From: an uncultured Eubacteriales bacterium
Lineage (GTDB): Bacteria; Bacillota; Clostridia; Oscillospirales; Oscillospiraceae
Assembly (NCBI GenBank): GCA_900552475.1
Contig: USAC01000001.1
Span: 8,444-72,443 of the forward strand
Direction: 5' to 3'
Length of the DNA stretch: 64,000 nucleotides
The notes below the pieces were generated by a model. That model did not search any database. It was given only the letters and a program-made list of their open reading frames with translations, and had not been told where the DNA came from. This document shows, piece after piece, positions 1 through 64,000 of this stretch. Both the position numbers and the translations under genes were made by a program. How positions within the stretch are numbered: position 1 is the stretch's first letter; every line of letters starts with the position of its first letter.

Positions 1-853
1 TTACGGCGGCCTGAGCGAGTGCATCCACATCGACGACGTCGACATGATTGTCGAGGGGCCGCACGGCCCGCTGCCCGCGGCGAAGTCGCCGCCCGCGTCC
101 GAGGAGGAGATGAAGATCGCCGAATACGTCGTGCAGAACATGGTCGACGGCTCGACGCTCCAGCTCGGCATTGGCTCGCTGCCGAACGCGGTGGGGCAGA
201 TGATCGCGCGCTCCGACCTGCGCGACCTTGGCATCCACACGGAGATGCTCTGCGACTCGTACCTCGACATGTACAAGGCGGGCAGGATCACGAACCGCAA
301 GAAGAAGCTCGACCGCTATAAGAGCATCTTCGGCCTTGCGGTCGGCTCGCCGGATCTGTACGACTGGATCCGTGAGAACCCCGGCGTCGTGACCTACCCC
401 ATCAGCTACTGCAACGACCCGAGCAACATCGGGCGGCTGGATAATTTCGTCTCCATCAACAACTGCATCTCCGTCGACCTGTACGGACAGATCTGCGCGG
501 AGAGCTCCGGCACGCGCCAGATCAGCGGCACCGGCGGCCAGCTCGACTTCCTCGAGGGCGCGGCCCTCTCGCCGGGCGGCAAGGCCTTCATCTGTCTGAC
601 GTCGTCCTTTACGAACAAGAAGGGTGAAATGGTCTCGCGCATCAACCCGGTGCTCACCCCCGGCGATATCGTCACCGACCCGCGCAGCCTGGCCTACTAC
701 ATCGTGACGGAGTACGGCGGCGTGAACCTCGTCGGCTGCAGCACGTGGGAGCGCGCGGAGCGCCTGATCTCCATCGCACACCCGAAGTTCCGCGACGAGC
801 TGATCTCGAACGCCGAGAAGCAGGGCATCTGGATCCGCTCGAACAAGCGCTGA
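1..853 (+). CDS. Acetyl-CoA hydrolase/transferase family protein (butyryl-CoA:acetate CoA-transferase-like), C-terminal part; 5' end lies outside the window
   Basis: ORF 44..853 continues in frame to position 2. The GTGGQLDFLEGAAL...FICLTSS motif is typical of the AcetylCoA_hydro C-terminal domain. Confidence 0.7.
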   Translation, partial: YGGLSECIHIDDVDMIVEGPHGPLPAAKSPPASEEEMKIAEYVVQNMVDGSTLQLGIGSLPNAVGQMIARSDLRDLGIHTEMLCDSYLDMYKAGRITNRKKKLDRYKSIFGLAVGSPDLYDWIRENPGVVTYPISYCNDPSNIGRLDNFVSINNCISVDLYGQICAESSGTRQISGTGGQLDFLEGAALSPGGKAFICLTSSFTNKKGEMVSRINPVLTPGDIVTDPRSLAYYIVTEYGGVNLVGCSTWERAERLISIAHPKFRDELISNAEKQGIWIRSNKR

Positions 854-893
854 CGACTACCAAAATTTGACATTCTCTGCACATCCACTACAT

Positions 894-941
894 AAAGCAG
901 ACATCCCCGGTCAGAAATGACTGGGGATGTCTGCTTTTCGT
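894..941 (+). terminator. Rho-independent terminator hairpin plus T-tract
   Basis: aagcagacatccccggtcag...ctggggatgtctgcttttcg. Confidence 0.6.
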
Positions 942-1081
942 GCTGCTTTGCGCCAAATGACGGGTAAATTACTAATTTTGTAAGGATCAATCATATATTA
1001 TATCATTGACATGTCAAGAAACTATTGTGCAAATTAGTAATTCTTGACAGGAAATAAACGATCCGATTTAGTAGATTTTTC

Positions 1082-1110
1082 TTGAAAGCGGGGCCGCGGC
1101 GTGCTACTAT
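1082..1110 (+). promoter_or_regulatory. Sigma-70-like promoter TTGAAA-17-TACTAT upstream of the adhesin gene
   Basis: Hexamers and 17-nt spacing read directly from the sequence. Confidence 0.4.
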
Positions 1111-1183
1111 GGGAGCAAGAAGCGGCCGACGGCGAACACAGAGAGAAAAAAGGCCGCACACATTTCGACAGGAGGTAGATCTT

Positions 1184-4100
1184 TTGAAGAGAACACTCAA
1201 TCGGATCCTTGCGCTCGGCATGGCGATCTGCATGCTTCTCTCGCTTGTGGTCGTACAGGCTTCGGCCGCGACGACGACGGACGGGCTGCAGAGCCAGATC
1301 AGCGCGGCGGCCGGGTCAAGCGTGCAGATCGTGCTCGACGGCGATGTGACGCTCGACCAGACCATCCAGATCCCCGCCAAAACGGCCGTCACCATCACGA
1401 CGGACGGCGCGGCGCGCACCGTCAAGCGCGGCGAAGGGCTGACGGCGGCGATGTTCAACGTTCCCGCCGGCTCCACGCTGACGCTCAGCGGCGGCGAGAG
1501 CCGCCTTGTACTCGACGGCGCGTCCGTCAAGGCTTCGGCCGCGATGGTCACGAGCGCGGGCACGCTGGAACTGACGAACGTGGACGCGAAGAACGCCGTG
1601 AACTCCAAGACCGGTGGCGCGGTCTATCTGACCGCGGGCAAGCTCAGTGTCAGCGGCTGCAGCTTCACCGGCAACTCCGCCAAGACCGGCGGCGCGATTG
1701 ACACCAAGACGAAGGTGGGCATTCAGATGACCGTTGCGGACAGCACCTTCTCCGCGAACACCGCAACGACCAACGGCGGCGCCATCAACCTGATGGATAC
1801 CAACACCATGACCGCGACGAACACGGCCTTCACCGGCAACAAGACGACGAAGTCCGCGGCCAACAAGGGCGGCGCGGCGGTCTATGTCGCGAACACCAGC
1901 GCGAGCTTTGACGGTTGTACCTTCACCGAGAACACCGTCGCCGGGAATACCGACAGCGTCGGCGGCGCGCTGTGCTTCTACGCCGTGAGCGCGAGCCAGA
2001 CGGCCATCACCGTCAGCGGCAGCACCTTCACCGGCAACACCGCGCCGAACGGCGGCGCGATCGGCCTGTCCGACAGTGGCAGCTTCCGCAGCGGCCGGGC
2101 GATCGTGAACTGGACGGACTGCTCCTTCACCGGCAACAGCGCGGCAGGCAAGGGCGGCGCGATTGCCATTCCGTACAGCTGTGAGAACGCGATGCACTGC
2201 GTCGTGACGCTCAGCGGCTGCACCTACAGCGGCAACACCGCCGCGCAGGAGCCGGATTTCTACAGCGCGGACAAGCTCAACATCACCGTGGACGGCAAGG
2301 TGCTCGACCCGAGCACTACGACCGGCAACCCCAACTACGTCGCCTATACCGATGTCTCCGTCGTCCCGAACGTGACGGACAGCGCCGGGACGGCGCTGCC
2401 GGATCTGGCGGGCATGGCGGTCGTGGGCGACTATGCCTACTCCGTCAAGCTCAAGACGGCCGCGAAGCCCAGCGGCGACACGACGAACTATCACCGCGGC
2501 GAGCACGCGACGCTCTGGCGCACCGATCTCAAGACCGGTGAGACGGTTCAACTCAGCGAGGCCGTGACGAACGCGGACTACGTCACCTACGTTGGCCACG
2601 CCAACGGCGTCGCGGGCGCGCTGGAAAACGGCGAGCACTATCTCTATGTCGCGACGCTCCTCGTGGGCGATGCGTCGCAGGACATCTACGCGGTCGTAAA
2701 GCTGCACATGAGCGGTACGACCTTTGAGAAGGTGGGCGAGTATGTCATCATGGAAAACGGCATCTCCGCCTCCAAGTCCGGTATCGATGTCCTCAGCGTT
2801 GACGCCGGCAAGACGACCCTTCTGCTTAAGACCGGCGGCACGTTCTATACCGCCGAGGTGCCCCACGACCAGACGAGCGGCGAGCTCACGGCCGTGACGC
2901 GCTTCAGCATCAACACCACCGGCGTCTCCCTGACGACCGGCGCGGTGCTCGACGTCACTGGTTGGACGTGGCAGGATTGCGGCTATCACGACGGGCGGCT
3001 GTATGTGCCCGTGTGCAAGGGCGCGAGCACGGTCGTCGCCGTGTACTCCATCCTCAATGAGGACGGCACCGTCAAGAGCGGCGCGCTGTCTCCTGATAAG
3101 GACTGCTCCATCCAGATCGGCGATGTGAACCACCGCGTCGTCGAGGTGGAGAGCTGCGCCGTCTATGACGGGAAGCTCTACTTCAACGCCAACCGCACGC
3201 TCCCCGACGGCGGCAAGGACTGCGACTGCGTCGCGTGGACGGCTTTGCCCCCCGCGCCCGTGATCGAGAAGCCCGACGAGAACCCCGCGCAGGATGCGCT
3301 GGTGGCGAAGATCAACGCCGCCGCGGGCTCGAGCGTCGTGATTACGCTGACGGAGGACATGACCATCACGTCCCCGATCTCCATCCCCGCAAGCACCGTC
3401 GTGGAGCTGAAGACGGACGGCAAGGCCGTCACGCTTACCCGCGGCGAAAAGCTCACGGAGTCGCTCTTCAACGTCCTCGATGGCTCCACCCTGAAGATCA
3501 CCGGCAGCGATGATGCGCGCATCACGGTTGACGGCGCGTCCGTCGAGGCGACCGCCGCCATGATCGCGAGCGCCGGGGCGCTCGAGCTGACGAAGGTGGA
3601 TCTCAAGAACGCCGTCTCCGCCGGTGCGGGCGGCGCGGTCTACATGACGAAGGGCACGCTGACGTCCACCGACTGCCGCTATGAGAACAACCGCGCGTCC
3701 ACCGGCGGCGCCGTCGACGCGCAGAAGAATGCCAAGGTGCGCATGGACTTCATCGGCGGCAGCTTCACGGACAACACCGCCAAGACAACCGGCGGCGCCG
3801 TGAACCTGATGGACGGCAACACGCTCAGCGCGAAGAACGTCACCTTCCGCGGCAACAAGACCACGGCCTCCGCAGCGAACAAGGGCGGCGGCGCGCTGTA
3901 TGTGGCGAATACTGCCGCGAGCTTTGACGGCTGCACGTTTGACAGCAACTCCGTGACCGGCAAGGCCACGAGCACGGGCGGCGCGATCTGCTTCTACGCG
4001 CTCGGCGCGTCCGGCGCAAAATGCACGGTAAAGGACTGCACCTTTACGGGCAACAGCGCCCCCATCGGAGGTGCGATGGCGCTCTCCGACAACGGCGCGG

Positions 4101-4549
4101 TGCGCAAGAACGGCGCGTCCGTCGACTGCGAGAACGTGACCTTCACGAACAACACCGCCGACAAGGGCGGCGCGATCGGTATCCCGTATGACTGCGTAAC
4201 GAGCCTGAGCTGCTCGCTGAACCTGACGGACTGCACATTTGCGGGCAATCAGGCCGCCGAGGGCAGCGACATCTACAGCGTCTCCGAGGCGGGCATCACG
4301 ATCAAGCAGACCGAGAAGCCCGACCCCAAGCCTAATCCCGATCCGGATCCCGTCGACCCGGAACCCGATCCTGATCCGGCGGATCCCAAGCCGACCGAGC
4401 CCGCTGCTCCGGTTGCGCCGGAGACCCCGGCAAAGCCCGATCAGTTCAAGACTGGCGACGAGAGCCATCTCGCCCTCTGGGGCGCGCTGGCCCTGACCGC
4501 CGCTGCGGGCGCAGCCGTCTGCACGCTGCGCAGAAAAGAAGAAGCGTAA
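1184..4549 (+). CDS. Large secreted parallel beta-helix repeat protein (PMP-type GGAI/FxxN repeats), tandemly duplicated, with C-terminal sortase-like sorting signal
   Basis: TTG start 8 nt after a GGAGG RBS, followed by a signal peptide (LKRTLNRILALGMAICMLLSLVVVQASAA). Many FTGN/GGAI repeats and two homologous ~500-aa modules. A Pro/Asp-rich linker, FKTGD, a hydrophobic stretch and an RRKEE tail follow. Confidence 0.85.
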   Translation: MKRTLNRILALGMAICMLLSLVVVQASAATTTDGLQSQISAAAGSSVQIVLDGDVTLDQTIQIPAKTAVTITTDGAARTVKRGEGLTAAMFNVPAGSTLTLSGGESRLVLDGASVKASAAMVTSAGTLELTNVDAKNAVNSKTGGAVYLTAGKLSVSGCSFTGNSAKTGGAIDTKTKVGIQMTVADSTFSANTATTNGGAINLMDTNTMTATNTAFTGNKTTKSAANKGGAAVYVANTSASFDGCTFTENTVAGNTDSVGGALCFYAVSASQTAITVSGSTFTGNTAPNGGAIGLSDSGSFRSGRAIVNWTDCSFTGNSAAGKGGAIAIPYSCENAMHCVVTLSGCTYSGNTAAQEPDFYSADKLNITVDGKVLDPSTTTGNPNYVAYTDVSVVPNVTDSAGTALPDLAGMAVVGDYAYSVKLKTAAKPSGDTTNYHRGEHATLWRTDLKTGETVQLSEAVTNADYVTYVGHANGVAGALENGEHYLYVATLLVGDASQDIYAVVKLHMSGTTFEKVGEYVIMENGISASKSGIDVLSVDAGKTTLLLKTGGTFYTAEVPHDQTSGELTAVTRFSINTTGVSLTTGAVLDVTGWTWQDCGYHDGRLYVPVCKGASTVVAVYSILNEDGTVKSGALSPDKDCSIQIGDVNHRVVEVESCAVYDGKLYFNANRTLPDGGKDCDCVAWTALPPAPVIEKPDENPAQDALVAKINAAAGSSVVITLTEDMTITSPISIPASTVVELKTDGKAVTLTRGEKLTESLFNVLDGSTLKITGSDDARITVDGASVEATAAMIASAGALELTKVDLKNAVSAGAGGAVYMTKGTLTSTDCRYENNRASTGGAVDAQKNAKVRMDFIGGSFTDNTAKTTGGAVNLMDGNTLSAKNVTFRGNKTTASAANKGGGALYVANTAASFDGCTFDSNSVTGKATSTGGAICFYALGASGAKCTVKDCTFTGNSAPIGGAMALSDNGAVRKNGASVDCENVTFTNNTADKGGAIGIPYDCVTSLSCSLNLTDCTFAGNQAAEGSDIYSVSEAGITIKQTEKPDPKPNPDPDPVDPEPDPDPADPKPTEPAAPVAPETPAKPDQFKTGDESHLALWGALALTAAAGAAVCTLRRKEEA

Positions 4550-4553
4550 AATA

Positions 4554-4590
4554 AAGGGAACTGACCGCGGCAACGGTCAGTTCCCTTTTG
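4554..4590 (+). terminator. Rho-independent terminator
   Basis: aagggaactgaccgcgg/caacggtcagttccctttt. Confidence 0.7.
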
Positions 4591-4710
4591 CGTGCCGGAT
4601 ACGGTGAAAACTGCAGATCTGCGCTGTCATGCGTTCTTGACAAAATACTTGCATGACCGCACAATATTACTTATAATAGCAATATAAGACAGAAGGAGGG
4701 GGAAGCGGCC

Positions 4711-5706
4711 ATGAACGAACAGGGAATCTGCATTCTGTTTTCCATTCTTCTTGTTCCGGTAAATTTTCTCTGCGCTTTCTGGCTTTTTCGGGAAGCGCTG
4801 CAGCTGACGGGGATGACGTATCAGGAGTATTTCAAAAAGACTTCCTCCGACGGGGAGGTACTGCTCGGCAGCGAACAGCGCTGGGGGTATACGAATCGTT
4901 TTTTCAAAGCGTACAGCTCCGATCCGGAGAAATCCATGCACTTCATGAAAAGCTATGCGGCGGCGTTGCTGCCCGGCTTGGCCGCGGTGCTCCTTCTGTG
5001 TTATACGGAGGCGCATGCGGAGCGGCTGTCGGGCGTTCTGATTGGGGATTTTGCGCTGTTGGCCGTGAATGCCGCGCTCGCGCTGGCGGGCGTGCTTTAC
5101 AGGAGAAGGCATCCGATGGATCCCGCGACGGCGGAGCGGCTTCGCGAAAAGCGACGGAAGGAACGGGCGTATAACAGAAAGCATTGGAAAAAAATCGCGG
5201 TGAGGGGCACCGTATGCGCCGCCGTTCTGCTGCTGATTCTGTATATTTTTGTAGGCGGCACATTGAGATCGCTGTGGCAGCAGCCCGCGCAGACGGAGAC
5301 GCCGCGCAGCGCGATGCTGTCCGAACTTCTGCAGGAGCGGGGCTACGAAACAGAGAACGTTTCGCTCACCTACCGGTGGGTGGTGGATGATCCTCTGCAG
5401 GCGGCGGGTGGAGGAGAAAAGGACGGCAACCGGTTTGAGCTTTACCGGTATGCGGACGAAGAAACGGCACGCCGGGCGTATGGTCAGGTTGTGAACCTGA
5501 TCGCCCCGGAGATGGAGAGTGCGGCGCGCGCAAGTCATCAGATAGAGCTCACGGGCGGCGGCAGTATGTTTACCGTCATCTTAGATGGGGTGTATTACCT
5601 TGCGCTGACCCGAAACAGCGACGTAATTTATGCGTGCTCGCCCGATTCCCTGCAGGAAGCCAATGCGATTCTGGCCGATATCGGGTATCTGCACGGTAAA
5701 TCATAA
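4711..5706 (+). CDS. Hypothetical membrane protein
   Basis: AGGAGGG RBS, several hydrophobic segments, no recognisable family. Confidence 0.55.
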   Translation: MNEQGICILFSILLVPVNFLCAFWLFREALQLTGMTYQEYFKKTSSDGEVLLGSEQRWGYTNRFFKAYSSDPEKSMHFMKSYAAALLPGLAAVLLLCYTEAHAERLSGVLIGDFALLAVNAALALAGVLYRRRHPMDPATAERLREKRRKERAYNRKHWKKIAVRGTVCAAVLLLILYIFVGGTLRSLWQQPAQTETPRSAMLSELLQERGYETENVSLTYRWVVDDPLQAAGGGEKDGNRFELYRYADEETARRAYGQVVNLIAPEMESAARASHQIELTGGGSMFTVILDGVYYLALTRNSDVIYACSPDSLQEANAILADIGYLHGKS

Positions 5707-5718
5707 GGAAATAATCAT

Positions 5719-6633
5719 ATGGGAAAGAAACGGCAGAAGGAGCGGTTTGACATTCTCCTGTTTGCGGCGGGCCTGTTTTGTATCGGCATGACCCTCTGGA
5801 TACTGATAAGCGAAATCAGCGAATATGTGCAGCAAAAGGATTGGACGGCTGCGACGGCCATCGTGGTGGATGTCTCCCCGCACAGCGGCGATTACGACGT
5901 ATACTACCAGTATGAGGCCGCGGGGGATATTTACACGGGCAAGTTCAGCAAGGTCGGCAAACGGGCGCTCGGTGAGACCATCGAAATCCGGTATGACCCC
6001 GACGCGCCGGAAAAGTCCAACTGGGTGCTGGAGATGGGTATTAAGACGATCCTGAAGGATGTGTTCATGATCGCCATTTTCTGGACTCTGGGAGCCCGCT
6101 TGATCGAATGCTCCCTTCCGAAAAAGAAACGGCGTGAAGACCAAGCCGACGGCCGGGCAGCCCGGCGGGTGCCGCGGCAAAAGCCGCGCGCGGCGGAGAG
6201 CACCGTCGATGCCGCGGAGGTCAAGCGGCAGGAAAACCGGATCTTTCAGGAGGTGTGCGAGCTGGTACGGGCGCTGCGGGAGGAGCATCCGGACACCGGG
6301 TATGCGGTGCGGCTGGAGCGCTCCGCGCCGCTGGAGCCGGCGGGCTGTGCGCCGGCCCGGTATTCCGCGTGGCTCATCGTCTCCCTGAGCCGCCATCAGA
6401 CGATTCTCGAGAGCGGCGAGGACACGACCGAATGGCCGGACGCCCGGGCCGAGATCACCCGGGTGAGGGGCGGAAAGCTGACGGTTTCCGACGCGTACAG
6501 GGAACTTCTCAAGGCGGATCTGGAAAAGATCACCGCCGACTATGAGGCGAGCCCCGATCCCTATGTGGAAAACAGAGCCGCGTCGGAGGAGCTGCTGGCG
6601 CAGGCCTGCCGCGTGGAGTGGATAGAAGAATAA
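5719..6633 (+). CDS. Hypothetical membrane protein (DUF3592-like N-terminal topology)
   Basis: RBS, a TM helix followed by a beta-rich segment, a second TM, and a basic cytoplasmic tail. Confidence 0.5.
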   Translation: MGKKRQKERFDILLFAAGLFCIGMTLWILISEISEYVQQKDWTAATAIVVDVSPHSGDYDVYYQYEAAGDIYTGKFSKVGKRALGETIEIRYDPDAPEKSNWVLEMGIKTILKDVFMIAIFWTLGARLIECSLPKKKRREDQADGRAARRVPRQKPRAAESTVDAAEVKRQENRIFQEVCELVRALREEHPDTGYAVRLERSAPLEPAGCAPARYSAWLIVSLSRHQTILESGEDTTEWPDARAEITRVRGGKLTVSDAYRELLKADLEKITADYEASPDPYVENRAASEELLAQACRVEWIEE

Positions 6634-6638
6634 CGTTA

Positions 6639-6866
6639 CAAAAGGGCGTTGCCCTTTTGTAACGAAAAGATTTCGCTCCGACCCGCTCATTTTTGTGCGC
6701 GCTGCGCACAAAAATACACTCTGGCCCGACATCAACCGTCGGGTCTGCCGAGGCCAGTTCCTCTGGGCCGAGGCCCGCGCAAAGTGCTTTTTGCGACGTA
6801 CACGCCGCCGCAAAAAACGGATTTCAAAGGATTCGCACCGCTGCGGCGGCGCGAACTCTGCGAGTT
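6639..6866 (+). repeat. Intergenic palindromic repeat element, family 1, full-length copy A
   Basis: Shares with copies B-D the modules ATTCGCTCCGA, GCGCATTTTTGTGCGC..GCGCACAAA, TTTTGCGACGTACACGCCGCCGCAAAA and GCGGC...GCCGCGAACTCTGCGAGAC. Confidence 0.75.
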
Positions 6867-7018
6867 TTTTTACAGGAATTTGCTTTTAACGGCACAATCT
6901 TCCAAAAACCGGTAGACACCCGCCTGTTTCGCGTGCTATACTGATACTATCTGTCAGTATGTGTATTCCCGGAAAACCGGGAAGCGTTTGAGAGAGATCT
7001 ATCAGATGGGGTGATACG

Positions 7019-9421
7019 ATGAAATCCAGAAAACGGGCCTATTCCATCGCGCTGTGCTGCCTTCTGGCGGTCACGGTGCTGCTGCCGGGCCTGGTGTTCC
7101 TGTTTGCCGGGGCGACGGCGGCGGACGATCAGGAGGAATCCCTGCTCGGCACGCTCAGCGCCCAGTTCGAGGCGAGCAGCCCGGGCATGGTTTCGTCCGG
7201 GACGGGCGACCTCGGCGGAAAGTCCTACGGCGCCTATCAGTTTGCCAGCCGCTATGACACGCCCAAGGCGTTTTTCGAGTGGTGCCTGCAGCAGGACGAT
7301 ACATATTACCGCTCCGTGGGCGAGCGCCTGCAGGACGCATACTACAGCGGCGGTGCGGGCTACGGCACGAATTTCGACAACACGTGGCGCGCGCTCAACA
7401 ACGAGGACAGCGCGGGCTTTCTGCGCGTCCAGCGCAACTATGTCCGCCTGAGCTACTATGAGCCGATCGTCGCGAAACTGGAGGCAAACGTCCCCGGCTT
7501 CTCCGCGGACGATTACAGCATCGCCCTGCGCAACGTCCTCTGGTCGCGCGCGGCGCAGCACGGGACGGGCGGGGCCTACAGCGTTGTCACGCGCGCCTTC
7601 GCGGCGCTGGGCGGCTTTAAAAACCAGCCCGAGGCCGAGCTGATCGACGCGATTTACGCCGAGAGCGGCCGCCTGACGACGGACGCCGCCACCACCATGA
7701 GCGGCACGACCGCCGAGCGCTACGGCGTCAGCGGAAAGGCACTGGCGTACTACACGGGCTGCTCGGGCGAGGTGCAGCTCGGCGTCTACCTGCGCCTGCG
7801 CGTCAACGAGCCCGCCAAGGCGCAGGCCATGCTCGCGCAGTACGGCTATGCCGATGCCGTCATCGACGAGGGTGTCTACCGCATCCAGCCCTCCTCCAAC
7901 ACGAACCTCAGCGCCGTCGCGGGCAGTACATCCGTCTCGCTCAACGGCGTGGCCGACAGCGATGCCCAGCGCTTCCAGCTGACGTATTACGCGAGCGGCT
8001 ACTATGCCATCACCTGCCGCGACAGCGGCCTGCGGCTCGCAGCTGCGAGTGACGGCAGTGTCACGATGGAAAAGCCCGCCGCGTCAGAGAGCCAGATGTG
8101 GCGCCTCGCGTGCTATAACAGCGGCTTCTCCATCCAGAACCGCGCCACGGGGCAGTATCTCGCGGCTTCGAGCTATGCCGCGGGCGGCAGGCTCCAGACC
8201 GCGCAGAGTGCCTACCAGTGGCAGGTCGCGCTCGCCGCGGGCGGCTGGTCGCTCGCCGGCGCGAGCTACCCGACCTATGCCAGCGGCCTGACCGAGGGTG
8301 CGTCGTCCTACCCCTTCCGCGGGACGCTGCGCTGCTCGTACCCCATCTCCCGCGTGGAGGTCAGAATCCTGAACGCTGCGGGCGGCGACGCCATCACCCC
8401 GGCCACCGCTTCCCCCGGCAGCAAGAGCTTCGATCTCTCGAGCCTTGACAACTCCGTCGCCTTCAGCCGTCTGCGCGCGGGCGGCTATACCCTCGTCATC
8501 ACCGCCGAGAGCGGCGCACCGACCGACGGCACGTTCCGTTTGGAGTCTCCCTTCTACGTCTCCGGCGACGGCTTCACTGTCACGTTCGATCCCTGCGGCG
8601 GTACCTGCGGCGAGGCCAAGCGCGCCGTCTATGCCGGTCAGTGCTACGGCGACCTTCCCACCGCGGCGAAGGACGGCTGGACATTTGACGGCTGGTATAC
8701 CGCGCCCGAGGGCGGCAGCCGCATCGACGGGGCGGACATCGTCACTGCCGGTGACCACACGCTCTACGCGCACTATTCCCGCGAATACAGCTATGTGTTC
8801 TATAACTACGACGGCACCGCCGTCTCCTCCGGCCGCCTGGCCGCCGGGGAGGAGATCCCCGCACCAGACCAGACCCCGTCCCGCCCGTCCGACGGCACGT
8901 ATTACTATGTCTTCACCGGCTGGAGCGGCTACAGCGCGGGCATGACCATCTCCGACAACGTCTCCTTCACCGCGGCGTATGAGGCGCACGAGATCGTCGG
9001 CGAGCCGGATCAGATCATCACCTCGGCCTATGTCATCCGCGACGGCTGGCTGCGCCGCATCCCGCTCGGCACCACGACGGCGGAGGTGCAGAGCGGGCTC
9101 ACGCCCTCCTCCGGCATCACCATCCACAAGGGCAGCGCCCCGGCCACCGGCCTTGCCGGAACGGGCATGACCGTGGAGTATACGCGCGGGGGCGAGGTCG
9201 TGCAGACCTTGACGATGGTTGTCACGGGCGACCTCAACGGCGACGGCCGCTTGGATATCAGCGATGTCGTGCAGCTGCAGGGCAGTCTGCTCAACCGCGT
9301 GACACTCAGCGACGCCGCAGCACAGGCGGCGGACGTCAACGGCGACGGCCGCATCGATATCAGCGACATGGTACAGATGACCGCCGCGCTGCTCGGGCGC
9401 AGCAGCGTCAAACCCAACTGA
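7019..9421 (+). CDS. Secreted multidomain protein: N-terminal lysozyme/SLT-like domain (weak), ricin-B lectin domain, two Listeria-Bacteroides repeats, C-terminal type-I dockerin
   Basis: Signal peptide. QxW motifs (AQRFQL, SQMWRL, YQWQV). DGWTFDGWYT-type repeats. Dockerin duplicated motif DLNGDGRLDISDVV...DVNGDGRIDISDMV. Confidence 0.8.
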   Translation: MKSRKRAYSIALCCLLAVTVLLPGLVFLFAGATAADDQEESLLGTLSAQFEASSPGMVSSGTGDLGGKSYGAYQFASRYDTPKAFFEWCLQQDDTYYRSVGERLQDAYYSGGAGYGTNFDNTWRALNNEDSAGFLRVQRNYVRLSYYEPIVAKLEANVPGFSADDYSIALRNVLWSRAAQHGTGGAYSVVTRAFAALGGFKNQPEAELIDAIYAESGRLTTDAATTMSGTTAERYGVSGKALAYYTGCSGEVQLGVYLRLRVNEPAKAQAMLAQYGYADAVIDEGVYRIQPSSNTNLSAVAGSTSVSLNGVADSDAQRFQLTYYASGYYAITCRDSGLRLAAASDGSVTMEKPAASESQMWRLACYNSGFSIQNRATGQYLAASSYAAGGRLQTAQSAYQWQVALAAGGWSLAGASYPTYASGLTEGASSYPFRGTLRCSYPISRVEVRILNAAGGDAITPATASPGSKSFDLSSLDNSVAFSRLRAGGYTLVITAESGAPTDGTFRLESPFYVSGDGFTVTFDPCGGTCGEAKRAVYAGQCYGDLPTAAKDGWTFDGWYTAPEGGSRIDGADIVTAGDHTLYAHYSREYSYVFYNYDGTAVSSGRLAAGEEIPAPDQTPSRPSDGTYYYVFTGWSGYSAGMTISDNVSFTAAYEAHEIVGEPDQIITSAYVIRDGWLRRIPLGTTTAEVQSGLTPSSGITIHKGSAPATGLAGTGMTVEYTRGGEVVQTLTMVVTGDLNGDGRLDISDVVQLQGSLLNRVTLSDAAAQAADVNGDGRIDISDMVQMTAALLGRSSVKPN

Positions 9422-9439
9422 CGAGAAAGCAGGTACCCC

Positions 9440-11059
9440 ATGAAATTTTGGAAAAAGCAGATTTTCTCCCTGCTCGCAGCGCTCGCGGTGCTCCTGACCC
9501 TCGTGCCGCAGCGGGCTGAGGCCGCAAGCTGCGGCCTCAGCGGTGCAGGCAGCGTGCGCGCGGGCAATACCGTCACTGTGACGTTCAGCATCAGCGGCGG
9601 CGATATTCTCGGCTTCGAGGCCGACCTCTCCTATGACAGCAGCCAGCTCAGTCTGGAGGGATCAAAGTCCCTCCTCGGCAGCAGCTGGACGGTCAAGATG
9701 AACGGCAGCCGCATCGTCGGCTATGACAGCGAGCAGAGCAATCCCATCAACGGCTCAAAGCAGGTGATGGCCTTCACCTTCCGCGTCAAGAGCGGCGCTT
9801 CCGCAGGGAGCAGCCTTTCTGCCGCGGTGAGTGGCGTCTCCGTCTCCTATATCCGCAGCAGCGACGGCAACGCCGTGACCGTTGACGCAGGCTCCGCCCG
9901 CTGGAGCGCGTCAGTCTCCGCCCCGCTGTCCGCCAACGCGAACCTCGCGGCCCTTTCCTGCGCCAACGCAGAGCTCTCCCCGACGTTTTCCGCCGGGACG
10001 ACGCAGTACAGCGTGACCGTACCCTATGATGTGACGAGTCTGCGCCTGTCCGCTTCGGCGGAGGACGGCGGCGCGAAGGTCTCCACCTCCGGCAACGACC
10101 TCTCCGTCGGGGCGAACACCGTGACCATCACCGTCACCGCGCCGAGCGGCGCCGTGAAGCGCTATACCATCTCCGTCATCCGCCAGCCGGACCCGAACTA
10201 CACCGCATCGACCGACGCGGCGCTCTCCGCGCTCACCGCGAGCTATGGGGAGATCAGCCCGGCCTTCACCTCGGACGTGACGGACTATGTCCTCTACGTC
10301 CCCCATGAGACCGAGCACATCACCCTCAGCGGCACCGCCCGCGACGGGAAGGCCGTGCAGGTCACCGGCGCGGACGCCGCGCTCGACGAGGGCGAAAATG
10401 TCCTCACCGTCACCTGCACCGCCGAGGACGGCGTGACCGTCATGACCTACACGGTGCATGTCTGGCGCATGCCCGCCTACGCCGGGACGCTGCCGCAGAT
10501 CATCGTCCCGACGGACACCGTCGAACCCGACCAGCCCGCGCAGGAGGATGCCTCGGCGCTCTCCGCGCTGTGGGCGAGCCTGTGCGCACCGTTTGTGCTG
10601 CCGTTTGGCGGCTGGACGGTGCCGCTCTATGCCGTGGCCGCGGCGGCGATGGTGCTGCTTCTGCTGCTCCTGTTCCTGCTGGGGCACCTGATCGGGCGCA
10701 GGCGCGGCCGCCGCAAGGCCCTGCACCAGCTGGAGCAGACGCCCGATGCCATCGGCGTCATCCCGCCCGCGGACGAGCCGTCTGCGTCCGACGAGACGCA
10801 CCCTGACGAGCCGCAGCCGGAGGACGGGCCGCAGCCCGTCGAAGAGGAGCCGTCCGCGGAGAACGAGCCGGTCCCGCAGCCGGTAGAAGCGGCACCGACG
10901 GAAGCGTCCGCCGCGCAGGAGGAGCCTGCGGCGGAAGAGCCGTCCGTTCAGCCGGAGCAGACGGAGGAGATGCCCGCGGAACCGTCCCCCGATGACACGC
11001 TAGCGGATCTCGGCGACATCTCGCTGGATGATCTGCTGAACGATATTCGGAATATGTGA
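9440..11059 (+). CDS. Membrane-anchored cohesin-domain protein with two cadherin-like beta-sandwich domains, a TM segment and an acidic Pro-rich cytoplasmic tail
   Basis: Signal peptide. Cohesin-like segment VTVTFSISGGDILGFEADLSYDSSQLSL. Repeated ANLAALS...YSVTVPY...RYTISV modules. Long hydrophobic stretch followed by RRRGRRK. Confidence 0.7.
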   Translation: MKFWKKQIFSLLAALAVLLTLVPQRAEAASCGLSGAGSVRAGNTVTVTFSISGGDILGFEADLSYDSSQLSLEGSKSLLGSSWTVKMNGSRIVGYDSEQSNPINGSKQVMAFTFRVKSGASAGSSLSAAVSGVSVSYIRSSDGNAVTVDAGSARWSASVSAPLSANANLAALSCANAELSPTFSAGTTQYSVTVPYDVTSLRLSASAEDGGAKVSTSGNDLSVGANTVTITVTAPSGAVKRYTISVIRQPDPNYTASTDAALSALTASYGEISPAFTSDVTDYVLYVPHETEHITLSGTARDGKAVQVTGADAALDEGENVLTVTCTAEDGVTVMTYTVHVWRMPAYAGTLPQIIVPTDTVEPDQPAQEDASALSALWASLCAPFVLPFGGWTVPLYAVAAAAMVLLLLLLFLLGHLIGRRRGRRKALHQLEQTPDAIGVIPPADEPSASDETHPDEPQPEDGPQPVEEEPSAENEPVPQPVEAAPTEASAAQEEPAAEEPSVQPEQTEEMPAEPSPDDTLADLGDISLDDLLNDIRNM

Positions 11060-11061
11060 GC

Positions 11062-11102
11062 CATGAGCGCCGGAGACAGTGTCTCCGGCGCTCATTTTGT
11101 TT
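11062..11102 (+). terminator. Rho-independent terminator
   Basis: gccatgagcgccggagacagtgtctccggcgctcattttgtttt. Confidence 0.7.
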
Positions 11103-11115
11103 TGGGGGCGGGGAT

Positions 11116-11193
11116 GCCTTCGGCGAGATACTTTTTACCAGCAGCGGCAAAAAGTACCCCGTCGGAGACATGGACCAACCGATTCAACCACCA
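11116..11193 (+). repeat. Intergenic repeat family 2, copy a
   Basis: Hairpin ggtacTTTTTaccagcagcggcAAAAAgtacc followed by ccgtcggagacatggaccaaccgattcaaccacc. Homologous copies at 16693, 19588 and 19835. Confidence 0.65.
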
Positions 11194-11248
11194 CTCCCCC
11201 GCCAAACGCAAAAGCAGACCGGAGAGGGTTTCTCCGGTCTGCCGTATG

Positions 11249-12277
11249 TCACCACTTATTCTCCACCTTCTCCGCAAACCCGAGGAAATCCTTCACCCGC
11301 ACCGCTGTGCCGTCGTCGAGAACCGCCGTCCCCGTGAAGCGGCCGAACACCTGATGCTGGTCGGACTTGATCAGCTTCACATCCGTGCAGGCGGCGCGGT
11401 CGAGAATCGGCACGAAGTCCATCTCAAACCGCCCGTCGTCCGACGTGAACGTCCACGGGCGGAGATAGTCCTCGCGCCCGTCCCGCATGGGGATGTGGAA
11501 CTGCACCTGACTGAGCTTGTGCGCCCGGCCACCGTAGAATAGCATGTTCTCGCTCGCAGTGGAGGTGTTGCCGAAGCCATAGCCGATGTTCCAGCCGAAC
11601 GGGATACCGTCCACCTGCCCGGAGGCGCTGCCCCAGTACCAGGTGTTGTGATACGTCCAGACGCCGCGCCCCCAGTCGAGCACGCCGAAGGAGTCCGCCG
11701 GGTCGAAAACGTACTCCCGCCCACTGACGAGCACCGAGCCGCTCGCGCGCATACAGTTGATTTTTTGGTTATAGTAGAAGTGCCCCGGCTTTTCAAACGG
11801 CGTGCAGATGACCATCGACTCCTCCGGCTCGTCCGTCAGGCGGATGCGCCCGGAGACGGGGAGCCCGTCCAGAAAGTCCTCCATGTGGAACGTCAGCACA
11901 CGCGCGCCCTCCTCGTGGCGGAAGGAGAGGGCGTAGTGCTTCCGGTTGATGACCGTGTCGCCCGCGGCAGACGAGGCGGGCAGCCCTGTGCGCCCCGTGG
12001 GGAAGGCGCGCATGGGACTTTTCGTCTTTTCCCAGCGCTCGTCGAAGTGCAGAAACGAGATGGAGTCGAGCCCCATGTACCCGTTGTCGTCGATCGTCAG
12101 GGCGACAGCGTAGTGGTCGTTCGCGACGAGGTAGTAGTCCCACTCCTTGATGCGCGCGGCCCCGGCGCGGATGGCGGCGCGGTCATAGACCGGCAGGAGC
12201 CGCTTGGCGTAGCCCGCCTCGCGGAGATTGCCCGCCGCGTCGAGCAGCGGCGCGCGGCTGGTGATTTCATGCTGCAT
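11249..12277 (-). CDS. DUF2804 domain protein
   Basis: KEWDYY motif and overall architecture. GGGAGGG RBS. Confidence 0.75.
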   Translation of the reverse strand: MQHEITSRAPLLDAAGNLREAGYAKRLLPVYDRAAIRAGAARIKEWDYYLVANDHYAVALTIDDNGYMGLDSISFLHFDERWEKTKSPMRAFPTGRTGLPASSAAGDTVINRKHYALSFRHEEGARVLTFHMEDFLDGLPVSGRIRLTDEPEESMVICTPFEKPGHFYYNQKINCMRASGSVLVSGREYVFDPADSFGVLDWGRGVWTYHNTWYWGSASGQVDGIPFGWNIGYGFGNTSTASENMLFYGGRAHKLSQVQFHIPMRDGREDYLRPWTFTSDDGRFEMDFVPILDRAACTDVKLIKSDQHQVFGRFTGTAVLDDGTAVRVKDFLGFAEKVENKW

Positions 12278-12345
12278 GGTGCGTCCCTCCCGATGTGATT
12301 TGCCTTTATTTTACCACATACGGCGGCACCGGGCTATCTTTTTGC

Positions 12346-12400
12346 TTGACAAATTCCGAAAATCAGCTATAATCTGAAAATGAATTTCAATTTCAAATTC
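12346..12400 (+). promoter_or_regulatory. zur-znu promoter (TTGACA-16-TATAAT) with overlapping candidate Zur operator GAATTTCAATTTCAAATTC
   Basis: Perfect hexamers. An imperfect AT-rich 19-bp palindrome at 12382..12400 lies between the -10 and the RBS. Confidence 0.55.
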
Positions 12401-12415
12401 GGAGGAGTGACATCC

Positions 12416-12817
12416 ATGACCTATATGACGCGCCAGCAGCAGGCGGTGCTCGCCTGCATCGAGCGCTTCGGCGGCGGCTGCGCGACGGCGGCGGAGCTGA
12501 CGGAGGAGCTGCACCGGGAGGGGCAGTCCATTGGCCTGACCACGGTGTACCGCCAGCTCGAAAAGCTCAGCCGCCAGGGGCTTGTCCACAAGCTCGTGAC
12601 GGATGAGGGCGCCTGCTACCAGTACTGCAGCCACGCGGACAAGAACGCGTGCTTCCTGCTCAAGTGCGAGGGCTGCGGGGCGATTTTCCACATGGACTGC
12701 GGCCATCTCTCGCAGCTCTATGACCACCTGCTCACAGAGCACGGCTTTGCCATCAACCCGCGCCGCACGCTGTTTTACGGCCTTTGCGCCAAGTGCCGGG
12801 AGGCGCAGCAGTCATGA
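12416..12817 (+). CDS. zur: Fur-family transcriptional regulator, probably Zur
   Basis: Fur-like winged helix followed by CxxC...CxxC motifs. Sits immediately upstream of znuACB. Confidence 0.8.
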   Translation: MTYMTRQQQAVLACIERFGGGCATAAELTEELHREGQSIGLTTVYRQLEKLSRQGLVHKLVTDEGACYQYCSHADKNACFLLKCEGCGAIFHMDCGHLSQLYDHLLTEHGFAINPRRTLFYGLCAKCREAQQS

Positions 12818-13782
12818 AACAACGCATCACGGCGCTTTTTCTGGCGCTTTTGCTGCTTGCAGCGCTCTCGCTCAGCGGCTGCTCGCAGCGACCGCAGGAA
12901 AGCGCGGACGGGCGGCTGCGAGTCGTCTGCTCGCTCTTTCCGTACTATGACTTTGTGCGTCAGATCGGTGGCGAGGACGTGGACGTCTCGCTGCTGGTTC
13001 CCGCCGGGCGGGAGACGCACAGCTTCGAGCCGACGCCGCTCGACGTAATCCGTGTGAGTGAGGCGGACGTGTTCGTCTACAACGGCGGCGAGAGCGAGGT
13101 GTGGGTGGAGAACATCCTTGGCGCCGCCGGGGAGAAGATTCCCCACGTTCTGCGCATGATGGACTACGCCGACGCGCTGGAGGAGGAGTTCACCGAGGGG
13201 ATGCAGCAGAGCGGTCACGACCACGACCATGACGAGGACGACAGCGACGAAATCTCCTACGACGAGCACATCTGGACCTCGCCCGTGCAGGCGCAGACGC
13301 TCTGCCGCGCCATCGCCGACACGCTCTGCGCCGCCGATCCGGCGCACGCGGCGGACTATCAGGCGAGGCTCACGCAGTACCTCGCGCAGCTGCAGGCGCT
13401 TGACGCATCCTTCCGCGAGGTTGCCGCGAACGGGCAGAGGAATCTGCTCGTTTTCGGCGACCGGTTCCCACTGCTCTACTTCTGCCGCACCTACGGGCTG
13501 AACTACCGCGCGGCGTTCCACGGCTGCGCCGGGGACACGGAGCCGTCGCTCGCAACGCTCAAATATCTCATCGACCGCGTAGAGAACGAACAGATCCCCG
13601 TCGTCTATACGATCGAGCTGAGCAGTCAGAAAATCGCGGATGCCATCGCCGAGACGACGGGCGCGCAGGTGCGCACCTTCTACTCGTGCCAGACGGTCAG
13701 CCGCGCGGACTTCGACCGCGGCGAGACGTACCTGAGCCTGATGCAGAAAAACGTGGAAGCCTTGAAGGAGGGACTATCCTGA
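12814..13782 (+). CDS. znuA: Zinc ABC transporter substrate-binding lipoprotein
   Basis: Lipobox LSGC. His/Asp-rich loop HDHDHDEDDSDE. ZnuA/TroA fold motifs. ATGA overlap with zur. Confidence 0.85.
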   Translation: MKQRITALFLALLLLAALSLSGCSQRPQESADGRLRVVCSLFPYYDFVRQIGGEDVDVSLLVPAGRETHSFEPTPLDVIRVSEADVFVYNGGESEVWVENILGAAGEKIPHVLRMMDYADALEEEFTEGMQQSGHDHDHDEDDSDEISYDEHIWTSPVQAQTLCRAIADTLCAADPAHAADYQARLTQYLAQLQALDASFREVAANGQRNLLVFGDRFPLLYFCRTYGLNYRAAFHGCAGDTEPSLATLKYLIDRVENEQIPVVYTIELSSQKIADAIAETTGAQVRTFYSCQTVSRADFDRGETYLSLMQKNVEALKEGLS

Positions 13783-14495
13783 TGGAACAGAAAACATTAC
13801 TCGCCTGCCGGGACGTCTCGCTGGGCTATGAGGGGCGCGCCGTCTGGGAGCACCTGAATCTGGAGATCCGCAGCGGCGAATACCTCTGCATCGTCGGCGA
13901 AAACGGCTCGGGCAAGTCGACGCTGCTCAAGAGCCTGCTGGGACTGATCAAGCCCCTGCGGGGCAGCATCGAGCTCGACCCGTCCCTGCGCAGCGGCGCC
14001 ATCGGCTATCTGCCGCAGCAGACGCGCGCGCAGAAGGACTTCCCCGCGACGGTGAGCGAGGTCGTGCTCTCGGGCTTTCTGAGCGCGCGCGGCCGCCGCT
14101 TCTTCTATACCCCCGCCGAGAAGTCGCGGGCGCTCATGAATCTCGGTAAGCTCGGGATTCTCGAGTTGAAGGACCGCTGCTACCGCGAGCTCTCCGGCGG
14201 GCAGCAGCAGCGCGTGCTGCTCGCGCGCGCCCTGTGCGCGGCGGGGGAGCTGCTGATCCTCGACGAGCCGGTCACGGGGCTCGACCCGGCCGCCGCGCAG
14301 GACCTGTACCGCACGCTCGCCTACCTCAACAAGACCGAGGGCATCGCCATCGTCATGGTGACCCACGACATCCGCAGCGCCCTGCGCTATGCTACGCGCA
14401 TTCTCCACGCGGGACAGGGCCAGTGGTTCAGCGGGAGCGTGGCGGAATATCTCGCTTCGCCCTACGGCAAGCGATTCGGAGGTGAGACGGCATGA
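13782..14495 (+). CDS. znuC: Zinc ABC transporter ATP-binding protein
   Basis: Walker A GENGSGKST, ABC signature LSGGQQQR, Walker B LLILDEP. Confidence 0.9.
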   Translation: MEQKTLLACRDVSLGYEGRAVWEHLNLEIRSGEYLCIVGENGSGKSTLLKSLLGLIKPLRGSIELDPSLRSGAIGYLPQQTRAQKDFPATVSEVVLSGFLSARGRRFFYTPAEKSRALMNLGKLGILELKDRCYRELSGGQQQRVLLARALCAAGELLILDEPVTGLDPAAAQDLYRTLAYLNKTEGIAIVMVTHDIRSALRYATRILHAGQGQWFSGSVAEYLASPYGKRFGGETA

Positions 14496-15307
14496 GCCTG
14501 CTGCTGGAGATGTTTACCTACCCATTCATCGTCCGCGCCTTCGTCGTGGGCGTCCTTGTCTCGCTGTGCGCGGCGCTGCTGGGTGTGCCGCTGGTGCTCA
14601 AGCGGTATTCGATGATCGGCGACGGGCTGAGCCACGTCTCGTTCGGCGCGCTGGCCATCGCGCTTGCGTGCGGGTGGTCGCCGCTGCCGGTTTCGATCCC
14701 GGTTGTCATTCTGGCCGCGCTGGGGCTGCTGCGCCTGACGGAAAACAGCCGCATCGGCGCAGACGCCGCCATCGCCGTCACCTCGGCCTCGGCGCTCGCA
14801 CTCGGCATCATCGTCACGAGCCTGACCACCGGCATGACCACGGACGTCGACAGCTATATGTTCGGCTCAATCCTCGCGATGGACCGGGCGGATGTTGCGC
14901 TGAGCGTGGGGCTGTCGATTGCGGTGCTGGTACTGTTCGTGATGTTTTACCACCGGCTGTTCGCCATCACGTTCGACGAGAGCTTCTCACGCGCGACGGG
15001 CGTGAAGGTCGGACACTACAACACGGTGCTCTCCGTGCTGACGGCGCTCACGATCGTGCTGGGTATGCGCATGATGGGCGCGATGCTCATCTCGAGCCTG
15101 ATTATCTTCCCCGCGCTCTCTGCGATGCGCGTGCGCAAGAGCTTCCGCGGCGTGGTCATCACGGCGGGGATCCTCTCGGTCGTCTGCTTCTGCGTGGGGC
15201 TGACGGGCTCGTACCTGTTGAGCACCCCTGTCGGCGCGACGGTCGTGCTCGTCGATCTCGCGGCGTTTCTGGCGTGCTGCCTGATCGGGCGGACGTGCCG
15301 GAAATAA
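14492..15307 (+). CDS. znuB: Zinc/manganese ABC transporter permease (ABC-3 family)
   Basis: Polytopic membrane protein overlapping the znuC stop. Confidence 0.85.
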   Translation: MSLLLEMFTYPFIVRAFVVGVLVSLCAALLGVPLVLKRYSMIGDGLSHVSFGALAIALACGWSPLPVSIPVVILAALGLLRLTENSRIGADAAIAVTSASALALGIIVTSLTTGMTTDVDSYMFGSILAMDRADVALSVGLSIAVLVLFVMFYHRLFAITFDESFSRATGVKVGHYNTVLSVLTALTIVLGMRMMGAMLISSLIIFPALSAMRVRKSFRGVVITAGILSVVCFCVGLTGSYLLSTPVGATVVLVDLAAFLACCLIGRTCRK

Positions 15308-15334
15308 CGCGGCCATATCGAAAAGAAACTGCAA

Positions 15335-15376
15335 AGCGGACGGACGGAAAATTTTTCCGTCCGTCCGCTTTTTTTG
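15335..15376 (+). terminator. Rho-independent terminator
   Basis: aagcggacggacggaaaatttttccgtccgtccgcttttttt. Confidence 0.8.
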
Positions 15377-15475
15377 ATTGACAGCGGCTGAAAAACGCGC
15401 TATGCTCGAGCTGTACACAACACGAAAACAAAATATACACAAAATGTGCGCGTGAAAAACACAAGGAGGCCGCCT

Positions 15476-16675
15476 ATGATCTCGATGGAACTGCTCCGGG
15501 ACGCGCGATGCGTCCTCTCCCCCGTCATCAACCTGACGCCGATGATCCCGGCGAAGGGCTTCGTGCCGGACTGCCGCTTCTACCTCAAGGCCGACTGCCT
15601 GCAGAAGACGGGCGCGTTCAAGCTGCGCGGGGCGTACTACAAGCTCTCCACGCTCACCGACGAGGAGAAGGCGCGCGGCGTCATCGCCTGCTCCGCGGGG
15701 AACCACGCGCAGGGCGTCGCCTTCGCCGCGCGCGACATGGGCATCCCCGCGACGATCTGCATCCCCGCGGGCGCGCCGCTGTCGAAGATCGAGGCCACGC
15801 GCAGCTACGGCGCGAACGTCGTGCTCGTGCCGGGTGTATACGACGACGCGCACGCCGAGGCGGTGCGTCTGCGGGACGAGCAGGGGCTGACATTTATCCA
15901 CCCCTTCGACGACGAGCGCGTCATGGCGGGACAGGGGACAATCGGGCTCGAGATCGCCGAGCAGCTGCCGGATGTGGATGTTGTCCTCGTCCCGATCGGC
16001 GGCGGAGGGCTGATCGCGGGTGTCGCGAGCGCCCTGCGGCAGCTGAAACCCGCCTGCCGCATCATCGGCGTGCAGGCCGCCGGGGCGGCGAGCATGGCCG
16101 ACTCCCTCCGCGCGGGGCATATCCTGACGCTTCCGGAGGTGCACACGGTCGCCGACGGCATTCAGGTTAAGACGCCCGGCGAAAAGACGTTCGCCATCTG
16201 CCGCGAAGCCGTTGACGAGGTTGTGACCGTTGGCGAGGCGGAGATCGCCAGCGCGATTCTCACCGTGCTCGAGCGGCAGAAGCTCATGGTCGAGGGCGCG
16301 GGCGCGGTCGGCGTAGCCGTGGCGATGTACGGGGAGCTGGATCTGCGGGGCAAGACCGTCTGCGCGCTGCTCTCCGGCGGCAACCTCGACGTGACAATGC
16401 TCGAGCGGATCATCACGCGCGGTCTTGCGCGTGAGGGGCGCACGGTGGGCTTTTCCACGGTGCTGCCCGACCGGCCGCGTGCCCTCGCGGGGCTGCTGGG
16501 GATCGTGTCGGAGCTGGGGGCGAATGTCCTCGAGGTCAGTCACGAGCGCAGCAGTCTGAAGGCCGACCTCGGCTCGACGGTGGTGCACCTGCTGGTCGAA
16601 ACGCGCAACCGCGCCCATGTTGACGAGCTTTTTGATGCCCTGCACCGGGAGGGGTATCAGCTGATCCAGAGGTAA
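15476..16675 (+). CDS. ilvA: Threonine ammonia-lyase (PLP-dependent, C-terminal ACT-like domain)
   Basis: SAGNHAQG PLP motif, AAGGAGG RBS, C-terminal regulatory domain. Confidence 0.85.
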   Translation: MISMELLRDARCVLSPVINLTPMIPAKGFVPDCRFYLKADCLQKTGAFKLRGAYYKLSTLTDEEKARGVIACSAGNHAQGVAFAARDMGIPATICIPAGAPLSKIEATRSYGANVVLVPGVYDDAHAEAVRLRDEQGLTFIHPFDDERVMAGQGTIGLEIAEQLPDVDVVLVPIGGGGLIAGVASALRQLKPACRIIGVQAAGAASMADSLRAGHILTLPEVHTVADGIQVKTPGEKTFAICREAVDEVVTVGEAEIASAILTVLERQKLMVEGAGAVGVAVAMYGELDLRGKTVCALLSGGNLDVTMLERIITRGLAREGRTVGFSTVLPDRPRALAGLLGIVSELGANVLEVSHERSSLKADLGSTVVHLLVETRNRAHVDELFDALHREGYQLIQR

Positions 16676-16692
16676 GGCGAGTAGCACCACGA

Positions 16693-16734
16693 GCCTTCGG
16701 CGACATACTTTTTGCCAACAGCGGCAAAAGTGTG
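16693..16734 (+). repeat. Repeat family 2, truncated copy b
   Basis: gccttcggcgacatactttttgccaacagcggcaaaagtg matches copy a. Confidence 0.55.
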
Positions 16735-16782
16735 CAAAAAACAGAGCAGCACCGCCGATGCTGCTCTGTTTCACTTATACAC

Positions 16783-17700
16783 TTACGCCCTATGCCGCAG
16801 CTTCTCCAGCATCCGCTCAAACTCCTCCGGCCGCGGGCAGGTCAGCTCTACAGGCTGCCCCGTGCGGGGGTGGATAAAGCGCAGCCCCGTCGCGTGCAGG
16901 CACTGCCCCGTCAGGCCGGGGACGGGCTTTTTATTGCCGTAGACGGTGTCGCCGAGGATCGGGTGCCCGATGTGCGCGAGGTGGACGCGGATCTGGTGCG
17001 TGCGCCCCGTCTCCAGACGGCAGCGCAGGTGCGTCACGCCCGGATAGCGGGCGATGACCTCCCAGTGCGTGACGGCTCGGCGGCTGTTTTTCTGCGTGAC
17101 GGCCATCTTCTTGCGGTCGGTCGGGTGGCGTCCGATGGGCGCGTCGACGGTGCCGCTGTCCTCGCGGAAGTTTCCCACGGCAAGGCACTCATATGTCCGC
17201 GCGAGCGTGTGATCCGCGAGCTGCGCCGAGAGGGCGAGGTGCGCGGTGTCGTTCTTCGCCGCGATGATCAAGCCGCTGGTGTCGCGGTCGATGCGGTGGA
17301 CGATGCCGGGGCGCTTTTCGCCGCCGACGCCGGAGAGACTGTCGCCGCAGTGGTGCAGCAGCGCGTTCACGAGCGTCCCGTCCGGGTGACCGGGGGCGGG
17401 GTGGACGACCATGCCCGTCGGCTTGTTCACAACGATCACGTCCTCATCCTCATACACGACGTCGAGCGGGATGTCCTGCGCGGTGAGCACCGTCTCCTGC
17501 GGCGCGGGGACGCGGACGGCAACCGTCTCGCCGGGGGCGACGCGGGCGCTCTTGGCCGGGCGCGCGCTGCCGACCGTGACCGCCCCCTCCTCGATGAGCC
17601 GCGCGGCCTGTGAGCGCGTCAGCTCCGGCGCGTGGGCCGCGATGAACGCGTCGAGCCGGGTGCCGGCGTCCTCAGTTTTTACCGTCAGCTCCAGCGTCAT
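16783..17700 (-). CDS. rluD: RluA/RluD-family 23S rRNA pseudouridine synthase
   Basis: S4-like N-terminus and HRIDRDTSGL catalytic motif. Confidence 0.9.
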   Translation of the reverse strand: MTLELTVKTEDAGTRLDAFIAAHAPELTRSQAARLIEEGAVTVGSARPAKSARVAPGETVAVRVPAPQETVLTAQDIPLDVVYEDEDVIVVNKPTGMVVHPAPGHPDGTLVNALLHHCGDSLSGVGGEKRPGIVHRIDRDTSGLIIAAKNDTAHLALSAQLADHTLARTYECLAVGNFREDSGTVDAPIGRHPTDRKKMAVTQKNSRRAVTHWEVIARYPGVTHLRCRLETGRTHQIRVHLAHIGHPILGDTVYGNKKPVPGLTGQCLHATGLRFIHPRTGQPVELTCPRPEEFERMLEKLRHRA

Positions 17701-18169
17701 GGCCGTTCTCCTTCTTTTTCGCGTCGTATTTCTCGTAGAGGAAGAGGTAGTACACCGCGCCGAGGATCGCACCGACCACGACGAAGCAGTCGGCGAGGTT
17801 GAAGATCGGGTAGCGGAACAGCTGCAGGTCAAACATGTCGACGACGTAGCCGCGCGCGACGCGGTCGATCATGTTGCCGAGCCCGCCGCCGAGAATCAGC
17901 AGGCACGCCGCGACGCCGAGACGGTGGCGCACGATCTTCTTCACGAGCAGCACGGCGACGGCGGCCATGAGCACGAGCGTCACGGCCGTGAGCAGGGCGG
18001 TCTCGCCCGAAAAGCTCGACCACGCGGCGCCGGTGTTGTGCAGGCGGGTGAGCTGGATTACGCCGGGGATCAGCGGGGCCGACTCCCCAAGCGCCAGATG
18101 TGAAACCGTCCACCACTTGAGCAGCTGGTCGGCGGCGATTAAAACGATCAGAATGATAACAGCGGGCAT
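17672..18169 (-). CDS. lspA: Lipoprotein signal peptidase II
   Basis: Four-TM protein with NxxD and FNLAD motifs. GAAGGAG RBS. Overlaps the rluD start by 29 bp. Confidence 0.9.
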   Translation of the reverse strand: MPAVIILIVLIAADQLLKWWTVSHLALGESAPLIPGVIQLTRLHNTGAAWSSFSGETALLTAVTLVLMAAVAVLLVKKIVRHRLGVAACLLILGGGLGNMIDRVARGYVVDMFDLQLFRYPIFNLADCFVVVGAILGAVYYLFLYEKYDAKKKENGHDAGADGKN

Positions 18170-18343
18170 GGGATGCTTCTCCTTCAGCATAGAGTTCTCT
18201 TGATGCCTATCATATCCCATCGGGCCGGAATTTGCAACGGAAAAGAGCGGATTTTCGCCGAGTGGGAAATACCGGGTGTATTTTCCTTGCAATTTAATGA
18301 ATTATGGAATACAATAAGGCGAATCCTGAACGGAGGAGAAAAA

Positions 18344-19525
18344 ATGGTTTCTATCATCGAAGTTAAAACGAAAAAGCAGCTGCGCTGCTTTGTTGATTAC
18401 CCCAATCAGCTCTACCGCGACGTCGAGCAGTTTGTCCCCGCGACGTACGGCGACGATCTGGAGGATTGGGACCGCAGCAAGAACCCGGCCTTTGCCTACT
18501 GCGACGCGCGCTGCTGGCTGGCCTATCGCGACGGCGAGGTCGTCGGGCGCATCGGCGCCATTCTCAGCCGCAAGGCCAACGAAAAATGGGGCACCAACCG
18601 ACTGCGCTTTACGCAGGTGGATTTTATCGACGATCCGGAGGTGTCGCGCGCGCTCTTCGCCACGGTCGAAAACTGGGCGCGTGAGATCGGCTGCACCGCC
18701 GTACACGGGCCGCTGGGCTTCACGGACATGGACCGCGAGGGCATGCTGATCGATGGCTTTGACCGACGCGGCTGCTTTTTCACCTACTACAATTTCCCGT
18801 ATTACAAGGAGCACATGGCCGCGCTCGGCTACGTCAAGGACGTGGACTGGATCGAAAATCTCATCTCTGTTCCGACGGACGAGCGGATATTCCAGCGCTG
18901 GGAAAAAATCGCGAACTATGTCTTGCGCCACCACCACCTGCATGTCTACGAGGTACATAACCGGCTGGGCTATCTGCCGCTGCTGAAGAGATTCTTCAAG
19001 CTCGTGAACATCGCCTACGCGCCGCTTTACGGCACGGTGGATCTCTCCGAAGAGCAGATCCGCAAGTATTCGATGAAGTTCGCCCCGCTCATCAATCCGA
19101 AGCTGACGTGCTTTGTCATGGATGAGAATAACGAGCTGGTCGCCTTCGGCGTCGCGGCGCCGAGCATCGCCGAGGCGCTGAAAAAGAGCCGCGGCCGTAT
19201 CTTCCCGACCGGCTGGGCGGGGTTGCTGCATGCGTTCCGCGTGAACGACACGCTCGACCTGCTGCTCATCGCCGTGCGGCCGGATCTGCAGAAAAAGGGC
19301 GTGAACGCCGTCATCATCAACAAGGTCATGAAGGCGAGCGTCAAAATGGGCATCAAGCACGCGGAGACGGGACCCATGCTCGAGACGAACGAGGCCATCC
19401 AGAGCCAGTGGTATGACTTCCCTGTGGAGCAGCACAAGCGCCGCCGCTGCTGGATCAAGGAGCTGCAGCCCGCGCAGACGGCGGGGGAGCCCGCGCCGGT
19501 CGGCGTTGGGTCAGCGGAGGAATAA
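18344..19525 (+). CDS. GNAT/FemAB-like acyltransferase-fold protein (function unknown)
   Basis: GGAGGAG RBS. C-terminal half resembles an acetyltransferase fold. Family assignment is weak. Confidence 0.5.
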   Translation: MVSIIEVKTKKQLRCFVDYPNQLYRDVEQFVPATYGDDLEDWDRSKNPAFAYCDARCWLAYRDGEVVGRIGAILSRKANEKWGTNRLRFTQVDFIDDPEVSRALFATVENWAREIGCTAVHGPLGFTDMDREGMLIDGFDRRGCFFTYYNFPYYKEHMAALGYVKDVDWIENLISVPTDERIFQRWEKIANYVLRHHHLHVYEVHNRLGYLPLLKRFFKLVNIAYAPLYGTVDLSEEQIRKYSMKFAPLINPKLTCFVMDENNELVAFGVAAPSIAEALKKSRGRIFPTGWAGLLHAFRVNDTLDLLLIAVRPDLQKKGVNAVIINKVMKASVKMGIKHAETGPMLETNEAIQSQWYDFPVEQHKRRRCWIKELQPAQTAGEPAPVGVGSAEE

Positions 19526-19587
19526 CGAAAAAATATGGAAGCGGCGGAGCGATGGCTCCGCCGCTTTTTTTGTTCTGGCACGGGATA

Positions 19588-19682
19588 GGTGGTTGAATCG
19601 GCGTGTCTATGCCTCTGGCGGGTTACTTTTCCCGCGCGGGAAAAGTAACCAAAAGCGCGCCAGAACCAAGGGTTTGGATTCC
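19588..19682 (-). repeat. Repeat family 2, copy c (inverted relative to copy a)
   Basis: Reverse complement matches copy a, including cgattcaaccacc and the ttacttttcccgcgcgggaaaagtaacc hairpin. Confidence 0.6.
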
Positions 19683-19834
19683 TTTTCGGTCGACAAGTAG
19701 GACTTCGGTAGGACGGTGCTCGCGGAGACGATCCTACATTTAATGCCCCTTGCATAGCCCCCAACCGTGTGGGACGCACCCCAACAACCTGAAACGTGCG
19801 GGGCGCGCTTAAGAAGTCAAGAAACCTTGGCTTC

Positions 19835-19930
19835 TTGCGGCGTTCTTTGGTACCTTTCTTTCGCCGAAGAACGAAAGTACCCCGCCGAAGGCAGCAAACG
19901 TATTTCGCAGCACCCCAAATCCAAACGCCA
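19835..19930 (+). repeat. Repeat family 2, copy d
   Basis: ggtacctttctttcgccgaagaacgaaagtaccccgccgaagg. Forms an inverted pair with copy c. Confidence 0.5.
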
Positions 19931-20057
19931 TCTTGACAGCGCGGACACACGTTACTATAATGAAACTGCATCCGATTCGCTGGAGCTGCCGCAGGGCGGC
20001 TTTTTGAAAGATTGCCGGTTAGGCAAAACTAACTGATGCGGTAAGGGGGCGCGGGAC

Positions 20058-20858
20058 ATGCATATCACGGAATATGGCGCGGAGCACGCACGGACGCTGC
20101 TGTTTCTGCCCTGCACGGCGGAGCCGGTCTGGGCGTTTTCGGCCACGGTCGCGCTGCTGGCGCGGCGGTGGCACGTTTTTCAGGTGAGCTACGACGGGCA
20201 CGAACCGGCCTACCCCGGCGACTTCCTCTCCGTTGAGCAGACGGTCGCCGAAATTATGCTCTGGCTGCGCTCGCGTGGGATCACCTGGCTCGACGCGGCC
20301 TACGGCTGCTCGCTGGGCGGCGCGTGCCTGACGCGCCTGCTGGCGCTGGGGGAGCTGCCGGTCGGGCGCGCGATCATCGACGGCGGCATCACGCCGTATC
20401 AGCTGCCGTTTCCGGTGCGCAGGCTCCTCCTCGCGCGGGACTGCATCGGCTTCCGGCTCGTCACCCGCAGCCGCGGGATGCTGGAGGCGGCCTTCCCGCC
20501 CGAGCGCTTTACGCTGCCGGGGCACGACCCGAAAGCGGAGTACGACGCGCTGCAGGCGTATCTCAGGACTTACTCCCGCCGGACGGTTCGCAACGTGTTC
20601 TGGTCGGGAAACAACTATGCCCTGCCCCGCACGCCCGCGGAGACGGGGACGAAAATCACCTATTGGTACGGCGACGATGAGAAGAAAGACCGCCGCGGCA
20701 ACATCCGGTTCATCAAGCGCTATTTTCCGCACATCCGCGTGCGCGGCATCCCGAAGATGGCCCACGCGGAGCTGGTGATGATCCACCCGGAGGAGTTCTG
20801 CCATTACTCGGATAAATTCCTGCTGAGCGGAGCGGGAGAATCAAGAGGAGAAGTATGA
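20058..20858 (+). CDS. Alpha/beta-hydrolase fold protein
   Basis: GCSLGG nucleophile elbow. TTGACA-17-TATAAT promoter at 19933..19961. Confidence 0.65.
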   Translation: MHITEYGAEHARTLLFLPCTAEPVWAFSATVALLARRWHVFQVSYDGHEPAYPGDFLSVEQTVAEIMLWLRSRGITWLDAAYGCSLGGACLTRLLALGELPVGRAIIDGGITPYQLPFPVRRLLLARDCIGFRLVTRSRGMLEAAFPPERFTLPGHDPKAEYDALQAYLRTYSRRTVRNVFWSGNNYALPRTPAETGTKITYWYGDDEKKDRRGNIRFIKRYFPHIRVRGIPKMAHAELVMIHPEEFCHYSDKFLLSGAGESRGEV

Positions 20859-21490
20859 AGTATTTCGGCAAGCCCGCGGGGATGTGGGCGGTGTTCGGCG
20901 GTTCCTTCCGCCGGGAGCTGGTGCGCTGTTTCGGGCTCTCCGGGCAGAGCGCCCGCGAGACGGCGCGGAAGGCGAAGAAGAAGTACCGGGAGCTCATCGG
21001 GCGTCTGCCCGAGTTTGAAAAGGCTGACCGGTTCATGACGAACGAGGTGAACTGCGCGATGCTCGCGGCGTTTATCCTCTCTATGCCGGAGCGCCCGGAC
21101 GTGCAGCGCCTGACGGACTACTATGCCCGCGCCATGATGACGGGGCTGGTGCGCCGGGTCTTCCGCGCGAGCGGGAAGAGCCAGTTCACGGAGAAGGACA
21201 TCGAGGGCATGCGGCGCACGGCCGCCCTGCGCGCCGGCGACCGCAACCCCTATTCGTGGAACATGGACTTTTACGAGTATCCGGACGGCAGCGGCTATGA
21301 GGCGCGCTTTTCCAGGTGCGGCATCTGCACGCTTATGCAGGAGCTGGGGCTGCAGGATCTGACGCCCGCGCTCTGCCATCTGGACTATACGATGGCCGAG
21401 GCGCGCGGCTCGGCTACCTTTGTGCGCGAATACACCCTCGCCTCCGGCGGCCCGTACTGCGACTGTGGGTACAAAAAACGGCAGAAGTGA
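20855..21490 (+). CDS. L-2-amino-thiazoline-4-carboxylic acid hydrolase-like (ATC_hydrolase family) protein
   Basis: C-terminal Cys-containing motif (CGICTL...CHLDY...CDCG) typical of the family. Start overlaps the upstream stop. Confidence 0.5.
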   Translation: MKYFGKPAGMWAVFGGSFRRELVRCFGLSGQSARETARKAKKKYRELIGRLPEFEKADRFMTNEVNCAMLAAFILSMPERPDVQRLTDYYARAMMTGLVRRVFRASGKSQFTEKDIEGMRRTAALRAGDRNPYSWNMDFYEYPDGSGYEARFSRCGICTLMQELGLQDLTPALCHLDYTMAEARGSATFVREYTLASGGPYCDCGYKKRQK

Positions 21491-21618
21491 AAAAGAGTGC
21501 CCTCCCGCAGGTTCGCGGGAGGGCGCCTGCTTTCTTCTTTCGGGTGGTCAAATGTGCAGCATATGGCCGGACAAAACGAAAACCCCTGCATCCGTTGGGA
21601 CACAGGGGTTACATCGTA

Positions 21619-21695
21619 TGGTGCGCGGTACAGGACTCGAACCTGTGACCCCATGCACGTCAAGCATGTGCTCTAGCCAGCTGAGCTAACCGCGC
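21619..21695 (-). tRNA. tRNA-Val (anticodon GAC)
   Basis: Cloverleaf folded by hand. Anticodon loop UUGACGU. CCA encoded. Confidence 0.9.
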
Positions 21696-21805
21696 GGAAC
21701 ATATATTATAATAACCGGTGCCGCGGCATTTGTCAACACTTTTCTTGCAACTCATCAAAATTTTTGTTATACTGGCGGAAACAACTGCTTGAGGAGATGG
21801 TTTTG

Positions 21806-22540
21806 ATGGAACAGATCGCGCTGGTGACGGGGTCGTCGCGCGGAATCGGACGGGCCGTGGCGGCGGAGCTGGCCCGGAAGGGCTGGGCCGTGTGCGTGAA
21901 CTACCGCGTGCGGCAGGACTGTGCCGAGGAGCTGGTGCGCCAGCTCGAGAGCGAGGGCTGCAGGGCGATGGCGGTGCAGGCGGACGTGTCCGACCGCGCG
22001 CAGGTGAACGCAATGGTGCGCCGCGTGGAGGAGGCATTCGGCCCTGTGTCGCTGCTGGTGAACAACGCGGGCATCGCCGGACAGGCGCTGTTTCAGGAGA
22101 TCACGGACGAGCTGTGGCACCGGTATTTCTCCGTGAACGTCGACGGCGCGTTCCATACGATTCAGGCGGTGCTGCCGCATATGCTGCACGAGCACGCGGG
22201 CTGCATCGTGAACGTCTCGTCCATCTGGGGGCAGCGCGGCGCGAGCTGCGAGGTGACGTACTCCTGCACGAAGGCGGCGTTGATCGGCCTGACGCGCTCA
22301 CTCGCGGCGGAGCTCGCGCCGACGCAGATCCGCGTGAACTGCGTCGCGCCGGGCGTCATCCGGACGGACATGCTTGACGCGCTCCCGGCGGAGGTGCTGC
22401 CGCAGCTGGCGCAGGAGACGCCGCTCGGCCGACTCGGCACGCCCGAGGACATCGCCCACGCCGTAGCGTTCCTCGCTTCCGAGCAGGCGAACTTCATCAC
22501 CGGGCAGGTGCTCACCTGCGACGGGGGATTTATTCTTTAA
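21806..22540 (+). CDS. SDR-family oxidoreductase (3-oxoacyl-ACP reductase-like)
   Basis: TGSSRGIG Rossmann motif, YxxxK catalytic motif, GAGGAG RBS. Confidence 0.85.
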   Translation: MEQIALVTGSSRGIGRAVAAELARKGWAVCVNYRVRQDCAEELVRQLESEGCRAMAVQADVSDRAQVNAMVRRVEEAFGPVSLLVNNAGIAGQALFQEITDELWHRYFSVNVDGAFHTIQAVLPHMLHEHAGCIVNVSSIWGQRGASCEVTYSCTKAALIGLTRSLAAELAPTQIRVNCVAPGVIRTDMLDALPAEVLPQLAQETPLGRLGTPEDIAHAVAFLASEQANFITGQVLTCDGGFIL

Positions 22541-22598
22541 AATAAGACGGACAACTGCCCCTTCTGCTTCGGCGGGAGGGGCAGTTGCTGTTAAAAAA

Positions 22599-22733
22599 GT
22601 CTCACAGAGTTCGCGGCTCGCAAGCCGCGAATCAATTGAAATCCGTTTTTTGCGGCGCGTGTACGTCGCAAAAAATACTTTGCGAGGGTCGGAGCGAATT
22701 CCACTTCTCAAAAAAGGCAAGCCTTTTTGACAA
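22599..22733 (-). repeat. Repeat family 1, copy D (reverse orientation)
   Basis: Reverse complement aligns with copies A-C. Its terminal hairpin doubles as the terminator of the gene ending at 22734. Confidence 0.75.
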
Positions 22734-23972
22734 TCAGTAAGTCCAGTCCGCGGAAGAATTAGAGCCGGGGGTGGCGGAGACGGTGCTGCTGTCGGCGTAT
22801 TTCCACTGCTTCATCCATTCGTCATAGCAGACGGCGTCGCCGGGGCAGACGCATTCGCGGCCATAGACGTCCGTTACGACGAGGGCGAGGGTGTAGATAT
22901 GCCCCGCCTCAAGCGTGACGGCGCGCGGCGTACGGAAAAAGCTGCTGTCCCTCGCGTCGGTGTTTGCGTCGGTGTTCGGATCCAGCCACATCACCAGCTT
23001 CTGATCCCGGAACAGACCCATGCGCAGCTGCGCGGGCTCCGAGGGCGTGAGACTGTCCTCGTCGATCCAGCGGGTGATGCTGAACTGCTCGCCTTTGCGG
23101 AGCAGGCTGTTCATTGTGTCGATGGCGAACAGGAGCGGGGTATCATACAGATCATAGCGCGGGAAGCTCGCGCTGTAGAGCCCGGTGTACTGCCCGATGA
23201 GCTGATACTGGCGCGTGTCGCCCTGCACGAAGGCGGCGAGAATGCTGATCTCGTCGTCCGTCAGCGGGCAGGTGACGGACGCCGTATAGCACTGGTTCTC
23301 ACCGAGCGTCCCCTCGGCGGAGACGATCTCCTCGCCGCAGTCGACGGTGAAAACGGCGGTCATGCCGTCGACGTAGGTCTTCGGCGCGGCGCTGAGCGAG
23401 AACGTCACCGTCCCGGCGGCATAGTCGACGGATGCGATGTCCGTGCTCTCGGAGAGTGTGATGTTCACCTGCTGCTCGAGCAGTGAGCGCACCTGATCGG
23501 AGATGGTGCCGATCTGGCTGCCGACACTGTAATTGACGTTATTGAGCGCCTGCTGCAGGTTCTGATAGTCCTGCCGGACGGAACGCAGCTGCCCGAACAG
23601 ATACAGCAGCAGCGCGCACGCGAGCACGCAGCCGAGGACGGCTGGCCAGCGGCGGCGCTTCGGCTGCGCCGCCTGATAGCGCCGCGCCAGCTCCTCCACC
23701 ATCCGCAGCTGCGCCTCGGTCAGCTCACCTTCATCGTCCGCGGGAGCGCCCGCATCGGCGCCCTCCGGGGCGTCTGTCTCCTCGCCGAGGAGCCAGCCCA
23801 CCGAGACGGAGAACTGGCGGCTCAGCGTCACCAGCTTTTCGATCTCCGGCAGCGCCGCGTCCGACTCCCATTTATAGATCGCCTGCCGCGAGACGCCCAG
23901 CTGCGCGCCCAGTTGTTCCTGTGAAAGGCCCAGCGCCTTCCTCCTCTGCGCGATTCGTTGTCCGATGGTCAT
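22734..23972 (-). CDS. Membrane-anchored XRE-family transcriptional regulator with large extracytoplasmic C-terminal domain
   Basis: N-terminal HTH_XRE (GLSQEQLGAQLGVSRQAIYKWE), a single TM helix, then a ~290-aa extracellular domain. AAGGAG RBS. Confidence 0.75.
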   Translation of the reverse strand: MTIGQRIAQRRKALGLSQEQLGAQLGVSRQAIYKWESDAALPEIEKLVTLSRQFSVSVGWLLGEETDAPEGADAGAPADDEGELTEAQLRMVEELARRYQAAQPKRRRWPAVLGCVLACALLLYLFGQLRSVRQDYQNLQQALNNVNYSVGSQIGTISDQVRSLLEQQVNITLSESTDIASVDYAAGTVTFSLSAAPKTYVDGMTAVFTVDCGEEIVSAEGTLGENQCYTASVTCPLTDDEISILAAFVQGDTRQYQLIGQYTGLYSASFPRYDLYDTPLLFAIDTMNSLLRKGEQFSITRWIDEDSLTPSEPAQLRMGLFRDQKLVMWLDPNTDANTDARDSSFFRTPRAVTLEAGHIYTLALVVTDVYGRECVCPGDAVCYDEWMKQWKYADSSTVSATPGSNSSADWTY

Positions 23973-24066
23973 ATGCCCGGCTCCTTTCTCTCTTGTTGGC
24001 CCCACGATACCACGGCGGGGCCGCAAACGCCACCAACCGGGGGATGGAAATCCGTCAACCGGCGGT

Positions 24067-24795
24067 TTACATCGCGCTTTCCGGGAGGGGGAGCGTGCGC
24101 AGCAGCGCGCGGCCGAAGCACGTTGGGCCGGAAACGCTGCCCGTGGGGAACGTGAGCACCTCGCCCGCGGTGCGGTTCAGAGGGAGAAGCCGCACCGCGC
24201 CGCCTTCGCCCCGGGTATACTGCCGCACGAGCATCGCGCCGCCGATGCAGAAGAGCCCCACGTCGCCGTTCGCGAGCGGGGCGTGATGGATGTAGATGAC
24301 GGAGCCGCTTGGAATATACGGCGCCATGGAGTCCCCCTCCATGCGCACGGCCAGCTCCGCGGCGGGCGGCACGTCGCCGGTGACGGTGAGGAGTTCATAG
24401 TCGAGACCGGGAACCGGCGCGGCCGCACCCGCCGCCGCGGGCGAGCGGTAGAGCGGGATGGTGCGCGCGGGCTCGCCCTGCATACGGCACAGCGCGTCGA
24501 GGAGCGTGTGGATGGTCTGCCGCCCGGCGGGGCTGAGGGCGCGGTACTTTTCCACGAGGGTGCGCTCCTCCGGCGACGCGTCGCCGCCCGCGCTCTCGAA
24601 GCTGCCGCGGTAGAGATAGTTTGGCTCGACGTGCAGCGCGTCGATAATCCGGAGGAGAATCTCCTCCTTCGGCGCGCTGACGCCCGTCTCATAGTTGCCG
24701 ACGGCGGACTGCGACACCCCCAGCTGCTTTGCCAGCTCCGATCTGGACAGGCCAAGCTCCTTCCGCCTGCACTTGAGCTGTTCGCCAAAACTCAT
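24067..24795 (-). CDS. LexA/phage-cI-like repressor (XRE HTH plus S24 peptidase domain)
   Basis: HTH (LGLSRSELAKQLGVSQSAVGNYE) and an S24 catalytic region (GDSM...). AGGGAGG RBS. Confidence 0.8.
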   Translation of the reverse strand: MSFGEQLKCRRKELGLSRSELAKQLGVSQSAVGNYETGVSAPKEEILLRIIDALHVEPNYLYRGSFESAGGDASPEERTLVEKYRALSPAGRQTIHTLLDALCRMQGEPARTIPLYRSPAAAGAAAPVPGLDYELLTVTGDVPPAAELAVRMEGDSMAPYIPSGSVIYIHHAPLANGDVGLFCIGGAMLVRQYTRGEGGAVRLLPLNRTAGEVLTFPTGSVSGPTCFGRALLRTLPLPESAM

Positions 24796-24846
24796 GCCGC
24801 ATCCTCCCTTCGACAAGCTCCGACTGATTCCACCTGATGCTACCAC

Positions 24847-24960
24847 AATTCTTGTGATATGTCAAATCAAAATAACAAGTTTCTTGTTAAAATGGGCTTG
24901 ACATACAAGTTTTCTTGTGATATTGTAACTTCAATCACAAGATTCTTGTTATACAAAGAA
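24847..24960. promoter_or_regulatory. Operator cluster: four copies of the palindrome ACAAGnnnCTTGT upstream of the LexA-like repressor
   Basis: attcttgtgat; acaagtttcttgtt; acaagttttcttgtg; acaagattcttgtt. Low-GC stretch. Confidence 0.55.
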
Positions 24961-25065
24961 CATATCCATAAGAATCCAGAGATATACCAAATAGAAAAAA
25001 CAGCCGCCCGCGGGCGGCTGCGCAGCCCCGCTTGGCGGGGTCTTCGGAAGGGATATTGCGGCGGG

Positions 25066-25593
25066 TCAGACGCGCTTTTCCATGCAGACAAGCTGCACAT
25101 CGGGGATGCCGTTGAACTTGCCCGGTACGATGTCCACCTCACGATAGCCGAGGCGGGCGTACAGGCGGCGCGCGGAGACGTTGCGCGCGTTCGTGTCGAT
25201 CCGGAGCCAGGTGCAGCCGTGCTCGCGGGCGTATTGTTCGTAGAAGGCGACGAACTCCGTGCCGCAGCCGTGCCCCGCGACGAGCGGGTCGGACACGAGC
25301 GTGTGCAGCACGAGCACCTGCTCATCCGGCGTCTCCGGCTCCGTCCACGGGACGGCGGCGTACTGCGGGCACTGCTCATGGTTGATGCGTCCGGCCACGA
25401 CGACGCGGCCCTCGCGCTCCATGACGAACAGCTCCCCCGCCTCCAGCGCGGCACGCGCCGTGTCGGCGGTCGGATAGACGCCGCGGATCCAGCCGGTGCT
25501 GGCCCCGCCGCGCTCCTCGCGGTCGAGAATGCGGTCGTAGATCACCGCGATGGCCGCGATGTCGCGCGGCTCGCCCTTGCGGATGGTATGCAT
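25066..25593 (-). CDS. GNAT-family N-acetyltransferase
   Basis: Acetyl-CoA-binding motif region (RGHGCGTEFV). AGGAGGG RBS. Confidence 0.8.
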   Translation of the reverse strand: MHTIRKGEPRDIAAIAVIYDRILDREERGGASTGWIRGVYPTADTARAALEAGELFVMEREGRVVVAGRINHEQCPQYAAVPWTEPETPDEQVLVLHTLVSDPLVAGHGCGTEFVAFYEQYAREHGCTWLRIDTNARNVSARRLYARLGYREVDIVPGKFNGIPDVQLVCMEKRV

Positions 25594-25778
25594 AGAATCA
25601 CCCTCCTATTATTTATATAGAAATCGACAAATAGAGAAAGAAAAAATACCAACTGCTTTTCAGGCAATTGGTATTTTTTGGTGGGGGATGGTGGATTTAC
25701 CCTAACGGGCATAAACCTCGAATCCACGCCCCCACAGCAAAAAAATACCAACTGCCCGTGTGGGCAATCGGTATTTTT

Positions 25779-25863
25779 TGGTGGGGGATGGTGGATTCGA
25801 ACCACCGAAGGCAGCGCCAGCAGATTTACAGTCTGTCCCCTTTGGCCACTCGGGAAATCCCCC
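25779..25863 (-). tRNA. tRNA-Tyr (anticodon GTA), class II with long variable arm
   Basis: Anticodon loop CUGUAAA. GGTTCGAATCC T-loop. CCA encoded. Confidence 0.85.
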
Positions 25864-25875
25864 ATAATATATCAT

Positions 25876-25951
25876 TGGAGCTGGTGGACGGATTCGAACC
25901 CCCGACCTGCTGATTACAAATCAGCTGCTCTACCAGCTGAGCTACACCAGC
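25876..25951 (-). tRNA. tRNA-Thr (anticodon TGT)
   Basis: Anticodon loop UUUGUAA. GGTTCGAATCC T-loop. CCA encoded. Confidence 0.85.
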
Positions 25952-26062
25952 ATTTTTGATCCAGCAGAACACATGATAGCAGATGTCTCCCGGTTTGTCA
26001 ACCGTTATTTCGCGCTTTAAGTCGATTTTTTTGAAATTTTTATACGGAGAGGATGGATCAAC

Positions 26063-26296
26063 ATGACCCTGAAGGAGCTTTCGCCGCTGTATCTGGAGTC
26101 CGCCCGCCTGATTTCGGAGCGGATGTCGCTGCTGCGGCGGCAGAGACGGGAGACGGATGACCCGCAGGAGCGGTTCCGGCTGGAGCGGCGGCTTCTGGAG
26201 CTGCGCCCGATGCTGACGCAGATGAACCAGCTGGCCGAGCTGACCGCGCGCTATTATGAGAGGGGGTATGACCGTAATGGGCACTACACGCTATGA
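26063..26296 (+). CDS. Small hypothetical helical protein
   Basis: 77-aa ORF overlapping the start of the next gene. No family assignment. Confidence 0.35.
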   Translation: MTLKELSPLYLESARLISERMSLLRRQRRETDDPQERFRLERRLLELRPMLTQMNQLAELTARYYERGYDRNGHYTL

Positions 26297-26564
26297 CCCG
26301 CTGGACCGGGCGAGCCTGCAGCTGTGGATGGAGGGGCGGAACGACGACAACCACCTCCAGCTCGAGCGGCTGCTGCGCAACCTCCCGCTCGCCGTGGAGC
26401 AGGAGCTGACGCCGCGCCAGCGCCAAATTCTCCGCATGCGCTATTCGTCCGGCATGAGAAACGTCGAGATCGCGCGGGCGCTGGGGGTGAACAAATCGAC
26501 CGTCACGCGCACGCTCAACCGCGCCGTAGAGCGTCTTTTCCGCACGCTTCGCTACAGTCTATGA
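26277..26564 (+). CDS. Small sigma-70 region-4-like HTH protein
   Basis: LTPRQRQILRMRY...NVEIARALGVNKSTVTRTLNRA is region-4-like. Start uncertain (26256 or 26277). Confidence 0.5.
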   Translation: MGTTRYDPLDRASLQLWMEGRNDDNHLQLERLLRNLPLAVEQELTPRQRQILRMRYSSGMRNVEIARALGVNKSTVTRTLNRAVERLFRTLRYSL

Positions 26565-26684
26565 ACTTTTTCCGTAAATTTTACAAAAACCCTTGACTTT
26601 TCCGCCAGAGAACATATAATGCGAGTGCTATTAAACGCAGAATGGATGATTTTGGTGGTATAATCGAAAGGAGAAGGGCGTTTT

Positions 26685-27566
26685 ATGTACGATAGAGTGC
26701 TGCATAACCGCTGGAGCAAGCTGGCCACGGCCGTGGCCGGGGCGGTGCTGATGGCGGTGGCGATCAACCTGTTCATCGTGCCGCAGGGGCTCTATACCGG
26801 CGGCCTGCTCGGATTGTGTCAGGTGATCCGAACGCTGCTGGTGACGAAGCTCGGCGTCACGGCGAATTTCGACATTGCGGGCCTGATCTATCTTGCGAGC
26901 AACGTGCCGCTGCTGCTTCTGGCATATAAGACGCTCGGGCGGACGTTCGTCCTGCGGCTGACGATCTGCACGGTGGTGAACTCGCTGTCGATGTCGATCA
27001 TCCCGGTTCCGGCGCAGCCAATCATTCCGGATCTGCTGACGAGCTGCATGGTCGGCGGTATCCTCGTGGGCTTTTCAAGCGGCCTGATGCTCACCTGCGG
27101 CGGCTCGAGCGGCGGCATGGACATTCTCGGGCTGTACCTCTCGAAAAAGGGCACGGGCTTCACGGTGGGAAAGTTCTCCCTCCTCTTCAACGCCATGCTC
27201 TATACGCTCTGCCTGCTCCTTTTCAACGCGCAGACCGCGATTTACTCCGCGATCTACACGGTGTTCAGCTCCCTGTTCGTCGACCGCGTGCATCAGCAGA
27301 ATATCACCGTGCAGGTCACGATCATGACCAAGGTGATGGACATCAAGCCGTTTCAGGCGATTCTGCACCGGCTCGACCGCGGCCTGACCCGCTGGACGGG
27401 ACAGGGCGCCTACACGGGCGAGCCGGTGCAGGTGCTGTGCATCTGCGTGTCGAAGTACGAGCTGGAGACGCTGCAGCAGGAGGTCAATAAGATCGACCCC
27501 GCCGCGTTCTTCATCGTGCAGGAGGGCGTCCGCACGGGCGGGAATTTCAAGGCGCATCTATCGTAA
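26685..27566 (+). CDS. YitT-family membrane protein (DUF161/DUF2179)
   Basis: Characteristic N-terminal polytopic region and C-terminal DUF2179-like domain. AAGGAGAAGGG RBS. Confidence 0.75.
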   Translation: MYDRVLHNRWSKLATAVAGAVLMAVAINLFIVPQGLYTGGLLGLCQVIRTLLVTKLGVTANFDIAGLIYLASNVPLLLLAYKTLGRTFVLRLTICTVVNSLSMSIIPVPAQPIIPDLLTSCMVGGILVGFSSGLMLTCGGSSGGMDILGLYLSKKGTGFTVGKFSLLFNAMLYTLCLLLFNAQTAIYSAIYTVFSSLFVDRVHQQNITVQVTIMTKVMDIKPFQAILHRLDRGLTRWTGQGAYTGEPVQVLCICVSKYELETLQQEVNKIDPAAFFIVQEGVRTGGNFKAHLS

Positions 27567-27568
27567 CT

Positions 27569-27726
27569 TTGTCAAAAAAGGCCGACGGCCTTTTTTGGCA
27601 AAGGGGATTCGCTCCGAACCGCGCATTTTTGCGTGCTGCGCGCAAAGTGTATTTTGCGACGTACACGCCGCCGCAAAATACGGATTTGACTTTATTCGCG
27701 CCGGGCGCGGCGCGCACTCTGCGAGA
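27569..27726 (+). repeat. Repeat family 1, copy B
   Basis: Starts with the hairpin TTGTCAAAAAAGGCCGACGGCCTTTTTTGG and ends with GCGCGCACTCTGCGAGAC. Confidence 0.75.
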
Positions 27727-27769
27727 CATGGGAAAGCCCCTCCGGCCGTGGGCCGGAGGGGCTTTCCTT

Positions 27770-28918
27770 TTATGAGAGGTCGAAGTCAGCGTCCTTCAGG
27801 CCGACGCCTTCGACGAGGCCGCTGTCGATCAGGCGCAGGAGCGCGGCGGGCGAGGCGGTGACGTAGGCACCGTCGAAGGTCATGCCCACGTCCTGCAGCC
27901 CCTTGAGCAGGTAGCTGTAGGATTTGGTTTGGTACGCCGCCGCGTCGGGGTCGATCCAGTCGACGATTTTCTGGTGATCCGCCATATACTGCAGCCGGCT
28001 CTCGAGAGACTGACGCAGATTCTCCGCCGTGAGCGGCTGCTGATAGAGGTCGAGCATGGGATATGCGTCATTGTAGTCCGTCAGGTTTGCGCCGCCCGGC
28101 GAGACGGTCAGAAAGAGGTCGCCGCCGGAGAGGTAGGTGTTGACGCGGATGTTTTCAAACGTCAAGTCCTCATCTTGCCAGTCGGCGAGCAGCTGTGCCA
28201 GTGTCTCGAACGTCAGATCCTCCGCAAAGTGGATGCTGGCATAGACCTTCACGCCGCTTGGCAGCGCGGCGAGCGTCTCCCGCCGCAGCGCCAGCGTCTC
28301 CCGCTGCCGCGCCTGCAGCTCCTCCTCGGAGAGGTGCGCCGTATATTCGCTGAAATCCCCGATGAGTCGATAGCCCGCCGCCTGCAGGCGCGCGACATCG
28401 CCCTCCAGCCCGTGCAGAATGCCGAGCGTCACCCTGCCGCTGACGGAAAAGCTCCCGTCCTTATCCCAGAACAGAAACGTCAGCTTTTCCGTCCCGAATC
28501 CGCTGCTTTCGGCGTACACACCGGAAAAGTTCGCGCGCGGGATGCGCAGTGCGGTGAACACCTGCATCGTCGCGGGCAGGTTGGCCGGATCCCCGGCCTT
28601 GAGCGTGTCACTCCAGTCGACCTTCACCGCGCGGCGGTTGATGGCCGGGAAGAGCACCAGCTGCGCCAGCACGCCCAGCGCCAGCACTGCGGCGAGCACC
28701 CCGACCGCGACGCGCGCCGTGCGGCGGCGCACCTGACGGCGCGCGCGGCGCAGCTCCTCCTGCAGCCGCTGCGCATCCGGCGGCGGGAGCGGCGGGCGCT
28801 CCTCCTCGATATAGGCCTCCAGCAGGCGGAACTTCTCCAGCTCCGCCTCGACCTGCGAGATCTCCTCGCCGTCGGCCGTTCCGCTCCGATAGCGGCTCCA
28901 CAGGGTTTCAAAGTCCAT
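27770..28918 (-). CDS. Putative anti-sigma factor (single-TM membrane protein)
   Basis: Overlaps the sigma gene stop. N-terminal cytoplasmic segment, a TM helix, and a ~280-aa extracytoplasmic domain. Confidence 0.6.
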   Translation of the reverse strand: MDFETLWSRYRSGTADGEEISQVEAELEKFRLLEAYIEEERPPLPPPDAQRLQEELRRARRQVRRRTARVAVGVLAAVLALGVLAQLVLFPAINRRAVKVDWSDTLKAGDPANLPATMQVFTALRIPRANFSGVYAESSGFGTEKLTFLFWDKDGSFSVSGRVTLGILHGLEGDVARLQAAGYRLIGDFSEYTAHLSEEELQARQRETLALRRETLAALPSGVKVYASIHFAEDLTFETLAQLLADWQDEDLTFENIRVNTYLSGGDLFLTVSPGGANLTDYNDAYPMLDLYQQPLTAENLRQSLESRLQYMADHQKIVDWIDPDAAAYQTKSYSYLLKGLQDVGMTFDGAYVTASPAALLRLIDSGLVEGVGLKDADFDLS

Positions 28919-29402
28919 AGCCGTCCTCCTCCATCTCCCGGCGCAGATGCCGGCGCGCCCGGTACAGGCGCGTTTTTGCCGCGCCGGGGGTCATGCCCGT
29001 CAGCTGCGCAATCTCACTGAGCGGCCGCCGCGCGAAGTAAAACAGGTTCAAAAGCTCCTGTTCGTCCTCCGAAAGGCGCGCAATGGCGCGGTAGAGCGCG
29101 ATCAGCTCCTCGCGCTGCAGCAGCCGCTCCTCCGGCGTCGGCGCACTGTCGGCCCGCTCCGGGGGATCCCCGTCCGCATGGCGGCGGCGTTTGCGCCGGT
29201 GGTCGCAGAGAAGGTTCCGGCACACGCGCATCAGCCAGTACGGAAACGAGGGGACATCCTCCGGCAGGGAGAGATACGCGCGGACGAACGCCTCCTGCAC
29301 CAGATCCTCGGCCAGATGCCGGTCGCGGCACAGAGCGAGCAGATAGAACAGCGCGGGCTGATAATACCGCTCGTAGAGCTGCGCCAGCACGTCTCTGTCC
29401 AC
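28908..29402 (-). CDS. ECF-type RNA polymerase sigma factor
   Basis: Regions 2 and 4 (DLVQEAFVRAY..., LSEIAQLTGMTPGAAKTRLYRAR). GTG start with a GAGGAGGGG RBS. Confidence 0.85.
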   Translation of the reverse strand: MDRDVLAQLYERYYQPALFYLLALCRDRHLAEDLVQEAFVRAYLSLPEDVPSFPYWLMRVCRNLLCDHRRKRRRHADGDPPERADSAPTPEERLLQREELIALYRAIARLSEDEQELLNLFYFARRPLSEIAQLTGMTPGAAKTRLYRARRHLRREMEEDGYGL

Positions 29403-29504
29403 GCCATCCCCTCCTCTCTGTCTCTATAACGAACGAACCGGTAAAAGGTTACAGAAAAAGCCGCCATGCGGGAAAAATTTCCTGTATGGCGGCTTTCTGG
29501 ATGC

Positions 29505-30437
29505 TCAGAGCGCGGCGGCACCGATGATCCCGGCGTCGTTTCCGAGCTGCGCGGCGGCGACGACGGGGATGGCCCCCTCGCGCTGGCCGAAGCAGTGCGT
29601 GGCGATGTATTCACGGATGGGCGCGAGCAGGCGCTCACCCTGGCGGCTGACGCCACCGCCGAGGAGGATCATCTCCGGGGCGAGGGCGTTGACGATGTCG
29701 GTCATGCCCGCGGCGATGTATTCGCAGTAGCGGTCGATGACGCGCTGCGCGGCGGCGTCGCCCCGGTCGGCGGCGTCGAAGACGGTGCGCCCGTTGATCT
29801 GCTCGGCGGGAACCTGCGCAAGGAGCGACTGCGGATTCTGCACGGCGGCCTCGCGCGTCTGGCGGATGAGCGCCGTGGCGGAGGCGTAGGCCTCCCAGCA
29901 GCCGCGGCGGCCGCAGGTACAGGGTTCGCCGTCCAGCACGAGCACCGTGTGCCCAAGCTCCGCGCCCGCGCCGCGCATCCCGGCGTAGATCTTTCCACCG
30001 ATGATGATGCCGCCGCCCACGCCCGTGCCGAGCGTGATGAGCACGACGTCGCGCCGCCCGGCGGCGGCCCCGGCGACGACCTCGGCCAGCGCGGCGCAGT
30101 TGGCGTCGTTTCCGAGGTGCGCGGGCAGACCGAAGTGCTCCGTGAGCATCCGGCAGACGGGGACGTCTTTCCATCCGAGGTTATACGCCCGCGCCACAAC
30201 GCCCGTCTCCGGGTCGCAGGTACCGGGCGAGCCGATGCCGATGGACGCGCAGTCAGCCGCCGTCAGCCCGGCGCGGCGGAGCGCCTCCTCCACGGCGGCG
30301 CACATATCCGCGATGACAGCCTGCGCCGGGCGCTCTGCCCCGGTGGGGACGCTGCAGCGGGCGATGATCTCGTGCCGCTCATTCACGGCCCCGACGGCGA
30401 TATTCGTCCCGCCGAGGTCAATTCCGATCCGAATCAT
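29505..30437 (-). CDS. glcK: ROK-family glucokinase
   Basis: DLGGTNIAVG ATP motif and a CxCGxxGC zinc motif. Confidence 0.85.
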   Translation of the reverse strand: MIRIGIDLGGTNIAVGAVNERHEIIARCSVPTGAERPAQAVIADMCAAVEEALRRAGLTAADCASIGIGSPGTCDPETGVVARAYNLGWKDVPVCRMLTEHFGLPAHLGNDANCAALAEVVAGAAAGRRDVVLITLGTGVGGGIIIGGKIYAGMRGAGAELGHTVLVLDGEPCTCGRRGCWEAYASATALIRQTREAAVQNPQSLLAQVPAEQINGRTVFDAADRGDAAAQRVIDRYCEYIAAGMTDIVNALAPEMILLGGGVSRQGERLLAPIREYIATHCFGQREGAIPVVAAAQLGNDAGIIGAAAL

Positions 30438-30503
30438 GGTTGATCTCTATCCTTTCAAATAGTCAACAAAGGACTGCATTCCCGTCCCTGCTCATCCCCA
30501 AAA

Positions 30504-30680
30504 GTCTCACAGAGTTCGCGGCGCCGCAGCGCCGCGATTAAAGTCAGATCGTTTTTTTTGCGGCGTGTACGTCGCAAAAAACTCTTTGCGCGGAGAGAGT
30601 GTATTTTTGTGTGCTGCGCACACAAAAATGCGCGGTTCGGAGCGATACCCCTTGTCCCAAAAGGCCACCGGTCTTTTGGG
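30504..30680 (-). repeat. Repeat family 1, copy C (reverse orientation)
   Basis: Reverse complement aligns nearly base-for-base with copy B. Confidence 0.75.
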
Positions 30681-30720
30681 ACGAATTCAGTGAGGGAGCA
30701 AAGCTCCCTCACTGAGATAC

Positions 30721-31749
30721 TTACACGTGGGTGACAAACGAGCTGTTGACGCCGACGGTTCGGTCGATCTCCGAGGACTTGATGCTCGCGAAGATGACGC
30801 GCATCGTCGTGAGCGCTTCGCGGCCGGAGACCTCGGGATCACGGTTTTCGAGCAGGGCGTTTACAAACTCGTCGATGACGCCGGACTTCGCCTGCGGCTC
30901 GAAGCTGTAGGACGTGCTCTTGCTGCTCAGGTCACGCACCTCGAGGGGCATGCCGGGGGTGTTGTAGATCAGCATGATGCCCTTCGTGCCGTAAAGGCAG
31001 GTGGAGTTGCAGCCGGGGCCGTAGATCGTCCAGCTGGCGGCGAGCGTGCCGACCGCGCCGCCGCTCATGCGCAGAATGCACAGGGCGTTGTCGTCGACGC
31101 CGATGGGGCGGCCCTCGGTGTCGTGCTTGTTCAGGGTGAGCACCTTGGCCGTCGTCGAGATGACCTTCTGCCCGGTCAGATACTGCAGCAGGTCGACCTT
31201 GTGGATGCCGAGGTCGGACAGCGCGCCCATCGCGGCCTTCTTCTTGTCGAAGAACCAGTTGCCGTCCATAGACCAGCCCTCTGGTCCGGCGTTGCCCATC
31301 ACAGTGCGGAAGGTGATCACGTCACCGATCACGCCCTCGTCGAGCAGCTTCTTCGCGCGGCGGTAGACGGGGTCAAAGCGCATGTTGTGGCCGATCATAA
31401 GGTGCTTGCCGTTGAACTCGGCGGCGGCGACCATGGACTCGCACTCGGCCAGCGTGATGGCCATGGGCTTTTCGCACAGGACGTGCTTGCCCGCATAGAG
31501 GGCGTAGGTGGTGATCTCCGCGTGGCTGCGGTTGTCCACACAGATGGACACCGCGTCGATCGCGGGGTTGTTGAGCAGGTCGAAATAGGTGTCGTACACC
31601 TTGCCGCCGTACTGCGCGGCGACCTTCTCAGCGCGCTCACGGTTGAGGTCATAGTAGCCGACCAGCTCGACATTGGGGTTTGCTGCGTATTCGGGCAGAT
31701 GGCGCACCTGCGCAATCTTGCCGCAGCCGATGATAGCAACTTTAATCAT
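30721..31749 (-). CDS. Gfo/Idh/MocA-family NAD(P)-dependent oxidoreductase
   Basis: IGCGKIA Rossmann motif, EKP motif, AGGAGG RBS. Confidence 0.85.
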   Translation of the reverse strand: MIKVAIIGCGKIAQVRHLPEYAANPNVELVGYYDLNRERAEKVAAQYGGKVYDTYFDLLNNPAIDAVSICVDNRSHAEITTYALYAGKHVLCEKPMAITLAECESMVAAAEFNGKHLMIGHNMRFDPVYRRAKKLLDEGVIGDVITFRTVMGNAGPEGWSMDGNWFFDKKKAAMGALSDLGIHKVDLLQYLTGQKVISTTAKVLTLNKHDTEGRPIGVDDNALCILRMSGGAVGTLAASWTIYGPGCNSTCLYGTKGIMLIYNTPGMPLEVRDLSSKSTSYSFEPQAKSGVIDEFVNALLENRDPEVSGREALTTMRVIFASIKSSEIDRTVGVNSSFVTHV

Positions 31750-32038
31750 AGCGGAACTCCTCCTGTCCTATCCTGCAAATTGTCTGCAAAAAACGCGTTT
31801 TGGGGGCTGCCGGGGTCTTTTCTTTTCTCTTCGATCCCCATTATACCAAAAGCCGCGCCCGGATGGAATCCCTTTTTGAAGAAAAGGTGAAATTTTTCAC
31901 ATTTTCTTTTTCCGCTTGCACGGCGTGGCGATTTTTTGTCTGGATTCCTTGTGCCCAAGCGAAAGTTGTGTTATAATTGCTAAATTAAAGTAGAGTAGTG
32001 TCGCCTTTTTGACGAAAGCGCGGCGCAGGAGGTTTCCA

Positions 32039-33454
32039 TTGGACAGAAAAAAAGTGCTGCTGGACGAGGCGCAGACGCTTCGCCAGCGTGAATTTGAACG
32101 CAAAATCGCTGAGATTCACCGCAGCCGCGGCAAGACGCCGCTGGCGATGGTGGACACCTTCGGCTGCCAGCAGAACGTGGCCGACAGCCAGCACATCATG
32201 GGCATGCTGGAGGCGATGGGCTGCGGCTTTACGGACAGGCCCGAGCAGGCCGACATCGTCGTGCTCAACACCTGCGCCATCCGCGACCACGCGGAAAAGC
32301 GCGTGTACGGCAATCTCGGCGCCCTGACCCACACGAAAAAGGCCAACCCCGAGCAGATCATCTGCCTGTGCGGCTGCATGGCGCAGCGCCCGGAGGTGGC
32401 CGAGAAGGTGCGTAAATCCTATCGCCACGTCGACCTCGTCTTCGGGCCGCAGGCGATGTGGAAGTTCCCGGAACTTCTGTGGCAGGTCTATACCCGCCGC
32501 GGCCGCGTCTTCTCCGTGGAGGATGAGCCCGGCACCATCGCCGAGGGCACGCCCGTCGTGCGCGAGGGGAGCATCCGCGCGTGGGTCTCGATCATGTACG
32601 GGTGCAACAACTTCTGCTCATACTGCATCGTCCCCTATGTCCGCGGCCGCGAGCGCAGCCGCGAGCCGGAGAAGATCCTCGAGGAGGTGCGCCAGCTCGT
32701 GCAGGAGGGCTATAAGGAGATCACCCTCCTCGGTCAGAACGTCAACTCCTACGGCAAGGATCTCGAGACGCCGTGGGACTTCGCGGATCTGCTCGCCGCC
32801 ATCGACGAGATTCCCGGCGACTATCTCATCCGCTTTATGTCCTCCCAGCCGAAGGACGCGAGCTATAAGCTCTTTGACACGATGACCCGCTGCGGCCACG
32901 TCGCCAGACAGCTGCACCTGCCGGTGCAGTCCGGCTGCGACCGGGTGCTGCGCGCGATGAACCGCCCGTATGACAAGGCGAAGTACCTTGACCTTATCAC
33001 CTACGCCCGAAAGGTCATGCCCGACCTCGTGCTGACGAGCGACGTGATCATCGGCTTCCCCGGCGAGACGGAGGCAGAGGCGATGGAGACGGTCGCGCTT
33101 GTGCGCGAGGTGGAGTTCGACGCGCTCTTCACCTTTATCTTCTCTCCCCGGCCGGGGACGCCCGCGGCCAAGATGGACGATCCCGTCCCCCGCAGCGAAA
33201 AGCAGGTCTGGTTCGACCGGCTCTGCGACACGCAGAACGAAATTTCCGCGCGGCTGCACGCGGCCTATGTGGGCCGGACGGTGCGCGTGCTCGTCGACGG
33301 GACGACGGACGACAGCCGTTGGCCTCTCTCCGCGCGTACGAACGGCGGACGGCTTGTCCACCTCGCGGGGGATCCGTCCGTGATCGGGACGTATCAGAAC
33401 GTCACCGTCACCGACAGCAACACGTGGGCGCTCTTCGGTGAGCTTTCCACATGA
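32039..33454 (+). CDS. miaB: tRNA-2-methylthio-N6-dimethylallyladenosine synthase (radical-SAM methylthiotransferase)
   Basis: TTG start after an AGGAGG RBS. Methylthiotransferase N-domain FGCQQN, CxxxCxxC, TRAM domain. Upstream of mutSL, as in Bacillus. Confidence 0.85.
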   Translation: MDRKKVLLDEAQTLRQREFERKIAEIHRSRGKTPLAMVDTFGCQQNVADSQHIMGMLEAMGCGFTDRPEQADIVVLNTCAIRDHAEKRVYGNLGALTHTKKANPEQIICLCGCMAQRPEVAEKVRKSYRHVDLVFGPQAMWKFPELLWQVYTRRGRVFSVEDEPGTIAEGTPVVREGSIRAWVSIMYGCNNFCSYCIVPYVRGRERSREPEKILEEVRQLVQEGYKEITLLGQNVNSYGKDLETPWDFADLLAAIDEIPGDYLIRFMSSQPKDASYKLFDTMTRCGHVARQLHLPVQSGCDRVLRAMNRPYDKAKYLDLITYARKVMPDLVLTSDVIIGFPGETEAEAMETVALVREVEFDALFTFIFSPRPGTPAAKMDDPVPRSEKQVWFDRLCDTQNEISARLHAAYVGRTVRVLVDGTTDDSRWPLSARTNGGRLVHLAGDPSVIGTYQNVTVTDSNTWALFGELST

Positions 33455-33531
33455 GTTTTGCACTTTTCCACAGAGTTATCCACCGGATTCGAACATAACC
33501 GACCATATCGGACAGAAAGAGAGCGAATTAT

Positions 33532-36123
33532 ATGGCTGAACTGACCCCCATGATGCGCCAGTATCTGGAAATCAAGGAACAAAATAAGGATTCGATCCTC
33601 TTTTTCCGCCTGGGGGATTTCTACGAGATGTTCGGCGACGACGCAAAGACCGCTTCGCGCGAGCTGGATTTGATGCTGACCACCCGCGACAAGGACAAGA
33701 CGAAGTCCTTCGAGGAGAAGGTGCCCATGTGCGGCATCCCATACCACGCCTCCGACGCCTACATCGCCCGCCTGATCTCCAAGGGCTACAAGGTCGCCAT
33801 CTGCGAGCAGACGGAGGACCCCGCGCAGGCGAAGGGGCTTGTCAAGCGCGACATCATCCGCGTCATCACCCCCGGCACCGTCATCGACGAGACGTCGCTC
33901 GAGGCCGGGCGCAGCAACTTCTGCGCGGGCATCTGGCTCGATGAGCGGTACGCGGCGCTCTGCGCCTGCGACATCTCGACCGGACAGATGAGCGCGACCG
34001 CGTTTGAAGGCCCGCAGCGGCTCGAGCACCTGCTCAACGAGCTCGGGCGCTTTTCACCGGCGGAGGCCGTGATGAACGACGGGGCGTTTTTCGACGAGAC
34101 ACTCACGGGCGTGCTCGAGAGCAAATTTCACTGCCACCGCGAAAAGCGGAAGGTGCCGATGGAGGCGGCCGAGCGCCTGACGCGCGAGCAGTTCGGCGAG
34201 GACGCCTGCGCGCGGCTGCCGCGCGAGAACCCGGCGGCCGTGCTGGCGCTGGGGACGCTGCTCAATTACCTGCACGAGACGCAGAAGACCGACCTCTCCC
34301 ACATCGACAGCCTTGATTTTTACCGACAGGGGCAGTTCATGGAGCTGGATCTCACCGCCCGCCGCAACCTTGAACTGACGGAGACGCTCCGCGGCAAGGG
34401 CAAGCGCGGGAGCCTGCTGTGGGTGCTCGACAAGACGAAGACCGCCATGGGCGCGCGCTGCCTGCGCGGCTTTCTGGAGCGGCCGCTGCTCGACGTGAAC
34501 GCCATCCGCCGCCGTCAGGGCGCGGTGCAGGCGCTCGTGGACGAGACGATGACGCGCGAGGAGCTGCTCGTCGCGCTCACGGGCATCGGCGATATGGAGC
34601 GGCTCATGGGCCGCATTGTCTACGGTACGGCCGGCGGACGCGACCTCGCCGCGCTGAAAAACGCCGCGCTGAAGCTCCCGGCGGTGCGCGCGCAGCTCGA
34701 GGGCTTTGAAAAGGGCCGCCTGCGCCAGCTGCACGACCAGCTCGATACGCTCAGCGACATCGCCGCCCTCATCGGCCAGACGCTCGTCGATGAGCCGCCG
34801 TTTTCCGTCCGCGAGGGCGAGATGATCCGCGAGGGCTATGACCCGGAGGTCGACCGCCTGCGCGACATTCTCCACGGCGGCAAGGGCATCATCGCCTCCA
34901 TGGAGGCGCGCGAGAAGGAGCGCACCGGCATCCGCACGCTGAAAATCGGCTACAACAAGGTGTTCGGGTACTACATCGAGGTCTCGAACTCCTTTAAAGA
35001 CCAGGTGCCGGAGGACTATGTCCGCAAGCAGACGCTCGTGAACTGCGAGCGCTTCATCACGCAGGAGCTCAAGGATCTGGAGCACGACATTCTCTCCGCG
35101 TCCGACCGGGACAAGGAACTGGAATATGAAATCTTTAACCGCATGCGCCTGCAGGTGGCCGAGGCCGTCACGCGCGTGCAGGCGGCGGCGGGCGCCGTCG
35201 CCGAGATCGACGCGCTCTGCTCGCTGGCGGAGACGGCGGTGAAGAACGGGTACTGCTGCCCCGAGGTGGACGACTCCGGCGTCATCGAGATCATCGACGG
35301 CCGCCACCCCGTGGTCGAGAAGATGCGCCCCGACGCGCTCTTCGTCCCGAACGACACCTACATGGGCCAGAGCGAGAACCGTGCCGCCATCATCACCGGC
35401 CCGAACATGGCCGGTAAGTCGACCTATATGCGTCAGGTGGCGCTCATCGTGCTCATGGCGCAGATCGGCTCGTTCGTCCCGGCGAAGTCGGCACACCTCG
35501 GCGTGGTCGACCGGATTTTCACCCGCATCGGCGCGTCCGACGACCTCTCCGCGGGACAGTCGACGTTCATGGTCGAGATGACCGAGGTGTCGGAGATTCT
35601 CCACGCCGCGACAAAAAACAGCCTGCTGATCCTCGATGAGATCGGCCGCGGTACGAGTACCTTCGACGGCATGAGCATCGCGCGGGCGGTGCTGGAATAC
35701 TGCGCCAACCCGAAAAAGCTCGGCGCCAAGACGCTCTTCGCCACGCACTACCACGAGCTGACCGCGATGGAGGGGACGCTTCCGGGTGTGAAGAACTTCA
35801 ACATCGCCGTGCGCACGCGCGGCGAGGAGATCATTTTCCTGCGCAAGATCATCCCCGGCGGCGCCGACCGCAGCTACGGCATCGAGGTTGCGCGGCTCGC
35901 GGGCCTGCCGGAAACGGTCGTCAGCCGCGCCAAGACCATCCTGCGCGAGCTCGAGAGCGAGAGCGGACGCCCCGCGCCCGCCGCGCCCGCGGAGGCGCAG
36001 GTGTCGTTTGCCGCCGTGGCCGAGAGCGAGGTCATCGACAAGCTCCGCCGCGCGCAGGTCGACACACTCAGCCCTATCGAGGCGCTGAACCTGCTCTATG
36101 AGCTGAAGCAGAAGCTCGAATAA
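33532..36123 (+). CDS. mutS: DNA mismatch repair protein MutS
   Basis: Full-length MutS with Walker A GPNMAGKST. Confidence 0.95.
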   Translation: MAELTPMMRQYLEIKEQNKDSILFFRLGDFYEMFGDDAKTASRELDLMLTTRDKDKTKSFEEKVPMCGIPYHASDAYIARLISKGYKVAICEQTEDPAQAKGLVKRDIIRVITPGTVIDETSLEAGRSNFCAGIWLDERYAALCACDISTGQMSATAFEGPQRLEHLLNELGRFSPAEAVMNDGAFFDETLTGVLESKFHCHREKRKVPMEAAERLTREQFGEDACARLPRENPAAVLALGTLLNYLHETQKTDLSHIDSLDFYRQGQFMELDLTARRNLELTETLRGKGKRGSLLWVLDKTKTAMGARCLRGFLERPLLDVNAIRRRQGAVQALVDETMTREELLVALTGIGDMERLMGRIVYGTAGGRDLAALKNAALKLPAVRAQLEGFEKGRLRQLHDQLDTLSDIAALIGQTLVDEPPFSVREGEMIREGYDPEVDRLRDILHGGKGIIASMEAREKERTGIRTLKIGYNKVFGYYIEVSNSFKDQVPEDYVRKQTLVNCERFITQELKDLEHDILSASDRDKELEYEIFNRMRLQVAEAVTRVQAAAGAVAEIDALCSLAETAVKNGYCCPEVDDSGVIEIIDGRHPVVEKMRPDALFVPNDTYMGQSENRAAIITGPNMAGKSTYMRQVALIVLMAQIGSFVPAKSAHLGVVDRIFTRIGASDDLSAGQSTFMVEMTEVSEILHAATKNSLLILDEIGRGTSTFDGMSIARAVLEYCANPKKLGAKTLFATHYHELTAMEGTLPGVKNFNIAVRTRGEEIIFLRKIIPGGADRSYGIEVARLAGLPETVVSRAKTILRELESESGRPAPAAPAEAQVSFAAVAESEVIDKLRRAQVDTLSPIEALNLLYELKQKLE

Positions 36124-36161
36124 CCGGTTTTTTCTCATCTCCCGGAAGGAGGAGTGTTACC

Positions 36162-38126
36162 ATGCCTGATATTCAATGCCTTGCGCCCCATGTGGCGGAT
36201 CTGATCGCCGCGGGCGAGGTGGTCGAGCGCCCGGCGAGCGTCGCCAAGGAGCTGCTCGAAAACGCCATCGACGCCGGTGCTTCGGCCATCGTGCTCGAGG
36301 TGCAGCACGGCGGCCTGACCTACCTGCGCATCACCGACAACGGCTGCGGCATTGCGCCGCAGCAGCTGCCGACGGCCTTCCTGCGCCACGCAACGAGCAA
36401 GCTCCGCACGGCGGATGACCTCGAGGCGATCGGGACGCTGGGCTTCCGTGGCGAGGCACTCGCCGCCATCTCCGCCGTGGCGCGGGTCGATATCTTCTCG
36501 CGCCCGCGCGGCGCGGACGTCGGCGCGTCGCTCCATCTCGAGGGCGGCAAGCCCGGCACCGTGCAGGAGACGGGCTGCCCCGAGGGGACGACCATCTGCG
36601 TGCGCGACCTGTTCTATAACACCCCCGCCCGCATGAAGTTCATGAAGAAGGACAGCGCCGAGGGAACGGCCGTCGCGGGCGTCGTGACGCACCTCGCGCT
36701 CAGCCATCCGGACGTCTCATTCAAGTTCATCCGCGACGGCGCGGAGCTGCTGCACACTCCCGGCGACGGGAAGCTCCAGTCCGCGGTCTACGCCGCGATG
36801 GGGCGGGACTTCGCCCTCGGGCTCACACCGGTCGAGGGGCGCGGCGGCGATGTCGCCGTCTCCGGCTTCGTGACAAAGCCCCTCTGCGGCAGCGGCACGC
36901 GCGGGCGCCAGCTGTTCTTCGTGAACGGCCGCTTCGTCAAGAGCCAGCTGCTCTCCGCCGCGCTTGAGGAGGCGTACCGCAACCGCCTGCTCAAGGGGAA
37001 GTTCCCCGGCTGCGTGCTGCATATCGAGCTGCCGCGCGACCGGGTGGACGTGAACGTCCACCCCGCAAAGACCGTGGTAAAATTCGTCAGCGACAAGACC
37101 GTGTTTGACGCAGTGTATTATACGATCCTCGACACGCTCACCGCCGGTGAGCGCGCCGCACAGAAGCCGAAGCAGGAGGGCTTCTATCAGAACCTGACCG
37201 TCCGGCAGTTCAAGGATAAGACCGCGCCGCAGGCGGAGCCTGCCCGCGCGCCGCTCGGCTCGTTTACCGCCCGCCCGGTGGGAAATCCCGACGAAAAGCT
37301 CGTCGTGCGCGACGTGGCCCTGGTTCGCCCCGAACCGCAGCCGGTGACGCAGCCCGCGCCCGATCCCGTGCAGCCGCCGCGCCCGGTGTCCGCTCCGGCC
37401 CGCCCGGAGCCGATGCCCGAACCGCGGACGGTACCTGCCCCCGCGCCGCAGGCGGAGCCTGTCTGCCCCACACCGGAGCCGGTGCAGGAGAGGAAGGAGC
37501 CGCCGCAGACGACGATGCCCCTCCCCGAGGAGCCGGCGCAGCAGGTGCTGCAGACGCAGGAGGCTCCGTGGCGCATCGCCGGGGAGGTGCTCAACACCTA
37601 TATTATCTGTGAGGATGAGCAGGAGAACGTTTGGCTCATCGACAAGCACGCCGCGCACGAGCGCGTGCGCTTCAACCGCCTGAAGGAGAACACCGAGCCG
37701 GTCATGCGCCAGACGCTGCTGACTCCGGCGGCGGTGTCGCTGACGGCGGAGGAGTATACGGCGGTGCTCGAGCACCTCGACATTCTCGCGCAGTACGGCT
37801 TTGCCTGCGAGGACTTCGGTGACGGGACGGTGCTCGTGCGCGAGGTGCCGTCCGATCTCGACGTCGGCGATATCCCTGCGACGGTGCAGGAGCTGGCGGC
37901 GGATCTGATGCTCTGCCGCGCCGACCCGGAGGGTGCGCGCGACCACCTGCTGCAGACGATGGCCTGCAAATCGGCCATCAAGGCGGGGATGCATACCGAC
38001 CGCGCGGAGCTCGCCGCGCTCGTGGAGAAGGTACAGAGCGGGGAGATCCGCTATTGTCCCCACGGCCGCCCGGTCTCCGTGAAATTGAGAAAGTACGAAC
38101 TGGAAAAGATGTTCAAGAGGGCATAA
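36162..38126 (+). CDS. mutL: DNA mismatch repair protein MutL
   Basis: GHKL ATPase N-terminus, Pro-rich linker, C-terminal dimerisation domain. Confidence 0.95.
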   Translation: MPDIQCLAPHVADLIAAGEVVERPASVAKELLENAIDAGASAIVLEVQHGGLTYLRITDNGCGIAPQQLPTAFLRHATSKLRTADDLEAIGTLGFRGEALAAISAVARVDIFSRPRGADVGASLHLEGGKPGTVQETGCPEGTTICVRDLFYNTPARMKFMKKDSAEGTAVAGVVTHLALSHPDVSFKFIRDGAELLHTPGDGKLQSAVYAAMGRDFALGLTPVEGRGGDVAVSGFVTKPLCGSGTRGRQLFFVNGRFVKSQLLSAALEEAYRNRLLKGKFPGCVLHIELPRDRVDVNVHPAKTVVKFVSDKTVFDAVYYTILDTLTAGERAAQKPKQEGFYQNLTVRQFKDKTAPQAEPARAPLGSFTARPVGNPDEKLVVRDVALVRPEPQPVTQPAPDPVQPPRPVSAPARPEPMPEPRTVPAPAPQAEPVCPTPEPVQERKEPPQTTMPLPEEPAQQVLQTQEAPWRIAGEVLNTYIICEDEQENVWLIDKHAAHERVRFNRLKENTEPVMRQTLLTPAAVSLTAEEYTAVLEHLDILAQYGFACEDFGDGTVLVREVPSDLDVGDIPATVQELAADLMLCRADPEGARDHLLQTMACKSAIKAGMHTDRAELAALVEKVQSGEIRYCPHGRPVSVKLRKYELEKMFKRA

Positions 38127-38225
38127 ATTCTGCCCTTTTGGCACAGAGCCGCTCGGTTTCTTCGACAAGCGAAGAAAAACACAAGACAGAAGTACTAAAA
38201 TGATCTTTCAGACAGAGGTGATACA

Positions 38226-39170
38226 ATGCCGCCGAAGGTGATCTGCGTGGTGGGACCCACGGCATCCGGAAAAACGAAAATGGGCGTGGCGCTCGCGAAG
38301 ACCTTTGACGGCGAGGTCGTGTCGGTGGACTCGATGCAGATCTACCGCGGCATGGCCATCGGCACCGCCGCCCCCACGCCCGAGGAGACGGAGGGCATCC
38401 CGCACCACATGGTCGGCGTGGCCGACCCGCGTGAGAGCTGGTCGGTTGCCCGCTTCACGGAGGAGGCCGACGCCTGCGTGCAGGACATTCTCCACCGCGG
38501 GAAGCGCCCCGTTCTTGTCGGCGGCACGGGATTGTATCTCGACAGTCTCGTCCGCGGCGGCGACTTTGCACCCGGCCGCTCCGGCGGCGCGGTGCGCGAG
38601 CGCCTGCAGCGGGAGCTGGCCGAGCGCGGCGCACCGGCCATGCTCGAGTGCCTGCGGGAGGTCGATCCCGAGAGCGCCGCGCGGCTCCACCTGCGCGATG
38701 AAAAGCGGATTCTCCGTGCGCTCGAGGTGTATGAGGAGACGGGCGAGACGATCACCGCACACAACCGCCGCACGCAGGAGCGCCCGCCGCGCTATGACGC
38801 GCTCTACATCGGGCTGGACTTCGCCGACCGCGCGGATCTGCGTGCGCGGATCGACCGGCGCGTCGACGAGATGGTGCGGCAGGGGCTGCTGCAGGAGGTG
38901 GAGACGCTGCTCTCAAGCGGCGTTCCGCGCGATGCAACCGCCCTGCAGGCCATCGGCTACAGGCAGTTTCTCGCCGTCCGCGACGGCGCCGCCACGGCGG
39001 CGGACGCCATCGGGGAGGTCAAGCTCCGCTCCCGCCAGTACGCCAAGCGCCAGCTGACGTGGCTGCGCCGGAACGGGGCCATCCACTGGATCCTCTGGGG
39101 AAAAGAACCGGATTTCCCGGCGGCTCTCCAGAATGCGACAGAATATCTCACCGCCCATGGCTTAGGATAG
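38226..39170 (+). CDS. miaA: tRNA dimethylallyltransferase
   Basis: P-loop GPTASGKT. Ends in TAG. Confidence 0.9.
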
Positions 39171-39219
39171 AGCCGGGCGGACATGCATTGCGCGTCGTCC
39201 GCACCAAAAGACAGAAAGG

Positions 39220-39465
39220 ATGCAGACGACTATGCAAAAGAAAAACAATCTTCAGGAGATCTTTCTCACCCGCGCCCGGAAGGAGAACGTCCCGGTGACG
39301 ATGTTCCTTATCAACGGCTTTCAGCTGCGCGGGACCGTCACGGGGTTCGACTGCTTCACGGTCGTGCTCGACTGTGACGGGCGGCAGAACGTGATCTACA
39401 AACACGCCATATCCACCATTGCGCCCCAGCACCCCATCTCGCTGATGGAGGACGGGGCCACCTGA
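39220..39465 (+). CDS. hfq: RNA chaperone Hfq
   Basis: Sm motifs ([19 protein letters not shown]...VYKHAIST). Alternative start at 39232. Confidence 0.9.
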
Positions 39466-39476
39466 GAGGGGCATCT

Positions 39477-40688
39477 ATGAAATCTTCTTCCGCAGTGTTC
39501 CGTGCGCTTTCCATCGCGCTGCTCGCGGCGGTGGTGCTGTACTTCGGTGTACAGGGCTGCCGCTATCTCACCGATCCATATTCCACGACGCTGGCCTACC
39601 GCAGCTCCTCCGAGGAGAGCATCAGCCTGACCGGCTGGCTCGTGCGCGACGAGGTGCCGCTGCAGGGGCCGTCCGGCACGCTGCAGCAAATGCTGCGCGA
39701 AGGGGAGAAGGCCGCGGCGGGCGAGACGGTCGTCACCGTCTATTCCAACGCCGGCGCGCTCGACACCGTCAGCCGAATTCGGGAGCAGGAGCTGCAGCTC
39801 GAGCAGCTGCAGTTCGCGCTGGAGTCCTATCTCGACAGCGACGCCGCGCTCAAGCTCGACAGCTCCATCACCGACAGCATCCTCACCCTGCGCGGTGAGC
39901 TCGCGGACGGGGATTATTCCACCGCCTCGGAGAACGTCTCTGCGCTCAAGGCCGCCATCCTCAAGCGCAGCCACAGCTACTCCTCCAGCGAGGAGATTCA
40001 GTCCGGCATCGATCAGGTCAAATCCGAGCTCTCGCGCCTGCGCGCCTCGCTCTCTGGAGCCGTCAGCGTCAGGGCCGAGAAGCCGGGGATCTACAGCGCC
40101 GCCTGCGACGGCTACGAGGATGTCCTCACGCCGGACACGCTGGCGGATCTGACGGTCAGCCGGCTCGAAAACCTCACCGCAGGGTCGAAGGGCAGCTCGC
40201 TCGGCAAGCTCATCTACGGTGATACGTGGTACTATGCCGCCGCCGTCACGAATGAGCAGGCTGCGCAGCTCAGGACGGGGCAGAGCGTCACGCTTCGCTT
40301 TGCCAAGGGACTGGATGCCGACGTGCCCGCGACGGTTTACTCCATCGGGGAGGACGAGGGCGGGCGGCAGCTGCTGGTTCTGTGTTGCGACCGCTATCTG
40401 CCGCAGACGACCCAGCTGCGCCATCAGCAGGTAGAGCTGGTGCTCAGCAGCTACAGCGGCATCCGCGTCCCGGCCAACGCCCTGCGCGTAAACGACGAGG
40501 GGCAGGCGGGCGTGTACTGCGTCGTCGGCAGTCTCGCGCGTTTCAAGCCCGTCGACATCGTCTATCAGGGCGACGGGTACACGCTCGTGCGCGCGTCGAA
40601 GAGCGCGGAGGGTTCCGCCATCCTGCGCGCGGGCGACGAGGTCGTCGTCACCGCGAGCGACATCGAGCCGGGCAAGGTCATCGAGTAG
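39477..40688 (+). CDS. HlyD-family / membrane-fusion-like protein
   Basis: N-terminal TM, coiled-coil region, C-terminal beta domain. Ends in TAG. Confidence 0.6.
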   Translation: MKSSSAVFRALSIALLAAVVLYFGVQGCRYLTDPYSTTLAYRSSSEESISLTGWLVRDEVPLQGPSGTLQQMLREGEKAAAGETVVTVYSNAGALDTVSRIREQELQLEQLQFALESYLDSDAALKLDSSITDSILTLRGELADGDYSTASENVSALKAAILKRSHSYSSSEEIQSGIDQVKSELSRLRASLSGAVSVRAEKPGIYSAACDGYEDVLTPDTLADLTVSRLENLTAGSKGSSLGKLIYGDTWYYAAAVTNEQAAQLRTGQSVTLRFAKGLDADVPATVYSIGEDEGGRQLLVLCCDRYLPQTTQLRHQQVELVLSSYSGIRVPANALRVNDEGQAGVYCVVGSLARFKPVDIVYQGDGYTLVRASKSAEGSAILRAGDEVVVTASDIEPGKVIE

Positions 40689-40735
40689 CGCCCCGGCATT
40701 TGAATGAACACACTGTGAAAGGAAGTTTTCAAACC

Positions 40736-41431
40736 ATGTCTATCACTGAAAATATTGCAGCCATCCGCCGCGAGATCGACGCCGCCGCCCGCGAGAGCGG
40801 GCGCACCGGCGCGGACATCACCCTCGTCGGCGCGAGCAAGATGAACGACGCCGCCGCCTGCCAGGAGGCCATCGCCGCCGGAATCGACGTCCTCGGCGAG
40901 AACCGCGTGCAGGAGATGACCGCCAAGCTCGCCGAGCACGCCTATGACGGCCGCCCGCTGCACTTCATCGGCCACCTCCAGCGCAACAAGGTGCGCCAGG
41001 TCGTCGGCAAGGTCGCGCTCATCCAGTCCGTCGGCTCGATGGAGCTGCTGCGCGAGATCGAGAAGGAGGCCGCCAAGCAGGGCCTGCGGCAGGACATCCT
41101 GCTCGAGGTGAACATCGGCGGCGAGGAGGCCAAGAGCGGCTTTGCACCGGAGGACGTGCGCGCGGCGGCGCAGAGCGCGCTGGAGCTCGCGCATGTGCGC
41201 GTGCTCGGGCTGATGGCCATTCCGCCGGTCGAGACGGTTCCACACGGAAATATGCGCTATTTTGCGGAAATGCGTGCTTTATATGTTGACATAAACGAGA
41301 AAATGTACCATAATGAATTTAAATACCTCTCGATGGGTATGAGCGAGGACCTTGCAGACGCCATCCGGGCCGGTGCGAATATGGTTCGGGTCGGTTCCGC
41401 CATTTTCGGCGCCAGAGATTATACAAAATAA
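40736..41431 (+). CDS. yggS: YggS-family pyridoxal-phosphate homeostasis protein
   Basis: Alanine-racemase N-terminal-like fold with the PLP lysine in GASK. Upstream of sepF. Confidence 0.85.
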   Translation: MSITENIAAIRREIDAAARESGRTGADITLVGASKMNDAAACQEAIAAGIDVLGENRVQEMTAKLAEHAYDGRPLHFIGHLQRNKVRQVVGKVALIQSVGSMELLREIEKEAAKQGLRQDILLEVNIGGEEAKSGFAPEDVRAAAQSALELAHVRVLGLMAIPPVETVPHGNMRYFAEMRALYVDINEKMYHNEFKYLSMGMSEDLADAIRAGANMVRVGSAIFGARDYTK

Positions 41432-41451
41432 GCAGTGGGAGGGCCATCAAG

Positions 41452-41907
41452 ATGAGCTTCATGGACGAACTGAAAAAGATTATTCACCCCTACGACGATG
41501 AGGATTACGATTACGAAGAGGAGGAGCTGAACCCGGCCTCCAAGCCCGCGAAGGAGTCGTTCCGCGAGGAGCGCCGCGAGGAGCGCAAGGCCGAGGAGCG
41601 CCGCAACAAGGTGGTCAACATCCACGCCACCACCCAGCTCAAGGTTGTGCTCGTCAAGCCCGAGCGCTTTGAGAACGCCTCGGAGATTGCTGACCATCTG
41701 CGCGAAAAGCGCACGGTCGTGCTGAACCTCGAGTCGACGAACAAGGACATTGCCCGCCGTCTGGTGGACTTCCTGTCGGGTGTTGCGTATGCCGGGGAGG
41801 GCAAGATCAAGAAGGTCTCGGCCAACACCTACATCATCACCCCCTATTCCGTGGATATCATGGGGGACCTGATCGACGAATTAGAAAACAACGGCCTGTA
41901 TCTGTAA
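41452..41907 (+). CDS. sepF: Cell division protein SepF
   Basis: Acidic N-terminus and conserved C-terminal SepF domain. Confidence 0.85.
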   Translation: MSFMDELKKIIHPYDDEDYDYEEEELNPASKPAKESFREERREERKAEERRNKVVNIHATTQLKVVLVKPERFENASEIADHLREKRTVVLNLESTNKDIARRLVDFLSGVAYAGEGKIKKVSANTYIITPYSVDIMGDLIDELENNGLYL

Positions 41908-41941
41908 AAACGTAAGACGATAGAAAACGGAGGGATATACG

Positions 41942-42703
41942 ATGTTTACGCCACAGGAAGTTTCCGAAAAGACATTTCCCAAGACCTCGGCCCTGACCGC
42001 CGGCTATAACATGGCGGCGGTGGACGAGTTTCTGGATCCCCTGACGGAGGATTATACCGCCCTGTATAAGGAGAACGCCGCCCTGAAGGCGAAGCTGAAG
42101 GTGCTCGCCGAGAAGATCGAGGAGTACCGCTCGACCGAGGACGCCATGCGCACCACGCTCGTCACGGCGCAGAAGCTCGCGACGAAGCTCGTGCAGGAGG
42201 CGCAGACCAAAAAGGACGAGATTCTCAACGAAGCGCGCGCCGAGGCCGCGCGCCAGACCGCGACGCTCGAGCAGCAGACCGCCGCCGCCGAGCAGAAGCT
42301 CCGCCTTGCGCAGCAGAAGCTCACTGAGTTCATCGGCGCGAGCCGCCAGCTGTGCCAGACGCAGCTCGACTTCCTCACGAAGCTCCCGGAGATGGACGCC
42401 GCCACGGCGCAGAGCGCCCCCACGCCCTCCGTCGCCGACGACACGATCCGCATCATCGAGCAGGACATCCTCAAGGACTTTTCCGTCCCCACCGAGCCGA
42501 AGGCCGCTGAGCCCGCCGCCCCCGTACAGGAGACGGCCGCCCCCGCGCCCGCACAGGAGGAGCCGAAGGCCGAGGAGCCTGCCGCTCCCGCCGAGCCCGC
42601 CCCCGAGAAGGACGAGCCGAGCGCCGACAGCTTGTTTTCCACCGATTTCAAGCTGAATCTGGACGAGCTGAAGTTCGGCCGCAACTACAGCGGCGAGAAC
42701 TGA
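41942..42703 (+). CDS. DivIVA-domain protein
   Basis: N-terminal DivIVA motif (FPKTSALTAGYNMAAVDEFLD) and coiled coil. Confidence 0.8.
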   Translation: MFTPQEVSEKTFPKTSALTAGYNMAAVDEFLDPLTEDYTALYKENAALKAKLKVLAEKIEEYRSTEDAMRTTLVTAQKLATKLVQEAQTKKDEILNEARAEAARQTATLEQQTAAAEQKLRLAQQKLTEFIGASRQLCQTQLDFLTKLPEMDAATAQSAPTPSVADDTIRIIEQDILKDFSVPTEPKAAEPAAPVQETAAPAPAQEEPKAEEPAAPAEPAPEKDEPSADSLFSTDFKLNLDELKFGRNYSGEN

Positions 42704-42802
42704 GCACCGTCCGCCCCGCGGCATACAGACGCACATGCAGGCGGCAGAGCGGCACTTTGCCGTCCTGCCGCCCGTTTTTATACAGGAAGGAGACTTCGCC
42801 CC

Positions 42803-43681
42803 ATGAACACCCCAGTGATCGCACTGCTCTATGACTTTGACAAGACGCTCTGCACCACGGACATGGAGGATTACACCTTCATCCCCGCCCTCGGCTATAC
42901 GCCCGGCGAGTTCTGGGGCAGAGCCAACGACTTCGGCCGCGAAAACCGGATGGACGGACTGCTCGCCTATATGTACACGATGATGCAGGAGTGCCGCCGG
43001 CAGGGAATCCGGCTCGACCGGGAGTTTCTGGTGCGCTGCGGCGAGGGGATCGAGCTGTTCCCCGGCGTGCGCGAGTGGTTCGGCCGCATCAACGCCTTCG
43101 GCGCGCAGCTCGGCGTGACGGTCGAGCACTATGTCATCTCCTCCGGCCTGCGCGAGATCATCGAGGGCAGCGGCATCAGCCATGAGTTCCGCGAGATCTA
43201 CGCCTGCGAGTTTTTCTACGACGAAAACGGCCTCGCCTCGTGGCCGAAGCTCGACGTCAACTTCACGAACAAGACCCAGTTCGTCTACCGCATCAACAAG
43301 GGGATCCTCGACGTCGCGCGCGACAAGGAGCTCAACGCCTCCATGCCCGACGACAGCAAGCGCGTCCCCTTCCGCAACATGATCTACATCGGCGACGGCC
43401 TGTCGGACGTCCCGTGCATGAAGATGATGCGCGCCTACGGCGGACAGGCCATCGCCGTCTATCAGGAGGATAACCGCGCCGGGGTGGAGGATCTGCTGAG
43501 CAAGGGGCGGGTGGACTTCATCTTCCCCGCCGACTACCGCGCGGGGATGGGGCTTGATACCACGGTGCAGAACATCATCCGCAAGATGACCATCACCGAC
43601 GCGCTGGCCGAGGAGAATGCGCGCCAGTTCCGCCAGATCGGCAAGAGCGGCCTGCCGTATCAGGCCAGTCTCTTTGAATAA
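42803..43681 (+). CDS. HAD-superfamily hydrolase
   Basis: DFDKTL motif I and IYIGDGLSD motif IV. Confidence 0.7.
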   Translation: MNTPVIALLYDFDKTLCTTDMEDYTFIPALGYTPGEFWGRANDFGRENRMDGLLAYMYTMMQECRRQGIRLDREFLVRCGEGIELFPGVREWFGRINAFGAQLGVTVEHYVISSGLREIIEGSGISHEFREIYACEFFYDENGLASWPKLDVNFTNKTQFVYRINKGILDVARDKELNASMPDDSKRVPFRNMIYIGDGLSDVPCMKMMRAYGGQAIAVYQEDNRAGVEDLLSKGRVDFIFPADYRAGMGLDTTVQNIIRKMTITDALAEENARQFRQIGKSGLPYQASLFE

Positions 43682-43694
43682 CGGAGGATCCGCT

Positions 43695-44432
43695 TTGAAC
43701 AAGAACTACAAACTCACCATCGCCTATGACGGGTCGCGCTTTTTCGGCTGGGAGCGCCAGCCGGGGCGCGCCACGATTCAGGGAAAGCTCGAGACCGTGC
43801 TGGCAAAGCTCACCGGCGCGCCGGCCGATGTGATCGGTGCGGGGCGCACGGACGCGGGCGTTCACGCCCGCGCCATGGTCGCGAGCGTCCGGCTCGATAC
43901 CGACCTCTCGCCCGAGGAAATCCGCGACTATCTCAACCGCTACCTCCCCGACGCCATCGCCGTGCGCGAGGTGAAGGAGGCGGGCGAGCGCTTCCACGCG
44001 CGCTACAACGCGCTGGGGAAAACGTACCGCTACACCTGCTTCGACGGGCCGGTCAAGCCCGTCTTTGACCGGAAATACGTCACCATGCTGGACTTCCGCC
44101 CCGATCTGGAGCGGATGCAGCGCGCGGCGGCGCTGCTCACCGGGGAGCACGACTTCATGAGCTTCTGCGGCAATCCGCGTATGAAGAAGTCTACCGTCCG
44201 TCTCGTCGATTCCATCACCGTGGAGCGCCGCCGTGACCGGATCATCTTCACGTTTCACGGGACGGGCTTTCTGCAGAACATGGTGCGTATCCTCGTGGGG
44301 ACGCTGCTGGAGATCGGCCGCGGCCGCTGGGAGCCGGAGTACGTCCTCGACCTGCTCGCCGCCCGCGACCGTAAGCTCGCCGGCCCGACCGCCCCGCCGG
44401 AGGGACTGTGTTTGATGAAAGTGGACTACTAA
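43695..44432 (+). CDS. truA: tRNA pseudouridine(38-40) synthase
   Basis: TTG start after a GGAGGA RBS. YDGSRFFGWERQ and RTDAGVHA catalytic motif. Confidence 0.9.
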   Translation: MNKNYKLTIAYDGSRFFGWERQPGRATIQGKLETVLAKLTGAPADVIGAGRTDAGVHARAMVASVRLDTDLSPEEIRDYLNRYLPDAIAVREVKEAGERFHARYNALGKTYRYTCFDGPVKPVFDRKYVTMLDFRPDLERMQRAAALLTGEHDFMSFCGNPRMKKSTVRLVDSITVERRRDRIIFTFHGTGFLQNMVRILVGTLLEIGRGRWEPEYVLDLLAARDRKLAGPTAPPEGLCLMKVDY

Positions 44433-44881
44433 AAGAAGAAGCCGCAGCGAATCTGCGGGCTGCATGAAACAGTGAACAGACACAGCGGGATCATCCGCTG
44501 TGCCTGTTTTTGGTTCATTTGATTTGCCAAACAGCTGGAATGGCACGCTCCTCGAGCGTTCCTTACCTCTCCCTTTGGGAGAGGTGGCCGAGCGCAGCGA
44601 GGACGGAGAGGGGAAACACGCTGTACGTTCTCAAATGGATTTTATCATGCAAGAGGGCTGCAAGGCCCTCTCAGTCACCTGCGGTGACAGCTCTCCCAAG
44701 GGGAGAGCCAAAGGCCTGTACCCGCTGCATAGCCTGTTGGCATGAAGTGTTTTACGACTGACCGGCAAAGCTGGGAATTTCTTTTTAGCGGCGCGAACTC
44801 TGTGAGACTGCACCTGTCCTGTTTATAGGACAGGTGCAGCGGTATATTGTGAGCAGAAAGAGAGAAAGGACGGATGCCTAC

Positions 44882-45694
44882 ATGAACCCGATTGGATTTG
44901 CCAAGGAGTGTGTTTCCTCCCGCACAGAGAGCCGCGCGGTGGAGCGGCGGGCGGCGGAGCCCGTGCCGTCCGTCGTGCAGGTCTACTTCCCCTCGCGCAG
45001 CCGCGAGCTGTCCTACTACAACGACCGTTTTGACCTCCGTGAGGGCGACACCGTCTTTGTGGGCGGAAAGCTCGCCGGGGAGCGCGGACAGGTCACCGAC
45101 GTGCGCACGAGCTTCAAGATCAAGGCCGCGGATTATAAAAAGGTCATCGCGCAGGCCGACGTGCGCGTCGAGGGCGAGTTCCGCCCGCTGGGGGCGCACA
45201 TGGTTACGTTTGACCGCGGCGCGCTCCCGTTTGAGCAGGTACGCACATGGCTGCTGCCGCCGGAGGAAGAGGGCGAATACTACGTCCACTACAGCGACAA
45301 GCGCATGCCGCTCGGTGACTTCGGCGCGCTGCATATCTCAAACGACGTCCGAGAGCGCGGGCAGTTCTATTTCCTGACTGACCATGTGCGCTATCTCTCC
45401 CTCGATGGGGTGGAGGGACGCGCCGTCGTGGAGGGAACGCGAGGCTATGCCGTGGAGTTCCGGTATGAGGACGGACAGATCAGCCGCCTGAACTGCAGCT
45501 GTCCCTGCGGATATCACTGTAAGCACGAGGTTGCGGTGATGCTCCAGCTCAAGCGGACGCTTGGGCAGATCGAGAGAAGCTACGATGCCGCGTGGCGGCG
45601 CAGCCGGTACTTCGCGCTTGTGCATGCGCCGCTGCTGCTGTCCATGGCCGTCAGCGGCAACCCGGACGCCGTGCTTCACCTGACGCAGACCTGA
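44882..45694 (+). CDS. SWIM zinc-finger domain protein
   Basis: CSCPCGYHCKHEV matches the CxCxnCxH SWIM motif. Start could be 44834. Confidence 0.55.
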   Translation: MNPIGFAKECVSSRTESRAVERRAAEPVPSVVQVYFPSRSRELSYYNDRFDLREGDTVFVGGKLAGERGQVTDVRTSFKIKAADYKKVIAQADVRVEGEFRPLGAHMVTFDRGALPFEQVRTWLLPPEEEGEYYVHYSDKRMPLGDFGALHISNDVRERGQFYFLTDHVRYLSLDGVEGRAVVEGTRGYAVEFRYEDGQISRLNCSCPCGYHCKHEVAVMLQLKRTLGQIERSYDAAWRRSRYFALVHAPLLLSMAVSGNPDAVLHLTQT

Positions 45695-45793
45695 GATTTC
45701 GTCTTGCGCCGTGGCGGCGCGAACTCTGCGAGACATTTGGGACAGATTAAGAGCCGGAGATTTTCTCCGGCTCTTAATCTTCGATCATGCAGG

Positions 45794-64000: not shown

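Follow-up and report, generated by a model that had tools for sequence, protein, structure and literature searches.

The bcr1-type repeats of the Bacillus cereus group belong to the small dispersed repeats of Firmicutes. Group IIC introns, which are ribozymes of 700 nt or more, usually with an RT ORF, are inserted immediately after intrinsic terminators, oriented like the gene upstream, and produce no target duplication. In E. coli and Pseudomonas, the REP/BIME–RAYT systems form mosaics of palindromic units at gene 3' ends, possibly acting as terminators or mRNA stabilisers and serving as recombination substrates. The pneumococcal BOX, RUP and SPRITE elements are further small dispersed repeats of Firmicutes (PMC3049150). 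Finally, terminator hairpins are the targets of IS1272 and TnSha1 (IS1182 family), which show no sequence specificity and insert in both orientations (PMC4923244, PMC5678879), with a doubling of the entire stem-loop drawn as an alternative outcome in Fig. 13 of PMC5678879.

The analysis of a 64-kb stretch of DNA (hereafter the window, meaning the whole stretch that was analysed) confirmed the four copies and two tail fragments of an intergenic repeat, family 1, that the initial annotation had reported, all at the positions given there. Family 1 is quite probably a MITE, that is, a non-autonomous, non-coding transposable element. It resembles the BOX, RUP, SPRITE and bcr1-type repeats in being shorter than 300 bp, non-coding and intergenic, with a predicted tight fold, over-representation behind genes and between convergent genes, and slow turnover within species. 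Like BOX (modules A-B-C, optional or multiple) it is modular, and like SPRITE it has a terminator-like hairpin close to CDS 3' ends. However, its sequence is unrelated to these repeats, its host is an Oscillospiraceae of about 60% GC, and its 5' end is a palindrome of two inverted-repeat copies. Its duplications comprise whole terminator hairpins of 13-40 bp, whereas 2-9 bp or none were detected in those repeats, and its bias towards the orientation of the upstream gene is about 90%, compared with a leading-strand bias of about 60% reported for BOX, RUP and SPRITE (PMC3049150).

Family 1 copies span 135-245 bp and do not keep a reading frame, with indels of 1-2 nt, larger indels and swapped modules. 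The 5' inverted repeat (IRL), approximately (C/G)AG(A/C)(C/T)TGTC(A/C)AAAAAG, is folded back on its own inverted copy as hairpin H0. The body follows in the order 5' arm, variable hairpin H1, optional 64-bp module, H2 (a T6-stem-loop-A6 hairpin), linker, H3 (with a loop that is usually UGCG) and tail AACTCTGCGAGGC, and the 3' end is a third copy of the inverted repeat. The terminal inverted repeats (TIRs) of well-preserved copies approximate GAGACTGTCAAAAAAG. The same 15-17 nt are found inverted at both ends of many copies (loci L009, L089, L072, L074, L041, L082, L160, L162 and others); in the window copies these repeats are degenerate. The same ends also bound other bodies (L226/L261, of 174 bp, L201 and L130) and solo palindromes (L251, L130 and L037). 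The module order proposed in the initial annotation was correct, with corrections to H1 in copies B and C, the optional module, the 3' ends and the fragments. The features of family 1 in the window are the following:

6634-6878, + strand: copy A, full-length and carrying the optional 64-bp module
6635-6663, + strand: H0 of copy A
6689-6715, + strand: H1 of copy A
6716-6779, + strand: optional module of copy A
6788-6817, + strand: H2 of copy A
6832-6855, + strand: H3 of copy A
6854-6864, + strand: tail of copy A, AACTCTGCGAG
to ~6878, + strand: degenerate 3' inverted repeat of copy A
22586-22733, - strand: copy B, H1 missing (internal deletion)
27567-27729, + strand: copy C, H1 truncated, 3' inverted repeat lost
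30491-30689, - strand: copy D, full length, with H0 at 30654-30682
~44741-44808, + strand: first fragment, a degenerate 3' half (nhmmer E = 6e-4)
45695-45745, + strand: second fragment, a 5'-truncated copy with linker, H3, tail and 3' inverted repeat (nhmmer E = 4e-5)

The occurrence of family 1 in the window is far above chance. Relative to dinucleotide shuffles, the core TTTGCGACGTACACGCCGC with up to three mismatches matched four times (0.03 expected), the tail GCGCGAACTCTGCGAGAC six times (0.22 expected) and the 5' arm three times (0.05 expected). No additional copy was detected within the 64 kb by nhmmer and BLAST with about 100 related copies as queries. The elements run some 10-15 nt past the 3' ends first assigned to them, into the degenerate inverted copy of the 5' end. 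The loss of H1 in copy B and its truncation in copy C are both deletions between short direct repeats. The insert of about 65 bp noticed in copy A is indeed present but is no accident; it is a recurrent optional module in many unrelated copies (also in L044, L054, L069, L079, L110, L128, L156, L166 and L175).

All six copies and fragments are intergenic, as had been claimed. Copies A, B and C begin 1-3 nt past the stop codon of a co-oriented gene: copy B starts 1 nt past the TGA stop (22736-22734) of an HTH-domain gene (22734-24026, - strand), a locus also found in another sample (L065), and copy C starts 1 nt past the TAA stop of a YitT-family gene (26685-27566, + strand) and is followed by a separate bidirectional host terminator at 27732-27769. 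Copy D is located between the genes of a GFO/IDH/MocA oxidoreductase (30721-31749, - strand) and a ROK glucokinase (29505-30437, - strand), and it follows a separate host hairpin lying upstream at 30691-30719. The second fragment directly follows the TGA stop of the ORF 44834-45694. The first is well preserved only in its last 19 nt, GGCGCGAACTCTGTGAGAC (44790-44808), and the homology of contig L047 to the window starts within its tail, at 44788.

In about 90% of family 1 copies the H0 end lies against the stop codon of a co-oriented upstream gene, and copies are enriched between convergent genes (29 of the 72 for which both neighbours could be called). H0 consists of an A-run, a GC stem of 4-5 bp and a T-run, placed directly after the stop codon in copies A, B and C. 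Judged from this make-up, it is a plausible terminator of the preceding gene; a simple consensus terminator scan did not flag it.

Copies are dispersed across many Oscillospiraceae genomes, and the refuting condition named in the initial annotation, a lack of further copies pointing to a local duplication, is therefore clearly contradicted. The exact 20-mer core was found at 23 loci in species-representative genomes, nearly all of them Oscillospiraceae or Clostridia, including at least eight in Brotocaccenecus cirricatena and several at contig ends. Family 1 is also present in more than 120 metagenome contigs among the matches listed. Moreover, the 861-kb replicon (chromid) of Vescimonas fastidiosa harbours it in at least 40 places, five of them in one 50-kb stretch.

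The better-preserved relatives carry the marks of insertion. In ten independent cases, the element is flanked on both sides by an exact direct duplication, 13-40 bp long, of the terminator hairpin belonging to the host. These duplications abut the inverted repeats and differ in sequence at each locus, each being a stem-loop (a host terminator) behind a gene. They measure 36 bp in L020, 34 bp in L106, 30 bp in L018, 28 bp in L162, 26 bp in L009, about 40 bp with one mismatch in L060, 19 bp in L089, 18 bp in L072 and 13 bp in L050, and about 27-29 bp in L201, where they flank a different body. In L089, L072 and L162 the T-run is found only after the second duplicate copy, so the cut falls at the stem/T-run boundary. 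A clear duplication is kept in only about 10 of some 110 distinct copies, and none could be detected at the four window copies.

Furthermore, comparison across genera or species shows that orthologous sites in relatives lack family 1. In V. fastidiosa, one copy occupies each of the spacers DUF1385-prmC (248 nt) and prmC-recA (234 nt), whose counterparts in the syntenic region of the window measure 30 and 32 nt. Conversely, the GFO-ROK spacer of the window contains copy D and is 283 nt long, compared with 21 nt in a relative whose ROK identity is 81%. Because of the TIRs, the duplications of terminator hairpins and these empty sites, family 1 is MITE-like and not a REP/BIME. Thus, one half of the initial description as "REP/BIME- or MITE-like" is upheld, the dispersal in Oscillospiraceae adding to the same evidence, whereas the other half fits neither a composite of 135-245 bp with TIRs and duplications nor the lack of a transposase domain in the approximately 50 window ORFs scanned, Y1/RAYT included. 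The cognate RAYT/IS200-like transposase whose search had been suggested was not found in these ORFs either.

It is proposed that a DDE-type transposase acting in trans would move the element, recognizing its target by structure (a DNA hairpin or cruciform) and not by sequence. This enzyme, which may be IS1182-like, would join the ends of the element to both feet of the stem. Repair would then duplicate the entire stem-loop, or the stem-loop would be lost and H0 would take its place. Such a replacement may be the reason why most copies abut a stop codon without a host terminator. The hairpin targeting of IS1272 is the nearest documented behaviour, the likeness being one of behaviour only: both IS1272/TnSha1 and family 1 target DNA stem-loops, in most cases transcription terminators, irrespective of primary sequence, and the inverted repeats of the element can form a stem-loop that replaces that of the target. 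However, IS1272 deletes the hairpin without duplication, while family 1 seems to show both outcomes. For the host, the element would chiefly be DNA of a selfish or neutral kind, although its H0 may serve as a terminator.

The search for an autonomous partner yielded no pair of long TIRs in either 1.2 Mb of loci or 1.1 Mb of viral loci, and about 2.6 Mb of DNA gave no cognate autonomous IS whose ends match. The annotation of 192 kb of V. fastidiosa includes no transposase, and tblastn with an IS1182-family DDE domain (the ISKpn6 C-terminal portion) found no match in 1.5 Mb of loci.

The window copies are old and are decaying through small deletions. Their age is indicated by degenerate ends, by the lack of a duplication and by the presence of copies C and D in each of the ten further strains of the window species that were examined; their own mobility is suggested by the sequences of their relatives. 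Among strains of this species, L032 still has a full H1 in copy C, and others have lost H2 (L026) or part of H1, which therefore indicates no constraint on the element as a unit. Copy A arose by recombination between two copies, which occupy different loci in other strains. Its 5' part (to 6744) belongs there to a copy after a DUF3592-like gene (L166) and its 3' part to a copy after a PAD_porph gene (L175), with the crossover within the shared segment 6716-6744. Recombination between copies has thus demonstrably rearranged the genome, as copy A joins loci that are separate in other strains.

Besides the fruitless search for an autonomous partner in the DNA covered, the worn ends of the window copies and the small share of copies with a clear duplication, two observations count against the MITE reading: the orientation bias of 90% is not predicted by a symmetric DDE mechanism, and the compensatory evolution of H2 and H3 exceeds the need of a purely neutral parasite. 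A joint reading, which we regard as rather unlikely, combines a transposition mode undocumented for a MITE with selection on the H2-H3 module. The transposase would sense the polarity of the intrinsic terminator, or be coupled to transcription, and would insert the element in one orientation at the stem/T-run boundary, duplicating or replacing the terminator. With it would come a terminator carried by the element itself (H0) and a conserved structured module (H2-H3); this module would be under selection, for example as RNA insulating or stabilising gene 3' ends across gut Oscillospiraceae.

It could also be argued that family 1 is primarily a structured RNA, either a 3'-UTR/terminator module or a multicopy small RNA, the MITE features being a mere means of spread (a domesticated MITE). 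The H2 and H3 stems are kept through many compensatory changes. In H2, 64 cells changed on both sides, versus 21.9 +/- 2.9 in shuffles (none of 500 shuffles reached 64), and the covariation score is 0.196, compared with at most 0.091 for slid controls. H3 exists in 98 distinct versions with a mean of 8.7 Watson-Crick pairs and has a UNCG-type loop on the gene-sense strand (UGCG in 60, UCCG in 6). The co-orientation with the upstream gene points the same way, as do element folds far more stable than those of shuffles (for copy D, -75.8 kcal/mol in sense, z -4.85, and -88.9 kcal/mol in antisense, z -6.9) and a strand asymmetry in which 64 of 78 copies have the better fold in antisense (mean -6.3 kcal/mol), versus 39 of 78 for shuffles. 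However, the strand signals are at odds, with UNCG loops in sense and G.U-type pairs in antisense. No sigma-70-like promoter was found on either strand of copies B, C and D. Rfam 15 at gathering score returned only three tRNAs in the window and no family matching the element, and in three loci with full copies it gave, at E <= 1, chance-level matches only, away from the copies. In addition, strains of one species lose whole hairpins without replacement, and the TIRs and duplications show spread by transposition. Template-switch correction can produce compensatory changes in DNA palindromes without selection. An RNA function as the essence of family 1 is therefore considered unlikely.

Much less probable is a REP/BIME-type family mobilised by a RAYT (an IS200-like Y1 transposase). 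Family 1 does share with these systems the intergenic mosaic of palindromic units at gene 3' ends, the enrichment between convergent genes and a constant unit order, as in BIMEs. However, REPs are units of 20-40 nt that depend on a Y1 transposase and have neither TIRs nor target duplications, while TIRs and long target duplications are not products of Y1/HUH transposition. Moreover, the composite unit is not a 20-40 nt palindrome, the GTAG-type head is missing, and no Y1_Tnp domain was found in the window ORFs scanned or is annotated in the 192 kb of V. fastidiosa.

Debris of a one-orientation terminator-homing element, for instance a group IIC intron or a PATE of the IS200/IS605 type, would also suit two features of family 1: its location right after terminators or stop codons, and its strong alignment with transcription. 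The homing of group IIC introns reportedly described by Robart, Seo and Zimmerly in 2007 resembles family 1 in both respects. This origin is nevertheless highly improbable: the ribozyme signature is absent from family 1, with no Rfam match to group II introns or any other ribozyme, none of the copies seen has an RT or TnpA/TnpB gene next to it, TIRs and target duplications are present, and complete elements are only about 200 bp with both ends present. Local segmental duplication or chance similarity is refuted by the hundreds of copies elsewhere, each with unrelated flanks. The only hint of local duplication had been four copies within 24 kb, with nothing else left in its favour.

Family 1 is apparently an undescribed family of a familiar kind of genomic parasite; no description was found in the searchable literature, and it is absent from Rfam. 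The duplications of whole terminators provide sequence-level evidence for strand transfer at the hairpin feet, hitherto only a hypothetical pathway for IS1272, and the strong transcription-linked orientation poses a concrete mechanistic question. If the partner transposase were found, it would represent a structure-directed, terminator-seeking insertion system, possibly of practical use. Family 1 is among the commonest intergenic repeats of abundant human-gut Oscillospiraceae (Vescimonas, Brotocaccenecus, Oscillibacter-like MAGs and the window species). Its annotation would explain many contig breaks, as several copies lie at contig ends, as well as many long intergenic regions and "conserved structured" intergenic matches in these organisms.

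Four full copies and two tail fragments of an interspersed palindromic repeat, family 1, had been placed in the window by the initial annotation. These positions are borne out, with copies that align end to end:

Copy A, 6634-6878 (+), behind a co-oriented gene for a DUF3592-like protein
Copy B, 22586-22733 (-), behind a co-oriented gene for an HTH-domain protein
Copy C, 27567-27729 (+), behind a co-oriented gene for a YitT-family membrane protein
Copy D, 30491-30689 (-), between the genes for a GFO/IDH/MocA oxidoreductase and a ROK glucokinase, downstream of a distinct host hairpin
3' fragment, 44741-44808 (+)
3' fragment, 45695-45745 (+)

All six pieces lie in intergenic DNA, as had been claimed, and copies A, B and C start 1-3 nt 3' of the stop codon of the co-oriented gene. 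The G+C content of the window is 63.6%; the core TTTGCGACGTACACGCCGC matches 4 times (0.03 expected), the tail motif 6 times (0.22 expected) and the 5' arm 3 times (0.05 expected). With about 100 related copies as seeds, profile and BLAST searches found no more copies in the window. A 286-aa ORF with no Pfam match (44834-45694) occupies the space between the two partial 3' ends. Elsewhere, a large ORF (1082-4549; 1155 aa) with a faint Chlam_PMP repeat match is duplicated internally in tandem over about 2 kb, at a spacing of 2016 bp and 73% identity.

A merely local segmental duplication is decisively excluded by the abundance of copies in other genomes and metagenomes. The exact 20-mer of the core hairpin occurs at 23 loci in species-representative genomes, nearly all from Oscillospiraceae or Clostridia, with 8 of the 23 in Brotocaccenecus cirricatena; several sit at contig ends, as expected of repeats that break assemblies. 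A pattern anchored on the 3' part retrieved at least 120 metagenome contigs, almost all true copies, and a few copies are carried by viral-classed contigs. In plasmid records, BLAST placed the family at 40 or more sites of the 861-kb Vescimonas fastidiosa replicon pMM35_01, five of them within one 50-kb stretch. This replicon carries rpoB, rpoC and recA and, given rpoB and rpoC, is chromosome-like rather than a plasmid. No published description of the family was found in the literature searched. Family 1 is a real and abundant MITE family of gut Oscillospiraceae, apparently an undescribed one.

The order of modules is constant across the family:

H0, a hairpin with a short GC stem between an A-run and a T-run
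5' arm
H1, a hairpin of wholly different sequence among subfamilies
Optional module, 64 bp, GGCCCGACATCAACCGTCGGGTCTGCCGAGGCCAGTTCCTYTGGGCCGAGGCC
H2, T6, a 6-bp stem, a 7-nt loop, the returning stem and A6
Linker between H2 and H3, A/T-rich
H3, a hairpin
Tail, AACTCTG(C/T)GAG(G/A)C, nearly invariant, followed by a T-run

The common build proposed for the window copies therefore stands in its order but not in its completeness: B has no H1 and C has a shortened one. Both losses arose by deletion between short direct repeats; the full H1 of C survives in one strain. The extra insert described for copy A is present but not peculiar to it, recurring as the 64-bp module in at least nine unrelated copies. 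Some copies, at L125, L130 and L089 (loci designated L are other genomic or metagenomic loci), carry 30 extra nt, CAACGGAAGTCCCCTTGGGGGGCGC, in the loop of H2, forming a hairpin nested in a hairpin.

In well-preserved copies the 5' end lies about 8 nt before the H0 stem and reads (C/G)AG(A/C)(C/T)TGTC(A/C)AAAAAG, and the 3' end is the reverse complement of the same 15-17 nt. On the basis of these ends, H0 consists of the left inverted repeat base-paired to its own inverted copy next to it, and a third copy constitutes the right end. Direct repeats abut the element ends in ten copies, with a sequence that differs per locus, and each of them is the host gene's own terminator hairpin.

Duplications flanking elements with family-1 ends
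L060, about 40 bp, one mismatch
L020, 36 bp, exact
L106, 34 bp, exact
L018, 30 bp, exact
L162 (V. fastidiosa), 28 bp, exact
L009, 26 bp, exact
L089, 19 bp, exact
L072, 18 bp, exact
L050, 13 bp, exact
L201 (different body), about 27-29 bp

At L089, L072 and L162, the T-run is present only after the second copy of the duplication. At L074:1-230, the flanking hairpins seem to be mutually inverted, with the loop flipped, instead of directly repeated; the left flank there comprises only 15 nt.

Empty sites were found in both directions. Window 50384-59601 is syntenic with V. fastidiosa L162:1-9950 (histidine kinase, DUF1385, prmC, recA, recX, rimO, pgsA and cysS), where the DUF1385-prmC and prmC-recA spacers measure 248 and 234 nt and hold one copy each; the window spacers measure 30 and 32 nt. 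In the opposite direction, the GFO-ROK spacer that holds copy D in the window spans 283 nt; in a relative with an 81% identical ROK protein it spans 21 nt. The description of the repeats as MITE-like is thus upheld by the terminal inverted repeats (TIRs) and target duplications seen in relatives and by the empty orthologous sites. The window copies themselves are old, as their ends are degenerate and no target duplication is detectable. Copies C and D are present in 10 of 10 other strains examined, differing only by point changes and small deletions, one of which takes out H2; for copy B, a look-up of the adjoining gene gave no recorded match for strain comparison.

The inverted repeats of family 1 also enclose unrelated bodies (174-bp elements in L226 and L261, and elements in L201 and L130) and form solo palindromes of repeat, loop and repeat (L251, L130, L037 and L150). 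Those with coordinates are:

L226:55-230 (-), short element with family-1 inverted repeats and another body
L261:2676-2850, short element with family-1 inverted repeats and another body
L130, about 7887-8050 (-), element or palindrome with family-1 inverted repeats
L251:9619-9662, solo palindrome with family-1 inverted repeats

Since the same repeats bound other bodies and occur alone, the ends are the mobility determinant and the family-1 body is one of several cargoes. Family 1, the other-body elements and the solo palindromes together make up a superfamily whose defining trait is its ends. A second dispersed repeat family, at window 44561-44711 (containing CTCTCCCTTTGGGAGAGGTGGCCGAGCGCAGCGAGGACGGAGAGGGG and CCCTCTCAGTCACCTGCGGTGACAGCTCTCCCAAGGGGAGAGCC), was also observed in L069, L009 (twice), L046, L092, L115, L150/L017 and L007; in L069 it lies 34 nt after the family-1 copy of that locus. 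The 270-bp element of L201 has a body similar to this second family, family-1 inverted repeats and a hairpin duplication.

Family 1 has a strong orientation bias and conserved internal hairpins. Orientation was called independently of ORFs, from the best open frame by GC3-GC2 within the 270 nt preceding each element: in 84 copies the upstream coding strand matches that of the element, in 9 it is the opposite one, and 10 are uncallable. In co-directional gene contexts, co-oriented copies outnumber opposite ones by 38 to 3, and an ORF-based count gives 80 of 91 copies co-oriented with the upstream gene. By the V. fastidiosa annotation of L162, three of four full copies follow a co-oriented gene, and all seven callable duplication-bearing copies are co-oriented. 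A replication-linked orientation is ruled out, since the window copies alternate +,-,+,- along with the local genes; the bias goes with transcription or with terminator polarity. It is not what symmetric cut-and-paste into a hairpin would predict.

Among the mechanisms considered, the REP/BIME reading (RAYT type) is rejected, as its defining features are lacking. The suggested search for a cognate RAYT/IS200-like transposase found no Y1 domain in about 50 window ORFs, and Pfam scans of these ORFs detected no transposase either. Best supported is a MITE mobilised in trans, by a transposase that would recognise DNA stem-loops. Its insertion signature, the duplication or replacement of a whole terminator, is unusual. 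An autonomous parent was sought as a pair of TIRs, spaced 400-6000 bp in 1.2 Mb of loci and no more than 4 kb in 1.1 Mb of viral loci; both searches returned MITE-sized elements only. Two candidates were discarded: a TIR-like site in L046 is the start of a ClC channel gene, and a 794-bp TIR "pair" in L201 is the 270-bp element plus an unrelated site. No transposase is annotated in the whole 142-kb V. fastidiosa replicon pMM35_02 or in 50 kb of the chromid, and the C-terminal domain of ISKpn6 (KPC plasmid), an IS1182-type DDE transposase, had no tblastn match in 1.5 Mb of loci.

Members of the IS1182 family have direct repeats of 0-60 bp in ISfinder, and IS1634 generates long variable duplications. 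The nearest documented behaviour to that of family 1 is found in IS1272/TnSha1 (IS1182 family), whose insertion into terminator hairpins depends on no particular sequence and deletes the hairpin; the published model depicts the entire stem-loop as duplicated if the element ends join at the 5' feet of the cruciform (PMC5678879, PMC4923244). For the targeting of palindromes by certain IS1182 members, these papers cite Siguier et al. 2015. Membership of the IS1182 lineage is not established, since no transposase was found in any DNA searched. The closest small-repeat analogues are the modular pneumococcal BOX and the terminator-like SPRITE, which lies near CDS 3' ends and is enriched between convergent genes (PMC3049150). 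A 2024 review of prokaryotic MITEs mentions neither an element whose duplications are hairpin-sized nor one from Clostridia (PMC10969869).

In a non-redundant alignment of 71 sequences, 64 cells of H2 are changed on both sides vs 21.9 +/- 2.9 in shuffles (0 of 500 reaching 64), and the covariation score is 0.196 vs no more than 0.091 in slid controls. Among the stem variants are GCGACG/CGCCGC, CCGAGG/CCCCGG, GCCACG/CGTGGC, CTGACG/CGTCAG and CCAGG/CCTGG. H3 has 98 different versions, averaging 8.7 Watson-Crick pairs, and its loop is UGCG in 60 and UCCG in 6. The fold of copy D has z = -4.85 for the sense and z = -6.9 for the antisense strand. Of 78 copies, 64 fold more stably as antisense, by a mean of 6.3 kcal/mol, vs 39 of 78 in composition-matched shuffles. 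This asymmetry comes mainly from conserved sense-strand A.C mismatches, which become G.U pairs in the antisense, as at H2 pair 44-56, where 47 sequences have A.C, 11 A-U and 11 G-C. Template switching can give palindromes apparent compensatory changes. An RNA-level function is possible but unproven, given this alternative source and structural signals that are partly inherited rather than independent and that conflict, with UNCG loops on the sense and wobble pairs on the antisense strand. A single helix between the 5' arm and the tail, closing the whole fold, is not claimed because of its mixed G.U and A.C signals and its invariant 3' side, partly fixed by the search pattern used. No sigma-70-like promoter was found on either strand of copies B, C and D, and Rfam gave no family-1 match in the window (gathering score) or in three loci (E <= 1).

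Recombination between copies has left its mark on the window. Other strains have a family-1 copy and then shikimate dehydrogenase behind the DUF3592-like gene (L166:2400-2720), and another copy and then a dockerin-protein gene behind a PAD_porph gene (L175:1540-2010). Window copy A joins the 5' part of the L166-type copy to the 3' part of the L175-type copy, the crossover falling inside a shared 29 nt (6716-6744), and is a recombinant of the two. The rearrangement with its junction in copy A sets the window strain apart from at least 17 same-species assemblies. A second strain-level breakpoint (window 44788 / L047:9224) lies within a tail fragment: contig L047 is 99% identical to window 44788-45924 and unrelated upstream. 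In this window family 1 is mostly decaying selfish DNA, with copies that may donate terminators. Given the copy A junction and the L047 breakpoint, its repeats serve as substrates for homologous recombination, rearranging these genomes.

Follow-up and report, generated by a model that had tools for sequence, protein, structure and literature searches.

A cohesin–dockerin gene pair of Oscillospiraceae that probably tethers a putative cell-wall hydrolase to the producer cell surface

Two adjacent genes, A (7019..9421) and B (9440..11059), lie on the + strand of the 64-kb window (the whole stretch of DNA analyzed), exactly where a preliminary description of the locus had placed them; all coordinates below refer to this strand. 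Both have a GC3 of 0.86–0.88. The intergenic spacer is 18 nt (9422..9439), the ATG of B therefore lying 19 nt past the last base of A as described, and the gap is 12–44 nt in related loci. A promoter-like sequence (TAGACA-18 nt-TATACT with a TG extension; 6913..6942) is located ~77 nt upstream of A and agrees with the consensus at 10 of 12 positions, a consensus match only, and a hairpin resembling an intrinsic terminator (15-bp stem plus T run; 11063..11095) begins 4 nt after the B stop codon. As read from the sequence, A and B form a single promoter-to-terminator unit, a predicted bicistronic operon. The surrounding window is ordinary chromosome (MutS, MutL, TruA, Fur/Znu). The idea that the entire cassette derives from a prophage or an endolysin was rejected on account of this setting and because what is common in viral contigs is the N-terminal domain of A alone, as a ~210-aa protein; full-length A was seen there once, at a contig end.

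Gene A encodes an 800-aa secreted multidomain dockerin protein, recognized from its ORF, Pfam matches and homologues, with a layout kept in >120 full-length homologues. The signal peptide (residues 1–34, ...AGATA/ADD; 7019..7120) is the sole hydrophobic segment, and its ATAADD junction is conserved in the family alignment, pointing to Sec secretion. A lipoprotein was rejected because there is no lipobox. Pfam analysis identified the N-terminal catalytic-type domain (7145..7858) as T6SS_VgrG3-like_C (residues 43–216; 96 bits, E 3e-27), with conservation across the family reaching residue ~280. It aligns with PDB entries 4noo and 4nso, and two residues invariant in the family alignment, E51 (7169-7171) and D64 (7208-7210), correspond to the 4noo Glu and Asp and are putatively catalytic. 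Their VgrG3 counterparts are E827/D842. This domain had been described as lysozyme/SLT-like; the first half of that label holds in the broad sense, as a VgrG3-C-like lysozyme fold, and the SLT assignment does not. Elsewhere the VgrG3-like domain is fused to LysM, SH3_3, NlpC/P60 and WXG100 domains. A PHROGs search with the domain of A returned 'unknown function' only.

Following the catalytic-type domain is a ricin-type beta-trefoil lectin (7868..8233; RicinB_lectin_2, E 1.5e-9, in two stretches), then a region of ~110 aa (residues 406–515; 8234..8563) that is conserved throughout the gene A family and probably Ig-like, judging from its sole Pfam match, a weak one to FlgD_ig (E 0.023). Two Listeria-Bacteroides (InlB B-type, Flg_new) repeats come next (8573..8983; residues 519–585, E 3e-16 in Pfam, and about 590–655); NCBIfam TIGR02543 also finds two repeat stretches, and the repeats match InlB (PDB 2y5p). 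The lectin and the repeats were both anticipated in the preliminary description. Directly before the dockerin stands a small beta/alpha module (9017..9217), defined by its predicted structure (pLDDT about 97) and a TGM motif invariant in the family alignment; its model had no match in the PDB, and the identical module type precedes the dockerin in other dockerin cargos. This module, region 406–515 and the C-terminal motif of B described below were absent from the preliminary description.

A dockerin is defined by two tandem ~22-residue segments in which a Ca-binding loop (DxNxDGxxxxxD) leads into a helix. The C-terminal domain of A (9227..9394) contains two such near-symmetric repeats, DLNGDGRLDISD and DVNGDGRIDISD, with DxNGDGxxDxSD loops at nt 9230 and 9332 and no others in the 64 kb. 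It matches Dockerin_1 (PF00404; residues 737–792, 37.5 bits, cut-off 22.9) and the Clostridium thermocellum Xyn10B dockerin (2ccl; E 4e-7, fold rmsd 0.7-0.8 Å), and its model has the three-helix dockerin fold at a pLDDT of 95. The top 30 PDB matches were all dockerins (rmsd 0.7–1.5 Å, 28–39% identity), with no type II XDoc among them. As this structure search gave no XDoc match, we rejected the alternative of a type II/III XDoc dyad. By sequence and model the domain is type-I-like, which bears out the duplicated type-I dockerin proposed earlier.

Gene B encodes a 539-aa type I membrane protein, assigned as a cohesin anchor from its ORF, Pfam matches and orthologues; the signal peptide, cohesin-like module, paired cadherin-like domains, membrane anchor and acidic tail anticipated for it were all found. 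After the signal peptide (residues 1–28, ...QRAEA/AS; 9440..9523) comes the cohesin module (9524..9919). Its Pfam score is marginal on sequence (PF00963; 25.5 bits, cut-off 24.1), and precomputed PF00963 matches are present in most B orthologues. AF2 modeling, a check suggested in the preliminary description, gave a nine-strand beta sandwich (jelly-roll) with a pLDDT of 89.1, and the top PDB matches were cohesins from five species (2jh2 first, with 5lxv, 4uyp/4uyq, 5n5p, 2zf9, 7urp and 4fl4; TM 0.63–0.75, E down to 3e-7). The outcome that the preliminary description had named as refuting, failure of this module to model as a cohesin, did not arise. Two cadherin-like beta-sandwich domains follow (residues 171–249 and 262–343; 9950..10468; PF12733, 99 bits in two stretches), then a stalk or juxtamembrane segment outside the cell (10469..10624), in which W378, P384, G391 and P395 are conserved, and a transmembrane helix (residues 396–419; 10625..10696) ending in a positive-inside RRRGRRK. 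We rejected a sortase signal, or any other sorting signal at the C-terminus, there being no LPXTG and >100 residues after the helix.

Those residues form an acidic, proline-rich cytoplasmic tail (10697..11017; 107 residues, of which 29 are D/E and 20 are P) that is disordered and the least conserved part of B, varying from 64 to 186 aa across orthologues (24% D/E, 15% P). It ends in the segment of highest conservation in B (0.78), ISLDDLLNDIRNM-COOH (11018..11056), recognized in the orthologue alignment. The motif, SLDDLLxDIRNM, is almost invariant: of 34 complete orthologues, 33 carry it. Together with the long tail it is confined to anchors paired with the gene A hydrolase and is absent from those beside other cargos.

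At every Oscillospiraceae locus with a full-length A and a continuing contig (~36 distinct loci, A identity 36–60%) B directly follows A, and custom HMMs detected a single B-type cohesin and a single dockerin in the ±7 kb around each locus. The dockerin and cohesin distance matrices correlated with an r of 0.72, above the r of either domain with any other domain and above every one of 300 random samples of 64 columns from the remainder of A (mean 0.47, max 0.60), and the partial Mantel r was 0.53 (p 2e-4). As a sign of cognate pairing, such a mirror-tree correlation between adjacent genes is suggestive. Residue-level covariation between dockerin and cohesin (MI with APC, 33 pairs) gave no interpretable pattern, and no natural A–B fusion occurred among the homologue matches.

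Related cohesin–TM anchors are also found beside other cargos. In 288 representatives the cohesin lies at residues about 28–155, and the architecture of signal peptide, single cohesin and TM helix was checked in eight short relatives. Five of seven short-tailed relatives have a different dockerin-ending cargo gene 11–17 nt upstream and two have no dockerin neighbor; since short-tailed anchors lie directly downstream of other dockerin cargos, the dockerin cargo plus cohesin–TM anchor is, by gene order, a recurrent cassette. Related lysozyme–SH3–dockerin genes are surrounded by several dockerin genes and have no B-type cohesin in their vicinity. These genes, the two anchors lacking a dockerin neighbor, the fact that one cohesin serves many dockerins in cellulosomal species, and a one-to-one count that spans ±7 kb could all be read to mean that the A dockerin and the B cohesin bind partners elsewhere and are adjacent through shared locus ancestry only. 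We consider this very unlikely, given the strict adjacency at all assessable loci with one of each module locally, the co-variation specific to this pair of domains, and the recurrence of the same gene order with unrelated cargos. The self-contained two-gene device originally proposed is thus supported by operon layout, adjacency, local one-to-one pairing and co-variation.

The genomic setting was also compared between loci. An NMT1-type ABC transporter lies upstream of the pair in 29–31 of 38 loci; it was rejected as a functional partner, the association being synteny only, with 260–315 nt of intergenic sequence and no such transporter beside the pair in the window. Some loci have flanking genes that differ from those of the window. 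The A–B locus looks syntenic and vertically inherited, and no immunity-like third gene is conserved beside the pair. Such pairs are common in metagenomes of human and animal guts, the 90%-identity clusters comprising 834 to 4883 member sequences.

A cellulosome is built on a multi-cohesin scaffoldin, usually CBM-bearing, onto which plant-cell-wall enzymes assemble through their dockerins. Here there is one cohesin and one dockerin, and no plant-polymer CAZyme or CBM was found in A, B or the 64-kb window, in agreement with the non-cellulosomal use, unrelated to cellulases, that had been put forward. A close parallel is RflaF_05439 of Ruminococcus flavefaciens (two NlpC/P60 domains plus XDoc), which is bound to the cell-surface cohesin of ScaE (PMC3573020), a dockerin–cohesin contact holding a putative wall-active hydrolase on the producer surface as we propose for A and B. 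However, ScaE is sortase-anchored, common to the whole cellulosome and not encoded beside the enzyme, whereas B crosses the membrane by a TM helix, has a cytoplasmic tail and shares a dedicated operon with A alone, and RflaF_05439 has a peptidase fold where A has a lysozyme fold. B also has the features of the TM-anchored single-cohesin 'anchoring scaffoldins' (signal peptide, one cohesin, C-terminal TM helix) found by genome surveys in Clostridia that are not obviously cellulolytic, with partners reported as unclear (PMC11557425; bioRxiv 10.64898/2026.02.05.704116). It differs from these in having a specific putative partner encoded immediately upstream that co-varies with its cohesin, and its subfamily adds two cadherin-like domains and the long tail with its conserved terminal motif. 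Non-cellulosomal cohesin–dockerin pairs, TM-anchored single cohesins and dockerin–lysozyme fusions have each been reported separately. Since published work already includes putative wall hydrolases that carry a dockerin and single cohesins with a TM anchor (PMC3573020, PMC6487960, PMC11557425), the device is less new than the preliminary description suggested. Cohesin–dockerin pairing outside cellulose degradation is also seen in the Clostridium perfringens glycoside hydrolase complexes (2jh2). In C. perfringens it joins secreted toxin and glycosidase subunits to one another, not an enzyme to a membrane anchor.

The fold of the VgrG3 C-terminus resembles that of chitosanases. This likeness, the Gal/GalNAc-type ligands suggested by a ricin-type lectin, the gut-commensal hosts and the classic role of cohesin–dockerin systems in polysaccharide use would fit a domain acting on some other glycan (chitosan-like, capsular or host mucin), the cassette being a minimal, amylosome-like device for glycan foraging or adhesion. 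We regard this as unlikely: the domain's partners elsewhere are wall-binding (LysM, SH3_3) or a wall peptidase (NlpC/P60), it is frequent in phages, and there are no linked sugar transporter or catabolic genes, the conserved upstream transporter being of the NMT1 type. Homology to the C-terminus of Vibrio cholerae VgrG3 (4noo), which degrades peptidoglycan (PMC3857813), the invariant Glu/Asp pair, the wall-module fusions and the phage occurrence instead point to peptidoglycan as the likely target of A.

We consider it probable that A and B are a one-to-one cohesin–dockerin surface-display operon that holds a putative hydrolase of the cell's own wall on the producer. Protein A would be exported by Sec and its C-terminal dockerin would bind, presumably in a Ca-dependent manner, the one cohesin that B carries at its tip. 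The two cadherin-like domains and the stalk would space this cohesin away from the membrane, placing it inside the wall or at its outer face. Docking would keep the lysozyme-fold domain (E51/D64) and the glycan-binding modules of A on the producer cell, where its job would most likely be controlled cleavage of glycan strands in the peptidoglycan of that same cell, serving wall turnover or the separation of daughter cells. The terminal peptide of the B tail would probably recruit a cytoplasmic partner, so that the anchor is positioned or regulated.

A target on other cells is quite possible, because some proteins related through the catalytic domain are antibacterial toxins (T6SS VgrG3 and a WXG100 fusion). 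The same tethering device could then be aimed outward, a surface-held lysin cutting the peptidoglycan of neighbors for antagonism or the scavenging of wall sugars, with the ricin lectin and InlB-type repeats binding the target cell surface. The closest characterized relative of the domain belongs to an antibacterial T6SS effector (PMC3857813), the WXG100 fusion occurs in a Herpetosiphon homologue, as in T7SS toxins, and dockerin–lysozyme fusions of the rumen have been read as serving attack or defense (PMC6487960); a lectin with adhesin-type repeats would likewise suit binding to a foreign surface. VgrG3 itself relies on a T6SS spike for delivery and is neutralized by TsiV3. A shares the homologous PF21277 domain with its Glu/Asp pair (4noo/4nso) but carries a Sec signal peptide, lacks spike domains and an adjacent immunity gene, and has unrelated neighbors. 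Against outward aim, no immunity gene is conserved beside the pair, the locus is single, syntenic and vertical-looking rather than patchy or polymorphic, and a conserved cytoplasmic motif ill suits a passive display anchor, anchors of other cargos being without it. We therefore give outward aim a modest chance, and the syntenic locus, the missing conserved immunity gene and the restriction of tail and motif to hydrolase-paired anchors argue for housekeeping over a weapon.

Within the favored reading of an own-wall hydrolase held on the producer, a more specific role for B can be suggested tentatively, and it is doubtful: instead of being a passive anchor, B would be a transmembrane coupler whose C-terminal peptide binds cytoplasmic machinery, for example the divisome or elongasome, so that the docked wall hydrolase is placed or switched on only at the sites and times at which wall cutting is needed. 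The tail layout of disordered linker plus terminal peptide, and its DD-L-DI core, loosely recall the FtsZ C-terminal peptide. By analogy only, the FtsEX-controlled hydrolases (PcsB, CwlO, RipC) also rely on a membrane protein with a cytoplasmic part that holds or controls an extracellular wall hydrolase. Unlike these systems, the A–B pair has neither an ABC-type FtsEX nor a coiled-coil adaptor, the contact is cohesin–dockerin, and regulation is speculative.

The A–B pair would be a natural, minimal, one-to-one cohesin–dockerin pair in which both cargo and anchor are defined, and it suggests that the partner of a TM-anchored single cohesin is often simply the gene upstream. Such pairs offer orthogonal cohesin–dockerin pairs for protein engineering, and the cytoplasmic peptide of B is a concrete handle for finding control of the system from inside the cell. 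If the coupler role were true, it would represent a previously undescribed form of autolysin control, widespread in gut Oscillospiraceae. More broadly, the pair points to a way in which wall hydrolysis may be organized in an abundant and little-studied family of gut anaerobes.

Gene A (7019-9421, +; 800 aa), which encodes the secreted dockerin protein, and gene B (9440-11059, +; 539 aa), which encodes the membrane cohesin anchor, were correctly positioned in the preliminary description, and both displayed strong coding composition (GC3 0.86-0.88). The product of gene A contains a T6SS_VgrG3-like_C domain (residues 43-216; 96 bits), a RicinB_lectin_2 domain (E 1.5e-9), a Flg_new match (residues 519-585; E 3e-16) and a Dockerin_1 domain (residues 737-792; 37.5 bits) in Pfam, together with two stretches of Listeria-Bacteroides repeats (NCBIfam). 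The dockerin consists of two near-identical repeats of a calcium-binding loop and a helix, DLNGDGRLDISDVVQLQ and DVNGDGRIDISDMVQMT, and these were the only dockerin calcium-loop motifs in the 64-kb window. It has a sequence match in the dockerin of C. thermocellum Xyn10B. A model of residues 655-800 (pLDDT 95.4) was used for a PDB structure search, in which the final ~65 residues superposed on type I dockerins (0.7-1.5 A; 28-39% identity); the best 30 matches were all dockerins and none of the 30 was a type II XDoc. The small beta/alpha module 5' of the dockerin (residues 667-733, with an invariant TGM) had no solved relative in the PDB structure search. One metagenomic protein (P0099, 560 aa), probably a chimera created by assembly, shares 99% identity with A across residues 1-355, beyond which a sortase-like domain follows.

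The product of gene B, which starts 19 nt past the last base of gene A, carries a predicted cleavable signal peptide, two cadherin-like domains (Pfam, 99 bits) and a transmembrane helix (residues 396-419) followed by RRRGRRK and a tail of 107 residues, 29 of them D/E and 20 P. The Pfam Cohesin match was marginal (25.5 bits against a cut-off of 24.1). The cohesin-like module of the preliminary description was borne out by structure prediction: residues 28-169, modelled with an alignment of 29 homologues, formed a nine-strand all-beta module (pLDDT 89.1, pTM 0.81) for which cohesins ranked first in a Foldseek search of the PDB. Matches included the C. perfringens cohesin-like module 2jh2 (E 3e-7), R. 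flavefaciens ScaC (5lxv, TM 0.75), A. cellulolyticus ScaC Coh3 (4uyp/4uyq), a C. thermocellum cohesin, R. flavefaciens ScaB Coh5 and ScaE, and R. bromii Sca5.

The genes are arranged as a two-gene unit, with a putative promoter (TAGACA-18-TGnTATACT, 6913-6942) and terminator (a 15-bp hairpin with a T run, 4 nt 3' of the B stop codon) assigned by consensus matches, a gap of 18 nt between the genes, and a convergent gene with its own terminator 3' of B. At 9419-9439 A and B share a reading frame with a single TGA and five codons between them, which is probably a coincidence, since the gap at other loci is not always divisible by three. Ordinary chromosomal DNA (~63% GC) makes up the window, which carries MutS, MutL, TruA, Fur/ZnuA and tRNAs. 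At 1082-4549, 2.5 kb upstream of A, lies the gene of another large surface protein (1155 aa), whose Chlamydia-PMP-type repeats form two internally duplicated halves and which also has a stalk rich in Pro and Asp and a transmembrane anchor at the C-terminus; in other genomes it is not kept beside the pair. Two adjoining HTH_3 regulators, of which one contains a Peptidase_S24 (LexA/CI-like) domain, and a neighbouring tRNA gene pair (22734-24846 and 25782-25951) may mark a mobile-element remnant or integration site.

More than 120 full-length homologues of A with the same architecture (40-88% identity) were found in Oscillospiraceae/Ruminococcaceae MAGs and metagenomes, and their annotations go no further than 'hypothetical' or 'InlB B-repeat-containing'. 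When one genome per species was scanned, full-length A was located at ~36 loci, including Oscillibacter sp. CAG:241, the isolate Brotocaccenecus cirricatena CLA-AA-H272, Vescimonas and many MAGs, and B was directly downstream on the same strand at every one of these where the contig continues (gap 12-44 nt, mostly 14-19 nt). At each locus, HMMs built from the family detected a single B-type cohesin and a single dockerin in the surrounding +-7 kb. In 29-31 of 38 related loci the pair directly followed an NMT1-type ABC transporter (ABC_tran, BPD_transp_1, NMT1; e.g., L001:5183-7741), and TruA was downstream in 19 of the 38, whereas in the window the transporter is missing upstream and TruA (43668-44429) is 32 kb away. 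The different flanks indicate a local rearrangement in the window's lineage and, set against the synteny of most genomes, that the pair stays together when its surroundings change.

Comparison of domain distance matrices over 33 A/B pairs gave r 0.72 between dockerin and cohesin, the best correlation of the dockerin, compared to r 0.55-0.67 with the other domains of A; the latter correlated with the cohesin at r 0.38-0.56. When 64 columns were drawn at random 300 times from the remainder of A, the correlation with the cohesin reached a mean of 0.47 (sd 0.07, max 0.60), and the dockerin-cohesin correlation persisted in a partial Mantel test with the other domains as controls (r 0.53, p 2e-4). 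This co-variation, computed from sequence distances, is the pattern expected of co-evolving binding partners and is not proof of binding; residue-level mutual information between dockerin and cohesin gave no informative signal.

A phmmer search with the B cohesin against 1.84 billion representatives returned 288 relatives, almost all of them proteins of 400-670 aa whose cohesin directly follows the signal peptide. Anchors of a second size class (~415-450 aa) share the B ectodomain, made up of the cohesin, two cadherin-like domains and a Pro/Thr stalk, and the transmembrane helix, but their tail is short and basic. Five of the seven short-tailed anchors with readable upstream DNA were preceded, 11-17 nt upstream, by a gene ending in a dockerin, and the cargo differed each time: one had Big_2 x7, SH3_3 x2 and Cadherin-like domains, one Transglut_core, LRR_5 and Flg_new, and one TIG and Big_3, the remaining two being truncated. 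These loci come from other Clostridia (L163:2134-7287, L169:2021-7344, L171:1457-4459, L166:2-2921, L172:1-2975), with an anchor of ~430 aa comprising signal peptide, cohesin, two cadherin-like domains and transmembrane helix. The other two anchors, from one syntenic lineage, had a HAD hydrolase upstream instead of a dockerin gene. The succession of a dockerin cargo gene and a cohesin-transmembrane anchor gene thus recurs in modular form, which lends independent support to cognate binding in the A-B pair and hints at a 'cargo plus private anchor' cassette of general use.

The N-terminal domain of A aligned to the V. cholerae VgrG3 C-terminal domain (PDB 4noo/4nso; E 4e-6). E51 and D64 of A, both invariant in the family, correspond in the alignment to the Glu and Asp of ...KYES...GNGDYGG..., which we take to be the catalytic E827 and D842 of VgrG3. 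The V. cholerae domain degrades peptidoglycan (PMC3857813). Elsewhere the VgrG3-like domain is combined with LysM (Brevibacillus, Pyrinomonadaceae), NlpC/P60 (Paenibacillus), SH3_3 plus dockerin (other Clostridia) or, in a T7SS-toxin-like layout, WXG100 (Herpetosiphon). It is also frequent in viral contigs (L084-L162; 293 matches), mostly as a standalone protein of ~205-220 aa (e.g., L095:4995-5633; L122:4974-5642) and in some cases inside proteins of 768-2027 aa; the PHROGs families it matches are listed as 'unknown function', and it may represent an unannotated lysin family. The VgrG3 homology, the Glu/Asp pair, the domain partners and the viral occurrence point to peptidoglycan, of the producer or of other cells, as the putative substrate. 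A sister family in Acutalibacteraceae/Ruminococcaceae MAGs (L043:6989-8731, L045, L047, L048, L054) combines the VgrG3-like domain with an unassigned middle region, SH3_3 and a dockerin; its genes often adjoin further dockerin genes of ~1000 aa, and no B-type cohesin was found within 7 kb of them.

Across orthologues the cytoplasmic tail of B is 64-186 aa long, variable in sequence, acidic and proline-rich (24% D/E, 15% P), and it ends, at the C-terminus or at most three residues from it, in a peptide that hardly varies, (M)SL(D/E)(D/E)LLxDI(R/K/H)NM. This peptide (11018-11056 in the window; same position in the related loci L001-L039 and L061) is the most conserved stretch of B, is present in 33 of 34 complete orthologues, and occurred in no other open reading frame of the window or of ~1 Mb of related loci, nor in the short-tailed anchors of other cargos. 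Docking motifs for partner proteins usually take the form of a conserved peptide at the end of a disordered linker.

The use of cohesins and dockerins outside cellulosomes is established. In R. flavefaciens the ligands of the surface cohesin ScaE include an XDoc-bearing putative wall peptidase (PMC3573020), dockerin-lysozyme fusions have been noted in rumen metagenomes (PMC6487960), and genome surveys list transmembrane-anchored single cohesins with unknown partners (PMC11557425; bioRxiv 10.64898/2026.02.05.704116). We found no description, in the open-access papers searched, of a dedicated bicistronic cargo-anchor pairing, its strict conservation in Oscillospiraceae, its extension to other cargos or the cytoplasmic motif of B.

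A and B probably form a cognate tethering pair, and their best reading is a dedicated surface-display device. A would be secreted and dock via its dockerin onto the cohesin of B, which would keep a putative lysozyme-fold wall hydrolase and lectin/adhesin-type modules at a fixed distance from the membrane. The strongest competing reading would have the lysin face outwards and attack neighbours instead of the producer's own wall, and a peptidoglycan substrate is compatible with either. Three observations lead us to favour a role in which A would act on the cell's own wall, in its turnover or in cell separation: the locus behaves like a single core locus under vertical inheritance, the pair has no immunity gene alongside, and the conserved cytoplasmic peptide occurs solely with the A-type hydrolase cargo.
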